In this document: in pieces, positions 1 through 64,000 of the stretch
Layout: each line of letters opens with the position of its first letter
Numbering within the stretch: position 1 is the stretch's first letter
Source of the DNA: Polyangiales bacterium
Lineage (GTDB): Bacteria > Myxococcota_A > Polyangia > Polyangiales > Polyangiaceae
NCBI GenBank assembly: GCA_038231275.1
Contig: JBBRLQ010000015.1
Span: forward strand, 64,001 to 128,000
Reading direction: 5' to 3'
Length of the DNA stretch: 64,000 bases
Made by a program: the position numbers and the translations under genes
Notes under the pieces: model-generated
Seen by the model: only the letters and a program-made list of their open reading frames with translations
What the model was told of the DNA's origin: nothing
The model's database searches: none

Positions 1-1
1 A

Positions 2-1243
2 GCGAAGGCGCCGGGTGCCATCGCGCACGAGAAGGGCCAGGTCGACCCCGCGCTCTCCGGCGCGAAGACGAAGCTCGAGGTCGAGTACGACGTCCCCTAC
101 CTCGCGCACGCTCCGATGGAGCCGCTCAACTGCGCCGTGAAGATCGACGGCGGAAAATGCGAGATCTGGACGGGCACGCAGTTCCAGACGATGGACCAAG
201 GAGCGGCCGCGAGGATCCTCGGCATCAAGCCGCAGGACGTCTCGATCCACACGACGTTCCTCGGCGGAGGCTTCGGCCGTCGCGCGACGCCTGCGTCCGA
301 CTTCGTGTCGGAGGCGGTCGTGGTCGCCAAGGCGGCCGGCGTTCCCGTCAAGACGGTATGGACCCGCGAGGACGACATCCGCGGCGGCTACTACCGCCCC
401 GCGTTCGTGCATCGCGTGCGCGCGGCCCTCGGTCCGAGCGGCGATCCGGTCGCGTGGGACCACGTCATCGTCGGCCAATCGATCGCGGCGGGAACCCCGT
501 TCGAAGGGTTCATGGTCAAAAACGGCGTCGACATCACCTCGGTCGAGGGAGTCGCCGACTCGCCGTACCTCGCGAAGACGCCGGCGATGCGCGTGTCGCT
601 CCACTCGCCGAAGACCGCGATCCCCGTCCTCTGGTGGCGCTCGGTCGGCAACACGCACACGGCGTTCGCGATGGAGTCCATGATCGACGAGCTCGCGAAC
701 CTCGCGGGCAAGGACCCGCTCGCGTACCGCCTCGCGCTCCTCGGCGAGAGCTCGCGTCACGGCGCCGCGCTCAAGCTCGCCGCCGACAAGGCCGGATGGG
801 GTACCGCTCCGCCGTCCGGCCGCGCACGCGGGCTCGCCGTGCACGAGTCGTTCGGCAGCATCATCGCGGAGGTCGCCGAGGTCTCGGTCGACAAGGGAAT
901 CATCCGCGTCCACACCGTGACGTGCGCCGTCGACTGCGGCACGGCGGTGAACCCGCTCGCCGTCGAGGCGCAGGTCCAGGGGGCCGTCGCGTTCGGCCTC
1001 ACCGCGGCGCTCCACGGCAAGCTCACGCTCGAGAAGGGGCGCGTCCTGGAGAGCAATTTCCACGACTACAAGCCGCTGCGTATGTCCGAAATGCCGCGCG
1101 TCGCGGTCCACATCATCCCCAGCAAGGCAAAAATGGGCGGGATCGGCGAGCCTGCGACGGCTCCGGTCGCGCCGGCCGTCGCCAACGCCGTCTTCGCCCT
1201 CACCAAACAACGCGTGCGCTCGCTCCCGATGCGCATCGCGTGA
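2..1243 (+). CDS. Xanthine dehydrogenase-family molybdopterin-binding subunit (isoquinoline 1-oxidoreductase beta/IorB-like), 5' truncated
   Basis: Frame open from the window start; motifs YLAHAPMEPLNC, FLGGGFGRR, WWRSVG, GGIGEP. Confidence 0.9.
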   Translation, partial: AKAPGAIAHEKGQVDPALSGAKTKLEVEYDVPYLAHAPMEPLNCAVKIDGGKCEIWTGTQFQTMDQGAAARILGIKPQDVSIHTTFLGGGFGRRATPASDFVSEAVVVAKAAGVPVKTVWTREDDIRGGYYRPAFVHRVRAALGPSGDPVAWDHVIVGQSIAAGTPFEGFMVKNGVDITSVEGVADSPYLAKTPAMRVSLHSPKTAIPVLWWRSVGNTHTAFAMESMIDELANLAGKDPLAYRLALLGESSRHGAALKLAADKAGWGTAPPSGRARGLAVHESFGSIIAEVAEVSVDKGIIRVHTVTCAVDCGTAVNPLAVEAQVQGAVAFGLTAALHGKLTLEKGRVLESNFHDYKPLRMSEMPRVAVHIIPSKAKMGGIGEPATAPVAPAVANAVFALTKQRVRSLPMRIA

Positions 1244-1254
1244 GAATCGATCCC

Positions 1255-1872
1255 ATGCGCCTCGTCCTTCCGCTCGTCCTCCCCCTCGCGCTCCTCTCAT
1301 TCGTCCTCCTGCCGTCGTGCGGCGCCAGCCCGCGCGACGCCGCGACGCCTTCCGGCCCACCGGCTTCGCGGGAGGCCGCGATCGCCGCGTTCGAGACCGT
1401 GCGCGCCGTGCTCCAGCACCCGCGTTGCCAGAACTGCCACCCCTCCGGCGACGCGCCTCTCCAAGGCGACGACGGTCGGCCGCACCTCCAGAACGTGCAG
1501 CGCGGCCCGAGCGGTGAAGGACGAGTCGGCGAAGCCTGCGCCACCTGCCACGGACCGGGAAATCTGCCGGCGAGCTACGGCGGCCACGTGCCGCCGGGTG
1601 TGGCGAAGGGCTGGAAGATGCCCCCGCCCGACATGAAGATGGTCTTCGTCGGCGTCGCGGCGGGAGCGCTCTGCGAGCAGCTCAAGGACTCGGCGCGCAA
1701 CGGCCACAAGGACATGGCGGCGCTGCGCACGCACCTCGCGAGCGATCCGCTCGTCCTCTGGGGCTGGGATCCCGGCGTGGGGCGCGCGCCGGTGCCCGTC
1801 CCTCACGACAAGCTCGTCGCCGATTTCGACACGTGGTCTAGAGCCGGCGCGCCGTGCCCCGACGCGAGGTGA
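1255..1872 (+). CDS. Diheme cytochrome c lipoprotein, IorB-associated subunit
   Basis: Hydrophobic signal ending LPSC; HPRCQNCH and CATCH heme motifs; directly after the IorB-like gene (alternative GTG start at 1240). Confidence 0.75.
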   Translation: MRLVLPLVLPLALLSFVLLPSCGASPRDAATPSGPPASREAAIAAFETVRAVLQHPRCQNCHPSGDAPLQGDDGRPHLQNVQRGPSGEGRVGEACATCHGPGNLPASYGGHVPPGVAKGWKMPPPDMKMVFVGVAAGALCEQLKDSARNGHKDMAALRTHLASDPLVLWGWDPGVGRAPVPVPHDKLVADFDTWSRAGAPCPDAR

Positions 1873-1876
1873 GCTC

Positions 1877-2680
1877 CTAGCTCGACGTCACGTCGCGCGA
1901 GGTTCCCTTGTCGCTCGCGCACGTGCCCTTGCCGCCGGTGAATGCGCAGGTCCACGTCTCAAAGCGATCCTTCACCGTGATGGTGCCGGTCTTCGCAGTG
2001 CCGTCCCACGCGGCGTCCGAGCTGACGACCACGGTGCCGTCGTTCACGCCGACCGCGAACCAGAACTTTCCGTTCAGGTACTCGAAGTCGGCGTCGATGC
2101 GCTCGTGCTCGCCCTTCACCGTCGCCGTCATGTGAAGGTCGAAGAGCATCAAGAGATCGGCCTGGCTCGGCGTGCCGATCGATTTGATCTTCGCGAACTC
2201 GGTACCGTCGATCGACGCGTCGTTCACCGTGCACGCCTCCGCACGGACCTTGAGCGTCACGTCGACGGAGCCGCCGTGGTAGTTCCTCATCGCCTGCATG
2301 CCGCTGAGATCGTAGGCGAGCGAGCCGCCGTTGGGGCACGCGCACGAGCCGGACTCCGCGCCGCTCTGGAGCGCGGGGCAGAACGACGTCCCCCCGTTCA
2401 CGTCGAGGAAGCGCAGGCTCTTCGCGGTCGTCCCTCCGCTGCCAGAGGTGCTGGTCGACGACGCGCCACCGATCCCGAAGCCGCCACCTTGCTGCGCGCG
2501 CTGCTGAGAGAGGCCAGTCAAGACCTGAGACTCACTGCCGGGAGCGAAGGTGCCGCTCGGGGCCGCGAAGCGCGCCTGGACCGCCAGGAAATCGGGCGTC
2601 GGTCCGAACGGATCGTGGGACGAGCTGGAGCAACCGACCACGCACGCGAGACCCGCGAGCACGAGCACTGAAGTATGCAT
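1877..2680 (-). CDS. Hypothetical lipoprotein
   Basis: Lipobox-like VVGC, Gly/Ser linker, paired Cys; GGAGG RBS upstream. Confidence 0.7.
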   Translation of the reverse strand: MHTSVLVLAGLACVVGCSSSSHDPFGPTPDFLAVQARFAAPSGTFAPGSESQVLTGLSQQRAQQGGGFGIGGASSTSTSGSGGTTAKSLRFLDVNGGTSFCPALQSGAESGSCACPNGGSLAYDLSGMQAMRNYHGGSVDVTLKVRAEACTVNDASIDGTEFAKIKSIGTPSQADLLMLFDLHMTATVKGEHERIDADFEYLNGKFWFAVGVNDGTVVVSSDAAWDGTAKTGTITVKDRFETWTCAFTGGKGTCASDKGTSRDVTSS

Positions 2681-2817
2681 TTTTGGAAATCCTCCGAAGA
2701 AAGCCGTCGTCGAATTGGACGGGCCTCGGGGAGGCTTTCATCAAGAGGCGTTCCGAATTGTAGGTATGAACGGTTACGGGCAGTTGCTCCTGCCGCGTGA
2801 ACGCGCGTCATCGGATC

Positions 2818-2839
2818 GGCGTGACCGCGCGGTTACGCC
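2818..2839. terminator. GC-rich hairpin downstream of the LysM gene (possible terminator)
   Basis: GGCGTGACCG-CG-CGGTTACGCC near-perfect inverted repeat; no clear U-tract. Confidence 0.25.
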
Positions 2840-2877
2840 ACGAGGTGCGCGATCGCGAAACGCGAACGCGAACGCGT

Positions 2878-4203
2878 TCAGTACCCCTTGCGGGCCACGA
2901 CCGAGTCGCCGACCTCGATCTCGCGCGAGGCGCCGGTGAGGTAGCAGGTGGAGCTGCCCTTCTTAACAGCGAGGACGCGGAGCTCGCCGACGACCTCTTC
3001 GGGGTACTGCGAGTCGTCGCGGCGCGGGATGCGCTCGGTGTCGGCGGGGCTGTCGCTCTCGAGCGCGATGCGCGTCGCGGCGCGCGGCGTGGCCATGCTC
3101 TTGTGCCACGAGTCGCCGCGCCGCACGACGAAGAGGCGGTTGCCCGGCTTGATGCCCGACGCCTCGCCCTTGTCGATGAAGACGACCTGCTGTTGCCCAT
3201 AGAACGGATGCGGCACGATGCTCGCGAGGATCTCGCCGCGCAGCTCTACCTCGTTGCGCACCGGCGGCACGACCTCGAACCTTCGCAGGATGGGCCCGAC
3301 GCGCGCGCCGCGCTCGATGGCGTCGAGCGACTCGGTCACCTGCGCGCGCGCGACGCGATCCTTCGCGTTCCACTGGTCCACCTTCACGGTGCCCTGGATT
3401 TGGATCATCTTGCCGTTGTGGACGTTCTTGATCGGACGGAAGATCGTGAGCTCCTGGCCGATCTTCACGTCGTGGTCGGGGCCGATGCGAACGTAGACTT
3501 CGTCGAAGTCGGTGAGGAACATCTTGTCCTCGCGCGCGCCGGTGATCTCTCCCCAGTTGATGGGATCGTCGTCGTCGATGAAGCCGTTGTCCCGGAGGAA
3601 GATCGTCTCCATCGGGAATTTGCGGCGGCGCTCGACGAGGTTGCCGCCGGTGGACGGGGAGGGTGTGGACGGCGTCGGGATGACCGCGTCGCCCTTCAGG
3701 CGAACTTGATCGCCCGGGTAGATCCAGTGCGGGTTCTGGATCTGCGGGTTATATGACCAAATCCGCGGCCACTGGTACGGGTTCCGGAAATACGAGTCGC
3801 AGATCCGCCAGAGCGTGTCGCCCTTCCGAACCTGGTGCACGTCGGCGTTCACGATCGCGGTGCCGTCCGAGATGCCGATGCTCGAGCCGCCGCCGAAGAC
3901 CGGACCGCGGTCGTCGCCGTGCATGGTGCCGGAGCCGCCGCTCTTCGGGCCCAGATCGAACCCGTCGCGCTCGGTGCCGGTGATGGGCCGCGACGACGAG
4001 CCGGTCGCGTTGCCGCCGCCGAGCACACCGCCGGGAGGTGGAGGCGCGACGGCTCCGCCGTAAATGGGGGCCGCAGGGGCGACGACGACCTGACCGCCTC
4101 CGCCCGCGGCGGGCGCGGCGCCGCCTGGTTGCTGCTGGGCCAGGGCAACGCCAGGAATCGCGAGCGCGAGCGCGAGCGCAATCGGAGAGATCGAGCGAAT
4201 CAT
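2878..4203 (-). CDS. LysM peptidoglycan-binding domain protein
   Basis: Signal peptide MIRSISPIALALAL; LysM motif HQVRKGDTLWRI...NPQIQNPHWIYPGD; ATGA overlap with cpoB. Confidence 0.85.
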   Translation of the reverse strand: MIRSISPIALALALAIPGVALAQQQPGGAAPAAGGGGQVVVAPAAPIYGGAVAPPPPGGVLGGGNATGSSSRPITGTERDGFDLGPKSGGSGTMHGDDRGPVFGGGSSIGISDGTAIVNADVHQVRKGDTLWRICDSYFRNPYQWPRIWSYNPQIQNPHWIYPGDQVRLKGDAVIPTPSTPSPSTGGNLVERRRKFPMETIFLRDNGFIDDDDPINWGEITGAREDKMFLTDFDEVYVRIGPDHDVKIGQELTIFRPIKNVHNGKMIQIQGTVKVDQWNAKDRVARAQVTESLDAIERGARVGPILRRFEVVPPVRNEVELRGEILASIVPHPFYGQQQVVFIDKGEASGIKPGNRLFVVRRGDSWHKSMATPRAATRIALESDSPADTERIPRRDDSQYPEEVVGELRVLAVKKGSSTCYLTGASREIEVGDSVVARKGY

Positions 4204-5123
4204 TTCGTCACCTCGCGCCGCGGGGCGGGCGCATCGCCGGTCTGTGGCTTGATTCGTCGAGAGGCCTCCGAGCGCGGGAAATCCCGCTGGAGGCGCTGGT
4301 AGGTCTGGGCCGCCTTCTGCGGGTTGCCGAGCTTCTCTTGCGACAAGCCGAGCTTGAGGAGCGCGTCGGGGACCTTGTTGCCGAGCGGAAAGCGCGTGAT
4401 GACGCCCTCGAACTGCTCCGCCGCGCGCGCGAATTCGCCCTGCGCGAAGTAGGACTCGCCGCGCCAGTACGTCGCGTTGTCGGCGTTCGGGTGGTCCGGC
4501 CATTTGACGAGGAACGCCGCGAACGCCTCGAGCGCTTGCGCGTACTGCTTGTTGTTCACGAGCGCGAGCGCCGCGTCGTACGCCTGCTTCGCGGCCGGAT
4601 CGAGCGCGGACGGTCGCGGCGCGCCGTTCTGTACCGGAGGGCCCGCGGCGCCACCGTTCGGCGCCTCGTCGGGGATCGTCTCTTCGATCTGCTGGATGCT
4701 GCTGCTGACCACGCCGCGCTTGCCGCGAACGCCGGGAATCCCCTGGATCTTGATCGACGGGCGCGGCGACGTGTCCTCGGGATCCTCGCCGTTCAGCGTG
4801 CTCGACGTCTCGGCCGACGATTGCGTCTGCTCGGCCCCGTCGGGCGAGATGTGGACGACGCGCTGGCTCGGCGTCTTGACCGGTCCGACGCCCTTCGATC
4901 GCGGCGGCGGCGGCGGGGGCTGGGCCGCAGCCTCCATCTCCGCGGAGGTGAGGCGCTTCGCGTACTTCTCGTTGTCCTCTTGGACGTACGCGAGACTTTC
5001 GCTGAGCTGCGCGAGCTGCCGCTCCTCCGCGCTCTCACCGCGAGCGCAGCCGAGCGCAGACAAGAGGAGGAGAGGCACCCCCAAGACGACGAGAGGCAGC
5101 GCCATGATCACACGCGTTCGCAT
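4200..5123 (-). CDS. cpoB: Tol-Pal system TPR protein YbgF/CpoB-like lipoprotein
   Basis: Lipobox ALGC, coiled coil, C-terminal TPRs (ADNATYWRGESYF, KVPDALLKLGLS). Confidence 0.8.
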   Translation of the reverse strand: MRTRVIMALPLVVLGVPLLLLSALGCARGESAEERQLAQLSESLAYVQEDNEKYAKRLTSAEMEAAAQPPPPPPRSKGVGPVKTPSQRVVHISPDGAEQTQSSAETSSTLNGEDPEDTSPRPSIKIQGIPGVRGKRGVVSSSIQQIEETIPDEAPNGGAAGPPVQNGAPRPSALDPAAKQAYDAALALVNNKQYAQALEAFAAFLVKWPDHPNADNATYWRGESYFAQGEFARAAEQFEGVITRFPLGNKVPDALLKLGLSQEKLGNPQKAAQTYQRLQRDFPRSEASRRIKPQTGDAPAPRREVTK

Positions 5124-5241
5124 CCCCTCGAGCGTAGGCCCGCCGCACGAGACGGGCCAATTTCTGGGTTGCACTACGCCTGAGCTGGGTCACCTTTACG
5201 CGCCCCCGAATATGGGAGACTCTTGGGACCGAGGGAGAACC

Positions 5242-6048
5242 GTGCAGCCGCGTAGACGCAGAATCGACTTGAAGAAGACCATGTTCCTTTTGCCGAACAT
5301 GATCACGCTCTCGAGCATTTTTTGCGGGTTCTACTCGATCAGCGTGAGCGCCGACGCCACGAGCGACGACGACTTCTATAAGGCCTCCGTCCTCCTCATC
5401 TTCGCCCTGTTCTTCGACATGCTCGACGGGCGGGTCGCTCGCCTCACCAAGACGCAGAGCGCGTTCGGCCTACAGATCGACTCGCTCGCGGACGTCGTGT
5501 CGTTCGGGGTTGCCCCGGGCATCCTCGTCTACAAGTACTCGCTCCACCAGCTGGGGCTCGCGGGGCTGTTCATCAGCTTCCTGTTCGCCGGCGCCGGCGC
5601 GGTGCGGCTCGCGCGCTTCAACGTGCTGTCGATGGGCGAGGGCGGAAAGCCGACCAAGCCCGGCAAATACATCTTGGGCCTCCCGGTCCCCGGCGCGGCA
5701 GGCATCCTGATCGCGCTGGTCGTCGCGAACCACGCCATCGCCGGCAACCTGGGCGGCCCTCAGTATTTGTGGCCGATGACGGCGCTGACGATCTTCCTCG
5801 CGTTCTTGATGGTGTCGACGATCAAGTTCCGCAGCTTCAAGGACCTGAAGCTGAACGCGCGCAGCGTGGCGCTCGTCTTCTTCGCGATCGGCTCGAGCGC
5901 GGTCGTGTGGGTGAAGTACAAGCCCGAGTTCGTGCTGATCTGGCTGCTCGGCTTCTACGTGCTGCTCGGCCTCGTCGAGACCCTCGTGAACCTTCCGCGT
6001 CGCCGGCAGATCGATCCGGACGCCGAACGGACCACCCTCCCGCCGTGA
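5242..6048 (+). CDS. pssA: CDP-diacylglycerol--serine O-phosphatidyltransferase
   Basis: LPNMIT; DMLDGRVARL...FGLQIDSLADVVSFGVAP CDP-alcohol phosphotransferase motif; RLARFN. Start could instead be ATG 5212. Confidence 0.9.
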   Translation: MQPRRRRIDLKKTMFLLPNMITLSSIFCGFYSISVSADATSDDDFYKASVLLIFALFFDMLDGRVARLTKTQSAFGLQIDSLADVVSFGVAPGILVYKYSLHQLGLAGLFISFLFAGAGAVRLARFNVLSMGEGGKPTKPGKYILGLPVPGAAGILIALVVANHAIAGNLGGPQYLWPMTALTIFLAFLMVSTIKFRSFKDLKLNARSVALVFFAIGSSAVVWVKYKPEFVLIWLLGFYVLLGLVETLVNLPRRRQIDPDAERTTLPP

Positions 6049-6091
6049 CCGTCGGCGCCGCCTCGCGCGCCGTGCTTTAATCCCGGTCCGG

Positions 6092-7960
6092 ATGCTCGAC
6101 GATCTCTACCACCTGCGGGAGCGCGCGCGCGTGGCGCTCGGCAAGGGCGACCTCGACGAGGCGGCGAATCTCCTCGTCAGCGCCGCCGCGCAGACGCACG
6201 TCGCCGAGCACGACTACGTGTCGGTGCTGAAGCCGCTTGTCGAGGTGCTCCTGAAGCGTGGCGACGTGCGGAGCGCGCTGTCGGTCCAGTGGTACCTCGC
6301 GTTCGGCGAATCCGACGGATGGAAGACGGCGCTCACGTTGATGCCTCACGCGCTGCCCGTCGATCGCGCGCGCACGTTGGCGGCGGCCGCGGCGGCGACG
6401 GCCGACAAGAAGGCCGAGGCCGAGTACATGGCCAACGCCGCGCGCGAAATGGAGAACGCGGGCCTCGTCGCCGCCGCTGCCATTTACCGCGAGAAGTCGC
6501 AGGATTTCCGAGGCGCGCGCGCTCTATGGTCGCGGTTGTCGCAAGTGACCGGCACCGGCGCCGACGCGTACAACGCCGCGCTCGTCCAGTTCAACCTCGC
6601 CCGCTGCGCCAAGGCGTGCGGCGATCCGCGCCAGGCGCGCGAGGCCATCGTCGCGAGCGTGCGCTTGCTGGAGGAGGCGGCCGATCACTTCGAGAGCGTC
6701 GGGCAGCGCGAGCGCGCGTTCGACTGCTTCCAAGTGCTGGTTCAGATCGGTCGCGAGGCGAAGATGTTCGAGGACGTCCTCGAGGGCTTCGTGAATTGCA
6801 TTCGGATCCTGCGCGAAGATCACCTGAAGTATTTCGCGCTCCAATATTTCGAAGACGCGCTGTCGGCGGCGAAGGACAATAAGGAGTTCTCGGCGGCGGC
6901 GACGCTCGCGCGCGAGGCCAGCGAGTATTCGCGCGCGTTGGCGATGCCGTCGGCGAGCGCGCACTACACCCTCGTGCAGGCGTCGCTCTGGCAAGACGTC
7001 GCGCGCCACCAGCTCGAACGCGGCGCGCCGCCGGAGATCGCCGAGAACGCGCTCCTCGCCGCGGTGTTGGCGTACGGCGAGGTCGGCCAGTTCGCGAAGG
7101 TCGGACAGCTCTACGGAGAGCTCTCTGCGATGGATCTCGAGCCGTCGCGCAAAGACCACTACGCGCGCGCGTCGAAGCGCTACGCCGGGGTGAAGGACGA
7201 GCCGATCGATGCGACGCCGCTGCCGTCGCACCTCCGCCAAGACAACCATTTCCCAGACGTTTGGCACGTCGACTTGCTCGAGTGGGAGCAACAAGGAAGC
7301 GCCGCCGAGGCGTGCGCCGACGTGCTGCTCGACAAGAGGTGGCCCGATCTCATTCGCCGGAAGGCGCTCCTCGCGCGCCTCACGGCGTTCGCGGTGGAAG
7401 GGAAACCGGAAGAGGCGCAGGCGGGGGCGCTTCTCGTGGGCGCGCGCGTCCGCCTCGCCGAGCAGCTCGCGCAGCTCCAGCTCTACGTGGTCCTCTCTCC
7501 GCTGGAGAAGCTCTTCGAGCGACCCGAGCGCCAAGTGAAGGCGGCGGTTTTGTCGTCGATGCAGACGCTCTTCTTCAAGCGAAGCTTCATCACCGTCCGC
7601 GCGGGGCTCCGCGACGCCGACCCCGCGATCGTCGAGCACGCCGCGCGCGCGGTGGAGGCGCTCTATTTCCAGCACGCGTTCGATCCGCTCTCGCGCATCG
7701 TGCGCGAGGCGCCGCAGCCGACGGTGCGAGCAGCGGCGCTCCGTGCCCTCGCGCGGGTCGACACGCTGGAGGCGGCGGAGTTCTTGCTGGGTGTCCTCGA
7801 GCACGGCGCGCCCGTCGATCGCACAGCCGCGCTCGAAGGCTTGAAGCGTTCGCGCGGCGCCCGGTTCGTGGAGCTCGCAAAACAATCCTTCCGCGCCTCC
7901 GGCCCCGAGGTGCAGAGCGCGATTCGGGAAGTATTCCGCGCGCGTGGCATCGCGGCCTGA
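6092..7960 (+). CDS. All-helical TPR-like plus C-terminal HEAT repeat protein
   Basis: 622 aa Ala/Leu/Glu-rich helical repeats; HEAT-like VRAAALRALARV. Confidence 0.7.
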   Translation: MLDDLYHLRERARVALGKGDLDEAANLLVSAAAQTHVAEHDYVSVLKPLVEVLLKRGDVRSALSVQWYLAFGESDGWKTALTLMPHALPVDRARTLAAAAAATADKKAEAEYMANAAREMENAGLVAAAAIYREKSQDFRGARALWSRLSQVTGTGADAYNAALVQFNLARCAKACGDPRQAREAIVASVRLLEEAADHFESVGQRERAFDCFQVLVQIGREAKMFEDVLEGFVNCIRILREDHLKYFALQYFEDALSAAKDNKEFSAAATLAREASEYSRALAMPSASAHYTLVQASLWQDVARHQLERGAPPEIAENALLAAVLAYGEVGQFAKVGQLYGELSAMDLEPSRKDHYARASKRYAGVKDEPIDATPLPSHLRQDNHFPDVWHVDLLEWEQQGSAAEACADVLLDKRWPDLIRRKALLARLTAFAVEGKPEEAQAGALLVGARVRLAEQLAQLQLYVVLSPLEKLFERPERQVKAAVLSSMQTLFFKRSFITVRAGLRDADPAIVEHAARAVEALYFQHAFDPLSRIVREAPQPTVRAAALRALARVDTLEAAEFLLGVLEHGAPVDRTAALEGLKRSRGARFVELAKQSFRASGPEVQSAIREVFRARGIAA

Positions 7961-7976
7961 CGTGTGCGACGATTCC

Positions 7977-9176
7977 ATGATGGCGCTCAAGTGGACGGCC
8001 CTCGCGGCGGCGTTCGTGCTCGTGGGTTGCTCCGACGACGGTTCGGGTGGTGCGACCGGGAGCAGCGGCTCTAGCGGGACCAGCGGGACGAGTGGCAGCA
8101 GTGGGACCAGCGGCACCAGCGGAACGAGCGGCAGCAGCGGAACCAGTGGATCGAGTGGCTCCAGCGGCACCAGCGGAACCAGCGGATCGAGTGGCTCCAG
8201 CGGTACCAGCGGCACCGACGGAGGCAACCCCAACGGCACCGGGCTCTTCCCCAGCTCGTCGATCTTCTACCAGGACATCTCCGCGGCGCCGGTCGACGCC
8301 GCATGGACCACGATCCGTCCCGCCGTCGACGCGCTCGGCGGCTTCGGCACCGGCGCCATCCAGATGAATTTCGAGATCCACGTCCTCCACGCCGACGCGG
8401 CGGTCGTGCCGCGCCCGTTCACGCAAGACGCAAACAACTTCTTCGTCGGCGAGTGCGACACCGCGCCAATCCCGGTCCCGCCCGGCGGCGCGATGGAAGC
8501 CGTGAACAACTACACGTGCGACATCGCGAACAACGACTGCCACCTCGTCGTCGTCCAAGGCAACCGCTTGTACGAGGGCTGGCGCGCGACGATCGGCGGC
8601 GGAACGGCGACCGGCAACCCTTTCATCAGCGGCTGCGTCGCGATCTGGGATCTCACCAAGGACTACTGGCAACCGGTGTCGGCCGGCGCCGTCTACAGCC
8701 GCGGAGATCACTGCGGCAGCGCCGACGCCGGGGGCTTCCCGATCGCCGCGATGCTCTTCAACGCCGACGAGGTCTCGGCCGGCGAGGTCAAGCACGCGAT
8801 CCGCTTCATCATGCCGAACGATCGGATCCGCTCCGACGTCTATGTGCACCCCGCCATCCACGCCGCCGGCAGCGGCGCGCAGGACGTCCTGCCGTACGGT
8901 GCGCGCCTGCGCCTCAAGGCAGGGACGGATCTCACGAAGCTCAAGCCGTGGGCCAAGGTCGTCGCGAAGGCGATGCAGAAGTACGGCATGTTCCTGTCCG
9001 ACGGCGGAAATCAGGCGCTCACGGCGCAGTCCGACAAATTCACGACCGCCAAGTGGGGGACCAACCTCACGCAGAACGATCTGGGCGCCTTGACGTTCGA
9101 CGACTTCGAGATGGTCGCCGGCGGCACGCGCATCCCGAAGAGCGGCAACTGCCCGCACGTCGTCCTCACGAAGTAG
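7977..9176 (+). CDS. Hypothetical lipoprotein with Ser/Gly/Thr linker and Cys-containing globular domain
   Basis: Lipobox LVGC; SSGT-type linker; domain with DCHLVVVQG, SADAGGFPI, KHAIRF, LPYGARLRLK, YGMFLSDGG. Confidence 0.75.
   Translation: MMALKWTALAAAFVLVGCSDDGSGGATGSSGSSGTSGTSGSSGTSGTSGTSGSSGTSGSSGSSGTSGTSGSSGSSGTSGTDGGNPNGTGLFPSSSIFYQDISAAPVDAAWTTIRPAVDALGGFGTGAIQMNFEIHVLHADAAVVPRPFTQDANNFFVGECDTAPIPVPPGGAMEAVNNYTCDIANNDCHLVVVQGNRLYEGWRATIGGGTATGNPFISGCVAIWDLTKDYWQPVSAGAVYSRGDHCGSADAGGFPIAAMLFNADEVSAGEVKHAIRFIMPNDRIRSDVYVHPAIHAAGSGAQDVLPYGARLRLKAGTDLTKLKPWAKVVAKAMQKYGMFLSDGGNQALTAQSDKFTTAKWGTNLTQNDLGALTFDDFEMVAGGTRIPKSGNCPHVVLTK
8061..8216 (+). repeat. Degenerate 9-bp coding repeat encoding (S/T)SG units
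   Basis: agcggcacc/agcggaacc/agtggcagc iterations translating to SSGSSGTSGTSG. Confidence 0.7.
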
Positions 9177-9189
9177 CGGAGAGGACCGC

Positions 9190-10239
9190 TCACTCGCTCG
9201 CTGCCACGGCCGTCGCCTCGGCGATGATCTTGCGGAGCTTCACGATGCTCTCCGATTCGCCCATGACGATGAGCGTCGTGCCGTCCTGGATGGTGTAGTC
9301 CGGCTCGGGGTTGTACAAAAACGAGCGATCGGCCTCGCGCACGGCGACGACCAGGACGCGCGTCTCGCGGCGGATCGGCGTGTCCTTGAGCATGAGGCCG
9401 ACGAACGACGATCCCCCGCGCACCGTGATCTCTTCGAGGCGAAGGTTCTTGTCCTTGTCGCGGAGCATCTGATCGAGGAACTCGTTCACCTCGGGGCGAA
9501 TGAGCTCGCTCGCCATGCGGCGCCCGCCGATCTGCGTCGGGCTGACGACGCTCGTGGCGCCGGCCTTGACCATCTTGGGCGCCGCGTCGTCCTCGACGAC
9601 CTTCGACACGATGCGCGCCGAGGCGTTCAGGCTGCGCGCGCTCAGGGTGACGAAGAGGTTGTCCTTGTCGTGCGTCAGCGCCGCGACGATCCCACGCGCG
9701 GCCTTGATCCCGGCGGCGACCAGCACATGATCGTCGGTCGCGTCGCCGTGGATGTAGAGCATCTTGCCGGCGCACAGCTCGTCGCTCATTCGCTGCAAGT
9801 GCGGCTCGTTGCGGTCGATGACGACGAACGGTGTGTGCGTCGCGAGGAGCTCTTCGATGACGTGCTTGCCGGTGGAGCCTGCGCCGGCGACCACGATATG
9901 ACTGGTGAGCGAGGCGATCTGCTTGCGCATGCGATTTCTCCGGAGAGCCTGCCCGATGACGCCTTCGACGAGGAGGGCGGTCAAGTTGCCTTGGACGTAT
10001 GCGAGGGCGCCGACGCCGCTGATGATGAGGGCGATGGTGAGCGCGCGCGCACCAGGCACCTCGCCCATGTGCGACAGCTCCCCGAAGCCGACGGTGGAGA
10101 GCGTGATGACCGTCATGTAGACGCACTCGAAGAAGCGCCAGCGCCCGTGGCCGAGGAAGAAGAAGCCGACCGAGCCCGCAAACACCAGCGTGACGAGCAC
10201 CGCCAGCGCGGCGATCATCCGGCGGAGGAGGGCGTTCAT
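9190..10239 (-). CDS. Potassium channel protein with TrkA-N/TrkA-C (RCK) domains
   Basis: Two TM helices with TLSTVGFGE filter; GAGSTG Rossmann fold; GDATDD. Confidence 0.9.
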   Translation of the reverse strand: MNALLRRMIAALAVLVTLVFAGSVGFFFLGHGRWRFFECVYMTVITLSTVGFGELSHMGEVPGARALTIALIISGVGALAYVQGNLTALLVEGVIGQALRRNRMRKQIASLTSHIVVAGAGSTGKHVIEELLATHTPFVVIDRNEPHLQRMSDELCAGKMLYIHGDATDDHVLVAAGIKAARGIVAALTHDKDNLFVTLSARSLNASARIVSKVVEDDAAPKMVKAGATSVVSPTQIGGRRMASELIRPEVNEFLDQMLRDKDKNLRLEEITVRGGSSFVGLMLKDTPIRRETRVLVVAVREADRSFLYNPEPDYTIQDGTTLIVMGESESIVKLRKIIAEATAVAASE

Positions 10240-11150
10240 CGGTGGGCGAGTATATCCGCCAGGGCGTCACTCACGTGCTCGAACGAGAAGCGGAAGCCGG
10301 CGGCGAGGAGCGCGGCGGGGATCACGCGTTGGCCGGAGAGCACCACGTCGGCGCGCTCGCCCAGCGCGGCGCGAACGGCGAACGACGGGGCGCGCATCAC
10401 CGACGGCCGGTGCAGCGCCTTGCCGATGCCGGCGGCCATCTCGTTCATGCTGACCGCGTTCGGCGCGACGACGTTGAACGGGCCGTCGAGCGTCGCGGTG
10501 TCGCACGCGAAGAGGAGCGCGCGGACGGCGTCGGAGAGGTGGATCCAGCTCATGATCTGCTTGCCGCTTCCGATCGGCCCGCCGACGAACGCGCGGAACG
10601 GCGGCAGCATCTTCTCGAGCGCGCCGCCGGGGCCGAGGACGATGCCGATCCGCGCGAGGGGCACGCGCGCTCCCGCTTCCTTCGCCGGGCTCGTGGCGGC
10701 CTCCCAGGACTCGCAGAGCTTCGCGAGCACGTCGGTGCCGTGCGCGCCGCCCTCGGTGAAGCGCAGATCCTCCGTCTGCATCCCGTAGATGCCGATCGCC
10801 GACGCGCTCACGTACACCGGCTTGCGACCGGCCTGGTGCGCGCGCGCGACCGCCTCGGAGACGAGCCGCGTGGAGACGACGCGGCTGTCCACGAGCACCT
10901 TCATGCGGGCGGGCGTCCACTTCTCGTCCATCACGCCAGCGCCGGCCAGGCCGAAGACCGCGTCGGCCTCTTCGACGTACCGCTGCCAGTTGCCGGGCAC
11001 CCCGGGATCCCACGGAACCGCGTGGATCGCGGGCTCGAGCTCGCGCGCGACCCCTCGCGTGAGGATCGTCACGTCATCCCCGCGCGCGGCGAGCGCCGCA
11101 CAAAGCGCGCTCCCGACGAACCCCGTACCACCGGTGACGACCGCCTTCAT
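10236..11150 (-). CDS. TIGR01777/YfcH-family NAD-dependent epimerase-like oxidoreductase
   Basis: MKAVVTGGTGFVG, SASAIGIYG, GGPIGSGKQIMSWIH. Confidence 0.88.
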   Translation of the reverse strand: MKAVVTGGTGFVGSALCAALAARGDDVTILTRGVARELEPAIHAVPWDPGVPGNWQRYVEEADAVFGLAGAGVMDEKWTPARMKVLVDSRVVSTRLVSEAVARAHQAGRKPVYVSASAIGIYGMQTEDLRFTEGGAHGTDVLAKLCESWEAATSPAKEAGARVPLARIGIVLGPGGALEKMLPPFRAFVGGPIGSGKQIMSWIHLSDAVRALLFACDTATLDGPFNVVAPNAVSMNEMAAGIGKALHRPSVMRAPSFAVRAALGERADVVLSGQRVIPAALLAAGFRFSFEHVSDALADILAHR

Positions 11151-11204
11151 TTCCTCATAGTGCCGATTTGGCGGTCTTTTGGGAAATGCGGATACGATGG
11201 CGGC

Positions 11205-12239
11205 ATGTGGCTCCGTGTTCGTCGCTCGCAGGCCCTGGCGGTCGCCGCCGCGCTCCTCGTCTCCCTCGCGGCGGCGTGCCAGCCCGCGACGGTCGCCGAG
11301 GCGGAGGCCAAGGGGGACATCTCGTGGCTCGACACCAACGGCTCGGCGGAGGCGATCTCGGCGTTGGGGCGCCTCAGCGACAAGAGCCCGCGCGCGCTCG
11401 ACGTCCTGAAGAAGCGCGCGAGCTTCGACACCAACGCGTACATCGCGGCGTGGGTCGCGGCGAAGCGGAGCCAGCCGTGGGGCTCCGAGGTGCTGCGCGA
11501 CGGCCTCACCAACCCCAACCGCGCGGAGGCTGCGGCGTCGGCGATGACACGGAAGGACGCGCTCCTCGCGACGTTCGTTCCGGACATCGAGGGGGCGATG
11601 TCGCGTCTGTCGGCGGGGGCGTCGGGCGGATCGCTCGGCGCGCTCCTCGCTAGCATCGGACCGCCCGCGCACGCGGCGATCGAGAGGCGCCTGAAGGACG
11701 GCGCGTCGCGCGGCGCAATGTGCTCCGGCATCGCCGCCCCCGACACCAGCGCCGACGCGCGCGCCGTGCTGCTCGCCGTCCCCACCGAGTCGCGCGACCA
11801 CATGCTCTGCGTGAACGCCGTCGTCACGATGGCCGCCACCGACGACGCCACGATCACCTGGCTCGCCGGCACCGCCGAGCCGGGCCTCCTCTCCTCGGTC
11901 GCGAAGGCCTCGAACGTCCCGTGCGCGCGGATCCACACGCTGTGGACCAAGGCGCTCGCGGGCCGCACCGCGCAGATTTATTCGGGGCTCACCGTCCCCA
12001 TCGCGCTTTCCATCAAGCGATGCCCCGAGATCATGGATGGCGTCCTCAGCGACGCGCTCCAGCACATCCCCGGAGTTCGCGCGACGATCGTCCAGGCGAT
12101 CGATCCGTATGGCGGCGAGACCGGTCAGCTCAAGGAGACGTGCAAGATCCTCGCGACGATCGCCAACGGAGGAGACTCGGGGATCGTCCGCGAGCGGGCG
12201 CTCGATCAGGTCCAGCACGGCTGCAGGAACAAGCAGTAG
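11205..12239 (+). CDS. Hypothetical helical lipoprotein
   Basis: Lipobox AAAC; HEAT-like helices with spaced Cys. Confidence 0.65.
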   Translation: MWLRVRRSQALAVAAALLVSLAAACQPATVAEAEAKGDISWLDTNGSAEAISALGRLSDKSPRALDVLKKRASFDTNAYIAAWVAAKRSQPWGSEVLRDGLTNPNRAEAAASAMTRKDALLATFVPDIEGAMSRLSAGASGGSLGALLASIGPPAHAAIERRLKDGASRGAMCSGIAAPDTSADARAVLLAVPTESRDHMLCVNAVVTMAATDDATITWLAGTAEPGLLSSVAKASNVPCARIHTLWTKALAGRTAQIYSGLTVPIALSIKRCPEIMDGVLSDALQHIPGVRATIVQAIDPYGGETGQLKETCKILATIANGGDSGIVRERALDQVQHGCRNKQ

Positions 12240-12243
12240 ACGC

Positions 12244-13812
<1,569 letters not shown>

Positions 13813-13815
13813 CGC

Positions 13816-14913
13816 TCAGGCCTTTTTCTGGAAGAGCTCGCGCTCGCCGAGGAGTCCCTCGGGCCGCAGCGCCATGAGGACGATCAGGACCGCCGCGTAG
13901 ATGATCATGCGGAGGGCGTTGAGATCGAGCGACTCGAACTCGCGCTTCAGCGCCTGCACCGCGCTAGTGCTCTGTGCGAGCTCGATCACCTTGACGCTGA
14001 AGGTGACGAAGATGCCGCCGATCGCGGCGCCGGTGACGCTCCCGGAGCCGCCGAGGATGACCATCGTGATCGCGTCGAACGATGCCTGGAACGCGAAGCT
14101 GTCCGGCTGCACGATCGGCGTGCCGTCGCGCATGATCGCCATCAGACCGCCCGCGAGCCCCGCGCCCACCGCCGCGATGACGAACGACGTCACCTTGTAG
14201 CGCGTGGGATCGACGCCCACCGACGCGGCCGCGATCTCGTCTTCACGAAGCGCACGCAGCGCGCGGCCCCACCCGCTGAATTTGATGCGCCAGGCGACGA
14301 CGCCGAGCAGCGCCGCGAGGCCGAACACCCAGAAGGGACCGGCGTAGAGCGGAATGCCGGCGTTCCTCGGCCCTGCGTAGCCGTTCTGCCCGCCGAGCTT
14401 GGAGAGGAGGACCGCGAGGCCGTGAAAGAAGCCTCCGCCGGCGTCGCCGCCCGTCGGGCTCTGCGTCTGGATTTGCGCGGTGGTGACGACGAGGCGCACG
14501 ATCTCCGCGAAGCCGAGCGTCACGATCGCGAGGTAGTCGCCTTTGAGGCGGAGGCTCGGCAGGCCGACGACGAATCCGAAGAGACCGCTCACCGCAGCCG
14601 CCGACACGAGCGCGGCGGGGACCACGATGAACGAGCGCGCGAAGGTGATCTCGCCGCCGCCGAGCGCCTCGTGGAGGTTGGCGGTTACCAGCGCGCTGGC
14701 GTAGGCGCCGAGCGCGAGGAAGCCCGCGTGGCCGATCGAGAACTGCCCCGCCATGCCGTTGATCACGTTGAGCGAGAGCGCCACGAGGACGTTCACCGCC
14801 GCGAGCATCAGGAGCTGCCGGATGGAGCTGTCGGTGATCGCTCGCTCCAGCCCGAAGTCGAGCGCCAGCACGACGACGAGCACGACGAGGCCGATGAGGA
14901 TCCCGCGACGCAC
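13816..14913 (-). CDS. livM: Branched-chain amino acid ABC transporter permease LivM
   Basis: [53 protein letters not shown]. Confidence 0.9.
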
Positions 14914-14931
14914 GAGCGCCCTTTTTTTACC

Positions 14932-15639
14932 CTACTTCACGACGCGCAGGTACGGCGGGAGCTCGCGCTTCTTGGACGGGCTCTTCTTGGCGGCGGGAGG
15001 CGGCGCGCGGTGATGATGGTTCGGCGCCGGCGCGGGGACCGGACGGGCGACCGGCTGGGGCCCGCGAGGCGAGCTCGGCTCCGCAGACGGCACCGCGACG
15101 AGCTGCGGCCGCGCGTCGGGCACCGCCTCGGGCGCGCCGCGCTTCTTCTTCGTCTTCTTCGCGCCTTTGTCCAAGGAGTGCTTGTCGGTCTTCGCATCGG
15201 CGACGCGGCGAGCGCCCCCCCTGCCCCCCTTCTTGGAGGAAGACGGCTCGGGAACCGCCGTGGGCCCATCGGCTTTGCTGCGTGAGGGCACCGCCTCCGG
15301 GCCCCGCGGCTGCTTGGCGATCTCGGGAGGGACCTCGTCCGGCCAGACCATCCCGCGACCGTCATCCCCCACCATCGCGAAGACGGAGAGCCACGGCACG
15401 ACGCAGTAGAACGGCGACCGGTTGAAGCTGAGCGTGCACGCCAGGCCCTCTTCGTCGAGGCGAAGGTCGGGGATCGGCACCGGCATGTTGAGGCCGATTT
15501 GGAGGACCAACTGCGGCTGCCGCTTGAACCAGGGCGGAACGACGACGCCTGCCCCCCGCGGATCCAGATGAACGTGAACGCTGCTCCGCTCGAGCAGCGC
15601 GAGCGCGACATCCTTCTTGGGCGGGAGCGGGTGCGACAT
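14932..15639 (-). CDS. SspB-like ClpXP adaptor family protein
   Basis: LVLQIGLNMPVPIPDL...TLSFNRSPFYCVVPW; disordered linker; C-terminal PPYLRVVK resembles the SspB ClpX-binding tail. Confidence 0.75.
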   Translation of the reverse strand: MSHPLPPKKDVALALLERSSVHVHLDPRGAGVVVPPWFKRQPQLVLQIGLNMPVPIPDLRLDEEGLACTLSFNRSPFYCVVPWLSVFAMVGDDGRGMVWPDEVPPEIAKQPRGPEAVPSRSKADGPTAVPEPSSSKKGGRGGARRVADAKTDKHSLDKGAKKTKKKRGAPEAVPDARPQLVAVPSAEPSSPRGPQPVARPVPAPAPNHHHRAPPPAAKKSPSKKRELPPYLRVVK

Positions 15640-15704
15640 CTGGTGGTGGAAGGATAGCCTGCGCGCGCGGGGCGTGACGTACAAAGCCATGGTACACCGC
15701 CCGC

Positions 15705-16313
15705 GTGGCGGTTCGCACCTTCCTCGAGACCCCGCCGGTCCCGTGCAGGGTGCCCGAATCGGTGTTCGACGCGTTCGGATGGTGCGACAGCGATCGGCTC
15801 GAGTGGCGGCGTCCTGGCGACCTACTGGACGTGACAGCCCCACTGGACGGTTCGAACCCTGCGCGAATGGTCTTCGTCCTCCGCGAGCCGCGCGCGTTCT
15901 TGCCGATGGAGCTCGCGTGCCTCCACGCCTTCGGGCTGGGGCTCGTCGAAGAAATGGCCCTCGCGCCGTACGGAATCGACGACGCGACCGACGGCCTGTA
16001 CGAGTACCGCGTTCGTCCGGGCGATGCGATGTGGCTCGCCGCCGACAACCTCAACGCGCTGGTGTGGGGGCTCCACGACTGGGCGCATTTCCACAACCAC
16101 GGCCCGTTCGAGGCGCGCGCGTGGACCGAGCTTCAATGCGACGGCACAGCGCTCGCCTGGCTGAGGCGAAACGCCGGTGCGATCGGACTCGACGACGCGA
16201 CGCTTGCTCGAATCGAGGGCGAGCTCGTCCTGCTCTCGCTCGCGCGGTTCGCGGCGGAAGGCGTGGATGCGCGCGAGGTCGCGGCGACGTTGGCGGCGCT
16301 CGGTCGCTCCTGA
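15705..16313 (+). CDS. Hypothetical protein with HDxxHxxxH motif
   Basis: Best-coded frame; LHDWAHFHNHG motif followed by ELQCD. Confidence 0.55.
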   Translation: MAVRTFLETPPVPCRVPESVFDAFGWCDSDRLEWRRPGDLLDVTAPLDGSNPARMVFVLREPRAFLPMELACLHAFGLGLVEEMALAPYGIDDATDGLYEYRVRPGDAMWLAADNLNALVWGLHDWAHFHNHGPFEARAWTELQCDGTALAWLRRNAGAIGLDDATLARIEGELVLLSLARFAAEGVDAREVAATLAALGRS

Positions 16314-17048
16314 TCAGGCGGCCGCGGGCTCGGTCCAGAACGGCGTGGGGACGCTCCCCTGGATGCGCCCCGTGACCTCGCGAACGCCGCGCCAGAAGAG
16401 CCCCTCGATGGGCCCGAACTTCACGAGCCCTTTTTCGCGTACGTAGTCCATGTTCGCGCGGCTGTTCGCGGCGAAGGCGCGTCCCTCGATCTCACGAAGG
16501 CGCGCGAGCTCGCGCACGAGCGTCGCCTCGTCGGGCGCGTAGCGACGCGAGATCGCCCGGCAGTACTTGAGGTGACGGGCCTCGTCCTTCGCGATCTGCT
16601 CGACGATCTCCGCGGTCTTCGGATCGACCTTGCGGTACGCGCGGACGTGGAGCCCGAACTGCGTCGACGCGCGCTCCTCGATCACTTGCAAGAGCAGGTA
16701 CGCGCGCATCACGTCCTCGCGCGATTTCATCGGCTGGTCCATGACGCCGCCGAGGAGATCGTCGATGCGCTTCAGGAGCTTCAAGTGCTCGGGCACCTTC
16801 GGCGCGGGCACGCCGGTCCGCGCGAGGCACGCCATGAAGAGCTCTGCGTGGCGAAGCTCGTCCTCCTGGTGACGCTTCACGAGCTTCGCGAGATCGTCGT
16901 CCTCCACCCACGTGAGCAGGCGATCGAAGAGCGCGCCCTCGTCGCTCGCCTCGGCGTCGGCGCACGTCGCGAGGACATGCGCGCGCCCCTCGGGCGACGA
17001 GACGAGGCGTTCGAAGTACGCGAGGGTCAGGGTCTCTTGGAGGCTCAT
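16314..17048 (-). CDS. Ferritin-like di-iron domain protein
   Basis: Two ExxH motifs (DELRH, DEARH), each with an upstream Glu-bearing helix. Confidence 0.75.
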   Translation of the reverse strand: MSLQETLTLAYFERLVSSPEGRAHVLATCADAEASDEGALFDRLLTWVEDDDLAKLVKRHQEDELRHAELFMACLARTGVPAPKVPEHLKLLKRIDDLLGGVMDQPMKSREDVMRAYLLLQVIEERASTQFGLHVRAYRKVDPKTAEIVEQIAKDEARHLKYCRAISRRYAPDEATLVRELARLREIEGRAFAANSRANMDYVREKGLVKFGPIEGLFWRGVREVTGRIQGSVPTPFWTEPAAA

Positions 17049-17060
17049 GCGAGAACAATA

Positions 17061-17083
17061 TGACCAAATTGGTATTTTGGTCA
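17061..17083. promoter_or_regulatory. Palindromic operator upstream of the ferritin-like gene
   Basis: TGACCAAA-N7-TTTGGTCA perfect inverted repeat in an AT-rich intergenic region, abutting a TATTGT -10 box on the minus strand. Confidence 0.6.
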
Positions 17084-17131
17084 ATCGGTCACATGCGGTT
17101 TAGTTGTAAGTGCTTGTTTGTATTGCGCCCG

Positions 17132-17890
17132 CTAGCTCGTGGCGCGCGCGAGGCGGTCGAACAACCAGGCGGGCATGTAGCGCGAGAGGCCCGTGAGGAA
17201 CGCGAGAGGAAGCGGGAACGCGATCATCGCGGGCCCCGATTCGAGTCGGTTCGCGATGACGCGCGCGGCCTTTTCGGCGCTCCACTCGAACGGACGCGCG
17301 TGCGTCGAGCCCTTCGACATCTCCGTCGCGACGAAGCCGGGTTGGACGTCGGTCACGCGGATGCCGGCCTCGTGGAGATCGAGGCGCAACGTCTCGAGGA
17401 ACGTGGAGACCGCGGCCTTGCTCGCCGCATACGGCCCAGAGTTGGGCAAGCCACGACGGCCGGCGAGGCTCGTCACGCCGACGAGGTGCCCGCCCTGGTG
17501 CGCGAGGAAGATCGGGATCGCGGCCATGAGCGTGGCCATCGCGCCGCGCGTGTTCACGTCGAAGACGCGCGAGACCTCGTCCCACTTCAGGGTGCCGGAG
17601 TGGCCGTAGTGACCGACGCCGGCGTTTGCGACGACCATCTCGAGCGCACCGAGGTCGGCGTCGGCCTTCTGCACGGCGGCGCGGATTGCGTCGGGATCCG
17701 CGACGTCGACGGGGAGCACGAGCGCGCGGCCCCCACGGTCTTCGATGATCTTTGCGACCGCGCGGAGCTCCTCTTCGCGACGTGCACAGAGGGCGACGTG
17801 GGCGCCGCGCGTGGCGAGCTCGATCGCGAGCGCGCGGCCGATTCCGCTGGAGGCGCCGGTGACGAGTGCGGTCTTGACGGGCATTTTCAC
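17132..17890 (-). CDS. Short-chain dehydrogenase/reductase
   Basis: TGASSGIG, NAG, YAASK. Confidence 0.92.
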   Translation of the reverse strand: MKMPVKTALVTGASSGIGRALAIELATRGAHVALCARREEELRAVAKIIEDRGGRALVLPVDVADPDAIRAAVQKADADLGALEMVVANAGVGHYGHSGTLKWDEVSRVFDVNTRGAMATLMAAIPIFLAHQGGHLVGVTSLAGRRGLPNSGPYAASKAAVSTFLETLRLDLHEAGIRVTDVQPGFVATEMSKGSTHARPFEWSAEKAARVIANRLESGPAMIAFPLPLAFLTGLSRYMPAWLFDRLARATS

Positions 17891-17940
17891 GCGAGGATTA
17901 GCAAACGGGGCCCGGAACGCTCACACTTTCAACGCGCCTC

Positions 17941-18606
17941 ATGCCCGGACGCCCTCGCCTTCGCCCTAGCTCGCGCCCTCGCGCGCGCCTCGTCTCGCCG
18001 CTCGCCGCCGCGGGCGCGCTCACCTTCTCGATGGCCGCCGCGCCCGGATCCGCGCGCGCCGACGAGACGTTCGGCGTCTCCTTCGCGGTCGCCGAGGAGG
18101 AGAAGCACCCCGTCCAGTCCGATGCGTGGATCGAGGCGCAGCTCGCCTCCGCCGAGAAGCTCTTCGGCCCCCTCGGCGTCCACTTTCGCTGGACGCAGAA
18201 GAAGCCCCTCGCCGCGGAGCACACCCGCCTCGAGAGCCGCCGCGATCGCGACGTGCTGGAGGCCGAGCTGGAGCGCGGCGTCATCAACGTGTTCGTCGTC
18301 GCGTCGCTGCGTGACGTCGACGACCCGAGCCTCTACCGGATGGGCGTGTGCTGGCGGCGCGGCAACGAGGGCAAGCCCTACCTGGTGGTGGCAGCGTCCG
18401 CGAGGCCGACCGTCCTCGCGCACGAGCTCGGGCATTTCTTCGGCAACCCGCACTCGTCCACGCCGAACAACGTCATGAGCTACGTGCGCACCGACGCCGA
18501 GGTCTTCTTCGACGAAGGTCAGATGCGTACGATTCGCGTCTGGGCGAAGCGTCACGTCGCGGACAGGTGGGTCGTCCCGCTCGGCCCCGCGAAGTTCTTC
18601 CCGTGA
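17941..18606 (+). CDS. Secreted metzincin (matrixin-like) metalloprotease
   Basis: Signal peptide ending ARA; HELGHFFGNPH zinc motif; Met-turn VMSY. Confidence 0.75.
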   Translation: MPGRPRLRPSSRPRARLVSPLAAAGALTFSMAAAPGSARADETFGVSFAVAEEEKHPVQSDAWIEAQLASAEKLFGPLGVHFRWTQKKPLAAEHTRLESRRDRDVLEAELERGVINVFVVASLRDVDDPSLYRMGVCWRRGNEGKPYLVVAASARPTVLAHELGHFFGNPHSSTPNNVMSYVRTDAEVFFDEGQMRTIRVWAKRHVADRWVVPLGPAKFFP

Positions 18607-18635
18607 TCCGCGCGGTCTGAGGCGCTAGAGGCGCT

Positions 18636-20258
18636 CTACTTGCACTTCACGAGCGGCGCGAGCGGCGCGAACGTGAAGCCGTCGGCCGGCGTCTGCGTGT
18701 CGGCGTCGGTCATCGCCTTCTCGAGCGCGGCCTTGATCGCCGTGTACGTCTGATCGAATTTGTTCGTCGCGTCGGTCGTGGCGACGCACAAGAACTTCGG
18801 CGTGCCGCAGATGTCGACGGTCTCGCACCCCGGCGTGGCGGGCGCGGCGGGCTCGAGGTCCTTGTCGCCGTAGAGCGCTACGCCGGCGATGACGACGAGC
18901 CGCACTTGCTTGGGCGTCGCAGCGACGACGGCGTCGTACGGCGCGTTCGCGTCCCCGGAGTAGACGACGAGATCGGCGACGTACCCTTCCTTGATCTGGC
19001 CGATGCGATCGTCGAGCGCGAGGACCTTCGCGGCGTTCAGGGTCGCCATCCCCAGTAGATCCTTCGCCTTGAGGCGGTCGCCGAAGTGGCTGTTGTCCCA
19101 CGCGTCGGCGAAGCGCAGCTCGTCGAGCATGTTCTGGCTTCCGCCCATCGACCAGTCCGGCGCGAGCGCGACGACGAGGCCCGCGTCGAGCGCCAGCGGG
19201 ATTTGGGCGGTCTGCTGGTAGAGCGCGACGTTCGACGCCGGCGACCACGTCAGCTTCATGCCCTTCTGCGCCATCGTCGCGAACTCGGTCGCCGTGAACG
19301 CGGTGCCGTGCGTGATCGTGGTCTGCGGCGCGTAGAGGCAATCGGCGGGGCTCGACGAGCTGCCGAGCGTCGCGAACTCGCCGAGCGCCTTCGCGTTGGT
19401 CCCCTCGCCGACGTGGACGAGGAACGCCGTGGTGGTGAGGCTCGAGTAGTTGGTGCAAACGCCGCTGGGGTTGGACGGCGGGAAGAGCGCGCTGGTCTGG
19501 ACCTTGTCGGTCCCGAGGCCGTTCTGCGCCACGTCGATGGAGCGCGCGAGCGAGCCGAAGCACGCTGCGCTGGTGCCGGGCAGGCCGACGATGCTCGTGG
19601 TGCCGGCGATGAGGCCCTTGAGCTCGCCCCACTTGTCCATCTCGCAGCGCAGGCTCCCCGCGGCGTTGCCGTACGGCGTGCTCGCGCACCACGAGGGCTT
19701 TCCCTGCGAGTCGTTCGCGAGGCACTGCTTGACATCGAGCATCGCGGCGTACTTCGCCTCGCTCGTCCACTGCGTGTGATCCTGGTAGGTCGCGGCGGGG
19801 AGCCAGTCGGAGTCGTCGAAGACGTCGTAGAGGATGTGGTTGTGCGTGTCGATCATCCCGGGGGCGATGACGCTGCCCTGGATGAGCGCGGCGCCGGCCG
19901 CCTCGGGCTTCCCCGCGCATGCGCTGCCGGGCTGGACGCACACGATCTTGCCGGCCGCCACGAGGACCTGGCCGTCGATCACGGCGTCGGGCGTGACGAT
20001 CTTGCCGGTGAGGAGCAAGTTGCCGTTGCCGGGCGCGATCGCGTCGGGGGTGCCGCCGTCGGTGCTGCTGCCGTCGGTGCCGGGCGCGCCGTCCCCGTCC
20101 CCGCCGTCGGTGCCCGTCGTCCCGTCGGGATCGGTGCCGCCGTCGCCGCCGCCAGGCGGGATGTCGGCGCTCTTCGCGCCGCTGCATGCGAACAAGAAGA
20201 GGAAGGCGAGGCAGGAGGTGGGAGAGGCGAGTGAGGCGAAACGACCCGGGCGAGACAT
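18636..20258 (-). CDS. Amidohydrolase-family lipoprotein
   Basis: Lipobox LFAC; PGMIDTHNH, VHVGEG, ITHG, LAPDW, GQIKEGYVADLVV. Confidence 0.85.
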   Translation of the reverse strand: MSRPGRFASLASPTSCLAFLFLFACSGAKSADIPPGGGDGGTDPDGTTGTDGGDGDGAPGTDGSSTDGGTPDAIAPGNGNLLLTGKIVTPDAVIDGQVLVAAGKIVCVQPGSACAGKPEAAGAALIQGSVIAPGMIDTHNHILYDVFDDSDWLPAATYQDHTQWTSEAKYAAMLDVKQCLANDSQGKPSWCASTPYGNAAGSLRCEMDKWGELKGLIAGTTSIVGLPGTSAACFGSLARSIDVAQNGLGTDKVQTSALFPPSNPSGVCTNYSSLTTTAFLVHVGEGTNAKALGEFATLGSSSSPADCLYAPQTTITHGTAFTATEFATMAQKGMKLTWSPASNVALYQQTAQIPLALDAGLVVALAPDWSMGGSQNMLDELRFADAWDNSHFGDRLKAKDLLGMATLNAAKVLALDDRIGQIKEGYVADLVVYSGDANAPYDAVVAATPKQVRLVVIAGVALYGDKDLEPAAPATPGCETVDICGTPKFLCVATTDATNKFDQTYTAIKAALEKAMTDADTQTPADGFTFAPLAPLVKCK

Positions 20259-20302
20259 CCGGGGCAGTGAAGCACGAAGTGCGGGCAGGCGCCCGCCGTG
20301 GG

Positions 20303-21739
20303 TCAAAAAGACTTCACGACGAGCTGCGGCAAGGTCACGCACATCTCGTCGGTCGTCTGCTCCCCGAGGAGGACGTCGCCCACTGTCTTGTGCTGCGCGG
20401 AGAGCTCGGACGCCAAGTGCGCGTTGCCCATGGTGTTGTCGTACGTGCAGCGCAGGTGGAGCTTGTCGCCGGGGGCGAGCGGCGGGAGCTGGTCGATCGG
20501 CGCGTCGTACGCATAGAAGCGTTGCCACCCGAAGTCCCAGTGCGGCTCCTGCATCAGGCAGGCCTTGTCGCCGTTCGCGCGCTCCAGATCGACCTTCATG
20601 TCGACGCCGACCAGGTGCATATGCGCCATGATCCCGTAGAGGCGAACGCCTTGCGGGATCGTCTTCGGCACGGTCCACTGCATGGACTCCGTGTGCCCCT
20701 TGTTGTTCGCGGGGATGCGAAACTCGGGGCCGCTCGCCGGATCGTCGGGGCCGGGGAGGAGGCCATCGCCGCCGCTCATCGGGCCCGGGAAATTCCCAAT
20801 GCCTGCAGTGTACAAGTAATACTCGGGCTTCTGATCGACGAACCGGAGTTGGAGCTTCGTCGTGTCTGGCGCAGCCGCAGGGGCGCCGCCGGGGTGGTAG
20901 TGGATCTGCATCACGACGAGCGTGCTCGGCGCGAGGGGGTAGCCGATGTTCGAGGGCAGCTCGACGGGCAGCGCGCCGGGCGCCCACACGGCGACGACGC
21001 CGGCGTCCGTCACGCGCGGGCCGCCCGGGCAATCGTACGTGCCGTCGGCGCCGACGAGAGAGCGGCTCTCCCCTTTGGGGTCGGTGAAGACGACCGCGTG
21101 GTGAACCACCTTCGGGTTGCCCGGCACGACGAAGGTGCCATTCACGTAGCGCGTGGTCGTGAGCTTCGGATCGAGGACGAAGCAGCGGAACTGATCGCGA
21201 TCGCCGCCGGTGACGTACGGCGTCGCGGGGGCGAGCTCCGCGTTGACGCCAGGCAGCGAGCCGCTGCCAAACGAGAGTGGCCCCGGCGCGTCCTTCGGAT
21301 CGCCCTCCGGTGTTCCGTTGTCGACCCACGCGGCGAGCGTCGCGAGCTCCTGCGGTGAGAGGCGCGCGTCGTTTTTCCACCCGAACGGCGGCGTGCACTC
21401 GCTCGTCGTCACGGCGCCCCACGGCGGCATGAGCCCGCGCTGGGTCTGGTCCTTCATCGACCCCGCCATCGGACGCGACTCTTTGAACGTGAAGAGCGAG
21501 AACGGCGCGATACCGCCGCTGCGATGGCAGGTCTGGCAGTGCTTCTGGAGGATGGGCTCGACGTCCTTGTGGAAGGTCGGGCCGATCACGTTCACGTTGC
21601 CGTCGGCGGCGCCGCCGTCGACCGTGTCTCCGGCGTCGGCGGCGAGCTGCGGGCTCGATGCGCCTGAGCACGCCGCGAGGAGCGCAGCGGCCAGCAGCGG
21701 GGAAACGGCGAAGGGGGCGACACGGGCGAGCCACTCCAT
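20303..21739 (-). CDS. Copper type II ascorbate-dependent monooxygenase (PHM/DBH-like) lipoprotein with N-terminal cytochrome c motif
   Basis: Lipobox LAAC; CQTCH; VVHH, QIHY, AHMH, DEMC copper ligands; WDFGWQ. Confidence 0.85.
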   Translation of the reverse strand: MEWLARVAPFAVSPLLAAALLAACSGASSPQLAADAGDTVDGGAADGNVNVIGPTFHKDVEPILQKHCQTCHRSGGIAPFSLFTFKESRPMAGSMKDQTQRGLMPPWGAVTTSECTPPFGWKNDARLSPQELATLAAWVDNGTPEGDPKDAPGPLSFGSGSLPGVNAELAPATPYVTGGDRDQFRCFVLDPKLTTTRYVNGTFVVPGNPKVVHHAVVFTDPKGESRSLVGADGTYDCPGGPRVTDAGVVAVWAPGALPVELPSNIGYPLAPSTLVVMQIHYHPGGAPAAAPDTTKLQLRFVDQKPEYYLYTAGIGNFPGPMSGGDGLLPGPDDPASGPEFRIPANNKGHTESMQWTVPKTIPQGVRLYGIMAHMHLVGVDMKVDLERANGDKACLMQEPHWDFGWQRFYAYDAPIDQLPPLAPGDKLHLRCTYDNTMGNAHLASELSAQHKTVGDVLLGEQTTDEMCVTLPQLVVKSF

Positions 21740-21891
21740 CTTCGAGGACCTCCAGGTGAGGATACCGGTGAGCAGGTCCCGTGCCACTCCCTCGAAGCGA
21801 AAATGTGGGACGCCTCGGAAGGGTGTCGCCGACCGTTCACGCCGCAGCCGCGACCTCCCGCTCACGTCGGGCTCGTTGTAGGTTGGGCGGG

Positions 21892-23331
21892 GTGAAGATC
21901 CGAATCGCCGCATTCGCCACCGTCGCCGCGCTCGCGCTCTTCCCCACGTCGAACGACGCTCGGGCGGAAGCGCCGTCGTCGCTCACCATCGACCTCGCCG
22001 TCGGCGGCACCCTCGACCTCGTGCTCGTGAAGGGCGGCACGTTCACGCAAGGCTCCCCAGCGATCGAGAAGGGACGCGCGGCCGACGAGGCGCAGCGAAA
22101 CGTGACCCTCTCGGACTTCTACGTCGGCAAGACGCTGGTGACGCGGAGGCAGTTCGGCGCGTTCGTCTCCGCGACGGCGTACCGAACGGAGGCCGAGCGC
22201 GGAACGTCGGGCGGCCATGGGTGGGACGGCACTACGCTCGTCCAGAAGAAGGAGTTCACCTGGAAGAACCCCGGCTTCGCGCAGACCGACGACGATCCCG
22301 TCACGATCGTCACCTACGACGACGCGATGGCGTTCGTCGGGTGGGCTTCGCAGCGCGCGCAGCGTCGGCTCGCGTTGCCGACCGAAGCGCAGTTCGAGTA
22401 CGCCGCGCGCGCGGGCACGACGTCGGCGTACTACGCGGGCCACAATGACGAGGACGCCCTCGGCATCGGGTGGTTCAAGAAGAACGCGGGGAACGGCACG
22501 CGGCCGGTCGCGAGCAAGACGCCGAACGCGTTCGGGCTCTACGACATGAGCGGCGACGTCGCGGAGTGGTGCCGCGATTTTTACGCTCCGTATCCCCTGG
22601 GCGACGCAACCGATCCGGTCGTCGACGCGCCCCCCGCGACCGACACGCCGCGACGCGTGCAGCGAGGCGGATCTTGGCTCAAGGACGTGACGCACGGTCG
22701 ATCGGCAGCGCGGGCGCGCAGCACGCCGGGGAGCAGGAACGCCGATGACGGCTTCCGGGTAGCGTCGAGCGATCTGGTCGGGAAGCCAGCCTTCGCGCCC
22801 ACCGCCCTGCCCCCCGCGCCGCTGCAGGTGCCCCTCACGACGTCGCCCACGAACGCGCCTTCTTCTGGCCCGGGATTCGGAGCCATCGCGCTGCTCGTCC
22901 TCGGAGGCGGAGTGGCGGCGCTCCTCTTCGCCTTCCTTCGCGGACGCGGTCGCCCGGCGGGCATCCCCACCTTCGGATCGGGGCCGGGCGACGTCTCGGT
23001 GCGGGTCGTCGACGATGGGTTCTGGCTCGGCGCGGGGCTGCCCGCCGGAACGCGTGTAAAATACACATGTTCCGTGCGCGGCGTGCCGGTGACCGACACC
23101 GTCAACGTCGACGGCGGCGCGCGCGGGACATTCGTCTACACCGGCGGCGCGCCGGTGAACGTGCGGATCCTCGAGGTCACGTCCGTCGACGACGACTACC
23201 CCCGAGGCGGCGGTGGGCCGATGTACCGCGGAGCCAACCCGAACCCCGTCTACGTGGGCGTCCCGGTCCGCAACGACGATCCGCCGGCTCCTAGCCCGCA
23301 GCCGTTCGGGGGGTATCCGCCTGCGTACTGA
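21892..23331 (+). CDS. Formylglycine-generating enzyme (SUMF1/FGE-sulfatase) domain protein with TM anchor
   Basis: LPTEAQFEYAARAG, PNAFGLYDMSGDVAEWC, RGGSW, GFRV; then a TM helix and a C-terminal domain. Confidence 0.85.
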   Translation: MKIRIAAFATVAALALFPTSNDARAEAPSSLTIDLAVGGTLDLVLVKGGTFTQGSPAIEKGRAADEAQRNVTLSDFYVGKTLVTRRQFGAFVSATAYRTEAERGTSGGHGWDGTTLVQKKEFTWKNPGFAQTDDDPVTIVTYDDAMAFVGWASQRAQRRLALPTEAQFEYAARAGTTSAYYAGHNDEDALGIGWFKKNAGNGTRPVASKTPNAFGLYDMSGDVAEWCRDFYAPYPLGDATDPVVDAPPATDTPRRVQRGGSWLKDVTHGRSAARARSTPGSRNADDGFRVASSDLVGKPAFAPTALPPAPLQVPLTTSPTNAPSSGPGFGAIALLVLGGGVAALLFAFLRGRGRPAGIPTFGSGPGDVSVRVVDDGFWLGAGLPAGTRVKYTCSVRGVPVTDTVNVDGGARGTFVYTGGAPVNVRILEVTSVDDDYPRGGGGPMYRGANPNPVYVGVPVRNDDPPAPSPQPFGGYPPAY

Positions 23332-23350
23332 GCCTCGCGCGGCGGCGGCG

Positions 23351-26005
23351 ATGCGCGCGTACGTCGAGGCTGGGCCTCGGGCCGAGCGCACGCGGAGGAC
23401 GCTTCGCGCGTGCGGCGTGGAGATCGCGGACGCGCTCGACGGGTCGGCGCCGGTGTGGCTCGTACGCGCGGGCGCGTGGCCGGCGGAGAGGCCGCGCGCG
23501 CCGATGGAGAGCGCGACGGGGCGGCCGCTCGTCGCCCTCGGACGTGTGCGGGAGGCGCCAGGCGGCGACGCGCACGACGACACGCGCGCATGGGACGACG
23601 CGATCGCGACGAGCGGCGGAGATCTCGCCCACTGCGCCGGCGAGCTCCCCCCGATCGCGAGCGCGTATCTGGACGCGCGCGCCGCCGCGATGCTGGTCGC
23701 GCGCACGGGCGCCGGAGCGACGATCGACGCCGCGCTGCTCGACCTCATGGCGCACGCGGACTTGCGCGTCGTTCGCGTGCCGGCGCTCGACGTCCACACC
23801 GACGCCCGGCTCCGCGTCGCCGAGATCACGACGAGCTTCCAGCAAGGGGGCGCGGAGCGGATCGTCATCGCGCTCGTCCATGCGCTGCGCGAGCGCGGGG
23901 CTGCCGTGCTGCCGGTGGTCCTCGGGCGAGCCATGCGCCGGACGTTCGACGCGCCTGCGGAGACGCTCGATCTCTCGGCGATGCGCGGCGATCGTCCCGC
24001 GCGGACGGAGGCGCTCCGCGGGGCGCTCGTGGCGTACGGCGCCGACGTCGTCCACGCGCACCTCCTCGACGCGGACGATCTCGCGCGCCTCGCGTCGGCG
24101 GAAATCCCGGTGGTCGTTACCGTGCATAATGCACGCAATGGATGGCCCGACGGGCTGGCGTCGCTGCGCGCCGGCGACGCGGCGTTGCTCATCGCGTGCT
24201 CGCGCGAGGCCGAGAAGGACCTCCGCGCCGCCGACCTCCCCTGCCCCACGCGGACGGTATGGAACGGGATCGCCCCCTCGGCGGCGACGGCTTCGCGACG
24301 CGCGACGCGGCAGGCGCATGCGATCCCCGACGACGCGGTGCTCCTCCTCTCTGTCGCCAACCCGCGCCCGCAAAAGAGGCTGCATCTGCTCCCGTCGATC
24401 GCGCGCGCCGTCGAGCGGCGCCTCGGACGCGAAGCTCACGTGCTCGTGGCGGGGGACGCCTCACCGGCCGCGCGCGCGTCGCTCGACGCATTGACCGAGG
24501 CGATCGCAACCCACGGCGCCGCCGAGCGCACGCACCTCGCCGGATCCATCGACGACGTCGCGTCACTCTACGCGGCCGCCGACGTGCTCGTCGCGCCGAG
24601 CGCGTACGAGGGGCTGAGCCTCGTGCACCTCGAGGCGCTCTCGGGAGGCCTGCCCGTCGTGACCACCCAGGTCGGCGGCGCCGCCGAGATCGCGCACCCG
24701 GCGGTGCACCTCGTCGATCGCGAGGCCACCGCGGAGGACTACGCCGAGAACGTGGCGCGCGCGCTCGAGGACGGCCGAACGGGCGCGCTGCCAGCAGGCT
24801 TCACAGTCGCGCGGATGGCATCGAGCTATTGGGGGCACCTCGAGCGGGTCGCGCGAATGGCGGCGCCGCGACCCGCGCGCGAGGGCCTCCTGCTCGTGAC
24901 GAACAACCTCTCGACCGGCGGCGCGCAGTCCAGCCTCCGCCGCCTCCTCGTCGGCCTCGCGGCGCGCGGCGTCCCCGTGCGCGCCGCCACGCTCGAAGAG
25001 CGCGACGATCACCCGACGCCGGGCCTCGTGGCCCTTCGCGCCGCCGGCATCGAAGTGCTCGCGGCGCCCATGGCCAGCGCGCACGATCCCGGGGACACCG
25101 CCGACGCGGTCGCAGCGTTCTGCGATCGCGCGCCGCCCGACGCGCTCTTGTTCGTCAACGCGATCTGCGAGCACAAGGTCCTCCTCGCCGATCGCCTCTA
25201 CGACGTGCCGATCTTCGACGCGAGCCCCGGCGAGATGTACTTCGCGTCGATGGAGCGCTATTTCGCGCGGCCCAGGCCGGGCCTCCCGTACTCCTCGCCT
25301 CGCGACTACGGCGCACGCTTGGCCGGCGCGATCGTGAAGTACGAGGGCGAGGCGACGCGCGCGCGGGATGCGCTCGGCGCGCCGGTGCACGTGATCCCGA
25401 ACGGCGTTCCGCTCGACACGGCGCGGCCTCGGGCTTCGCGTGACGACGTGCTCGTCCTCGGAACGAGCGCGCGCATCGCCCCGCAAAAGAAGCTGGAGGA
25501 GCTGCTCCGCGCGCTCCGGTCGGCGGCGCCGTCGATGCCGAGGTTCGTGATGCGCATCGCGGGAGCGCCGGAGCACGGCGCCGAGGACTACGCGGAGGGG
25601 CTGCGGCGAGAGGCGGAGGGGTTGCCGATCGAGTGGCTCGGAGAGACCGACGACATCAGCGCCTTCCTCGCGACGCTCGATCTGTTCGTGATGGTCGCCG
25701 AGCCCGCGGGGTGTCCGAACGCGTCGCTCGAGGCGATGGCGGCGGGACTGCCGGTGGTGGCGACCGACGTGGGCGGCGCCTCCGAGCAGGTCGTCGACGG
25801 CGAGAACGGGCGGCTCGTGGCTCGCGGCGACGAGGAGGCGCTCTCCCGTGCGCTCGTAGACGGCGCGTGCGATCGCGAGCGCCTCGCGGTGTGGGGAAGG
25901 GCCGGCCGCGCGCGCGCTGCACGCCTGTTCGACGTGGAGCGAATGATCGACGACTACGCGCGCGTGCTCGGCGTTCGAGTCAGGGCTGGCGCTCGGGGCG
26001 CATGA
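23351..26005 (+). CDS. Glycosyltransferase with two tandem GT4 modules
   Basis: GGAER and GGAQS N-terminal motifs; EGLSLVHLEALSGGLPVV and GCPNASLEAMAAGLPVVATDVGG. Confidence 0.85.
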   Translation: MRAYVEAGPRAERTRRTLRACGVEIADALDGSAPVWLVRAGAWPAERPRAPMESATGRPLVALGRVREAPGGDAHDDTRAWDDAIATSGGDLAHCAGELPPIASAYLDARAAAMLVARTGAGATIDAALLDLMAHADLRVVRVPALDVHTDARLRVAEITTSFQQGGAERIVIALVHALRERGAAVLPVVLGRAMRRTFDAPAETLDLSAMRGDRPARTEALRGALVAYGADVVHAHLLDADDLARLASAEIPVVVTVHNARNGWPDGLASLRAGDAALLIACSREAEKDLRAADLPCPTRTVWNGIAPSAATASRRATRQAHAIPDDAVLLLSVANPRPQKRLHLLPSIARAVERRLGREAHVLVAGDASPAARASLDALTEAIATHGAAERTHLAGSIDDVASLYAAADVLVAPSAYEGLSLVHLEALSGGLPVVTTQVGGAAEIAHPAVHLVDREATAEDYAENVARALEDGRTGALPAGFTVARMASSYWGHLERVARMAAPRPAREGLLLVTNNLSTGGAQSSLRRLLVGLAARGVPVRAATLEERDDHPTPGLVALRAAGIEVLAAPMASAHDPGDTADAVAAFCDRAPPDALLFVNAICEHKVLLADRLYDVPIFDASPGEMYFASMERYFARPRPGLPYSSPRDYGARLAGAIVKYEGEATRARDALGAPVHVIPNGVPLDTARPRASRDDVLVLGTSARIAPQKKLEELLRALRSAAPSMPRFVMRIAGAPEHGAEDYAEGLRREAEGLPIEWLGETDDISAFLATLDLFVMVAEPAGCPNASLEAMAAGLPVVATDVGGASEQVVDGENGRLVARGDEEALSRALVDGACDRERLAVWGRAGRARAARLFDVERMIDDYARVLGVRVRAGARGA

Positions 26006-26807
26006 AGCCCAAGAGCAGTCCGAAATAGGTCGACTCCGCGTTCACCGGCGGACCGCCCCGCACCGAGACGTCGCCGGTCTCGAGCCGCACGTTCGTGCAG
26101 ACGAGGACCGGGCGCGCCTTGCCGCAGAGGCGCATGCCCACCACGTCGAGCGGCCCGCCTTCGTGGCGCGCGAATATATGTGTGTAGTCCACATATAGAT
26201 CGAGCAGCGGCATCTGGACGGTGCCGAGCGCCCCGACCTCGGGAGACAGGTTCAGCGGTCGCTCTGCCGCGTCGCCGGCGTGGCGCCACCCAAAAAGGAT
26301 GACGCCGCCCTTGCCGACGATCTCCGCGAGCTTTCCGTTGCCCAAGTATTGCCAGCCGAGGTGGCCCTGCGGGAGCTCGAGCCGCAGGTCCGACAGCGCT
26401 GCGTTGCCGAAGAACGACGCATCGAGTCCGCCGCGAACGATCGGACCGTGATCCTTCGCGACCGGCGCGCGCCAGCCCCCGGACACCGCCATCGACATCG
26501 CGCCCTCGACGCCCTTCACCCCGCCGCCCAGCGCGAACGCGTTCATGAAGCGCACGGCGACGCCGTGCTCGTGTCCGAACCCGACCCGCGCGCCGCCGAG
26601 CGTCAGCGAAGGGACCTGGAAGCTCCGGTCCGCGCCGCGCGTTCGGGTCACGCTCCCTTGCAAGCCGAACGTGTCACCCACGCTGAACCCCACCGTCTCC
26701 CCCTGGTGCATCGGCGGCGCGGGGTTGAAGAGGTCCTCGGTGGCGTGCGCGGGCGTTGCCGCGCAGAGCACGAAGAGAATCACGGACACTTCGAGGCGAG
26801 ATCTCAC
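25980..26807 (-). CDS. Hypothetical exported, probable outer-membrane beta-barrel protein
   Basis: Signal peptide ending AHA; amphipathic beta-strands; terminal YFGLLLGF. Confidence 0.55.
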   Translation of the reverse strand: MRSRLEVSVILFVLCAATPAHATEDLFNPAPPMHQGETVGFSVGDTFGLQGSVTRTRGADRSFQVPSLTLGGARVGFGHEHGVAVRFMNAFALGGGVKGVEGAMSMAVSGGWRAPVAKDHGPIVRGGLDASFFGNAALSDLRLELPQGHLGWQYLGNGKLAEIVGKGGVILFGWRHAGDAAERPLNLSPEVGALGTVQMPLLDLYVDYTHIFARHEGGPLDVVGMRLCGKARPVLVCTNVRLETGDVSVRGGPPVNAESTYFGLLLGFMRPERQP

Positions 26808-26816
26808 GCGCCGCTC

Positions 26817-27785
26817 TCAGAGTCCTTTGCGACGAATCATGTCGACGAGGGTCGTGCGGTTCAGCCCGAGGAGCTGGGCCGCGCGGTTCTTGTTTCCGTT
26901 CGTCCTCGCGAGCGCCTGCTTGATCAAGCTCGTCTCGTAGGCGTCCACGACGGCGCGCAGATCGATCCCGTCGGCGGGCAGCTCCGGGACTGCGTCGCTC
27001 GGCATGCCGGCGCGCCGAACGCGATCGGGGAGATCGGTCGGCAGGATGTTGGGGCCGCGCGAGAGGAGCACTGCGCGCTCGATGGCGTTCTCGAGCGCCC
27101 GGATGTTGCCCGGCCAGTCGCTCGTCTTCAACATCTCGATCGCCTCGGGCGCGAAGCCAACGACGTCGGTACGCCCGCTCCGCGCGGCGTGCATCGCGCG
27201 AAAGTGCTCGGCGAGGTGCGGGACGTCGATCGCGCGTTCGCGGAGCGGAGGCAGATGTAGGTGGATGACGTTGAGGCGGTAGAACAGATCCTCGCGGAAC
27301 CTGCCCCGCGCGACCTCTTCGTCGAGATCGCGGTTGGTCGCGGCGACGATGCGAATGTCGCACTTGAGGACGCGCGAATCGCCGACCGGCGAGTACTCGC
27401 GCGCTTGGAGGAGTCGCAGGATTTTCACCTGGAGCTGCAGCGGGAGCTCGCCGACCTCGTCGAGGAAGAGCGTCCCGCCTTCCGCCGCACCCACTCGTCC
27501 CTGGCGCGCGGCGTGCGCTCCGGTGAACGATCCCTTGGCGTGGCCGAAGAGCTCCGTTTCGAGCAAATTTTCGGGGATCGCGCCGCAGTTGATCGTGACC
27601 ATCGGCGCCGCGCTGCGTGGGCTCGCGTCATGGAGCGCGGCGACCGCGAGCTCCTTCCCGGTGCCGCTCTCGCCCGTCACGAGCACCGTGCACGACGACG
27701 CCGCGATGCGATCGATCAGCGCGAGCACGTTGATGATGCTCTCGTGCTGACTCACGATCTCCCCGCGGGAGGTAACGCGCGTCAT
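26817..27785 (-). CDS. Sigma54-dependent activator (AAA+ plus Fis HTH) with no N-terminal sensory domain
   Basis: [14 protein letters not shown] loop, [33 protein letters not shown]. Confidence 0.9.
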   Translation of the reverse strand: MTRVTSRGEIVSQHESIINVLALIDRIAASSCTVLVTGESGTGKELAVAALHDASPRSAAPMVTINCGAIPENLLETELFGHAKGSFTGAHAARQGRVGAAEGGTLFLDEVGELPLQLQVKILRLLQAREYSPVGDSRVLKCDIRIVAATNRDLDEEVARGRFREDLFYRLNVIHLHLPPLRERAIDVPHLAEHFRAMHAARSGRTDVVGFAPEAIEMLKTSDWPGNIRALENAIERAVLLSRGPNILPTDLPDRVRRAGMPSDAVPELPADGIDLRAVVDAYETSLIKQALARTNGNKNRAAQLLGLNRTTLVDMIRRKGL

Positions 27786-27940
27786 CGGCTTAACGAGCGA
27801 TGTTCGAGGCGAGTCCTGCACAAGCTCTCCCCAGGTTCCCCGGAGGCTCCAAATCAACGGCGAGCGATCTCCACCAGGGCACCATGGTGACCCTTCCCGC
27901 GGGGCAAATCCAGGGGCACTTTGTGGTACCGTTTCGGGCG

Positions 27941-29893
27941 ATGTCGAAGCCGCTCCGCGTCCTGATCGTCGACGAGTCCGAGGAGGACGCGTCGCTCGCC
28001 ATTCGCGAGCTGCGACGGAGCGGGTACGAGCCGGTGCACGAGCGATGCGACACGCAGGCGGCCTTCAAGGCCGCGCTCGAGTGGAAGACGTGGGACGTGA
28101 TCATCGCGGACTACGAGCTGCCGCGCTTCAACGGGCTCACCGCGCTCGGCATCGCGCGCGAGACGGGGCTCGATATCCCCTTCATCCTCGTCTCCGGCAC
28201 CATCGGCGAGAGCTTGGCGGTGACGGCGATGAAGGCCGGCGCGCAGGACTACGTCCTCAAGGGCGATCTCGCGCGCCTCCCCGCCGCGGTCGAGCGCGAG
28301 GTGCGCGAGGCCAAGGTCCGCAAGAAGCGGCGCGAGGTCGAGGAGACGCTTCAGCGCTCGTATCGCTCGTTCCGGCAGGTCCTCGACTCGGCGCCCGACG
28401 GGATCGCTGTTGTCCGCGACGACAAGCTCGTCTACGCCAACCACGCGCTCGCGGCGTGCTTCGGCCACGAGAGCCCCGACGATCTCCTGGGCGCGAGCCC
28501 GTGGAGCCTGCTCACGCGCGACGATCGCGCCGAGGCCGAGTCGTGGATGCGCGAAGTGCTCGAAGGAAGGAGCCCGCCCGCGTCCACCGCACGCCGTGTC
28601 CCTCCGCACGAGTACCTCGGCGTTCGCGTGGACGGCGCCGTCGTCGCCCTCGACATCAGTGCCTCGCACGTCGAGAACTTCGACGGCCTTCCCGCGCTCC
28701 TCCTGTTCGTCCGCGACGCGACCGAGAAGCGACGCGCGATGGCGCAGGTCATCATGGCCGATCGCCTGGTCGCGACCGGCATGCTCGCCGCCGGCGCCGC
28801 CCTCGAGCTCAACAACCCACTCTCGTACATCGCGTCGAACCTCACGTTTCTCGCCGAAGAGGCGACGAAGCTGGAGGCCGAGATCGGCAAAGACCGCGCG
28901 CACGAGATGGCCCAGGTCATCGGCGAGGCGAAGGCCGGCATCGAGCGCATCCGCGTGATCGTCCGCGATTTGCGGAGCCTCTCGCACACCGACGACGCCG
29001 ATCGCGGCCGCGTAGAAGTGCGCAGTGCGCTCGAGAGCGCGCTCAGCATGGCGTGGAGCGAGGTCCGCAGCGTCGCGAACGTGACGAAGGACCTGGTCGC
29101 CTCGCCGCGAATTCTCGCCAACGAAGGGCGCCTGATCCAGCTCTTCTTGGCGCTATTCAACACCGCCGCGCAAGCGATGGAGCGGAAGAACGCCGACGTC
29201 AACGAGATCCGCATCTCGCTCACGCAAGACGAGACCAACGTGATCGTGGAGATCGCCGACAACGGCCGCGGCATCCCCGAGGATCAGCTCGAGAAGATCT
29301 TCGATCCCCTCCACTCGACGAAGGTCGGCGCGGCGACGGGGCTCGGCATCTCGGTGGCGCACGGGATCGTGCAGTCGCTCGGCGGCACGCTCACCGTCAC
29401 GAGCGCGCTTCAGCGCGGGACCACGGTACGCGTCACGTTCCCGGCAGAGGCGCGCGTCCCCTCCCCCGCGCCGCTCGCCGCCACCGCGACGATGCCGCCC
29501 GAGCAAGCGCGCGTCCTCCTCGTCGACGACGAGCCCCTCATCTCGGCTTCGCTCCGACGCCTCCTGATGCGCGACTGCGAGGTCGTCATCGCCAACGGCG
29601 GCGCCGAGGCGCTGGCGCACCTGAAGCTCGACGACGGCTTCGACGTCATCTTCTGCGATTTGATGATGCCGGACGTCACCGGGATGGACGTCTACGCCGA
29701 GCTCAAGAAGGATCGACCGGAGATCGCTGAGCGTCTCGTCTTCCTCACGGGCGCCGGATTCACGCCGCGCATCCAGGAGTTCTTGAACCGCGTCTCGAAC
29801 GCGCGAATGGACAAGCCGGTCGACGTGCAAAAGATCCGCACCATCGTCCGCGATCGCAGCGCGTCGCGACGCCGGCCTTCGCCGCAGGCCTGA
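27941..29893 (+). CDS. Hybrid REC-PAS-HisKA-HATPase-REC sensor; phosphoacceptor His replaced by Leu
   Basis: REC (IIADY...K), PAS, H-box AAGAALELNNPL, DNGRGI, C-terminal REC (LVDDE, FCDLMMP). Confidence 0.88.
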   Translation: MSKPLRVLIVDESEEDASLAIRELRRSGYEPVHERCDTQAAFKAALEWKTWDVIIADYELPRFNGLTALGIARETGLDIPFILVSGTIGESLAVTAMKAGAQDYVLKGDLARLPAAVEREVREAKVRKKRREVEETLQRSYRSFRQVLDSAPDGIAVVRDDKLVYANHALAACFGHESPDDLLGASPWSLLTRDDRAEAESWMREVLEGRSPPASTARRVPPHEYLGVRVDGAVVALDISASHVENFDGLPALLLFVRDATEKRRAMAQVIMADRLVATGMLAAGAALELNNPLSYIASNLTFLAEEATKLEAEIGKDRAHEMAQVIGEAKAGIERIRVIVRDLRSLSHTDDADRGRVEVRSALESALSMAWSEVRSVANVTKDLVASPRILANEGRLIQLFLALFNTAAQAMERKNADVNEIRISLTQDETNVIVEIADNGRGIPEDQLEKIFDPLHSTKVGAATGLGISVAHGIVQSLGGTLTVTSALQRGTTVRVTFPAEARVPSPAPLAATATMPPEQARVLLVDDEPLISASLRRLLMRDCEVVIANGGAEALAHLKLDDGFDVIFCDLMMPDVTGMDVYAELKKDRPEIAERLVFLTGAGFTPRIQEFLNRVSNARMDKPVDVQKIRTIVRDRSASRRRPSPQA

Positions 29894-29908
29894 TCGACCG
29901 CGCCTCGC

Positions 29909-30949
29909 TCAGGTCCCTTCGCCCTTGAGGACGAAGGCGAGGGCGGCTCCGCTCGTGTCGGCGAGATCGAGGCGCGGGCCCGGTGTCGTGAGCCACTCCG
30001 CGTGCTCGGCGGGGAGCGGCTCGATGGGGAGCGTGCGGACGTGGAGGTTCTCGGGAACGGCGTTGAACGCCGCGATGCAGACGTTGAGGATCTCGCTCAT
30101 CGCCGACGTCACCGCCTCGTTCGGGCTCCGCGTCTTGATCTGCTCGGCGACCTCGTGCTCCGGCAAGAGCATCAACTGCGCACCTTGCGAGATGACCGCC
30201 TCGAGGTTCGCCACGATCGCGCCGACGACGTTCTTCGCGTCGTCCGTGAGGAGGCACGTCCAGAGGTCTTTCGCGCCGAGATCGAGCGGCTTCTTCGACA
30301 CCGTGAGCTTGGATTTTTCGCCGGTCATCGCCGACATCTGCGCGACGAGCGCGTCTGCGGTCGGCAGGTGCACTGGAAACGCCGGCGCACGATGTCCGGG
30401 TGACGCGGCTTTTGGCGCGACGCGCGGCTTGGTCTCCGCGACCGCGGGCGCCTTCTCGCGCACGTCGGCGATCGCGTGTGTTGGAGCGCCGTTGGGCTCG
30501 CGCTCGAGGTGCGCGACCCGTCGCTGAAGCCGCTCTTGCGAAGCGCGAAGCTCACGTATTTCTTCGCGCATGAGGGTGAGCTCCAGCGACGGCGCCGCGA
30601 GGCCGACCAGCGCCGCATGCTCCGCCCCTTCGTCGCGACGCGCACGGTGCTTCGACGGCGACATCTGCGCCACGAAGGCCGCGGGGATCCAACGGCCCTC
30701 CTCTGCCTCGTAGCTGGCGCTCTCGCTGGACGCGTCGGCCATGAGGCGGCGAGCGTCACTCACGAGCGCGCGACCCTCGTCGCTGTTGGCGAGCTGGAAG
30801 AGGACGACCTCCGTGCCGGTCAGCCGCTGAATCGTCGGCCGAAGGACTCGCTCGTCGAGGGGGACCAGGCGCTCCACCTCCAGCACCCACGTCGCGGCGT
30901 CGCGGTAGAGTCGCCTCGGTTTCGCGCTGCTGAAATGTCCTACTCCCAC
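29909..30949 (-). CDS. Hypothetical protein with coiled coil and C-terminal CheC/CheX-like domain
   Basis: Coiled coil LMREEIRELRASQERLQRRVAHLE; SAMSEILN matches the S/D-x3-E-x2-N phosphatase motif; sigma28-type promoter upstream. Confidence 0.6.
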   Translation of the reverse strand: MGVGHFSSAKPRRLYRDAATWVLEVERLVPLDERVLRPTIQRLTGTEVVLFQLANSDEGRALVSDARRLMADASSESASYEAEEGRWIPAAFVAQMSPSKHRARRDEGAEHAALVGLAAPSLELTLMREEIRELRASQERLQRRVAHLEREPNGAPTHAIADVREKAPAVAETKPRVAPKAASPGHRAPAFPVHLPTADALVAQMSAMTGEKSKLTVSKKPLDLGAKDLWTCLLTDDAKNVVGAIVANLEAVISQGAQLMLLPEHEVAEQIKTRSPNEAVTSAMSEILNVCIAAFNAVPENLHVRTLPIEPLPAEHAEWLTTPGPRLDLADTSGAALAFVLKGEGT

Positions 30950-30956
30950 GTGAAAG

Positions 30957-30983
30957 CGAACGGCTCCGGGGGTCCGACCTTTA
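30957..30983 (-). promoter_or_regulatory. Sigma28 (FliA)-type promoter
   Basis: TAAA-N15-GCCGTTCG on the minus strand; both boxes identical to those of the flgM promoter. Confidence 0.75.
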
Positions 30984-31104
30984 GTCTCGGCGATCTGCGT
31001 CGTTCAAATGGCGCGAGGCGCCTCGGCGCTCTTCTCCGCGTCGTCGGCCAGGGCGACGATGAAGAAGGGAGCGAAGGCGCCTCGATTTCTTTCGAACCAG
31101 GCGA

Positions 31105-31617
31105 TCAGCGATTGCCCATCGCCATCTGCGGCTCGCCGGCGCGACGAGCGTTCGCGCGCGTCGTCGTCTGCGCGGGCGGCTCCGACGCGAGCCAGGTCGA
31201 GAGCGGCTCGCAGGCGGAGAGGTGGGTGCTGTCCAAGAGGACCTGCGCGCCCATGCGGGTCTCGGAGTCGACGATGATCGGCGCGACGAGGTTGACCGTC
31301 GGGGGAACGTCGGTGCCGGGAGCGGCGAAGACGAGCATGATCGACCACGTGCTCGGATCGTTCCCGATGCCCGCCGCGATCGCCGCGTTCATCATGGCCT
31401 CCTCGCCGTACTGGACCGCGAGCGCCTCGAGCGAGATGACCGGAAACGCGAGTGCCGGGTTCGTCGCCGAGTGCAGCCACGCGATGGGCGAGCCCTCACG
31501 CTGGCGGATGAGGAGGAACTTCGTCTCGTTGGCGAAGCCGATCATGCCGGCCGGAAAATCGATGAGATCCTTCTCGTCGATGGTGATGGTTCCGAAATTC
31601 GTGGTCTTGAAATTCAT
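31105..31617 (-). CDS. fliW: Flagellar assembly factor FliW
   Basis: TTNFGTITID...IDFPAGMIGF, WLHS, TVNLVAPIIVD..RMGAQV; GGGAG RBS. Confidence 0.85.
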   Translation of the reverse strand: MNFKTTNFGTITIDEKDLIDFPAGMIGFANETKFLLIRQREGSPIAWLHSATNPALAFPVISLEALAVQYGEEAMMNAAIAAGIGNDPSTWSIMLVFAAPGTDVPPTVNLVAPIIVDSETRMGAQVLLDSTHLSACEPLSTWLASEPPAQTTTRANARRAGEPQMAMGNR

Positions 31618-31667
31618 GTCGATGCTCCCTGGCTTTTGTTTTGTCGTGACGAGTCGCAAATGTTCGG

Positions 31668-32426
31668 TCAGGCGTTCGCCATCAGCGCCATGGCGGCGCG
31701 GCGGTCGGCGTCCTTGAAGGCTTCGATCACGCTCTGGCAGGCCTCGAAGCCTCGCGTCGCTCCGATGAGCTCGACCATCCCCTTCACGGCGGACACGTTC
31801 GACCCTTCGATGGACTTGGGCTCGAGCACCGCCGGGATCACCTTCGGCGCGCCGGCGCCCGGCGTCGCCTGGAAGAGAGCGGGCTCCGCCTTGCGCAGCT
31901 CGCCGGGCTTCGCGAAGCTTACGATTTGCAGCGTTCCGACCACCGATCCGCCTGCGCGGACAGTGCCATCGGGCGAGATCGAGGCGTCTATCGACGCCGG
32001 GGGCACCTTGATCGGACGCTTGTCGGTGCCGAGGTATGGGTGACCGTCGGGCGTGGTGAGCGTGCCGTCGGTCGCCACCTTCACGCCGCCGACGCGCGTG
32101 TATCGCTCGCCTTGCGGCGTCTTCACCGTGAACATCCCGTCGCCGCGGATCGCGACGTCGAGAGGCCGACCGGTCTGCGTGATCTGCCCGGGCGACATGT
32201 CGGGCGCGACGGCGTCGACGGCCGAATAGCGCACGTTCCGCCACTGCCCCTTCTGCACCGCGGCGTTCGCGCGCGCGGTGCTCGCGCGCGAGAGGATCTC
32301 CTTGAACATCGGGCGATCGGCGCGGAAGCCCGGCGTCGACGCGTTCGCGACGTTGTTCGCGGCGGTGTCGAGCACCGCCATCTGTCCCACGGCGCCCGAG
32401 AGCGCGCTCCAGATCCCGTCGCTCAT
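31668..32426 (-). CDS. flgF: Flagellar proximal rod protein FlgF
   Basis: ANNVANASTPGFR, TGRPLDVAIRGDG, YTR, IEGSNVSAV. Confidence 0.85.
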   Translation of the reverse strand: MSDGIWSALSGAVGQMAVLDTAANNVANASTPGFRADRPMFKEILSRASTARANAAVQKGQWRNVRYSAVDAVAPDMSPGQITQTGRPLDVAIRGDGMFTVKTPQGERYTRVGGVKVATDGTLTTPDGHPYLGTDKRPIKVPPASIDASISPDGTVRAGGSVVGTLQIVSFAKPGELRKAEPALFQATPGAGAPKVIPAVLEPKSIEGSNVSAVKGMVELIGATRGFEACQSVIEAFKDADRRAAMALMANA

Positions 32427-33151
32427 CGCTTCTTCACCTCACGGAGGGGCGGGGTCGGCTTCTTGGACTCGATGTGCGCGCGCATGCGGAGAATGGCCTC
32501 GCTGTGGAGCTGGCACGCGCGCGACTCGGTCACGCCGAGGATCGCTCCGATCTCTTTCAGGCTGCACTCGTCCTGGTAGTAGAGGCCTACGACGAGGCGG
32601 AGGCGCTCGGGCAGGTAGTCGACGGCGTCGGCGATGCGATCGACGAGCTCGTGCTGCGACGCGATGACGTCGGGCGCTTGGAACTCGCCCTCGCGCGGCG
32701 ACGCGACGTCGACGAGCTCGAGCTGCGTGACCTCGGCAGCGGAGACCTGTGCGAGCAAGTCCTGGTAATCGTCGAGCGGCAACCCGAGCTCGCTCGCGAT
32801 CTCCGGCTCCTCCGGCGCGCGGCCGAGGCGCAGCGAGAGCTCGCGGACCGCCGCGGTGATCTGGCGAGACGCGTTGCGCATCTTGCGCGACATCGGATCG
32901 AGGCTGCGCAGGTAGTCGAGGATGGCGCCGCGGATACGGTGCGACGCGTAGGCCTCGATCTCGTGCTCCGGCATGTCGGGGCCGCAGCGTCGCAGGGCCT
33001 CGGCGAGGCCGACCCACCCGGCGCCGAGCAGATCGTCGAGCGCGACCTCGCGCGGGAGCTTGCGCACCATCCGCATCGCGATGCGGCGGACCATGGGCAT
33101 GTACCGCTCGTACGAGCGCTTCGTGACCGGCGTGGCGGGCTGCGCGCTCAT
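32423..33151 (-). CDS. fliA: Flagellar sigma factor sigma28
   Basis: YASHRIRGAILDYLR; LYYQDECSLKEIGAILGVTESRACQLH; ATGA overlap with flhF. Confidence 0.92.
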   Translation of the reverse strand: MSAQPATPVTKRSYERYMPMVRRIAMRMVRKLPREVALDDLLGAGWVGLAEALRRCGPDMPEHEIEAYASHRIRGAILDYLRSLDPMSRKMRNASRQITAAVRELSLRLGRAPEEPEIASELGLPLDDYQDLLAQVSAAEVTQLELVDVASPREGEFQAPDVIASQHELVDRIADAVDYLPERLRLVVGLYYQDECSLKEIGAILGVTESRACQLHSEAILRMRAHIESKKPTPPLREVKKR

Positions 33152-34284
33152 GCCATCACCGGGAAGAGCGCCTGGAGCAGCGACTCGACGGTGGCGTCCT
33201 CGATGTCCTCGGGGACGCGCGGTCCCTTGCAGAGGTGGACGAGCGGGATGTTGCCGCGGAGCGCGGCGTGGACGGTGCCGCCGATTTGGTCGGTCTCGTC
33301 GAGCTTGGTGACGACGAGCCCCGTGGGCGTGCACGTCTCGTAGACCGAGTGGAGGCGCTCGACGTCGCGCGCGCGAATCATCGCGGGCACCGTGAGGAGC
33401 ACGTCGATCGCGCGATCCTTCGCGGAGCGCAGGCACTCGGCGAGCATGCCCATCGCGACGCGGTCGCTGGGGGCGCGGCTGGCGGTGTCGACGAGGACGA
33501 CGTCGGCGCGCTCGCACTTGGCGAGTGCGGCTGCGAACTGCTCGCGGTCGTTGGCGACCCAGAGAGGAACGCCCATGAGCTCGACGAAGCGGCGCATCTG
33601 CTCGACGGCACCGACGCGGTACGTGTCGAGCGTGATGACGGCGACCGAGCGTTCCTTCTCGAGGTGCGCGCGGGCGGCGAGCTTGGCGATCGTCGTCGTC
33701 TTGCCGACGCCCGTGGGACCGACGCAGGCGACGAGGCGGCGGCCGGGCTCGTCGACGGGACTACCCTTCACCGTGAGGCGAGAGGCGATGCGATCACGGA
33801 GCCACTTGCGGAGCTCGGCGCCGCCCTTGCCCAGCTTGCTCGCCCCTTGCGCGAGCTCGGTGGCGAGCGCGCCCTCGACTCCGACTGCGTTCAGCATCGC
33901 GACAGCGCGACCGCGCGGGCGCGTCGCGGTGGCGAGCTCCTCCAGCATGGCGCGAACGGCGCGGAGCTCGGCTTCCATCGTGGGATCGGCGCGCGGCGGC
34001 GTGGGCGTGGTCAGCGCCTTCGGGGGAAGCGGTGTCGCAAAGGCGGGGGCTCCCCCGCGGCGAAGCACCTCACGAACGAACGGGGCGGGCGTGCGGCTCG
34101 ACGACGGCGCACTGCGCTCTCCGCTCGTACCGGCGCGCACCTCGACGAACGAGGTCCCGAAGCCGCCGGCCTTCCCGTTCGTCACGTGCCGCGTCGACGC
34201 GATGACCGCCCGCGGCCCGTATGCGGCCTTCACGGCGGCGACCGCCTCTGCGACGTCTCTTCCTCGGAATGTCTCGAAGTTCAT
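33148..34284 (-). CDS. flhF: SRP-family GTPase FlhF
   Basis: N-terminal B-domain motif; GPTGVGKTTTIAKLAA, DTYR, TKLDET, VPEDI; G3 reads DTAS. Confidence 0.9.
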   Translation of the reverse strand: MNFETFRGRDVAEAVAAVKAAYGPRAVIASTRHVTNGKAGGFGTSFVEVRAGTSGERSAPSSSRTPAPFVREVLRRGGAPAFATPLPPKALTTPTPPRADPTMEAELRAVRAMLEELATATRPRGRAVAMLNAVGVEGALATELAQGASKLGKGGAELRKWLRDRIASRLTVKGSPVDEPGRRLVACVGPTGVGKTTTIAKLAARAHLEKERSVAVITLDTYRVGAVEQMRRFVELMGVPLWVANDREQFAAALAKCERADVVLVDTASRAPSDRVAMGMLAECLRSAKDRAIDVLLTVPAMIRARDVERLHSVYETCTPTGLVVTKLDETDQIGGTVHAALRGNIPLVHLCKGPRVPEDIEDATVESLLQALFPVMA

Positions 34285-34305
34285 GTGGGCTTACCTCACT
34301 CGGAA

Positions 34306-36396
34306 TCACGCAGCGGCGGCGCGTATCGAAAGGGACTCGAAGGGCCGGATGGTCGTTTGGCTCTCGATCTCGCGGAACGAGAGGACGGAGAGGGTCGGGC
34401 AGCGGCGCTCCGCGAAGGCGCGGACGTAGCGACGCAAGTCGGGGCTCGTCACGAGGACCGGCGTGCGGCTGGCGGCGCGCATACGGGCGACCGATGCTTC
34501 GACCGCGAGGCCGAGCCGGCGCATGTCCTCCGGATCCAAAGCGCCGCCTGCGCCCGACGCGAGGTCGCGAAGCGAGCGGCGGAACATCTCCTCGATGCCC
34601 GGGTCCAGGACGAGCGCCGAGAGGATGCCGTCCGGTCCGCGGAAGTGTGCGCTGATCTGACGTGCGAGGCGTTGGCGCACCATCTCGGTGAGCTGCTCGG
34701 CGTCCTTGGTCGCGGGGGCGATCTCGATGAGGCCCTCCACGATGGTCCGCAGATCGCGGATGCTCACGCTCTCGCGCAGCAGATTGCGGACGACCTTCAG
34801 CACGTCTCCCATGGAGAGCAAGTTGGGTACCAAGTCGTCGACGAGCTTGGGCGTCGTGCGCGAGAAGACGTCGAGAAGGTGCTGGAGGTCGGTGCGGCCG
34901 ACGAGCTCGGCGGCGTGCGTGCGAACGAGCTCGCCCAGATGTGTCGCGATGATCGTCGCGTGATCGACCACCGCGTACCCGAGCGCCTCAGCCATCTCGC
35001 GATCCCGCGTCATCACCCAGCGCGCCGGCGTGCCGAAGACCGGATCGGTGCCCGCCTCGCCCGCCATCTCCGGCGCGGTGCCCGAGTCGTTCATCGCGAG
35101 CAGGCGCCCCGAGCGGAGCTGCGTGCGCGCCACTTCGGTGCCGAGCATCATGAAGCGGTACTCGGACGGCGCGAGCTCCAGGTTGTCGCGGATGCGAACG
35201 GGCGGAAGAATGACGCCCAGATCGAGGGCGTATTGACGCCTCAGCGAGCCGATGCGGTCGAGGAGGCTGCCTCCGTTGCTCCCGTCGACGGCGGAGATGA
35301 GCTCGTACCCCACCTCGAGCGCGAGCGCGTCGAGCGGCAGCGAAGACTCTATCTCCTCGGCCGGTGTCGGCGCCGCCTTGACCTCGGTCGGCTCGGCCGA
35401 CTTGTCACCGTCGACGGTCTTCATCTTCCACGCGCGCGCGCCGAGCGCGGTAGCGAGCGCGAGGAAGGGGAACGCCGGCATCCCCGGGATGAGCGCGAAG
35501 AGCGCCAAGACCCCGGCGGTCAGACCGACAGCGCGACGACTCCCCAGCATCTGCGTCGACAGCGCGCGGCCGATTTGCTCGCCGGCAGCGGAGCGCGTCA
35601 CGACGACGCCAGACGCGGTGGAGATGAGGAGTGAGGGGATCTGCGACACGAGCGCGTCGCCGACCGAGAGGATCGAGAAGGTCTCCGCCGCGTGCGCGAT
35701 GTCCATCCCCGACGCGACGCCGATGAGGAGACCGCCGACGAGGTTGACGAACGTGATGAGGAGGCCCGCGACCGCGTCGCCGTGGACGAACTTGCTGGCG
35801 CCGTCCATCGCGCCGAAGAAGTCGGCTTCGCGCTCGACGTCTTTTCTGCGCTTTTTGGCGATCTCCGCGTTGATCAGGCCCGCGTTCAGGTCCTGATCGA
35901 TCGCCATCTGCTTGCCGGGCATCGCGTCGAGGGTGAAGCGCGCGGCGACCTCGGCCACGCGTCCGGCGCCCTTCGTGATGACGACGAAGTTGATGATCAC
36001 GAGGATCATGAACACGACGAGGCCGACGACCACGTTGCCGCCGACGACGAAGCGCCCGAACGTCTCGACGACGCGACCGGCCGAGCCGTTGCCCTCCGCG
36101 CCGTGGAGGAGAATGAGGCGCGTCGTGGCGACGTTCAGGCTGAGCCGAAGCAGCGTGGCGACGAGGATGACCGTCGGGAAGACGCTGTACTCGAGCGCCT
36201 GCTCGATGAAGAGCGCGATGAGGAACACGCTCACCGCCACCGCGAGGCTGATCGCCAAGAGGCCGTCCAGGAGGAACGGCGGCAGCGGGATCACCATCAC
36301 GAGGATGATGCTCAGGAAGGCGATGGGGACCGCCAAGGATCCGACGCCCACCTTGCTGGCTGCGGTGGCGTTCGCGGTGGCGGCGGAAGTGGACAC
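34306..36396 (-). CDS. flhA: Flagellar export gate protein FlhA
   Basis: GRVAEVAARFTLDAMPGKQMAID, FFGAMDGASKFV. GTG 36396 preferred as start because ATG 36432 overlaps a sigma54 motif. Confidence 0.95.
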   Translation of the reverse strand: MSTSAATANATAASKVGVGSLAVPIAFLSIILVMVIPLPPFLLDGLLAISLAVAVSVFLIALFIEQALEYSVFPTVILVATLLRLSLNVATTRLILLHGAEGNGSAGRVVETFGRFVVGGNVVVGLVVFMILVIINFVVITKGAGRVAEVAARFTLDAMPGKQMAIDQDLNAGLINAEIAKKRRKDVEREADFFGAMDGASKFVHGDAVAGLLITFVNLVGGLLIGVASGMDIAHAAETFSILSVGDALVSQIPSLLISTASGVVVTRSAAGEQIGRALSTQMLGSRRAVGLTAGVLALFALIPGMPAFPFLALATALGARAWKMKTVDGDKSAEPTEVKAAPTPAEEIESSLPLDALALEVGYELISAVDGSNGGSLLDRIGSLRRQYALDLGVILPPVRIRDNLELAPSEYRFMMLGTEVARTQLRSGRLLAMNDSGTAPEMAGEAGTDPVFGTPARWVMTRDREMAEALGYAVVDHATIIATHLGELVRTHAAELVGRTDLQHLLDVFSRTTPKLVDDLVPNLLSMGDVLKVVRNLLRESVSIRDLRTIVEGLIEIAPATKDAEQLTEMVRQRLARQISAHFRGPDGILSALVLDPGIEEMFRRSLRDLASGAGGALDPEDMRRLGLAVEASVARMRAASRTPVLVTSPDLRRYVRAFAERRCPTLSVLSFREIESQTTIRPFESLSIRAAAA

Positions 36397-36415
36397 GAGG
36401 GCTTGGGCTCGTCGT

Positions 36416-36431
36416 TGCGATCCACGTGCCA
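36416..36431 (-). promoter_or_regulatory. Sigma54 promoter for flhA-flhF-fliA-flgF-fliW
   Basis: TGGCACGTGGATCGCA (GG-N10-GC). Confidence 0.7.
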
Positions 36432-36444
36432 TCGCCCGAACGGT

Positions 36445-37509
36445 TTAGCCCCAGACGACGCGATTCTTCAGGCGGTACACGAACGCCAGGACCTCGGCGA
36501 CGGCGGCGAACAGATCGGCGGGGATTTGACGCCCGACTTTGACGCGCTTGGCGATCGCGCGGGCGAGCGGCTTGTTCTCGACGACGGGGACGCCGGCGTC
36601 CTTCGCGAGTTGGCGCATGAAGAGCGCGACCTCGTCGAATCCCTTGGCGACGACGACTGGAGCGCCGTCCTGCGGGCGATAGCGGAGGGCGACGGAGATG
36701 TGGGTGGGGTTCGCGACGATGACGTCGGCGGACTTGACCATCTTGGCGAGGCCGCGTCGGAGCCGCTCACGTGCACGCGCGCGCATCTTCTGCTTGTGGC
36801 GCGGATCGCCTTCCTGCTGCTTCATCTCGTCCTTGATCTCTTGACGGCTCATCATGAGATCCTTCTCGAGCTTGACGCGATTCCAGAGGTAGTCGGCGCC
36901 GGCGAGGACCGTGAGGGCGACCGTCGCGCGAATGGCGACGTTCTCCGCGGTCTGGCCGACCGCCGACGCCGCGGACACGAGGCTCACGCTGGACATGCGC
37001 ACGAGGAGCGGAAACGCGTCGCGGACGACGCCGTAGGTCATCCACGTCACGACGCCGATGCGCCCGAGCGCGAGGAGGGTCTCGACCGTCGCGTGCTTGG
37101 GGCTGACGAGCATCTTGAGGCGGCTCATCGGATCGAGCCGATCGGCCTTGGGCATCACGAGGTCCAATCTCGGGTGAAATCCCGCCTCCGCGAAGCCGAT
37201 CGTGAGGCCGCCGAGGGTGGCGGCGATGGTCACGGGGACGAGCACGACGAGGAAGATGCTGCCCAGCCGCATCGCGACCGCCTGAACGTCGCCGTGGACG
37301 AGATCGAAGGGCTCGCCGAAGCAGCGCGTCGCGTAGTCCTTCACGTAGAGCGCCGCCATCGGCCCCATCGTCACGAGGAGCAGGATCACCGCGAGCGTCG
37401 CCGCGAGGCCCCCGGCGTCCCTCGCGCGCGCGAATTGGCCCTGTTCGCGCGCGCGCCGGCGCTTCTCCGGTGTCGGCTTCTCGGTCTTGCTCTGGTCGTC
37501 GGAGGCCAC
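36445..37509 (-). CDS. flhB: Flagellar export switch protein FlhB
   Basis: KTEKPT, EMKQQEGDP, NPTH autocleavage site. Confidence 0.95.
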   Translation of the reverse strand: MASDDQSKTEKPTPEKRRRAREQGQFARARDAGGLAATLAVILLLVTMGPMAALYVKDYATRCFGEPFDLVHGDVQAVAMRLGSIFLVVLVPVTIAATLGGLTIGFAEAGFHPRLDLVMPKADRLDPMSRLKMLVSPKHATVETLLALGRIGVVTWMTYGVVRDAFPLLVRMSSVSLVSAASAVGQTAENVAIRATVALTVLAGADYLWNRVKLEKDLMMSRQEIKDEMKQQEGDPRHKQKMRARARERLRRGLAKMVKSADVIVANPTHISVALRYRPQDGAPVVVAKGFDEVALFMRQLAKDAGVPVVENKPLARAIAKRVKVGRQIPADLFAAVAEVLAFVYRLKNRVVWG

Positions 37510-37512
37510 GGG

Positions 37513-38286
37513 CTACCCTCCGAGCGCCCCGACCAGCCCCTCGATGTGTCGTCCGACATGGGACAGCTGGACGATCATCTCGCGCGCCATGTCGGGCAAC
37601 GCCACGACGAGCGCGATCGTCCCCGCGACGAGGGAGAACGCGAAACCGACGCTGAAGATCTGCATCGCCGGCGCGGCGCGCGAGATGAAGGCGAGCGCCA
37701 CTTGGACCATCAGGAGCACGGCGACCAGCGGCACGCCGAGCCGGAGCCCGGCCTCGACGGTCTGCGCCGTGAGCTGGAGCATCGGCATCGCGGCACGCGG
37801 CGCGTCGACAAGCGTACCGGGCGGAAGCACGCGGTAGCTCGCGAGGAGCGACGCGACGAGGACGCGATGAAGACCGAGGAGAAATCCGAGGAGGAGCGCC
37901 ATGAGGCGGAACATGCGCGTGAGCCCCGACTCGCTCGACTGCGTGTGGGGATCGAACAAGGAAGCGGCGCCGAAGCCGATCATGGGCGACGTGAGATCTC
38001 CCGCGATCTCCACGACCGCCAGCGCGCATCGCGCGACGAAGCCCATCGCGAGGCCCACGAAGAGCTCGCTCGGCACGGCGAGGACCATGTTCCCGAGCTC
38101 CTCCACGCCGATCGGCGCCGGCGCCGCAGCGCCATGCGCGACGACCGCGAGGAGCAAGACCAACGCGACCTTTATGCGCATCGGCGCGTCCTGACCGAGC
38201 ATCGGCGCGATGATGACCAGGCCGGCGCTTCGCGCGGTCTCGAGCGCGAAGACGGCGCCCTCCCGGGGGAGAGCCTCGAGGGTCAT
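37513..38286 (-). CDS. fliR: Flagellar export protein FliR
   Basis: Multi-TM protein, ELFVGLAMG, ISRAAPAMQIF; position between fliQ and flhB. Confidence 0.9.
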   Translation of the reverse strand: MTLEALPREGAVFALETARSAGLVIIAPMLGQDAPMRIKVALVLLLAVVAHGAAAPAPIGVEELGNMVLAVPSELFVGLAMGFVARCALAVVEIAGDLTSPMIGFGAASLFDPHTQSSESGLTRMFRLMALLLGFLLGLHRVLVASLLASYRVLPPGTLVDAPRAAMPMLQLTAQTVEAGLRLGVPLVAVLLMVQVALAFISRAAPAMQIFSVGFAFSLVAGTIALVVALPDMAREMIVQLSHVGRHIEGLVGALGG

Positions 38287-38552
38287 TTGATGATTCCGGA
38301 GATCGCCCGAATGCTCTGCCGCGTGTAGTCGACGAGGCCGGTGAGGATCATCGGTCCCATGACGACCAGCGTGGCGGCCACCGCGATGAGCTTCGCGAGG
38401 TAGCTCACGCTCGCCTCGTTGACCTGCGTGGCCGTCTGGAAGACGCCGACGATGAGCCCGACGATGAGCGCGGCGAGGAGCACCGGCCCCGCCGCCTGCG
38501 CGGCGATCAGCATCGCGTTTCGGAGAAGATCGATGGCACCATCGGTCGTCAT
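38283..38552 (-). CDS. fliQ: Flagellar export protein FliQ
   Basis: GLIVGVFQTATQVNEASVSYLAK. Confidence 0.92.
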   Translation of the reverse strand: MTTDGAIDLLRNAMLIAAQAAGPVLLAALIVGLIVGVFQTATQVNEASVSYLAKLIAVAATLVVMGPMILTGLVDYTRQSIRAISGIIK

Positions 38553-39211
38553 CGGAAGCTCCGGAGGAGAGATTCGACGACGAGGCTCCATCCGTCGGCG
38601 AGCACGAACAGCAGCATTTTCACGGGCAAGCTGATGGTCGTGGGTGAGACGAACACCATGCCCATGCTCATGAGCAGCGACGCGATCGCGATGTCGACGA
38701 CGAGGAACGGCAAGAGCACCATGACGCCCATCTGGAAGGCCGTGGTGAGCTCGCTCACGACGAACGCGGGGATGGCGATGTGCATCGGCACGTCCTCGGG
38801 CTTGTTCGGGAGCGGCGTCTGCGTCGCCTCGTAGAACACCGCGAGATCGCTCTGTCGGGTCTGCCGCAACATGAACGTCTTGAGCGGCACCGTCGCGAGC
38901 TCCGCGGCTTGCAGCTCGCTGATCTGACCGTGCATGAACGGATCGACCGCCTGCGCCTGCATCTGGCGCGCGACCGGCGCCATCGTGAAGGCCGTGAGGA
39001 AGAGCGCGAGGCCGACGATGACTTGCGTGGGCGGCGTCTGCTGCGTGCCGATGCCCTGGCGCACGAAGGAGAGGACGACGATCGTGCGAACGAACGACGT
39101 CGACGTGAGGATGATCGCCGGAAGGAGCGAGAGGAGCGTGAGGACGGCGAGGATCTTGAGCGACGGCGCGAGGCCACCTTGCGCGCCGATGAGCTGGGCC
39201 CAGTCCTTCAC
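38549..39211 (-). CDS. fliP: Flagellar export protein FliP
   Basis: TSFVRTIVVL, GTQQTPP, PAFVVSELTTAFQMG, LFVLADGW. Confidence 0.95.
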   Translation of the reverse strand: MKDWAQLIGAQGGLAPSLKILAVLTLLSLLPAIILTSTSFVRTIVVLSFVRQGIGTQQTPPTQVIVGLALFLTAFTMAPVARQMQAQAVDPFMHGQISELQAAELATVPLKTFMLRQTRQSDLAVFYEATQTPLPNKPEDVPMHIAIPAFVVSELTTAFQMGVMVLLPFLVVDIAIASLLMSMGMVFVSPTTISLPVKMLLFVLADGWSLVVESLLRSFR

Positions 39212-40056
39212 GACTTCCTCTTCACAGCGCGGCGGCGGAGCCCCGAGACCTGGCCCTCGAGCGGCGCGACGGAGGCCGCGGCCGGCACGGCGGCGACGAG
39301 CGCCTCGAGCGAGCGGAGCGCGGCGGTCGTGGTCGTGGTCGTAGCAGGCACCGACGAGAGGCGATTGCTGTTCGCTGGCGAGCGGCGCTCGTACGTGTCG
39401 GTGGTCTCTGCGGCGATCTGGAGCGCGGCGTCGCTCGGCGGAGGTGCTGACGTGCGCGCGCCCTTCAGCGCGTCGAGCATCGCCTGGAACGGACGCGGCG
39501 ATGCGGCGGGCTTGGGACGCATCGTCGGCGCGGCGTCGTCGAACTCGTTCACATCACGGCGCTGGGCGGCGCCGCGCGGCGCGTCGGTGACACGGCCGGC
39601 CCACGCGATGCGGTGAACGGAGCGGTCGGTCACGCCGAGGAGCAAGAGCCGTCCGTTGACTTGCGTGAGCACCACTTGCGCGCGCGGCGAGACGCGGACC
39701 GTCTCGACGATCTGGAGGCGCGAGGTCGTGGGGGCCACGAGCCGCGTCTGCTTGCGACGGCGCATGTAGAACGCCGCGCCGCCGATTCCACCGACGGCCA
39801 AGAGCAATAGGATCGATCGCCACGACGAGCGGGGCGCTTCGGGTTTGCCGACGGCGGCAGGCGCGGGCGAAGGAGGCGCGAGCCAGGCCGGAGGGGCAGG
39901 CGTCGCATCCTGGATCGTAGCCGGAGCCGGAGTCGCGATCGGAGCCGGAGTCGCGGTCGCGGGCGGCGTCGCGGTCGGGTCCGTCGCCGCGGCGGCGAAT
40001 GGGGTCGTCAAGAGCGCGGTGACGAGCGCCAGCGTGCTGGCGGTGCCGGCCTTCAC
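39208..40056 (-). CDS. fliO: FliO/FliZ-family protein
   Basis: Signal-like N-terminus, TM helix, LQIVETVRVSPRAQVVLTQVNGRLLLLGVT; position between fliN and fliP. Confidence 0.8.
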   Translation of the reverse strand: MKAGTASTLALVTALLTTPFAAAATDPTATPPATATPAPIATPAPATIQDATPAPPAWLAPPSPAPAAVGKPEAPRSSWRSILLLLAVGGIGGAAFYMRRRKQTRLVAPTTSRLQIVETVRVSPRAQVVLTQVNGRLLLLGVTDRSVHRIAWAGRVTDAPRGAAQRRDVNEFDDAAPTMRPKPAASPRPFQAMLDALKGARTSAPPPSDAALQIAAETTDTYERRSPANSNRLSSVPATTTTTTAALRSLEALVAAVPAAASVAPLEGQVSGLRRRAVKRKS

Positions 40057-40406
40057 GAGCCGCCCCGCGAACGGTCGCGGACCTGCTCCGCGGTGAGAAC
40101 CTCGGTGACGCGGATGCCGTAGTGATCGCCGACGACCACCGCCTCGCCACGCGCGATGGGGCGGTTGTTGACGTAGATGTCGAGCGGCTCGTCGCTCGCC
40201 TTGGAGAGCTCGAGGACCGCGCCGGTGCCGAGCCGGAGGATCTCGGCGATGCGCATCTTGCGGCGCCCGATCTCCACCGTCACCTCGACCGGCACGTCCA
40301 TGACGAACGCCAAGCCATCGTTGGCTGCGCCGTTGTCGTCCTGCGCGGTCGCTGCTGCGGCGTTCGGCTCGTTCGGCACCGGCTGCTGGGAATCGCTCAT
40401 CGTCAT
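40053..40406 (-). CDS. fliN: C-ring switch protein FliN
   Basis: MDVPVEVTVEIGR, IARGEAVVV...YGIRVTE; GGAGG RBS. Confidence 0.93.
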   Translation of the reverse strand: MTMSDSQQPVPNEPNAAAATAQDDNGAANDGLAFVMDVPVEVTVEIGRRKMRIAEILRLGTGAVLELSKASDEPLDIYVNNRPIARGEAVVVGDHYGIRVTEVLTAEQVRDRSRGGS

Positions 40407-40431
40407 CGCCTCCACTCGGGGAAGCGAGAGT

Positions 40432-41307
40432 TCACTTTCCGTGCCGCGCTCGAATCTCTACGGCGAGCTGGCCGCGCGATGTAATGGGGGAAACCAGGAA
40501 CTTCTCGATGCCCTCGATGCGGAGCGCCACGGCGTCGTCGACGGCGGTAGTCAACCGGATGACGTCGCCCGGCTTGAGCGACAAGACACGCCGAAGGCCG
40601 AGCGACACGCGACCGAGCTCGGCGACGAGCTCCAGCGGAACCTCGGGCAGCGCGTCGCCGATGCGCGGATCGACCTCGGCGGCCTCGCGCGCCTGCGACT
40701 CGCGCACGGAGTCGTCGAACGCCTTTGCGCCGATCGTGAGGACCAGCGCGGTCGGCACACCGGTGCCGTCGACGTCGCACACGGCGCGAAAGCCGGTCGC
40801 CGCCTTCCCCGACTCTTTGCGGGGTTCCTCGTTCGTGATCGCGACATCGAGGCGCGCGACCTGCGCGATGGCCGTGCCGAGGTCGGCGGCGAGCGACCGC
40901 GCGATGCGGCCAACGAGCGCGCGCTGCGGCGACGTCAGCTCGGCGCCGAGCGAGCCGGGTGTAGGCGCGCCGCGCCCACCCAGCGATCCCTCGAGCACCA
41001 TCCCGATCGCTTGCGAGCTCAGGGTCAACGTCGCCCACGCACCGCCGGCGCCCGCGAGGTTCACGGTGAAGCTCGGCGCGTCGTCGAGACCCTCCGCGAG
41101 CGCGTCGCGTGCGGCCATCTCGACGGCGCGCGGGAGAATGCGCCCTTTGAAGCGCGTGAGGAACGGCAGGCTCCGGCGCGCGGCCCTCGCGAACGCCGCC
41201 GCCACCGCGTCCATCGCGCCGTAGGCGTTCGGCGAGAAGTGCTCGCGCGCCGCGAGGTCGAGCTTTCGCACCTCGCCGTTCTGGGCGAGGGGCTCTCCCT
41301 CGGTCAT
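40432..41307 (-). CDS. fliM: C-ring switch protein FliM lacking the N-terminal CheY-binding peptide
   Basis: Position fliL-X-fliN; LGGRG FliG-binding motif; C-terminal SpoA domain. Confidence 0.8.
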   Translation of the reverse strand: MTEGEPLAQNGEVRKLDLAAREHFSPNAYGAMDAVAAAFARAARRSLPFLTRFKGRILPRAVEMAARDALAEGLDDAPSFTVNLAGAGGAWATLTLSSQAIGMVLEGSLGGRGAPTPGSLGAELTSPQRALVGRIARSLAADLGTAIAQVARLDVAITNEEPRKESGKAATGFRAVCDVDGTGVPTALVLTIGAKAFDDSVRESQAREAAEVDPRIGDALPEVPLELVAELGRVSLGLRRVLSLKPGDVIRLTTAVDDAVALRIEGIEKFLVSPITSRGQLAVEIRARHGK

Positions 41308-41879
41308 TGGACCACGTACTCCGTGATCAGCATCTTTTTGCCGTGCTTCTTCCCGAACACCTTGAGCACGCGGATGCTCAGCTCCTTGCGGATCTGCTCG
41401 AATTTGGCGTGATCGGTGACCTCTTCGTAACTGAGCGTACGGAGGTAGGTGATCTCGGCGTCCTTCGCGCGCATCACGAAGACCTTGACCTCCTCTTCGG
41501 GGATCTCGGCCTTCACCTCGATCGCGATGGCGATCTTGAGGTGGTGCGTCTCGCCGGTGGAGTCGCGGAGATCGACGACGGCGGCCTCGAGGCTCGTGAG
41601 CCCGTGAGACTCCTTCTTGCCCTTCTCGGCCTCGTCGCCCTCGTCTTCCTCTTCGGCGGGGTCGCCGTCCTCCTTGGGAGGGGCGTGCGCCTTGGGGGGT
41701 TTCGGCGGCGCGGGGGCGCCGGCGACGCGGGGGCCGATGATCGGCGAGAGCGCGGCTCCTGCGACGGAGCTGACGCCGACGACGACGAGCAGCCCCACGA
41801 TCGCGAGGAGCTTGCTCTTGCCCTTGCCGGCGGCCGGCGGCGCTTCTTCCTTCTTCTCTTCTTTTTTGGCGTCGGACAC
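41304..41879 (-). CDS. fliL: Flagellar basal body-associated protein FliL
   Basis: Charged N-terminus, single TM, VVDL...HHLKI, terminal ITEYVVQ. Confidence 0.8.
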   Translation of the reverse strand: MSDAKKEEKKEEAPPAAGKGKSKLLAIVGLLVVVGVSSVAGAALSPIIGPRVAGAPAPPKPPKAHAPPKEDGDPAEEEDEGDEAEKGKKESHGLTSLEAAVVDLRDSTGETHHLKIAIAIEVKAEIPEEEVKVFVMRAKDAEITYLRTLSYEEVTDHAKFEQIRKELSIRVLKVFGKKHGKKMLITEYVVQ

Positions 41880-41883
41880 GGGG

Positions 41884-43182
41884 TCACCGCTTCAGGTTCA
41901 CGACCTCCTGGAGCATCTCGTCGGCGGTCGTGATCGTCTTCGAGTTGGCGGAGAAGGCGCGTTGGTGTGCAATCAGATCGACGAACTGGGTGGCGAGGTC
42001 GACGTTCGACTGCTCGAGCGCGCCCCCGCTGACGGCGCCGCGACCGCCGGAGCCGGCGGTGCCGACCGCGGCGTCGCCGCTCTCGCGCGTGGCGATCCAG
42101 AGGTTGTGGCCCGCGCGGCCGAGGCCCTCGTTCGAGCGGAATTTGGCGATGGCGAGCTGCCCGATGTCGAGCTTCTGGCCGTTCGTGTAGGTGCCCTTCA
42201 CGACGCCCGTGCCGTCGACGCTGATGCCGGCGAGGTCGCCCGACGCGTAGCCGTCTTGCGACTGGTTCGACACGGACGAAGGCGACGCGAACTGCGTGCT
42301 GCCCGTGAGGCCGGTGCCGCCGGTGGCGATGGGGGTGCCGAAATCCACCGTGATCGCCTGGTTCGGGTTCGCGCCGTTGAAGTTGGCGGAGATCGCCGTG
42401 TTGGTCGCCACCGTGTTGAGCGCGCCCGCGCTCGTGAAGGTGAGCGAGCCGCTGCCGATCTCGACGTTGGTGCCCGGCGTGCCGCCGGCGAGCTGCCCAC
42501 CGTCGACGACCGCGTGGTAATCCCAGGCGTTCGCCGCGGTCTTGACCATGTAGACGTCGACCGCGTGCGCGTTGCCGAGCGAGTCGTACACCTGCATCGA
42601 CGTCGAGAAGTTCGACGTGGTCGACGGCTGCGTCGGATCCCAGGGGACCGCGGGCACCGTCGCGTTCGCGTCGAGGTTGGCGGTGATGCCCATCTTGGTC
42701 GTCACAGCCGGCGAGAGCGCCGCGGTGTTCACCTGGAGACCGCTCACGCTCGCGGCGAACTTGCCGCCGCCGAGGGCCTTGTACCCCTGGAGCTGCATGC
42801 CATCGAGGTTGGTGATGTCGCCCTTCGCGTCGATCTTCATCTGACCGGCGCGCGTGTAGAACTGGCCTTGAACGCCGTCGACCGTTCCGCCGACGACGAA
42901 GAAGCCGTCGCCAGAGAGCGCCATGTCGGTGGCGACGCCGGTGTTCGACAGGCTGCCCTGCGTGAACATCTGCTCGACCTGCGACATCGCGACGCCGGAG
43001 CCGGGCAGCGCGGTCGGCGTGCCGGCCGTGACGCTGTGCCCGAGCATGTCGGCGAAGATCGCGCGCTGCGACTTGAAGCCAACGGTGTTGGAGTTGGAGA
43101 TGTTGTCTCCAACCACCCCGAGGGCCTCGCCTTCGGCCGTGATCCCGCTGACACCCGTGTACATCGTCTTGAGAATCGACAT
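41884..43182 (-). CDS. flgE: Flagellar hook protein FlgE
   Basis: GDNISNSNTVGFK, YTRAG, VYDSLG, LEQSNVDLA...QRAFSANSK. Confidence 0.95.
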   Translation of the reverse strand: MSILKTMYTGVSGITAEGEALGVVGDNISNSNTVGFKSQRAIFADMLGHSVTAGTPTALPGSGVAMSQVEQMFTQGSLSNTGVATDMALSGDGFFVVGGTVDGVQGQFYTRAGQMKIDAKGDITNLDGMQLQGYKALGGGKFAASVSGLQVNTAALSPAVTTKMGITANLDANATVPAVPWDPTQPSTTSNFSTSMQVYDSLGNAHAVDVYMVKTAANAWDYHAVVDGGQLAGGTPGTNVEIGSGSLTFTSAGALNTVATNTAISANFNGANPNQAITVDFGTPIATGGTGLTGSTQFASPSSVSNQSQDGYASGDLAGISVDGTGVVKGTYTNGQKLDIGQLAIAKFRSNEGLGRAGHNLWIATRESGDAAVGTAGSGGRGAVSGGALEQSNVDLATQFVDLIAHQRAFSANSKTITTADEMLQEVVNLKR

Positions 43183-43203
43183 CTTCGCCTCCGTTACGAG
43201 CCT

Positions 43204-43902
43204 TTATTTACCGGCGTTCACGCTGATGAGATCGCTGGCCGGGGCTTCGACGCCATTGTCGAGCACGAGCTTCGCGTAACCGTTCGAGTAGTTCACCGAC
43301 TTGAGAACGCCGGTCGTTTCTTGCGACGCAGAGACAGGAGCGCCTGCGGCGTTCTTCGCGTCGATCTGCACGGTGTAGTTGCCCTTGGGCTGGGTCATGC
43401 CGTTGTCGTCACGGCCATCCCAGGCGGCGTTCACCAGGCCGGCCTGGTGAGCTCCTACTTGCAGGGTCCGTACCGTCTTGCCCGACGCGTCGTGGATCGT
43501 GACGGTGACCTTGTCGGCGTTGTCGCCGAGCGTGAAGTGAACCGGCTGCGAGAAGCCCGTGCCGTCGAGCGCAACGGACGAGCCCTTCACGGTGACCGAT
43601 TTTCCGACGAGGTTCGCGACGTCGGTGTTCGCGATGCCCTGGTTCTGCGACGCGAGGAAGTCGAGTCGCTTGTTCGTGCCCATCGTCTGCTCGAGCGCCG
43701 AGAACTGCGCGAGCTGCGAGACGAACGCCGTGTCGTCCATCGGCTTCAGCGGATCCTGGTGCGAGATTTGTGCGACCAGGAGCTTCATGAAGGCGTCTTG
43801 GCCGAGGGCCTGGTTGGCCTTTGTGGCCGAGCCGAGCGCGCCGGCCAGGTCGGCCGCCTGCGCACCGCTCGTGCTCACGTTGCTTGTGGGGTTGATTGCC
43901 AT
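43204..43902 (-). CDS. flgD: Hook capping protein FlgD
   Basis: FMKLLVAQISHQDPLKPMD...QLAQFSALE, WDGRD. Confidence 0.93.
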   Translation of the reverse strand: MAINPTSNVSTSGAQAADLAGALGSATKANQALGQDAFMKLLVAQISHQDPLKPMDDTAFVSQLAQFSALEQTMGTNKRLDFLASQNQGIANTDVANLVGKSVTVKGSSVALDGTGFSQPVHFTLGDNADKVTVTIHDASGKTVRTLQVGAHQAGLVNAAWDGRDDNGMTQPKGNYTVQIDAKNAAGAPVSASQETTGVLKSVNYSNGYAKLVLDNGVEAPASDLISVNAGK

Positions 43903-43909
43903 GGGTTCC

Positions 43910-44515
43910 TCAACCGACGACGTCGAGCGCGCTGGAAGCTTCGTTGCCCACATCGGGCGCGGAGTCGCTCTTGGCGCGCTTCGTCTTGGTCGTGAGAGAC
44001 CTTTGAGCAAATGCGGTGCCGCCGCTGCGAACGGCCACGACGACCGAGGCGACCTTGATTCCGGCGCCGTACATCGACGAGAGGAGGGACGCGCGTTGGG
44101 TCTCCACAGCGACCCTCGCCACGGTGTCGGCGACCTCGAAAACGACCCGAACCGCGCCATCTTCGCGCTCGACGGTGATCCGCATCGGGCCGAGCTCCGC
44201 GTGCGTGACCTCGCTCACGAGCGACGTCCGCTCGGCGGGCGAGGAGGGTGTCATGGCGGCGGCGGTCGTCACGGCGCCGTCGACGGGTCGCCAAATTTCC
44301 GCCGGTCGGCCGAGCGTGACGCCGGGTGTGGGGCGTGAGGATTGCGCGGTCGCTGTGGTCTCGAGCCGGACAACCGGAGCCGGGGCACAGTCGACCCGCG
44401 CACACATCGTCATGAGGAGGGCGAACTCCTCGTCCACGCGCGAGTGCCGCGGCGCGGTCTCGCCGCCGTCGTCCGGCGTCTTCTCAGCTACGGCCAGGAT
44501 CGCTCTGTCTTTCAT
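43910..44515 (-). CDS. fliK: Very short hook-length control protein FliK-like
   Basis: Position fliJ-X-flgD; C-terminal HAELGPMRITVE...VRVVFEV matches the FliK/T3S4 domain pattern. Confidence 0.65.
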   Translation of the reverse strand: MKDRAILAVAEKTPDDGGETAPRHSRVDEEFALLMTMCARVDCAPAPVVRLETTATAQSSRPTPGVTLGRPAEIWRPVDGAVTTAAAMTPSSPAERTSLVSEVTHAELGPMRITVEREDGAVRVVFEVADTVARVAVETQRASLLSSMYGAGIKVASVVVAVRSGGTAFAQRSLTTKTKRAKSDSAPDVGNEASSALDVVG

Positions 44516-44958
44516 GATCCGTCCCTCGACACGCGCGCGGCGGCCTCGTCGTCCACGATCCGCTCGGCGCGGCGCGCTTCATCGACGTCGCCGCGCGCGA
44601 GGCGGGCGAGGACGAGCTTGAGCCGCTCGATTTTTTGCTGCGCCACGGTGACCGCGGCGTTGGCCTCGGCGACGGCTCGATCGGCCGCCGCGCGCGCCAT
44701 GAGGGCTCTCTCCTCGCGGACGCCGCAGGTGGCGAGCCACGCCTCGCGGACGCTCCAGTCGTCGGCGCTGCCGCCGCGCACCAGATCGGCCTTCGCGTCA
44801 CGGGCCGCGCGCTTGCGGGCGCGTGCCTCTTCCAAGTGGGCTTGCGCGACGTCGGCGCGACCGCGCGCCTCCTGAAGGGCCGCGGCGCACCGCGCGAGAT
44901 CGTCCTCCCATACGCGCTGAACGCGTTCGAGGCGCTTTCTCCGAACCTTCGAGCTCAC
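44512..44958 (-). CDS. fliJ: Flagellar export stalk protein FliJ
   Basis: 148 aa coiled coil immediately after fliI; C-terminal ERIVDDEAA. Confidence 0.7.
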   Translation of the reverse strand: MSSKVRRKRLERVQRVWEDDLARCAAALQEARGRADVAQAHLEEARARKRAARDAKADLVRGGSADDWSVREAWLATCGVREERALMARAAADRAVAEANAAVTVAQQKIERLKLVLARLARGDVDEARRAERIVDDEAAARVSRDGS

Positions 44959-46268
44959 GCGCCGACCGTCTGACGTGCCAGCGCGGCGATCGCCTGGAGC
45001 GTCTGCTCCATCGGCGTGTGCTCCTCGACGCTCTGTCTGAGGAACGCGTCGATGTGCGGTCCCATGCGCAGCGCCGCGTCGACGTCGGGATCGCTGCCCG
45101 CGACGTACGCGCCGACGCGCACCAAATCCATTGCCTCTTGGCGCGTCGCGAGCAGCTCGCGGAGGAGCGTCGCGGCGCGGAGCTGAGGTTGCGCCATCAG
45201 GTTGGGCGCGAGACGAGAGACGCTCTGCAGCACGTCGATCGCAGGGAAATGCCCGCGTTCCGCGAGGGATCGCGACAAGACGATGTGACCGTCGAGGATG
45301 CTCCGGGTCGCGTCCGCCACCGGATCGGTGAGCTCGTCGCCCTCCACGAGGACGGTGTAGAGCGCCGTGATCGTCCCTTCGCCTGCCGCGGTCCCTGCGC
45401 GCTCGAGGAGGCGCGGGAGCGCGGCGAAGACGCTCGGCGGATACCCCTTCGTCGCGGGCGGCTCGCCGGTCGCGAGCGCGGCCTCGCGCTGCGCCATCGC
45501 GTAGCGCGTCACCGAATCCATGACGAGGAGGACGTTCTTGCCGCGATCGCGGAAATACTCGGCGATCGCGGTGGCCGCCTCGGCGCCGCGCGAGCGAACG
45601 AGGGGCGGTTGATCGCTGGTCGCGGCGACCACGACGGAGCGCGCGAGGCCTTCGTCGCCCAGCGTGCCGCGCACGAAGTCGTTCACCTCGCGGCCGCGCT
45701 CGCCGACGAGCCCGATGACGTTCACGTCGGCGGTGGACGACCGGCAAATCATGCCGAGCAGCGTGGATTTTCCGACGCCGGCGCCCGCGAAGATGCCGAC
45801 GCGCTGCCCGCAGCCGAGGGTGAGGAGCGCGTCGATGGACCGCACGCCGGTCGAGAAAATACGGTCGATCGGCCGACGGGAGACCGGCGGCGGCGGCGCG
45901 GCACGGACGGGCGCGCGGGTGGCGAGGTCGGGCGGCGGGCGATCGTCGAGCGGCCGACCGAACGCATCGACGATGCGACCGAGGAGCGCGTCACCCACAC
46001 CGACGCGCGTGCCTCGATCGAGCCGAACCACGCGTGCTCCCGGACGAACACCGGCGACGCTGCCGAGCGGCGTCGCCACGAGTCGCCCCGCGCGAAAGCC
46101 GATGACCTCGAGATCGAGCCCGCCGTCGGCGATTTGGAGGATGTCCCCGACCCCCGCCTTGAGCCCCCCGACCTCGACGAGGAGGCCGACGACCTCGACG
46201 ACCACGCCGGACGGCTGATGGGCCGTCGCGTTCGACGCCGCGTGGATGTACCGCTCCAACGAGATCAC
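44955..46268 (-). CDS. fliI: Flagellar export ATPase FliI
   Basis: GQRVGIFAGAGVGKSTLLGM, GERGREV, DSVTRYAMA, LDGHIVL; GTGA overlap with fliH. Confidence 0.95.
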   Translation of the reverse strand: MISLERYIHAASNATAHQPSGVVVEVVGLLVEVGGLKAGVGDILQIADGGLDLEVIGFRAGRLVATPLGSVAGVRPGARVVRLDRGTRVGVGDALLGRIVDAFGRPLDDRPPPDLATRAPVRAAPPPPVSRRPIDRIFSTGVRSIDALLTLGCGQRVGIFAGAGVGKSTLLGMICRSSTADVNVIGLVGERGREVNDFVRGTLGDEGLARSVVVAATSDQPPLVRSRGAEAATAIAEYFRDRGKNVLLVMDSVTRYAMAQREAALATGEPPATKGYPPSVFAALPRLLERAGTAAGEGTITALYTVLVEGDELTDPVADATRSILDGHIVLSRSLAERGHFPAIDVLQSVSRLAPNLMAQPQLRAATLLRELLATRQEAMDLVRVGAYVAGSDPDVDAALRMGPHIDAFLRQSVEEHTPMEQTLQAIAALARQTVGA

Positions 46269-46987
46269 GGGACCAGCGCCTCGAGCACGTGGTAGAGGCG
46301 CGTCTCGACCGACTCGTCGACGCGCCCGAGCTCCGTCTCGACGATGCACTCGCGCGGCCCGAGGGAGGGATCGATCTGCACCTCGCACCTCGGCGCGTCT
46401 CTGCGGAGTGTCTCGGTGAACTCCATGACGATGTCGTCGTCGAGCGCCGCCCCGAATTTCACGACGATCTTGTCCTTCTCGTCGAGCGCCTTGATCCCCT
46501 CGCGCGCCAGGCCCAGGAGGAGGCCAGGATCCATCGCGATTTCGTGGGCGATCACTTGACGCGCGATCGTCACGGCGAGCTCCACGAGCTGGCGCTCGGT
46601 CTGCGAGAAGATCACCTCGCGCAGTGAACCTATGTCGGCCAGGGCTTGCCGCAGCGCCGCGAGGCTCTCGAGCTCGGCGTTGCTCGGCGCCGGGACCTCG
46701 TAGATCGAAGGGCTCGCGAGCTCTGGCTGCGGGGTCTCGTGGGGGACCACCGAGAGGTGGGCCGGCGGCGTCGAGAGCGCGACCGCGGGCGGCGCCATCG
46801 ATGGAGGGCGAGGGCGTTCGCTCGGGCGCGGCGGCGGCGGGAGAGTGACGCGCTGCTGCGTGCGGCGACCGAGGATCGCAGGCGCTTTCCCGAGCCACGC
46901 CGGCGCCGCAGGGACAGCCTTCGGGGATCGGTCGGCGAGGACCAGGCGCTTGGGCTTGTCGGGAAGCGGCGTCTTAGACCATCGCAT
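46265..46987 (-). CDS. fliH: Flagellar assembly protein FliH
   Basis: Position fliG-X-fliI; LVELAVTIARQVI...ECIVETELGRVDES; Pro-rich N-terminus. Confidence 0.8.
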   Translation of the reverse strand: MRWSKTPLPDKPKRLVLADRSPKAVPAAPAWLGKAPAILGRRTQQRVTLPPPPRPSERPRPPSMAPPAVALSTPPAHLSVVPHETPQPELASPSIYEVPAPSNAELESLAALRQALADIGSLREVIFSQTERQLVELAVTIARQVIAHEIAMDPGLLLGLAREGIKALDEKDKIVVKFGAALDDDIVMEFTETLRRDAPRCEVQIDPSLGPRECIVETELGRVDESVETRLYHVLEALVP

Positions 46988-47954
46988 CGCCGTCGCCTCC
47001 GAGCGAGATGGTCCCCTCGGATTCCAGGCGCATCGCCGTCTCGATGATCTCGCGCTGGGCGGCCTCGACGTCGACGAGGCGAACTCCGCCGAGCGCCGAA
47101 AGATCGTCCTTGAGGAGCTCGGCGGCGCGCGACGACATGCTGCCGAAGATCTTCGCTTTGACCTCTTCCCCTGCGGTCTTGAGCGCCAGAACGAGCTTGT
47201 CGCTCTGGACCTCCTTCAGGAGCATGCGAAGCTGGCGCGCGTCGAGGACCTTCAGATCCTCGAACGTGAACATGGCGCGCCGGATCTCGCCGGCGACCTC
47301 CGGCATCGTGTCGGTGAGCCCGCTGAGGAGCTCCGCCTGCTGCTCCTTCGGGAGCTTGCGCACGAGGGCGGCCGCGCGCGCGACGCCGTCGACCGACATC
47401 GACGCCTCGGCCTCGGCGGCCGGCAAATCGGCGGCGATCGCCTTGGCGACCTCTTCGAGGAGGCCGGCGGGGACCTCGGTGATCGAGCCGAGGCGAGCGA
47501 GCGTGTCCATCTGGAGCTGCGGCGGAAGGGTCTCGAGGATCCGCGCCGCGCGGGTGGCGTCGAGCTGCGAGAGGACGGCCGCGATGAGCTGCGGATGCTC
47601 TTGCTCGAGCGCGGCGGCGAGCGCGGCGACGTCGGCAGTGGCGAGCTGCGAGATCGCCGACTTGGGCGCGTCGACGAAGATCCCTTCGGAGCGCGCCTCG
47701 CCGAACGAGCGCGCCGCGAGTCGGCGGAGGTAGGTGACGCCACCACGCGGGACGGCGATCGCCTGGTTTGCCTTCTCGACGAACTCACGATGAACGTCGT
47801 CGATCGAGCTTGCCGGCACCGCGCGCATCATCGCGGCGACCTCGCGCAGCTTGCGCAGGTCGCCGTCCTCGAGCTCCGCGACGATCGGCGCGGCGATGTT
47901 CTCGTCCAGCGACAAGAGCATCAGCACCGCTTTCTCCGGACCGGTCAACGGCAT
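46974..47954 (-). CDS. fliG: Rotor protein FliG
   Basis: LTGPEKAVLMLLSL, EHPQ, MFTFEDL, MSSRAA. Confidence 0.95.
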   Translation of the reverse strand: MPLTGPEKAVLMLLSLDENIAAPIVAELEDGDLRKLREVAAMMRAVPASSIDDVHREFVEKANQAIAVPRGGVTYLRRLAARSFGEARSEGIFVDAPKSAISQLATADVAALAAALEQEHPQLIAAVLSQLDATRAARILETLPPQLQMDTLARLGSITEVPAGLLEEVAKAIAADLPAAEAEASMSVDGVARAAALVRKLPKEQQAELLSGLTDTMPEVAGEIRRAMFTFEDLKVLDARQLRMLLKEVQSDKLVLALKTAGEEVKAKIFGSMSSRAAELLKDDLSALGGVRLVDVEAAQREIIETAMRLESEGTISLGGDGDAMV

Positions 47955-47970
47955 GGCTTTCTTCTCTGTA

Positions 47971-47986
47971 AGCAATTCGCGATCCG
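47971..47986 (-). promoter_or_regulatory. Internal sigma54-like promoter upstream of fliG
   Basis: CGGATCGCGAATTGCT (GG-N10-GC) in the fliF-fliG gap. Confidence 0.5.
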
Positions 47987-48029
47987 GGAGGGGGTGGCGA
48001 GTCGTGCTGCGCACGAAGTGCGGGAGCTT

Positions 48030-49658
48030 TCAGAACTGCGGGGTGGCGACGACGGCGGCGGCGGTCGACGGCGCGTTTAGCCATTCCTTCAGGATGACCG
48101 CGGCGGTCGCGGGGTCGGCGAGCGCGACCTCGAGGGCCTTCTCGCGGGTGAGCTCGTTGGCGGCCTTGCCGGCGGTGAGCGCGCGCGCGGCGACGTCACC
48201 TTCGAGCTGCGCGGGGGTCTCGCCGGCGGCGAGCGCTCTGGCCGCCTCGATCTCGAGGGCGCCCTTCTTGTTCTTGGAGCCACGGCGCCAGAAGAGCACG
48301 AGGATCGCGAGGGCCACGACGCCGGCCGCGCCGGCCGCCGCCCACATGTAAAACGGCTTTTTTGCCCGCGGATCGACGACGGGCACGACCGCGCCGGCGT
48401 CGGCCGTCGCGAACTGCGCGCTCTCGATCTGGAGCACGTCGCCGCGCGCCGCGTCGAAGCCGACCGAGCCTTTCACGAGCGACGCGAGGCGGTCCATCTC
48501 CTCCTTCGAGCGAGGGAGGTACTTGCCATTGTCGTAGGTGCCATCGACGAGCATCGCGATCGAGAGGTGCGCGAGCGTGCCGGGGGGCAGCGTCGTCTTC
48601 TGGGTGACGCGATCGACCTCCCAGTTGCGCGTCCAGCTCGTGCGCCACGCGCTGCCGGCGGCGGGGACCTCGGGCGCGGGGGCAGGAGAGTCGGCGCGGT
48701 TCGACTGCGCGCCGGGCACGCCGGCGACCGTCGCACCCTCGGTTCCGCTCTTTTCTTCGGTCTTTTGCTCGCTGCGGAGCGCGGTCTTCGTGGGCTCGTA
48801 GTGCTCTTCGGTCTTCTCGCGGGAGGACGTGTCGAGCGACGCGGAGATGCGCACGTCGCTCTTGCCGGGGCCGACGACGCGCTCGACGATCGCGCGCGCC
48901 TTTTCCTCGAGCGATCCGGCGACCTCGCGCTCGCGCTCCTCCTGGGCCTCGCTGTCCGCGCCATGCGAAGCGTCAGCGCGTGGACGGTGGAGCGTCATGC
49001 CGTCCGCGCTCACGATGGAGACGCGGTCCTCGGCGAGGCCCGGCACGGCGGCGGAGACGAGGTGGACCACGCTGGCCACCTCCCCCTTGCTGAAAGAGCG
49101 CCCCGCGCGCAGGCGCAGGACGACCGACGCGCTCGCGGTCTGCTTGGAAATGGCGAAGACGCTCTGTTCGGGCAAGACGAGGTGGACGCGCGCGGCCTGC
49201 ACCGCGCCGATCGTGCCGATCGTGCGCGAGAGCTCGCCCTCGAGCGCGCGACGGAGGTTGATGCGCTGCTCGAACTCGGTCGCGCCGAGGCGCGATTTGT
49301 CGAAGAGCTCGAAGCCGACGCCGCCGCCGCGCGGGAGTCCGGCGCCGGCGAGCTCGAGGCGGAGCTCGTGGACCTTCTCCTCGGGGACTTGGACCGCCGT
49401 GCCGCCCGCCTCCACTTTGAAGGGGATTTTCAGCTCTTTCAGCTTACCGGCGATCGCCGCGGCGTCCTCGGCGGACATGTCGGTGAAGAGGTACGCCCAG
49501 TTCTCGCGGCCCGAGAGCGTGCTCACGAGGATGCCGGCGACGATGGTGCTCGCGACGACGATGGCGAGCGCGACGCGCTTGGCGGTGGACATCTTCGCCC
49601 ACAGCGCCATGGCCTGCTTCAGGATCGCGATGAGTCTCTCGTTCACTTTGATTTCCAC
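48030..49658 (-). CDS. fliF: MS-ring protein FliF
   Basis: GFELFD, RALEGELSRTI, ARVHLVLP, ASASV, LRSEQ, NWEVDR; two TM helices. Confidence 0.95.
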   Translation of the reverse strand: MEIKVNERLIAILKQAMALWAKMSTAKRVALAIVVASTIVAGILVSTLSGRENWAYLFTDMSAEDAAAIAGKLKELKIPFKVEAGGTAVQVPEEKVHELRLELAGAGLPRGGGVGFELFDKSRLGATEFEQRINLRRALEGELSRTIGTIGAVQAARVHLVLPEQSVFAISKQTASASVVLRLRAGRSFSKGEVASVVHLVSAAVPGLAEDRVSIVSADGMTLHRPRADASHGADSEAQEEREREVAGSLEEKARAIVERVVGPGKSDVRISASLDTSSREKTEEHYEPTKTALRSEQKTEEKSGTEGATVAGVPGAQSNRADSPAPAPEVPAAGSAWRTSWTRNWEVDRVTQKTTLPPGTLAHLSIAMLVDGTYDNGKYLPRSKEEMDRLASLVKGSVGFDAARGDVLQIESAQFATADAGAVVPVVDPRAKKPFYMWAAAGAAGVVALAILVLFWRRGSKNKKGALEIEAARALAAGETPAQLEGDVAARALTAGKAANELTREKALEVALADPATAAVILKEWLNAPSTAAAVVATPQF

Positions 49659-49665
49659 CGTTGCG

Positions 49666-49998
49666 CTAGATGTTCATGCGCCAGAGATCGTTGAACGCCT
49701 CGACGAGCTTGTTTCGGACGTTGGCGACGAGCTTGAGCTCGATGTCGGCCTGCTTCACGGCGATCATCGTGCCGTGGATGTCGTCGACGGCGCCGGACGC
49801 GAAGTTCTGGGTCTTCACGTCTGCGACGTGGGACGACATGTTCGCCGAGGCGACGGCGTCCTTCAGCAGATCGGCAAACGGAATGCCGGGCGAGGACTGG
49901 ACACCGCCTTGGAGCCTCGGGACGAGGTTCTCCGTGCCGACGTTCGGCGTGTCGATCGGGAGCGCTCCCGAGCCGACCGGCGCCAGCGGCACCGTCAT
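49666..49998 (-). CDS. fliE: Hook-basal body protein FliE
   Basis: FADLLKDAV...DIHGTMIA...VRNKLVEAFNDLWRMNI. Confidence 0.92.
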   Translation of the reverse strand: MTVPLAPVGSGALPIDTPNVGTENLVPRLQGGVQSSPGIPFADLLKDAVASANMSSHVADVKTQNFASGAVDDIHGTMIAVKQADIELKLVANVRNKLVEAFNDLWRMNI

Positions 49999-50417
49999 TT
50001 GCCGATCCCGAGCGCGCTGTGCGCCATGCCCTTGATCGACTCGATCGACGTGACGCCGGCCTCGTAGGCGCGCGAGGCGGTGATCATGTTGACCATCTCT
50101 TCGACGACGTTGACGTTCGGGTAGGAGACGTACCCCTGTCCGTTCGCGTCCGGGTGCCCCGGCTCGTAGACGAGCTGCGCGGGGCGCTGGTCTTGCGCCA
50201 TCTGCGTGACACGTACGAGCGTCACCGCGCTCGCGCCCGGTCCACCCGACAGCGGCGTCGCTTGGAACACAGGGTCGATGCGCTTGTACGGTCCGCCGCC
50301 CTCGGTGCGCGTGCTGCGCGCGTTGGCGAGGTTCGACGCGATCGCGTTCATCCGCGTGCGCTCGGCCGAGAGGCCCGAGGCCGCGACTTCCATTCCCGTG
50401 AAGATCCCGATGGTCAT
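49995..50417 (-). CDS. flgC: Rod protein FlgC
   Basis: ASNLANA, YEPGHPDA..GYVSYPNVN, SRAYEA. Confidence 0.95.
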   Translation of the reverse strand: MTIGIFTGMEVAASGLSAERTRMNAIASNLANARSTRTEGGGPYKRIDPVFQATPLSGGPGASAVTLVRVTQMAQDQRPAQLVYEPGHPDANGQGYVSYPNVNVVEEMVNMITASRAYEAGVTSIESIKGMAHSALGIGK

Positions 50418-50434
50418 GGTATTTCCCGCCCGAT

Positions 50435-50827
50435 TCAGCCGTGTCCGTCGTTCGCCGCATAGGAGAGGTCCCCGAGCTCGGCGGCCACGAGCGTGGAGAT
50501 GACGTCGTAACGAATCTGGTTCGCCGCGACCTTCGCGGCCTCGCGATCGAGCGACACGAAGTTGCGGTCATTTCCCGCGCCGGCGGTCGGATCTTCGAAG
50601 ACGCGACCGCTGACTGGCATTCCGGACTCCGGAAGTTCGATGTGCGAACCGTTCGTGCGCTGCAAGGAGACCTGAAGCACCCCCTGAAACCCTTCGACGC
50701 GCGCAAGGTCGCGCGGAACGTAGTTCGGTGTGTCCACGTTCGACACGTTCGACACGAGGACGTTGTGGCGCTCGAGGTGGTAATCGAGCGCCTGATGCAG
50801 CGTCCGGATGTCGGCGAAGATGTCCAC
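50435..50827 (-). CDS. flgB: Rod protein FlgB
   Basis: RHNVLVSNVSNVDTPNYVPRDL, DRNFVSLDRE. Confidence 0.92.
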   Translation of the reverse strand: MDIFADIRTLHQALDYHLERHNVLVSNVSNVDTPNYVPRDLARVEGFQGVLQVSLQRTNGSHIELPESGMPVSGRVFEDPTAGAGNDRNFVSLDREAAKVAANQIRYDVISTLVAAELGDLSYAANDGHG

Positions 50828-50839
50828 GCACGGACACTG

Positions 50840-50855
50840 AGCACGAGCCGTGCCG
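50840..50855 (-). promoter_or_regulatory. Sigma54 promoter of the flgB arm
   Basis: CGGCACGGCTCGTGCT (GG-N10-GC). Confidence 0.7.
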
Positions 50856-50974
50856 TCCCGAAGGGGATCGGCGGCGGCCAGTCGCGTCAGAAGCCCGATG
50901 GCGGAGCGTCGGATTTCCGTCGCTCGGGCCCTGCGTCAACCGTCTAACGACGCGATAGCCAATGCGCCGACGCT

Positions 50975-50990
50975 TGGCGCGCAGCTTGCT
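50975..50990 (+). promoter_or_regulatory. Sigma54 promoter upstream of the FleQ-like activator
   Basis: TGGCGCGCAGCTTGCT. Confidence 0.75.
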
Positions 50991-51126
50991 CTACTCCGTC
51001 ATCGAAGCGTCGGCGGGAAACTGTCGGCAGAGGGTGCGCGCTGACGGTGGAAACCACCCGGCAAGGCCGGTGGGGGGACCCGTGCGACGCAAGGGCTTGT
51101 TTTAACGACCGAGAAGGAGACTTCCC

Positions 51127-52320
51127 ATGGCCATGCCGAGCAACGCGCCCGCCAAGCTTTACGACGACGACTTCGTGGACGACTACGATCGTCCCTCCGG
51201 TGTGATGCCCGTCCCGAACTTCGAGGGGCGGAGCACGCCGAGCGCGGCGCGCCCCGGCTCGATGGCGCCTCCGTCGACGGTGCAAGCCGCGGTCGCCGCG
51301 ATTCGCATGTCGAGCCGGCCGCCGGCGATGCCCGTCGTCATGCCGCGCCCGACCAGCATGGTCGACGTCATGGGCGAGTCGGAGCAGATCCTGGACGTGT
51401 ACCGCATGGTGGACCGCGTCGCGCCGAGCATGTGCACGGTGTTGATTACGGGCGAAAGCGGCACGGGCAAAGAGCTGGTCGCTCGCGCCGTGCACCGCGC
51501 GAGCCCCCGCGCGGAGAAACCGTTCGTCGCCGTCAACTGCGGCGCCATCCCCGAGAACCTCCTGGAGAGCGAGCTCTTCGGCCACGCGCGCGGAGCCTTC
51601 ACCGGCGCGCACGCCACCAAGGCCGGCCGCGTCACGATCGCGCAGGGCGGCACGCTCTTCCTCGACGAGATCGGCGAGCTCCCCCTCTCTCTTCAGGTGA
51701 AGCTCCTGCGCGTCCTCCAGTCGCACGAGTACTCGCCGGTCGGCGACACCCGCACCCTGAACGCCGACGTGCGCGTCGTCGCTGCCACGAACATCGACCT
51801 CGAGGCCGCGGTCGAGGCTGGCAAATTCCGCGAGGACCTCTACTACCGCCTCAACGTCATCCACGTCGCCCTCCCGGCGCTGCGCGATCGTCCCGACGAC
51901 ATCCCGGGCCTGGTGAACCACTTCGTCGTCCAGGCCGGCAAGCGCGTCGGCAAGCCGACCCTCGCCATCTCTCCCGCCGCGATGCGCCTCTTCTCGAGCT
52001 GGTCGTGGCCCGGCAACGTGCGCGAGCTCGAGAACATCGTCGAGCGCGCGGTCATCCTCTGTACGGGCAGCACCATCGAGTGCTCGGATCTGCCGCCGCG
52101 CGTCCGCGGCCTCGGCGCCGAGAAGCGCTCCAACAACGATCTCCCCGACGCCGGCCTCGATCTCCGCCGCGCCGTCGAGACGTTCGAGAACGATCTGATC
52201 CGACAGGCGCTCGAGCGCACCAGCTGGAACAAGAACCAGGCGGCGCGCCTCCTCGGCCTGAACCGAACCACGCTGGTCGAGATGATCAAGAGGAAGCGCC
52301 TCGCCAGCGCGACCGGCTGA
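51127..52320 (+). CDS. FleQ/FlrA-like sigma54 activator, probable flagellar master regulator, no REC domain
   Basis: [32 protein letters not shown]...RTTLVEM HTH; divergent from flgB; AAGGAG RBS. Confidence 0.85.
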
Positions 52321-52329
52321 AAACGCCGC

Positions 52330-52345
52330 TGGCCCGCCGCTTGCT
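52330..52345 (+). promoter_or_regulatory. Sigma54 promoter for flbD-motA
   Basis: TGGCCCGCCGCTTGCT. Confidence 0.75.
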
Positions 52346-52371
52346 CTAGCTGAGCGTTGGAGGAGACAACC

Positions 52372-52686
52372 ATGGTCGTGCTCTCGCGCTTGAACGGCCA
52401 GCTGGTCGCCATCAACCCCGATCTGGTCCTTTGGATCGAGGTCCTCCCCGACACGACCATCTCGATGGTCGGCGGCGACAAGATCCTCGTGCGCGAATCC
52501 CTCGACGAGGTGATCGGTCGCGTGATCGCGTACCGCGGCGCGCTCGGCAAAGTCGAGGCGATCCGGCCCGGCGCGCTCACCGGCGCGCTCGCCTTGGTGA
52601 AGAACTCGCGCGGCTCGACCCGGCCACCGCCCCCTCCGCGTTCGCTCTTCCCTGCGCTCCAGAGCGAGCCGCCGCCGCGCAAGTGA
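52372..52686 (+). CDS. flbD: Flagellar FlbD/SwrD-family protein
   Basis: LSRLNG..VAINPDLVLWIEVLPDTTI...GDKILVRES; precedes motA; GGAGGAG RBS. Confidence 0.88.
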   Translation: MVVLSRLNGQLVAINPDLVLWIEVLPDTTISMVGGDKILVRESLDEVIGRVIAYRGALGKVEAIRPGALTGALALVKNSRGSTRPPPPPRSLFPALQSEPPPRK

Positions 52687-52699
52687 GGATGTAAACGCC

Positions 52700-53479
52700 A
52701 TGGATCTCGCATCGGTCATCGGGCTCATCGTCGCACTCGGGTTCATCCTCGCGGGCAACGCCATCGAGGGCGGAAGGGTCGCGCAGATCGCGCAGCCCAC
52801 CGCCGCGATGATCGTCATCGGCGGGACGATCGGCGCCACGATGGTGCAGTTCCCCATGTCCACCTTCATCAACGGGATGAAGGCCATCAAGGGCGTGTTC
52901 CTCACCAAGCCGAGCCGCGACGCCAAGCTCGTCGAAGAGATCGTCGGCTACGCGGCCACCGCGCGGCGCGACGGAATCCTCGCCCTCGAGCCGCTCGCGC
53001 CGAAGGCCAGCGATCCCTTCCTGGTCCGCGCGCTCATGATGGCGATCGACGGCGCCGACAGCACGGCGATCCGCGACGCGCTCGAGCAGTCGATCCACAA
53101 AGAAGAGGAAGAGGGCGAGGACTGCGCGAAGGTCTTCGAGACCGCCGGCGGCTATTCCCCGACGATCGGGATCATCGGCGCCGTGCTCGGCCTCATCCAA
53201 GTCATGCAGAACCTCTCGGACATCGCGAAGGTCGGCGAGGGCATCGCTACCGCGTTCGTCGCCACGATCTACGGCGTCGCGTTCGCCAACCTCGTGTGCC
53301 TGCCCATCGGCGGCAAGCTGAAGCTACGCACCCGCGAGGCCGTCGCGCTTCGCGTCCTGATGCTCGAAGGCGCGCTCGCCATCCAGCAGGGCATGAACCC
53401 GAAGCTCGTGAAGGAGCGCCTCTCCAGCTTCGCGCACGACCACGGCGATCACAAAGAGGCCGTGAAGGAAGCCGCGTAA
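52700..53479 (+). CDS. motA: Stator protein MotA
   Basis: IVIGGT, ARRDGILALE, GGYSPTIGIIGAVLGLI, AFVATIYG. Confidence 0.95.
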   Translation: MDLASVIGLIVALGFILAGNAIEGGRVAQIAQPTAAMIVIGGTIGATMVQFPMSTFINGMKAIKGVFLTKPSRDAKLVEEIVGYAATARRDGILALEPLAPKASDPFLVRALMMAIDGADSTAIRDALEQSIHKEEEEGEDCAKVFETAGGYSPTIGIIGAVLGLIQVMQNLSDIAKVGEGIATAFVATIYGVAFANLVCLPIGGKLKLRTREAVALRVLMLEGALAIQQGMNPKLVKERLSSFAHDHGDHKEAVKEAA

Positions 53480-53493
53480 GACGCCGCCGACTC

Positions 53494-53509
53494 CGGCGCG
53501 CTCCTTGCT
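53494..53509 (+). promoter_or_regulatory. Sigma54-like promoter between motA and motB
   Basis: CGGCGCGCTCCTTGCT, followed by the same CTAG as the flbD promoter. Confidence 0.6.
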
Positions 53510-53521
53510 CTAGCTCTCTTC

Positions 53522-54376
53522 GTGGCAAGGAAGAAGAAGCACCCGGAGCACGTGAACCACGAGCGGTGGTTGGTCAGTTACGCCGACTTCATCACGCTGC
53601 TCTTCGCGTTCTTCGTGGTCATGTTCGCGGTCTCGCAGGTCGACTCCAAGAAGCTCGGCCGCTTTTCGGAGTCGTTCGAGCGCGCGCTCGAATCGAACGC
53701 CTTCAACTCGAAAGGCAAGGGCCTCTTGCCCGCCGAAGGGTCGAAGAAGAAGCCGCTCCAGGTCAGGGACCCGAAGGCGCCGTCGCCCTTCAAGACCGGC
53801 GTCTTGCCGGGCGAAAAGGCTCAAATTCGCGCCAACCTCGACAAGCGCGCGAAGCTCGCGCGCGTCCTCAACGGCCTCACGATCCTCGACATCCACGGCG
53901 AGCTCGTCCTCCGTCTGCCCGAGCGCCTCATGTTCGCGGTGGGGGACGCGCAGATCTCCGACGACGGGCGCGAGGCGTTGGGCCTGATCGCCGACGAGGT
54001 CGCCACGCGTCACGTGCGCCTGCGCATCGAGGGACACACCGACAACGCGCCGATCCGCACGGTGCGGTTCCCGTCGAACTGGGAGCTCTCCACGACGCGC
54101 GCCACGAGCGTCGTCGCGTTCCTCATCGACACGAAGAAGATCGACCCGGCGCGCCTCGCGGCGGCGGGCTACGGCGAGTATCACCCGGTCTCCGAGAACG
54201 ACTCCGTCGAGGGGCGCGCGATGAACCGGCGCGTCGACATCGTCGTCGTGGCCGAGGACGACCCGCCCGCCGACGCGCCCGCGACGCCCGAGCCGGAGCC
54301 CGAGCCGGTGCCCGCACCGTCCAGGAACGTGAGCCCGGCGGCCGACGTCCCTAAGCACAAGGAGCCAGCAGAATGA
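53522..54376 (+). CDS. motB: Stator protein MotB (proton-type signature)
   Basis: HERWLVSYADFITLLFAFFVVM (Val at D+11), OmpA-like domain EGHTDN, NWELS, NRRVDI. Confidence 0.95.
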   Translation: MARKKKHPEHVNHERWLVSYADFITLLFAFFVVMFAVSQVDSKKLGRFSESFERALESNAFNSKGKGLLPAEGSKKKPLQVRDPKAPSPFKTGVLPGEKAQIRANLDKRAKLARVLNGLTILDIHGELVLRLPERLMFAVGDAQISDDGREALGLIADEVATRHVRLRIEGHTDNAPIRTVRFPSNWELSTTRATSVVAFLIDTKKIDPARLAAAGYGEYHPVSENDSVEGRAMNRRVDIVVVAEDDPPADAPATPEPEPEPVPAPSRNVSPAADVPKHKEPAE

Positions 54377-54885
54377 CGGCGAGGAGCGTCATAGGCGCGG
54401 CGGCGGCCCTCCTGCTGCTCGCGCTGTCCACCGAGGCGGCGGCGCAGGAGCTGGTGCTCGGCGCCAACGTTGGCGGCGGCACCGGCCTCGAGGGCGGCGA
54501 CCCCGGCAGCGGACAGATGCGCTTTCGTCGGGCGAGGTCGCGCATCGTCGGACAGCTCGAGATGCGCGTCGACGACGACAAGAAGAACGGGATCGGCGTC
54601 GCCGTCTTCGCGGAGGTCGAGCCGGCGGCCGGCATCGGCGGGAGCGTTCGCTACCTGCGCTTCCTCGGCCCGCACGTCTACCTCTTCGGCGGACTCACCG
54701 GCGTCGGCGCTCCGCACACGCTCTTCGGCGGCGAGCTCGGCGCGCAGGTCCAGATTCCGATGGGCGAGACGATGGGGCTCTTCGTCGAGCCGTCCTTCGC
54801 CGCGCTCCCGCTCGGCACCGATCTTCCTCAGGATCACGTGCTCGTCTGGGGACTTCTCACGATGGGGATTCATGCAAACCTCTAG
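54373..54885 (+). CDS. Hypothetical small outer-membrane beta-barrel protein
   Basis: Signal peptide (AAA-Q), about 8 alternating beta-strands, terminal MGIHANL; ATGA overlap with motB. Confidence 0.6.
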   Translation: MTARSVIGAAAALLLLALSTEAAAQELVLGANVGGGTGLEGGDPGSGQMRFRRARSRIVGQLEMRVDDDKKNGIGVAVFAEVEPAAGIGGSVRYLRFLGPHVYLFGGLTGVGAPHTLFGGELGAQVQIPMGETMGLFVEPSFAALPLGTDLPQDHVLVWGLLTMGIHANL

Positions 54886-55240
54886 GTTTTTCAGGCTCTC
54901 CGTCTCTCTCTTGGCCGCCGTGCTCTGCGCCGTGACCGCCAGCGGCTGCATCGACGGCTCTACGTGCCTCCGCAACTCGGACTGCCCCGCCGCCGACGTC
55001 TGCTCGATCGGCGCGTGCATCGTCGCTCCGTCCGACGGCGAGGGGGGTCTCGACGAAGGCGGCGTCGGTGAAGCCGGCGCAATCGCCGAGACCGGCACAC
55101 AGTCCGACAGCAGCTCCGGTGTCGACGCCACGCTCTCCGACGCCGGCCACGGCGACTCGGACGCCGCGGCCACCGACGCGGCCGACGACGGCGCGAACGA
55201 CGCAGCCGACGACGGCGCCGCAGACGCCGCGAGCGAGTGA
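54872..55240 (+). CDS. Hypothetical Cys-rich lipoprotein with acidic tail
   Basis: Lipobox ASGC; CLRNSDCPAADVCSIGAC; D/A/G-rich tail. Confidence 0.6.
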   Translation: MQTSRFFRLSVSLLAAVLCAVTASGCIDGSTCLRNSDCPAADVCSIGACIVAPSDGEGGLDEGGVGEAGAIAETGTQSDSSSGVDATLSDAGHGDSDAAATDAADDGANDAADDGAADAASE

Positions 55241-55243
55241 TCG

Positions 55244-55259
55244 CGGCACGCGGCGTGCA
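55244..55259 (+). promoter_or_regulatory. Sigma54 promoter for the flgG operon
   Basis: CGGCACGCGGCGTGCA followed by an AGGAG RBS. Confidence 0.7.
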
Positions 55260-55287
55260 ACTCGTGAAGCGAAGCTAGGAGAGTCCG

Positions 55288-56073
55288 ATGTTCCGCTCCC
55301 TCGATATCGCCGCTACGGGCATGGCCGCACAGGAATCGCAGCTCGACGCGATCTCCAACAACCTGGCGAACGCCAACACCGTCGGCTACAAAAAAATCCG
55401 CGCCGACTTTCAGGACCACATTTACCAGACGGTCCAGGCGTCCGGCGCGCAGACCAGCGGCACCACGCAGTCACCCACCGGCCTCCAAGTCGGCAGCGGC
55501 GTGCGCATGGTCGCGACGACGCGCCAGTTCAGCCAGGGGGCACTGACCACCACTGGCAACCCCCTCGACATCGCGATCGAAGGGAACGGATTTTTCGTCG
55601 TGCAGCAGCCCGACGGCACGCCCGCCTACACGCGCGCCGGAACGTTGAAGACGGACTCGCAAGGCCGTCTCGTGACCGCCGAAGGAATGCCCATCGAGCC
55701 CTCGATCGTGATCCCGCCCGACGCGGTCGGCGTGACGATCGGCTCGGAGGGTCAGGTCTCGGTCTCGATCAAGGGGCGCACGGCGCCCACGCTGGTCGGA
55801 CAAATCACGGTCGCCAACTTCGTGAACCCTGCGGGCCTCTCCGCCCTCGGGCACAGCTTGCTCCAGGCCTCCGCCGCGAGCGGCGATCCCCAGGTCGGCA
55901 ACCCCGGCACCGACGGCCGCGGCACGCTGCTGCAGAACACGGTGGAGCAGTCGAACGTCGAGGTCGTCCAGGAGATGATCGGCCTCATCAGCGCGCAGCG
56001 CACCTACGACGTCAACTCCAAGGTCGTGCAGGCCGCGGACGAGATGCTCCGCAGCGCCACGCAGATGCGGTGA
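55288..56073 (+). CDS. flgG: Distal rod protein FlgG
   Basis: ATGMAAQ..LDAISNNLANANTVGYK, PTGLQVGSGV, EQSNVEVV. Confidence 0.95.
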   Translation: MFRSLDIAATGMAAQESQLDAISNNLANANTVGYKKIRADFQDHIYQTVQASGAQTSGTTQSPTGLQVGSGVRMVATTRQFSQGALTTTGNPLDIAIEGNGFFVVQQPDGTPAYTRAGTLKTDSQGRLVTAEGMPIEPSIVIPPDAVGVTIGSEGQVSVSIKGRTAPTLVGQITVANFVNPAGLSALGHSLLQASAASGDPQVGNPGTDGRGTLLQNTVEQSNVEVVQEMIGLISAQRTYDVNSKVVQAADEMLRSATQMR

Positions 56074-56078
56074 CCCAA

Positions 56079-56825
56079 ATGAAGAAGATCCGCCTTTTTT
56101 CGCATGCGACCGCGCTCGCCGTGGTGCTCGCGGCGTCGTTCGTCGCGGCCGACGAGAGTCGAACCGTGTCACGCGCGCGCTTGAAGGTGAGCGATCTGGT
56201 CCGCGCGTCCGACGAGATCGGGAGCGTGGACCTCGGGCCGGCGCCGCCCCCAGGCGCGAGCCGACTCGTCGCGCGCGCGGAGATCGAGGATCACATCCGC
56301 GCCTCCGGGATGGACCCCAAGGGAATGAAGCTCCCCGCCAGCATTCGCGTCGTGTCGGCGTCGATGCGCTTCACCCCCGAAGCGCTCGCGAAGGCCGCGA
56401 CGCCCGCGATCGTGAAGGCACTGCCCCCCGGCGTGACGCTCTCGCGCGTCGAGCCCTCGCGCGATCTGGTGACCCACCCGGGCACCACCGTACGCCTCGC
56501 GACCGTCCCCAAGCTCCCGCGCCAGAAGGGCCCGAGCCAATCGTCGGCGATGCTCGAGCTCGTGACCGAGGACGGCGTCGTCACCAAGCTCCCCGTCGCC
56601 ATCTCCGTGGACATCAGCGACGCCGCGGCCCACGCCGACGTGCCGCGCGGCGGCCGGCTCGAGGTCTATTACGAGCGCGGCGCGATCAAGATCGCCACCA
56701 CCGGCGTCGCGCTCTCGGATGTCGACGTCGGCGAGACCACGCAGATGAGCCTCGTCGCGACCGGCCGGGTCGTACGCGCGAAGATCCTCTCGCGAGATCG
56801 CGCGGAGATCCTGGAAACGAATTAA
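56079..56825 (+). CDS. flgA: P-ring chaperone FlgA
   Basis: Position flgG-X-flgH; signal peptide; C-terminal VPRGG..V...GAIKIATTGVAL...GE...TGRVVRA. Confidence 0.75.
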   Translation: MKKIRLFSHATALAVVLAASFVAADESRTVSRARLKVSDLVRASDEIGSVDLGPAPPPGASRLVARAEIEDHIRASGMDPKGMKLPASIRVVSASMRFTPEALAKAATPAIVKALPPGVTLSRVEPSRDLVTHPGTTVRLATVPKLPRQKGPSQSSAMLELVTEDGVVTKLPVAISVDISDAAAHADVPRGGRLEVYYERGAIKIATTGVALSDVDVGETTQMSLVATGRVVRAKILSRDRAEILETN

Positions 56826-57530
56826 ATGAAGCGCCCGTTCGCCATCTCCCTCGCCTTGCTCCTGCCGCTCGCGTCCGTCGCCTGCGGGCCGGCGCACATC
56901 AAGCCGTTCACAGCGAAGAACCGCACGTACACGCCTGGGAAATACGCCATCGCGCAGGCCGACGCGAAGCCGCAGACCGGCTCGCTGTTCAGCGAGGCCG
57001 GCACCGGGATGCTGCAGGACACGCGCGCCATCCGGGCCGGCGACATCGTCATGATCAACATCGACGAGACCACCAACGCGCAAGGCGCCGCCAACACGAC
57101 CACGAGCAAGACCGACAAGCGCGAGCAGGACATCACCGCGATGCTCGGCCTCGTGCCCGCGATCAAGAAGGCGCACCCCGACATCGATCCGGCGCAGCTC
57201 ATCTCGCTCGCCGCGCAGGCCGACTTCGCGGGCGACGGCAAGACGAGCCGCAAGGGGCAGCTCCAGGGATTGCTCGCCGTCCGCGTGCGCGAGCAGATGC
57301 CGAACGGCGACCTCTACATCGAGGGCACCAAGGTCGTCATGCTCAACACCGAGGAGTACCACCTGTACATCTCCGGCATCATCCGCTCCGCCGACATCGC
57401 GCGCGACAACACGGTCGCCTCGAGCCGCATCGCGGACGCGCAGGTGGAGTTCACCGGCCGCGGCGATCTCGCCGACACCACCGAGAAGGGCTGGCTCGGC
57501 AAAATCCTCGACAAGGTGAGCCCTTTTTGA
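56826..57530 (+). CDS. flgH: L-ring protein FlgH
   Basis: Lipobox SVAC, GSLF, GDIV, PNGDLYIEGTK, SSRIADA, terminal PF. Confidence 0.93.
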   Translation: MKRPFAISLALLLPLASVACGPAHIKPFTAKNRTYTPGKYAIAQADAKPQTGSLFSEAGTGMLQDTRAIRAGDIVMINIDETTNAQGAANTTTSKTDKREQDITAMLGLVPAIKKAHPDIDPAQLISLAAQADFAGDGKTSRKGQLQGLLAVRVREQMPNGDLYIEGTKVVMLNTEEYHLYISGIIRSADIARDNTVASSRIADAQVEFTGRGDLADTTEKGWLGKILDKVSPF

Positions 57531-58663
57531 TGAAACGCATGCATTTTACACGCATTCCGCGCCTCGCCGCTCTCCTGCTGACGCTCCTCGCGATCCTCGG
57601 GGTCGTGAGGCCGGCGAAGGCCGACCGCATCGGCGATCTGTGCGAGGTCGTCGGAGCGCGCGAGAACCAGCTGCTCGGGTACGGCATCGTCACCGGCCTC
57701 AACGGCACCGGCGACGACGCCTCGGCGCCCTTCGCGACGCAGTCGCTGCTCGCGCTCATGCGCCGCCTCGGCGTGCAGATCGATCCGGTGCAGCTGCGCC
57801 TGAAGAACGTCGCCGCTGTCCTCGTCACCGCGACGGTCCCGCCGTTCTCGCGGCAAGGCACGCACCTCGACGTGACGGTCTCGTCGGTCGGCAACGCGCG
57901 GTCGCTGCAAGGCGGCGTGCTGGTGCAGACGCTGATGATGGGCGCCGATCTCCACGTGTACGCCGTCGCGCAGGGTCCGCTCGTCCTCGGCGGCTTCGAA
58001 GCGAAGGGCGGCGGGAGCAGCATCAAGTCGAACTCCACCAGCACCGCGCGTGTGCCGAACGGTGCGCTCATCGAAAAGGAGATCACGACGACGTTCGCGA
58101 AGGACGACGTCATCCTCCTGGCGCTGCGGAGAGCCAATTTCGCGACGGCCGCGCGCATCGTCGAGGCGGTCGACAAGGAGCTCGGCCCCGGCAGCGCGAG
58201 CGCGACCGACTCGGGGGCGGTGAAGGTGAAGCTGCCCGCCAGCCTGAAAGGTCAGCCGGTGCAGGCGCTCGCGAAGCTCGAGCAGATCGACGTCATCCCG
58301 GTCAACGCCGCGCGCGTCGTCATCAACGAGCGCACCGGCACGATCGTGGCGGGGGGCGATGTGCGCCTCATGCCGGTCGCCATCGCGCAGGGCGGAATCA
58401 CCATCGTGATCAAGGAGACGCCCCAGGTCTCGCAGCCCGCTCCGTTCAGCAAGGGCACGACCGTCGTGACTCCACTGACCGATATTCAGCACTTCGAAGG
58501 CAACGACAAGGCGCCGACCCTCACGTACCTCGACGCCGCCGCGTCGCTCGCCGACGTCGCCCACGCGCTCTCCACGCTCGGCGTCACGCCGCGCGAGCTC
58601 GCGAGCATTCTCCAGGCGTTGAAGAGCGCAGGGGCCCTCAGCGCCGAGCTGGTGATGCAATGA
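57530..58663 (+). CDS. flgI: P-ring protein FlgI
   Basis: RENQLLGYGIVTGLNGTGD, KNVAAVLVTA, VVINERTGTIV. Confidence 0.95.
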   Translation: MKRMHFTRIPRLAALLLTLLAILGVVRPAKADRIGDLCEVVGARENQLLGYGIVTGLNGTGDDASAPFATQSLLALMRRLGVQIDPVQLRLKNVAAVLVTATVPPFSRQGTHLDVTVSSVGNARSLQGGVLVQTLMMGADLHVYAVAQGPLVLGGFEAKGGGSSIKSNSTSTARVPNGALIEKEITTTFAKDDVILLALRRANFATAARIVEAVDKELGPGSASATDSGAVKVKLPASLKGQPVQALAKLEQIDVIPVNAARVVINERTGTIVAGGDVRLMPVAIAQGGITIVIKETPQVSQPAPFSKGTTVVTPLTDIQHFEGNDKAPTLTYLDAAASLADVAHALSTLGVTPRELASILQALKSAGALSAELVMQ

Positions 58664-59004
58664 GCCGCGTCGGTCGCGCCGCCGTCCCCGCGCCTGTGGT
58701 CGCACCTGCCGATGCCCCGGCGCCTGCGCCGTCGCCCGAGGCGGACAAGAAGCTCCACCAAGCCAAGGACGCCGCGCAGAAGTTCGAGGCGATTTTCTTG
58801 CGCCAGATGCTCTCGGGCCTCGAGAAGACCAACAAGATCGGCCAGGGCGGCGGCTCGAAGTCCAGCGGAAGCGCGGGCGGAATCTACGGTTCGATGATGG
58901 TCAACTCGCTCGCCGACTCGATCTCGCAGTCGGGCGGCGTGGGGCTGGCGGACGTCATCTTGCGAGCCCTTCAGGGGACGCCGACGGGAGCGCCAAAGAA
59001 ATGA
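58660..59004 (+). CDS. flgJ: Rod-binding protein FlgJ (no muramidase domain)
   Basis: AAQKFEAIFLRQML...GGVGLADVI; 114 aa. Confidence 0.85.
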   Translation: MSRVGRAAVPAPVVAPADAPAPAPSPEADKKLHQAKDAAQKFEAIFLRQMLSGLEKTNKIGQGGGSKSSGSAGGIYGSMMVNSLADSISQSGGVGLADVILRALQGTPTGAPKK

Positions 59005-59016
59005 CGCCCGTCAGGC

Positions 59017-59043
59017 TAAAGTCGGTGGGTGGGATGCCGTTCG
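59017..59043 (+). promoter_or_regulatory. Sigma28 (FliA)-type promoter for flgM
   Basis: TAAA-N15-GCCGTTCG. Confidence 0.75.
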
Positions 59044-59070
59044 CTTCTCGCAAGAGGGGCCCGGCGATAG

Positions 59071-59086
59071 GGGCCCGGCTTTTGCG
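59071..59086 (+). promoter_or_regulatory. Second, sigma54-like promoter for flgM
   Basis: GGGCCCGGCTTTTGCG (GG-N10-GC). Confidence 0.45.
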
Positions 59087-59110
59087 TAAGGGACATGGAG
59101 GAGACGAGCG

Positions 59111-59395
59111 ATGAAGATCGACAATAGGGTGCTGAACGCTTACCAGCGAACGGGCGTGACCGGCGTGACCGGGAAGGCCGCCCCGCAAGCGCCTGCCCCC
59201 GCCGCGAAGCACGACTCGCCCAGCGCAGGGGAGGCCACGAAGGTCACCATCAGCGCCGAGGCCCGCGCGCTCGCGAAGACGTCGCCGGATTTCGATCCCG
59301 CGAAGGTCGACGCGCTGAAGTCCAAGGTCGACAAGGGTGAGTACAAAGTGGACAGCCACAAGGTGGCCCAACGTTTGCTGGATAAGCTGGCGTAA
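59111..59395 (+). CDS. flgM: Anti-sigma28 factor FlgM
   Basis: VTISAEA...KVDALKSKVDKGEYKVDSHKVAQRLL. Confidence 0.9.
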   Translation: MKIDNRVLNAYQRTGVTGVTGKAAPQAPAPAAKHDSPSAGEATKVTISAEARALAKTSPDFDPAKVDALKSKVDKGEYKVDSHKVAQRLLDKLA

Positions 59396-59416
59396 CCCTC
59401 CACCGGAGGCACGCCG

Positions 59417-59773
59417 ATGCATGACATCCTCAAAGACCTGGAGCACCTTCTCGTAGAAGAGCGCTCTGCCATTCGCAAGCTCGACACCACCACGATCGAG
59501 CTCGCGGCCACCAAGAAGACCGAGCTCGAAACCAAGCTGAGCGCCGCGATCGCCGCCGGTGAAAAAGCGACGAAGGGGGATCACGAGATCCTCGAGCGCG
59601 TGCGCGCTGCGGCGCGGGCGAATCAGCTCCTCCTCGTGCACGCGAGGGCCTGCGTTCGCGGCGTCGTCGCGCTCGTGAGCGGGAAGATGCCGGACGCGTA
59701 CCCGTCCGTCGCAAACGCCGCGACTCCGGCTGCAGTTGCTGCGCCGGCCGTCCGCGTCAACATGACGGGTTGA
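59417..59773 (+). CDS. flgN: Chaperone FlgN
   Basis: Position flgM-X-flgK; helical LEHLLVEERSAI...ANQLLL. Confidence 0.7.
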   Translation: MHDILKDLEHLLVEERSAIRKLDTTTIELAATKKTELETKLSAAIAAGEKATKGDHEILERVRAAARANQLLLVHARACVRGVVALVSGKMPDAYPSVANAATPAAVAAPAVRVNMTG

Positions 59774-61152
59774 CCGTGGGCTTGAACGGCCTGCTCGGTC
59801 TCGCCCGTGACGCGCTGGCGGCGAACTCATTCGCCCTCGACGTCACCGGCCAGAACGTCGCGAACGTGAACACGCCCGGCTACGTCCGCCGGAGCGCCAT
59901 TCTCCAGACACGGATCGCCGGAAATGTGACGTACGGCGGCGTCGACGCGCTCGGCGTCCAGCGCTCCGTCGATCAGTTCGTCGATGCGCGCGTGTACGAC
60001 GCCACCGGCAACGCCGCGAGCGCGCAGACGCGCGACGGGCAGCTCGCCGGCGTCGAGGGCCTGTTCAACGACACCAACGGGACCGGGCTCGGAAGCTCCA
60101 TTTCGGCGCTTTTTGGCTCATTTTCTGCCCTTTCGGCGAGCCCCACCGACGACGCCGCGCGGGCCAACGTGCTCTCGCGCGCCGAAGATTTCGCGTCGCG
60201 CCTCCGCGACACAAGCGCGACGATCCAGACGCAGCGGCAGGACGAGCTCACGCAAGCCGGCGACGTCACCAAGAGCGCGAACGATCTCGCGAGCCAGATC
60301 GCGAAGCTCAACGAGCAGATCAAGGCCGCCGAGAACGTCGGCGGCGACGCGTCCGATCTCCACGACAAGCAGGGATCACTCGTCGGCCAGCTGAGCCAGC
60401 TCGTCGACGTGCACACGTTCACCGACGCGCACGGGCAGCTCGTGGTCCGCGCCGCGGGAGCCACGCTCGTCGAGGGCAACGCCGCGGGCAGCCTCAGCGT
60501 CACCACCGACGCCGCCGGCGCCATGCGCCTCATGATGAACCGTCCGCAAGGCAGCGCGATCGACGTGACCGCGCACTTGACCGGCGGCCAGCTCGCCGGG
60601 CTCAAAGAGGTCCGCGACAACGACGCCACCGCGGTGCTCGCGCGCCTCGACCAACTCGCGAAGGACGTCGGCAACGCCGTCAACGCGCAGCATATGTCCG
60701 GCTTCGGCACCGACGGCTCCACCGGCAACGCAGTATTCAGCGGCACCGGCAGCGCGGCCACGATCGCGCTCGACGCCGGCATGGTCGGTCACCCCGAGAA
60801 GGTCGCCGCCTCGAGCAGCGCGGCCGACGTGCCCGGCGGATCAGGAAACGCGGTGGCGCTCGCCGCGCTCTCGACCAAGCCGATCGTCGGCGGATCCATC
60901 ACGGCGGCCGATGCATACGGCGGCCTCGTGGGTGACATCGGGCAGCGAAAGGCGCAGGCCGCGCAGGACAGCGATCTCCGCGGCTCGATGAAAGCCCAGG
61001 TCGAGGCGATGCGCTCGAGCCAAGAGGGCGTCTCCGTCGACGAAGAGATGATCAACCTCACCAAGTACCAGCGCGCCTACGAGGCGGCCTCGAAGCTCGT
61101 CAGCACCGCCGACCAGCTTCTTCAACAACTGATGAATGAGGTCGGTCGATGA
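59770..61152 (+). CDS. flgK: Hook-filament junction protein FlgK
   Basis: LDVTGQNVANVNTPGYVR, GVSVDEEMINLTKYQRAYEAA. Confidence 0.95.
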   Translation: MTVGLNGLLGLARDALAANSFALDVTGQNVANVNTPGYVRRSAILQTRIAGNVTYGGVDALGVQRSVDQFVDARVYDATGNAASAQTRDGQLAGVEGLFNDTNGTGLGSSISALFGSFSALSASPTDDAARANVLSRAEDFASRLRDTSATIQTQRQDELTQAGDVTKSANDLASQIAKLNEQIKAAENVGGDASDLHDKQGSLVGQLSQLVDVHTFTDAHGQLVVRAAGATLVEGNAAGSLSVTTDAAGAMRLMMNRPQGSAIDVTAHLTGGQLAGLKEVRDNDATAVLARLDQLAKDVGNAVNAQHMSGFGTDGSTGNAVFSGTGSAATIALDAGMVGHPEKVAASSSAADVPGGSGNAVALAALSTKPIVGGSITAADAYGGLVGDIGQRKAQAAQDSDLRGSMKAQVEAMRSSQEGVSVDEEMINLTKYQRAYEAASKLVSTADQLLQQLMNEVGR

Positions 61153-62030
61153 GAGTCAGCGATGGAATGCGGCTCGAGAGCATGACGCAGCAACTCGCGC
61201 AGCTCTCGCAACGCGAGCTCACGGCGTCGCGACAGGCCTCGACGGGAATGCGCCTCAGCGCGCCCAGCGACGATCCGGTGGCGGCGGCGCAGGCGGCGCG
61301 CGTGCAGGCGTCCCTCGACGCGACGGACGGGTACCGGACCACGATCCGCGACGTGCGCGGAGACGTGGACCTCGCAGAGACCACGCTGGCGAGCGCCGGG
61401 GACATCCTTACGCGCGCCGGGGAGCTCGCGATGCAAGGCGCGAACGGCTCGCTGAACGCCAGCGACCGCGCGGCGCTCGGGCAAGAGGTCGCGCAACTGA
61501 AGGACCAGATGGTGACGCTCGCCAACGCGAAGGGCAGCACGGGCTACCTGTTCGGTGGGACGGCGAGCACCACGCCGCCGTTCGACGCCGCCGGGACATT
61601 TGCGGGAAATCCGAACGACCGCGTCGCGGCGGTGGGCGCCAACGTGAGCATGACGGTGAGCGTCAACGGAGCAACGGCCTTCACGGCGGCCGGCGGGCGC
61701 GACGTGTTCACCGAGCTCTCGAACCTCCAGACGGCGCTCTCCACGAACAACGTCGCCGCGCTCTCGCCGAGCGTCGCCACGCTGGACGGCGCGCGCCGCC
61801 AAGTCCTCGCCGCGCGCCTCGACGCCGGCACCAAGCTCGCGCGCCTCGACACCGCCGACGCCGCGCACCAGGCCGGCCAGACGACGCTCGCGACGCAGCG
61901 ATCGGGGCTCTTGCAGATCGATCCTGCGGCCGCGTACACGCAGCTCCAAGCGACGCAGGCCGCCGTCGAGCAGTCCATCGCCGTCGCGCGCAGCACGCTG
62001 GCGACGCTGTCGCAGAACCGATTCGGCTGA
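61149..62030 (+). CDS. flgL: Hook-filament junction protein FlgL
   Basis: MRVS, STGMRLSAPSDDPVAA, YLFGG. Confidence 0.9.
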   Translation: MRVSDGMRLESMTQQLAQLSQRELTASRQASTGMRLSAPSDDPVAAAQAARVQASLDATDGYRTTIRDVRGDVDLAETTLASAGDILTRAGELAMQGANGSLNASDRAALGQEVAQLKDQMVTLANAKGSTGYLFGGTASTTPPFDAAGTFAGNPNDRVAAVGANVSMTVSVNGATAFTAAGGRDVFTELSNLQTALSTNNVAALSPSVATLDGARRQVLAARLDAGTKLARLDTADAAHQAGQTTLATQRSGLLQIDPAAAYTQLQATQAAVEQSIAVARSTLATLSQNRFG

Positions 62031-62033
62031 CGT

Positions 62034-62049
62034 TGGCACCTCCGGTGCA
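62034..62049 (+). promoter_or_regulatory. Sigma54 promoter for csrA-maf
   Basis: TGGCACCTCCGGTGCA followed by an AAGGAG RBS. Confidence 0.7.
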
Positions 62050-62075
62050 TCGTTCCTCTCGAAGGAGACGGAACG

Positions 62076-62345
62076 ATGCTCATGATCTCGCGTCGCATCG
62101 GTGAAAGCATCTGCATTGGGGACGACGTCGAGATCGTCATCAAGGAGATCCACCGCCGTACCGTGAAGCTCGCCGTGAAGGCGGGCCCTCGCCAGTTGAT
62201 CCTCCGCGGTGAGCTGCGCGCGTCGATCGAGGCGGCAAACCGCGCCGCCACCACGACCGCGCCCGACTTCCAGCTGCCCGCGCCGGCGGCCGCGGCCGTG
62301 CACGCGTCGGAGCGGCCTCGCACGGTTCCCCCGGGGACGCCGTGA
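62076..62345 (+). CDS. csrA: Carbon storage regulator CsrA (flagellar, FliW-regulated type)
   Basis: MLMISRRIGESICIGDDVEIVI...LRGEL...ANRAA with C-terminal extension. Confidence 0.85.
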   Translation: MLMISRRIGESICIGDDVEIVIKEIHRRTVKLAVKAGPRQLILRGELRASIEAANRAATTTAPDFQLPAPAAAAVHASERPRTVPPGTP

Positions 62346-64000
62346 ACGACGCGCCCGCCGGCGCGTTCGCGCGCGCGATGCTGGAAGGGAACGTCGAGGC
62401 CTTGGGCCTCACGGGCCTGAGCCTGCTCGCGCTTCGCGACGCGACCCCACGCGGGCGCTACGTGATCCTCGACGACGGCAGCCCGGCGATCGACCTCGGA
62501 GACATGCTCCTCGATCGCTCGGCCGATCCGCGCGCACACGAGGAGCTCCTCGCGTCGCTCGAGCGCACCGCGCAGGACGTCATCCTCTTGTTCGGCGTCG
62601 GCGCCGGGCACATCGCTCGCTCGCTGCGTGATCGCTCGCGCGCGAGCGTGATCATCTACGAGCCAGACCCCGGCGTCCTGCGCACGGTGCTCGAGGCCGG
62701 CCCCTGCGATCTCGGCGGCGTTCCCGTCGTGTGCGACATGAACGACCTGAAGGCGGTGTGGCAGCGTCACTCGCGCGCGCGTCCGGCGGCGACGACGGTG
62801 CAGACGCCCGGGTACGCCGAGGCGTTCCCCGCGGAGCTGGAGCGCGTCGTCGCGACCGTCCGCGAGATGCTGAACGACGAGCAGTGCGTAGAGAACACAC
62901 GTCGTGTGCGCTTCCGCCAGTGGATTGACAACCTCGTCGCCAACCTGCCGGCGGTCGCCGGCGCGGTGCCGTGCAACTCGCTCCGCGGCCGCTTCGCGGG
63001 GATGCCCGCGTTCGTGGTCGGCGCCGGCCCGTCGCTCGACGTCAACATCGAGGTGCTCCGGGAGGCGAAGAAGCGCGGCCTCGTCATCGCGGTGAACAGC
63101 AGCGCGTCGGCGCTCGCGGCGGCCGGGATCGCTCCGGACGTCATCGTCTGCATCGAGTCCCTCGACCTCTCGGCGAAGCTCGCTGCGCTCCCCTTCATCG
63201 AGGACGTCCCGCGCATCTTCAGCCTCTCGTCGCATCCCAACAACCTCGCGGTCGGAAGCGGTCCGCTCCTGCCGGTGATCGAGAAGCTCCCGGCGTTCGA
63301 GACCGTGAGCGAGCTGCTCCGTGGCCCCGGCGCCGAGGTCGGCGGCAGCGTCTCCACCGTCGCGTTCTGGGTGGCCAAGCTGCTCGGCTGCTCACCGCTC
63401 GTCCTCGTGGGACAGGATCTCGCCTTCACCGGCTACGGCACCTACGCGAAGGGCACGAGCTACGAAGAGAGCCGAGCGGTGGTTGGCGCCGACGGAAAGA
63501 CGCTGGAATTCGTGTGGAACGACGCGATCACCAAAGCGCACGGCACCGCCGCAGGTCCACTCGCGAAGCGCGCCGATCTCGTCATGGTCGACGCGTGGGG
63601 CGGCGAGGGACTCGTGCCCTCGGGCGTCATGTTCGCGTCCTTCCGCGCGTGGTTCGAGGTCGCCGCCGCGGTGTTCGCGGTGACCGATCCCGAGATCACG
63701 CTCGTCAACGCGACCGAGGGCGGCTCGCGCATCCACGGTTTCGCCGAGGAGCGCCTCGCGGATCTCGTCGCGAAGCTGCCGGTTCGTGACGTCCCGCCGG
63801 CCGACGAGCTCGCGCGCCTCGCGCGGAGGGAGCTCCCGGTCACGTCGCGCGAGCTCGCGGGGTGGGCCGAGAAGCAAGCCAACCTCGCGCGCCAGGCGTG
63901 CCGCGCGGCCCGACGCGTCGGCGTCTGCGCCGCGCACGCGATTGACCTGCTCGAGAAAGGCGCCGAACCCGACGCCATGAATCGCGCGTTCGACGCGGTC
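62342..64000 (+). CDS. Motility-associated factor (Maf/MAF_flag10) flagellin glycosyltransferase, 3' truncated
   Basis: My own translation (not in the ORF track because it has no stop): LLFGVGAGH, IYEPD, VVGAGPSL, GGSVS, LVGQDLAF, NATEGG; GTGA overlap with csrA. Confidence 0.85.
   Translation, partial: MNDAPAGAFARAMLEGNVEALGLTGLSLLALRDATPRGRYVILDDGSPAIDLGDMLLDRSADPRAHEELLASLERTAQDVILLFGVGAGHIARSLRDRSRASVIIYEPDPGVLRTVLEAGPCDLGGVPVVCDMNDLKAVWQRHSRARPAATTVQTPGYAEAFPAELERVVATVREMLNDEQCVENTRRVRFRQWIDNLVANLPAVAGAVPCNSLRGRFAGMPAFVVGAGPSLDVNIEVLREAKKRGLVIAVNSSASALAAAGIAPDVIVCIESLDLSAKLAALPFIEDVPRIFSLSSHPNNLAVGSGPLLPVIEKLPAFETVSELLRGPGAEVGGSVSTVAFWVAKLLGCSPLVLVGQDLAFTGYGTYAKGTSYEESRAVVGADGKTLEFVWNDAITKAHGTAAGPLAKRADLVMVDAWGGEGLVPSGVMFASFRAWFEVAAAVFAVTDPEITLVNATEGGSRIHGFAEERLADLVAKLPVRDVPPADELARLARRELPVTSRELAGWAEKQANLARQACRAARRVGVCAAHAIDLLEKGAEPDAMNRAFDAV

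Follow-up and report, generated by a model that had tools for sequence, protein, structure and literature searches.

The question raised by this locus is whether a bacterium related to the gliding myxobacteria, which are supposed to lack flagella, carries a flagellum of its own. To our knowledge, Anaeromyxobacter is the only cultured flagellated myxobacterium. The initial annotation of this DNA named Anaeromyxobacter as the known exception with flagellar genes, correctly so according to the available part of PMC2330069. We analyzed a 64-kb window (the whole stretch of DNA under study, part of a 213-kb contig), in which ORFs were called by codon bias and families were assigned by Pfam and NCBIfam profile searches. 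We consider it likely that its flagellar genes are resident, passed on vertically, and maintained by selection, and that they specify an external diderm-type flagellum in an uncultured Polyangiales/Polyangiaceae-labeled Myxococcota bacterium whose lineage probably swims.

Gene calling gave 67 genes over the whole window and 42 within 29909-64000, here called the block. Flagellum-specific families account for 36 of these 42 ORFs, with one sigma-54 activator in addition, while five (g26, g43, g55, g56, and g63) had no significant match in Pfam or NCBIfam; this agrees with the intact cluster of about 40 flagellar genes described initially. A minus-strand run of 24 genes, from flgB to fliW, carries the genes of the basal body, export apparatus, and hook together with FlhF and FliA:

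31105..31659, minus: fliW (Pfam FliW 7.6e-22)
31668..32426, minus: flgF, proximal rod (NCBIfam TIGR02490, 179.9 bits, cut-off 178.5)
32423..33151, minus: fliA, sigma-28 (NCBIfam FliA_WhiG, 206 bits, cut-off 189.6)
33148..34284, minus: flhF, SRP-type GTPase (NCBIfam TIGR03499, 202 bits, cut-off 174)
34306..36396, minus: flhA (Pfam FHIPEP 1.2e-252, profile positions 1-656 of 657)
36445..37509, minus: flhB (Pfam Bac_export_2 2.5e-97; NPTH motif at residue 267)
37513..38286, minus: fliR (Pfam Bac_export_1 4.8e-46)
38283..38552, minus: fliQ (Pfam Bac_export_3 2.1e-23)
38549..39211, minus: fliP (Pfam FliP 7.1e-72)
39208..40056, minus: fliO (Pfam FliO 1.5e-10 short form, 2.7e-10 long form)
40053..40415, minus: fliN (NCBIfam TIGR02480, 101.3 bits, cut-off 84)
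40432..41307, minus: divergent fliM-like switch protein, 291 aa (FliMN_C 2.6e-17)
41304..41879, minus: fliL (Pfam FliL 7.7e-10)
41884..43182, minus: flgE, hook (Pfam FlgE_D2 1.9e-30, rod N- and C-terminal domains)
43204..43902, minus: flgD, hook cap (Pfam FlgD 1.4e-22, FlgD_ig 9.6e-21)
43910..44515, minus: short fliK-like protein, 201 aa (Pfam Flg_hook 1.7e-07)
44512..44958, minus: g43, fliJ candidate by its position between fliI and fliK and a weak Pfam match
44955..46268, minus: fliI, export ATPase (Pfam ATP-synt_ab 1.6e-88, T3SS_ATPase_C 1.5e-22)
46265..46987, minus: fliH (Pfam FliH 4.8e-14 short form, 1.2e-13 long form)
46974..48014, minus: fliG (Pfam FliG_N, FliG_M, and FliG_C, the last 2.2e-37; EHPQ and MFTF motifs)
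48030..49658, minus: fliF, MS ring (Pfam YscJ_FliF 9.7e-60, YscJ_FliF_C 5.9e-37)
49666..49998, minus: fliE (Pfam FliE 3.6e-20)
49995..50417, minus: flgC (NCBIfam TIGR01395, 158.8 bits, cut-off 102)
50435..50827, minus: flgB, start of the run (NCBIfam TIGR01396, 67.6 bits, cut-off 59)

Divergent from these genes, a plus-strand run opens with a sigma-54 activator, FlbD, and MotAB, continues with the distal rod and rings and FlgM, and ends with the junction proteins, CsrA, and a Maf-like enzyme:

51127..52320, plus: g51, sigma-54 enhancer-binding protein (Pfam Sigma54_activat 1.1e-72, HTH_8 7e-13)
52357..52686, plus: flbD (Pfam FlbD 1.6e-19)
52700..53479, plus: motA (Pfam MotA_ExbB 2.2e-30, MotA_N 5.5e-11)
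53522..54376, plus: motB (Pfam MotB_plug 7.8e-22, OmpA 2.1e-17; Asp22 within YADFIT)
54373..54885, plus: g55, small secreted protein (Pfam OMP_b-brl E 5.7e-4, below cut-off)
54911..55240, plus: g56, small Cys-containing protein with acidic tail (no Pfam or NCBIfam family)
55288..56073, plus: flgG, distal rod (NCBIfam TIGR02488, 347 bits, cut-off 252.75)
56070..56825, plus: flgA (Pfam ChapFlgA 8.8e-06; NCBIfam flgA_cterm below cut-off)
56826..57530, plus: flgH, L ring (Pfam FlgH 1.3e-49)
57527..58663, plus: flgI, P ring (Pfam FlgI 1.6e-123)
58660..59004, plus: flgJ, 114 aa, rod-binding domain only, without muramidase domain (Pfam Rod-binding 1.5e-07)
59111..59395, plus: flgM, anti-sigma-28 (NCBIfam TIGR03824, 61.8 bits, cut-off 40.75)
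59417..59773, plus: g63, flgN candidate flanked by flgM and flgK (top Pfam match FlgN, weak and below cut-off, E 0.015)
59770..61152, plus: flgK (Pfam FlgK_D1 9.6e-53)
61149..62030, plus: flgL (NCBIfam TIGR02550, 190.8 bits, cut-off 127)
62076..62345, plus: csrA (Pfam CsrA 1.1e-13; NCBIfam csrA 54.9 bits, below cut-off 70.1)
62342..64000, plus: Maf-like (MptE/DUF115) protein continuing past the window end (Pfam MptE-like 1.1e-31)

Judged by these families, the two runs are predicted to encode an MS ring (FliF), a C ring (FliG, the FliM-like protein, and FliN, with FliL also present), a rod (FlgB, FlgC, FlgF, FlgG, and FliE, with rod-binding FlgJ), P and L rings with their chaperone (FlgI, FlgH, and FlgA), a hook (FlgE, FlgD, and the short FliK-like protein), a hook-filament junction (FlgK and FlgL), and one MotAB stator, served by an export gate (FlhA, FlhB, FliO, FliP, FliQ, and FliR) and an ATPase complex (FliH and FliI). 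FlbD, the regulators FlhF, FliA, FlgM, FliW, and CsrA, and the Maf-like MptE protein complete the set. The last is a putative flagellin glycosyltransferase, its NCBIfam PseD domain match (75 bits) lying far below cut-off. No truncated or frameshifted gene was seen in the block, as claimed initially, since the large proteins match their Pfam profiles over the full length; the many gene overlaps also noted then were recovered as 4-nt overlaps at 17 of 41 junctions. By inspection, the motifs that we take to be functional are intact in FlhB (NPTH at residue 267), MotB (Asp22), and FliG (EHPQ and MFTF, that is, MFxF), as is the FliI P-loop (GAGVGKST), and FliI also has LLVMDS. The start of fliO was called at 39807, the longest ORF, from 40056, giving 282 aa (325 aa in the orthologue of a related species, L001), and that of fliH at 46798, with a longer ORF of 240 aa from 46987.

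Several components are less regular. The FliM-like protein reaches 80 bits against NCBIfam fliM, far under the cut-off of 219.6, its PDB FliM/FliN matches span the C-terminal domain only, and no recognizable N-terminal CheY-docking peptide was found in it; it is kept in four relatives at 39-86% identity. The fliK-like orthologue in L001 is 70% identical and of similar length. For g43, the best of the weak Pfam matches, FliJ, stays below cut-off (E 0.045) and spans profile positions 3-121 of 123, and g55 overlaps motB by 4 nt and weakly resembles outer-membrane beta-barrels. No flhG follows flhF, and flagellin, FliD, FliS, FlhG, and any che gene are absent within the 64-kb window; the filament genes must lie beyond it. 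The short FliK, the divergent FliM-like protein, and the lack of filament and che genes in 64 kb were all counted against the flagellar reading.

Regulatory genes and promoter-like sites accompany both runs:

26817..27785, minus: g24, sigma-54 enhancer-binding protein without receiver domain (Pfam Sigma54_activat 5.5e-67 and HTH_8)
27884..29893, plus: g25, hybrid histidine kinase, REC-PAS-HK-REC (Pfam)
29909..30886, minus: g26, 325 aa, behind a sigma-28-like promoter
30959..30983, minus: sigma-28-like site TAAAG-N14-GCCGTT, intergenic, about 70 nt upstream of g26
36417..36431, minus: sigma-54-like site TGGCAC-N5-TCGC, upstream of flhA
50975..50989, plus: sigma-54-like site with one mismatch in the 299-nt divergent intergenic region
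59017..59041, plus: sigma-28-like site TAAAG-N14-GCCGTT, upstream of flgM

The g24 gene, which is situated outside the block as first delimited (29909-64000), probably belongs to the flagellar regulatory module; orthologues lie beside the flagellar genes in L001 (88%) and in another related locus, L008 (56%). A 91% orthologue of g25 occupies the same position in L001, as does a PAS hybrid kinase in L008, and g25 is a probable sensor for the adjacent activator, its best NCBIfam matches being the Myxococcus EspA/EspC kinases, below cut-off. In g51, Pfam detected neither a receiver nor a FleQ domain, and the NCBIfam matches are to generic enhancer-binding proteins, below cut-offs. For g26, neither Pfam, NCBIfam, nor PDB gave a match and none of 10 loci has a homologue; its Atlas match (score 0.85), a cluster of hypothetical proteins in which Myxococcota is the commonest phylum, is a lead only.

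The claim that promoter motifs are present held for sigma-54-like and sigma-28-like sites in intergenic gaps and failed for sigma-70-type sites and terminators, which occur at chance level in the window. Of the 42 sigma-54-like sites that retain the full GG/GC core, nine fall between genes, although intergenic sequence makes up only 4.1% of the window, and eight of these nine stand upstream of flagellar genes in the correct orientation; several leave no more than 12-29 nt before the called start codon, little room for a leader. In 6 of 8 related loci, flhA is preceded by the same element as in the window. TAAAG-N14-GCCGTT occurs twice in the window against 0.18 expected, a statistic that is circular because the motif was derived from these two sites; with a third copy in L008 (position 14828, after flgF), all three occurrences are intergenic in flagellar loci. 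The canonical sigma-28 pattern is not enriched in the window (18 found, 14.7 expected).

From the established roles of these protein families, we propose that the basal-body, export, and stator genes would be switched on by sigma-54 together with either or both of the receiver-less activators, and perhaps also the neighboring hybrid kinase, and that an internal sigma-54 promoter may precede flhA-flhF-fliA. Once the hook-basal body is complete, FlgM would be exported and FliA freed to transcribe late genes from the TAAAG-N14-GCCGTT promoters. FliW and CsrA may gate flagellin translation, the Maf-like enzyme may glycosylate flagellin, and FlhF may position the machine at the pole.

Does this gene set belong to its supposed host? 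A chimeric or misbinned contig, or "Polyangiaceae bacterium" labels mis-assigned from an ordinarily flagellated other phylum, would make the host something other than a myxobacterium. Host placement is indeed second-hand, coming from submitters' labels in record titles and NCBI protein names; the window holds no rRNA, tRNA, or ribosomal protein gene, and no myxobacteria-specific NCBIfam family reaches cut-off in the flank. However, the junction recurs: L001, an independent assembly, has the same order (fliW, hybrid kinase, activator, g20, g19; 80-92% protein identity), and therefore the contig is not chimeric at that point. Two flank genes, cpoB/ybgF of the tol-pal group and pssA, score above their NCBIfam cut-offs and place the block in a chromosomal context.

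Flank and flagellar proteins independently give the same labels. An FlhA search of species-representative genomes found 9 of 10 loci in Myxococcota-type MAGs, labeled Myxococcales, Sorangium, Polyangiaceae, Myxococcota, or Deltaproteobacteria. With proteins clustered at the 90% identity level, at least 120 clusters, some on contigs of up to 1.37 Mb, are at least 65% identical to the window FlhA, and among the best 120 matches 13 have organism names (11 Polyangiaceae, 1 Myxococcales, and 1 Deltaproteobacteria bacterium). The flank ABC protein has six named matches at 56-59% identity (4 Deltaproteobacteria bacterium, 2 Polyangiales) and seven others at 47-50% (Nocardia, Opitutaceae, and Armatimonadota). 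The relatives' contigs (0.3-7.3 Mb) come from several submitters with concordant labels. The Polyangiaceae-type host suggested initially thus stands as far as labels go, and a non-myxobacterial host appears improbable. The host is an uncultured lineage in which the flagellar cluster is the rule, and nothing supports the undescribed swimming or dispersal stage of a fruiting myxobacterium that had been imagined. The gene set recurs in many related environmental genomes, and so swimming is probably normal in this branch.

Flagellar clusters are known to move as blocks, and the nearest FlhA clusters beyond the Myxococcota-labeled clade are only 44-51% identical and without organism labels, which leaves room for recent acquisition of an island from an unnamed non-myxobacterial donor. 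Yet the block resembles its flanks, as first noted: GC1/2/3 is 0.688/0.483/0.898 against 0.686/0.496/0.903, codon use is equal, and tetranucleotide r is at least 0.97 among all 8-kb chunks of the window, a uniformity that also speaks against a foreign host. The window showed neither an integrase nor a tRNA nor a repeat boundary. Compared with L001, 18 of 18 flagellar orthologue pairs have dN/dS of 0.048-0.371, and their dS (0.28-0.74) overlaps that of four flank genes (0.50-0.69; flank omega 0.09-0.24); the flagellar genes are kept under purifying selection. In an FlhA tree of 49 rows (IQ-TREE, SH-aLRT support, FastTree in agreement), the window falls within an 11-row clade (100) with a long stem, many internal branches, and Polyangiaceae-type labels throughout. 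Its sister group (98) is an 18-row clade that takes in every row labeled Myxococcota, Myxococcales, Nannocystaceae, or Polyangiales, along with one row labeled "Pseudomonadota bacterium" and one labeled "Acer saccharum", which count against the host placement. Recent acquisition is therefore very unlikely. Given the junction in L001, the low dN/dS with flank-like dS, and the Myxococcota-type labels of the sister clade, the flagellum is probably old, resident, and working, rather than a recent import, relic, or injectisome.

The cluster is less novel than first supposed, because it is widespread among deposited MAGs and Polyangia-class MAGs with flagellar assembly genes have already had a passing mention, in the accessible part of bioRxiv 10.1101/2021.07.06.451402. 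Flagellum-gene expression was also reported for pooled Myxococcota (23) and Bdellovibrionota (12) MAGs, the phylum not being specified in the accessible text (PMC11937823). We found no dedicated description of such a Polyangia cluster in the literature.

Finally, the machine could serve something other than swimming: it might have been repurposed for secretion, in the manner of the "Myxo" non-flagellar T3SS, or be a relic in decay. Reduced flagellum-derived T3SS loci occur in Myxococcales (PMC3459982, as partly available), FliO is present in such loci of Myxococcota (bioRxiv 10.1101/2025.05.06.652439, likewise in part), and the absence of filament genes from the window and the divergent FliM-like protein would fit. 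Against this, parts used in motility only are conserved (MotA, MotB, FliG, FliL, FlgE, FlgK, FlgL, FlgH, FlgI, FliA, and FlgM), omega is low in all 18 genes compared, no gene in the block is truncated, and FliW, CsrA, and Maf are meaningful only alongside a flagellin; we give such a device or relic very little credence. The "repurposed flagellum-like machine" of the initial annotation is likewise contradicted by the stator, switch, hook, junction, and P/L-ring genes that the block contains, each kept by purifying selection.

The genes of the window were called by codon bias (a strict GC3 filter was discarded, as it missed genes), yielding 67 genes that cover about 96% of its length; the 283 six-frame ORFs of at least 80 aa are uninformative at this G+C, which runs from 66.5 to 73.8% in 2-kb steps and shows no compositional step at 29.9 kb. 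For the lower-GC loci of related genomes the caller was trained per locus, since the window-trained caller failed there. From position 29909 to the window end we found 42 ORFs, 36 of them in flagellum-specific Pfam or NCBIfam families, one sigma-54 activator and five without significant match. Two of these five occupy the places expected of fliJ and flgN, and their best sub-threshold matches are FliJ and FlgN themselves. The gene list of the initial annotation, which had described an intact flagellar supercluster, was thus correct, with fliJ and flgN as candidates by place and weak match. The cluster is laid out as follows, candidates in brackets.

50827 down to 31105, minus strand, run of 24 genes: flgB-flgC-fliE-fliF-fliG-fliH-fliI-(fliJ)-fliK-flgD-flgE-fliL-fliM-fliN-fliO-fliP-fliQ-fliR-flhB-flhA-flhF-fliA-flgF-fliW
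29909-30886, minus strand, g26, an unknown ORF after fliW
Between the minus and plus runs, a divergent gap of 299 nt
Plus-strand run: sigma-54 activator, flbD, motA, motB, two small unknown ORFs, flgG, flgA, flgH, flgI, flgJ, flgM, (flgN), flgK, flgL, csrA, Maf-like gene

Overlaps of 4 nt occur at 17 of the 41 gene junctions, and the large proteins span their Pfam profiles end to end. All six proteins of the export gate (FlhA, FlhB, FliP, FliQ and FliR, with FliO) are above the Pfam cut-off, the large ones at full length; in the ATPase complex FliI and FliH are above cut-off, and FliJ is placed by position and a sub-threshold match only (E 0.045). FliF, FliG and FliN exceed Pfam or NCBIfam cut-offs, as do the rod, ring, hook and junction proteins FlgB, FlgC, FlgF, FlgG, FliE, FlgH, FlgI, FlgE, FlgD, FlgK and FlgL. 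The stator comprises MotA (MotA_ExbB and MotA_N domains) and MotB (MotB_plug and OmpA domains, conserved Asp kept). FlhB NPTH, the FliI P-loop, the MotB Asp and FliG EHPQ and MFxF, which we take to be essential catalytic or structural motifs, are all present. FlgJ has the rod-binding domain only, and the Maf-like gene continues past the window end. The block is an ordinary flagellar regulon, and the machinery itself is ordinary.

Neither flagellin nor fliD nor fliS was found among the 67 genes by Pfam and NCBIfam, the sole Flagellin_N match being FlgL; this absence applies to the 64-kb window, which is part of a 213,206-bp contig, and not to the genome. The window likewise holds no flhG and no che genes. 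We also considered a non-flagellar type III secretion system, either an injectisome or the 'Myxo' type of Myxococcales. The latter occurs in the same phylum and shares homologues of the export gate, ATPase and inner ring, but in the accessible part of its description the Myxo loci are without motility-essential elements, whereas the window has all of these except filament genes (PMC3459982). Since the motility parts are present and no secretin or needle family occurs among the 67 genes (Pfam), such a system was rejected.

The genes of the flank are those of an ordinary chromosome.

1-26789, genes 1-23: ordinary chromosomal genes, including
Molybdopterin oxidoreductase fragment
Tol-pal gene cpoB/ybgF and pssA, both above NCBIfam cut-offs
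K+ channel; yfcH-type oxidoreductase
Branched-chain amino-acid ABC transporter
SDR, amidohydrolase and copper monooxygenase-like protein
FGE-sulfatase-domain protein; double GT4 glycosyltransferase

Directly upstream of cpoB/ybgF, a LysM protein (2878-5111, minus strand) gives a weak sub-threshold FlgT_C match (E 7.8e-4); its role is probably in the envelope and not in the flagellum. The gene at 7962-9176 (plus strand) encodes 404 aa with a collagen triple-helix repeat (Pfam E 7.1e-7) and adjoins that of a 622-aa HEAT-repeat protein.

In base composition, flank and cluster are closely similar. GC1/2/3 is 0.686/0.496/0.903 in the flank versus 0.688/0.483/0.898 in the block, the codon frequencies of the two correlate at r = 0.98, and between all eight 8-kb chunks the tetranucleotide profiles show r of at least 0.97, which upholds the earlier remark that the cluster resembles its flanks and, with the family matches, confirms the observation of a flagellar cluster. 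A genome scan with FlhA recovered L001, a locus of a related species (95% identical in the best segment, 119-kb contig), and eight remoter loci at 65-70%. The flagellar gene order of L001 is that of the window, and its flank junction also corresponds, with fliW, the hybrid kinase (91-92%), the receiver-less activator (88%), g20 (82%) and g19 (80-81%); g26 and g21-g23 are not found in L001. Thus the flank-block join, where a chimera would have had to arise, recurs in an independent assembly. Against L001, dN/dS is 0.048-0.371 in 18 of 18 flagellar orthologues with dS of 0.28-0.74, two paralogue rows having been removed (g51 against the L001 activator and g57 against L001 flgF), and four flank genes give omega of 0.09-0.24 and dS of 0.50-0.69. 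Purifying selection thus acts on the block, which is as old in the lineage as its flank. Contig integrity at the join and dN/dS, both raised in the initial annotation, speak for a native and intact cluster, and the flagellar regulon is, as judged from sequence comparison, native, old and maintained.

The stretch missing from L001 (region compared there, 17459-20006) spans g21-g23 (window 21883-26789, between g20 and g24), namely the FGE-sulfatase-domain gene, the 862-aa double GT4 glycosyltransferase and an unknown ORF, and represents an indel adjoining the flagellar regulators.

No rRNA, tRNA, ribosomal protein or marker gene was detected in the window by Pfam, Rfam and tRNA scans, and the evidence on the host consists of the organism labels of relatives, so that the lineage is label-inferred. 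By these labels, the nearest relatives of both flank and cluster proteins are of Myxococcota type. Nine of the ten loci from the FlhA scan belong to MAGs named Myxococcales bacterium (3), Sorangium sp. (2), Polyangiaceae, Myxococcota, Deltaproteobacteria and 'delta proteobacterium' (1 each), the tenth being Acetobacter at 40% identity. In a set of 5.8 billion proteins the best 120 FlhA relatives are all at least 65% identical, some on contigs of 0.47-1.37 Mb, and the 13 labelled ones read Polyangiaceae bacterium (11), Myxococcales (1) and Deltaproteobacteria bacterium (1). For a fused LivG/LivF-type ABC ATPase of the flank, labelled matches at 56-59% are Deltaproteobacteria bacterium (4) and Polyangiales bacterium (2), followed at 47-50% by Nocardia (4), Armatimonadota (2) and Opitutaceae (1). 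The hybrid kinase g25 has Myxococcus EspA/EspC kinases as its best NCBIfam matches, below cut-off. The cluster is frequent in publicly available genomes of uncultured relatives. The initial interpretation, an undescribed swimming or dispersal stage or a repurposed machine in a supposedly non-flagellated myxobacterium, is partly supported: the native, intact system and the label-supported myxobacterial host stand, and the finding is less novel than proposed, with an ordinary machinery.

We then placed FlhA in trees calculated with FastTree (101 rows) and IQ-TREE under LG+C20 (49 rows), both without Anaeromyxobacter. The clade of the window FlhA has 13 rows and support 100 in the former, 11 rows and SH-aLRT 100 in the latter, and a long stem in both; the rows were picked as relatives, so that the clustering is partly by construction, but the labels were not picked. 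Clustering at 50% collapses the entire Polyangiaceae-labelled FlhA group into one cluster, the next clusters being 44-52% identical. IQ-TREE joins the window clade, with support 98, to a sister clade of 18 rows, whose labels were obtained by a profile search with its two representatives. Fifteen of the 120 best matches are labelled, as Deltaproteobacteria bacterium (6), Myxococcota (3), Myxococcales (2) and, with one match each, Nannocystaceae, Polyangiales, Pseudomonadota bacterium and 'Acer saccharum'; one match lies on a 7.3-Mb contig. The trees and labels fit a flagellum that would long have been inherited vertically within Polyangia-type Myxococcota. The FlhA deposited under the plant name Acer saccharum (P0431), which belongs to this Myxococcota-labelled sister clade, most likely comes from a bacterial contaminant in a plant assembly.

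Two sigma-54 activators were found, g51 inside the cluster and g24 just outside, and neither has a receiver or FleQ domain by Pfam and NCBIfam; g24 adjoins the hybrid kinase, and this g24/g25 pair stands beside the cluster again in L001 and L008. The sigma-54 pattern is mildly enriched overall (60 matches versus 44.9 expected), the signal being in the positions of the sites. With the site defined as TGGCAC-N5-TTGC, at most two mismatches and GG and GC intact, there are 42 sites, nine of them intergenic versus 4.1% of the window being intergenic (binomial p 4.6e-5, approximate because intergenic composition differs). Eight of the nine point at flhA, flgB, g51, flbD, motB, flgG, flgM and csrA. 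The element before flhA, TGGCAY-N5-TCGC, is kept in six of eight related loci despite protein identities of 65-95%, and thus constitutes a phylogenetic footprint. Sigma-54-like sites at 36417-36431, 50841-50855, 52330-52344 and 53494-53508 end 12-20 nt before the called start codons, which means either very short leaders or some start codons further downstream than called.

The window has exactly two copies of a sigma-28-like motif, TAAAG-N14-GCCGTT, one ahead of flgM and one ahead of g26 (30959-30983), and L008 carries a further copy with an N13 spacer in the intergenic space following flgF; the motif was derived from the same data, so that its count against shuffles is circular. The canonical sigma-28 pattern with three mismatches is not enriched (18 versus 14.7 expected), sigma-70 promoters and terminators between 29000 and 64000 are at chance level, and Rfam and tRNA scans of the window returned nothing. 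From the known roles of these families, sigma-54 would act ahead of FliA/FlgM in a cascade, FliW and CsrA may gate flagellin translation, flagellin would be glycosylated in a Maf-dependent way and FlhF could direct the placement of the flagellum.

Several components depart from the familiar pattern. The FliM-like protein (291 aa) scores 80 bits versus the NCBIfam fliM cut-off of 219.6 and matches known FliM in its C-terminal FliN-like domain only; it is 39-86% conserved in four relatives, with the GGxG motif kept.

40432-41307, minus strand, FliM-like protein of the window
L001 4842-5717, FliM-like relative
L004 4264-5181, FliM-like relative
L007 2385-3095, FliM-like relative
L008 5197-6066, FliM-like relative

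A search with the motif of the N-terminal CheY-docking peptide found it neither in this protein nor in any of the 67 window proteins, and a structure model from a five-row alignment (pLDDT 45.9) was too low for a fold search. No flhG/fleN lies between flhF and fliA in the window (32423-34284) or in the nine related loci L001-L009; in the window flhF passes directly to fliA with a 4-nt overlap. The 325-aa g26 has no Pfam, NCBIfam or PDB match, an Atlas lead only (score 0.85) and no homologue in L001 or the other loci, being specific to this genome among the loci compared; its single-sequence structure model (pLDDT 40.1) was also too low for a fold search. The C-terminal part carries S-x3-E-x2-N, presumably resembling the CheC/CheX/FliY phosphatase motif, with no Pfam or PDB match behind the likeness. 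Its position corresponds to that of the genes for large HDOD proteins after fliW in relatives, where HDOD or GGDEF-HDOD proteins are encoded either there or between flhB and flhA.

L003 4833-6641, HDOD-type gene
L004 14552-16606, HDOD-type gene
L005 5877-8543, HDOD-type gene
L007 14621-17464, HDOD-type gene
L008 16272-18209, HDOD-type gene
L009 4670-6468, REC-GGDEF and HDOD genes

L008 encodes a REC-GGDEF-HDOD protein, and in L009 REC-GGDEF and HDOD belong to two distinct genes, which lie between flhB and flhA. These genes hint that the motor may be under c-di-GMP-linked control. Between flhB and flhA, a HAD-family hydrolase is also found in L004 (9166-9840) and L005 (2-1107), upstream of the conserved sigma-54-like flhA site, and the L005 insert includes a GNAT acetyltransferase.

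Judging from this locus and its many relatives, purifying selection maintains a complete-looking flagellar apparatus in a sizeable uncultured portion of the Polyangiaceae-labelled radiation. We tentatively propose a wider picture, one we consider rather doubtful as a whole, in which a large, widespread and entirely uncultured Polyangiaceae-labelled clade would consist of swimmers with an unusually wired motor and a flagellum ancestral to Polyangia. The ancestral flagellum would then be common to the Nannocystaceae-, Polyangiales- and Myxococcota-labelled lineages, and all cultured fruiting myxobacteria would have lost it secondarily. The wiring in this tentative picture (no FlhG, a FliM without CheY-docking peptide, receiver-less activators, and HDOD/GGDEF proteins in relatives) would point to control by second messengers instead of classical chemotaxis.

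In textbooks, myxobacteria stand for movement without flagella. This picture was drawn from soil isolates in culture, Anaeromyxobacter being the known exception (PMC2330069). If placement and microscopy confirm the swimmers, the reconstruction of ancestral Myxococcota motility changes, cultivation could be guided towards liquid, motility-based enrichment, and gliding, pili and flagella become comparable within one lineage. The value of the finding is to myxobacterial natural history, for ancestral motility and for the strategy of cultivation, rather than in mechanism, where it brings nothing new.

The polar flagella of Pseudomonas and Vibrio follow a sigma-54 then sigma-28 hierarchy (FleQ/FlrA, FleSR, FlhF/FlhG, FliA/FlgM), and CsrA, FliW, FlbD and Maf are known from Bacillus, Campylobacter, spirochaete and deltaproteobacterial systems. 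The window resembles the former in its sigma-54 activators within the cluster, a sigma-54-type promoter before flhA-flhF-fliA, FlhF, and FliA/FlgM for late genes, but differs in that FlhG/FleN is missing, the activators have no receiver or FleQ domain, and CsrA, FliW, FlbD and Maf are present.

In the literature searched, no title or abstract was devoted to Polyangiaceae flagella or to flagellar loss in myxobacteria. As far as the accessible parts of the reports go, flagellar genes were noted in Polyangia MAGs from Zodletone, which represent a novel order and a novel family and not Polyangiaceae (10.1101/2021.07.06.451402), and flagellum and pilus genes were among the most expressed in the seamount MAGs of a 2025 paper, Myxococcota being pooled with Bdellovibrionota (PMC11937823). 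Both concern likewise uncultured Myxococcota, but are one-line mentions without locus anatomy. Similarly, FliO variants with LysM or AMIN domains are described in Myxococcota genomes (10.1101/2025.05.06.652439), and a 2026 preprint surveying T6SS and flagella counts Myxococcota among 'motile phyla' (10.64898/2026.06.16.732483), each in the part available. In further Myxococcota papers flagella are named only as background or in the titles of references, or not at all.

Among the closest described systems is that of Anaeromyxobacter (PMC2330069), and its citation in the initial annotation as the flagellated exception was borne out. A. dehalogenans 2CP-C has one flagellar cluster of 55.7 kb with over 30 genes, motA and motB among them; strain K was observed to swim, its describers argue for an ancient and not a recent origin of the cluster, and other myxobacteria are said to be without flagellar genes. 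It shares with the window organism the phylum Myxococcota and a single large cluster with motA and motB, but is cultured and belongs to the Cystobacterineae/Myxococcia branch. The A. dehalogenans cluster contains fliC and embedded che genes, with fliJ, flgN, fliT, flgA, flgJ and fliK reported missing; compared with this published description rather than with the sequence itself, the window cluster has no che or fliC, but carries flgA, a rod-binding flgJ, a fliK-like gene, and fliJ and flgN candidates.
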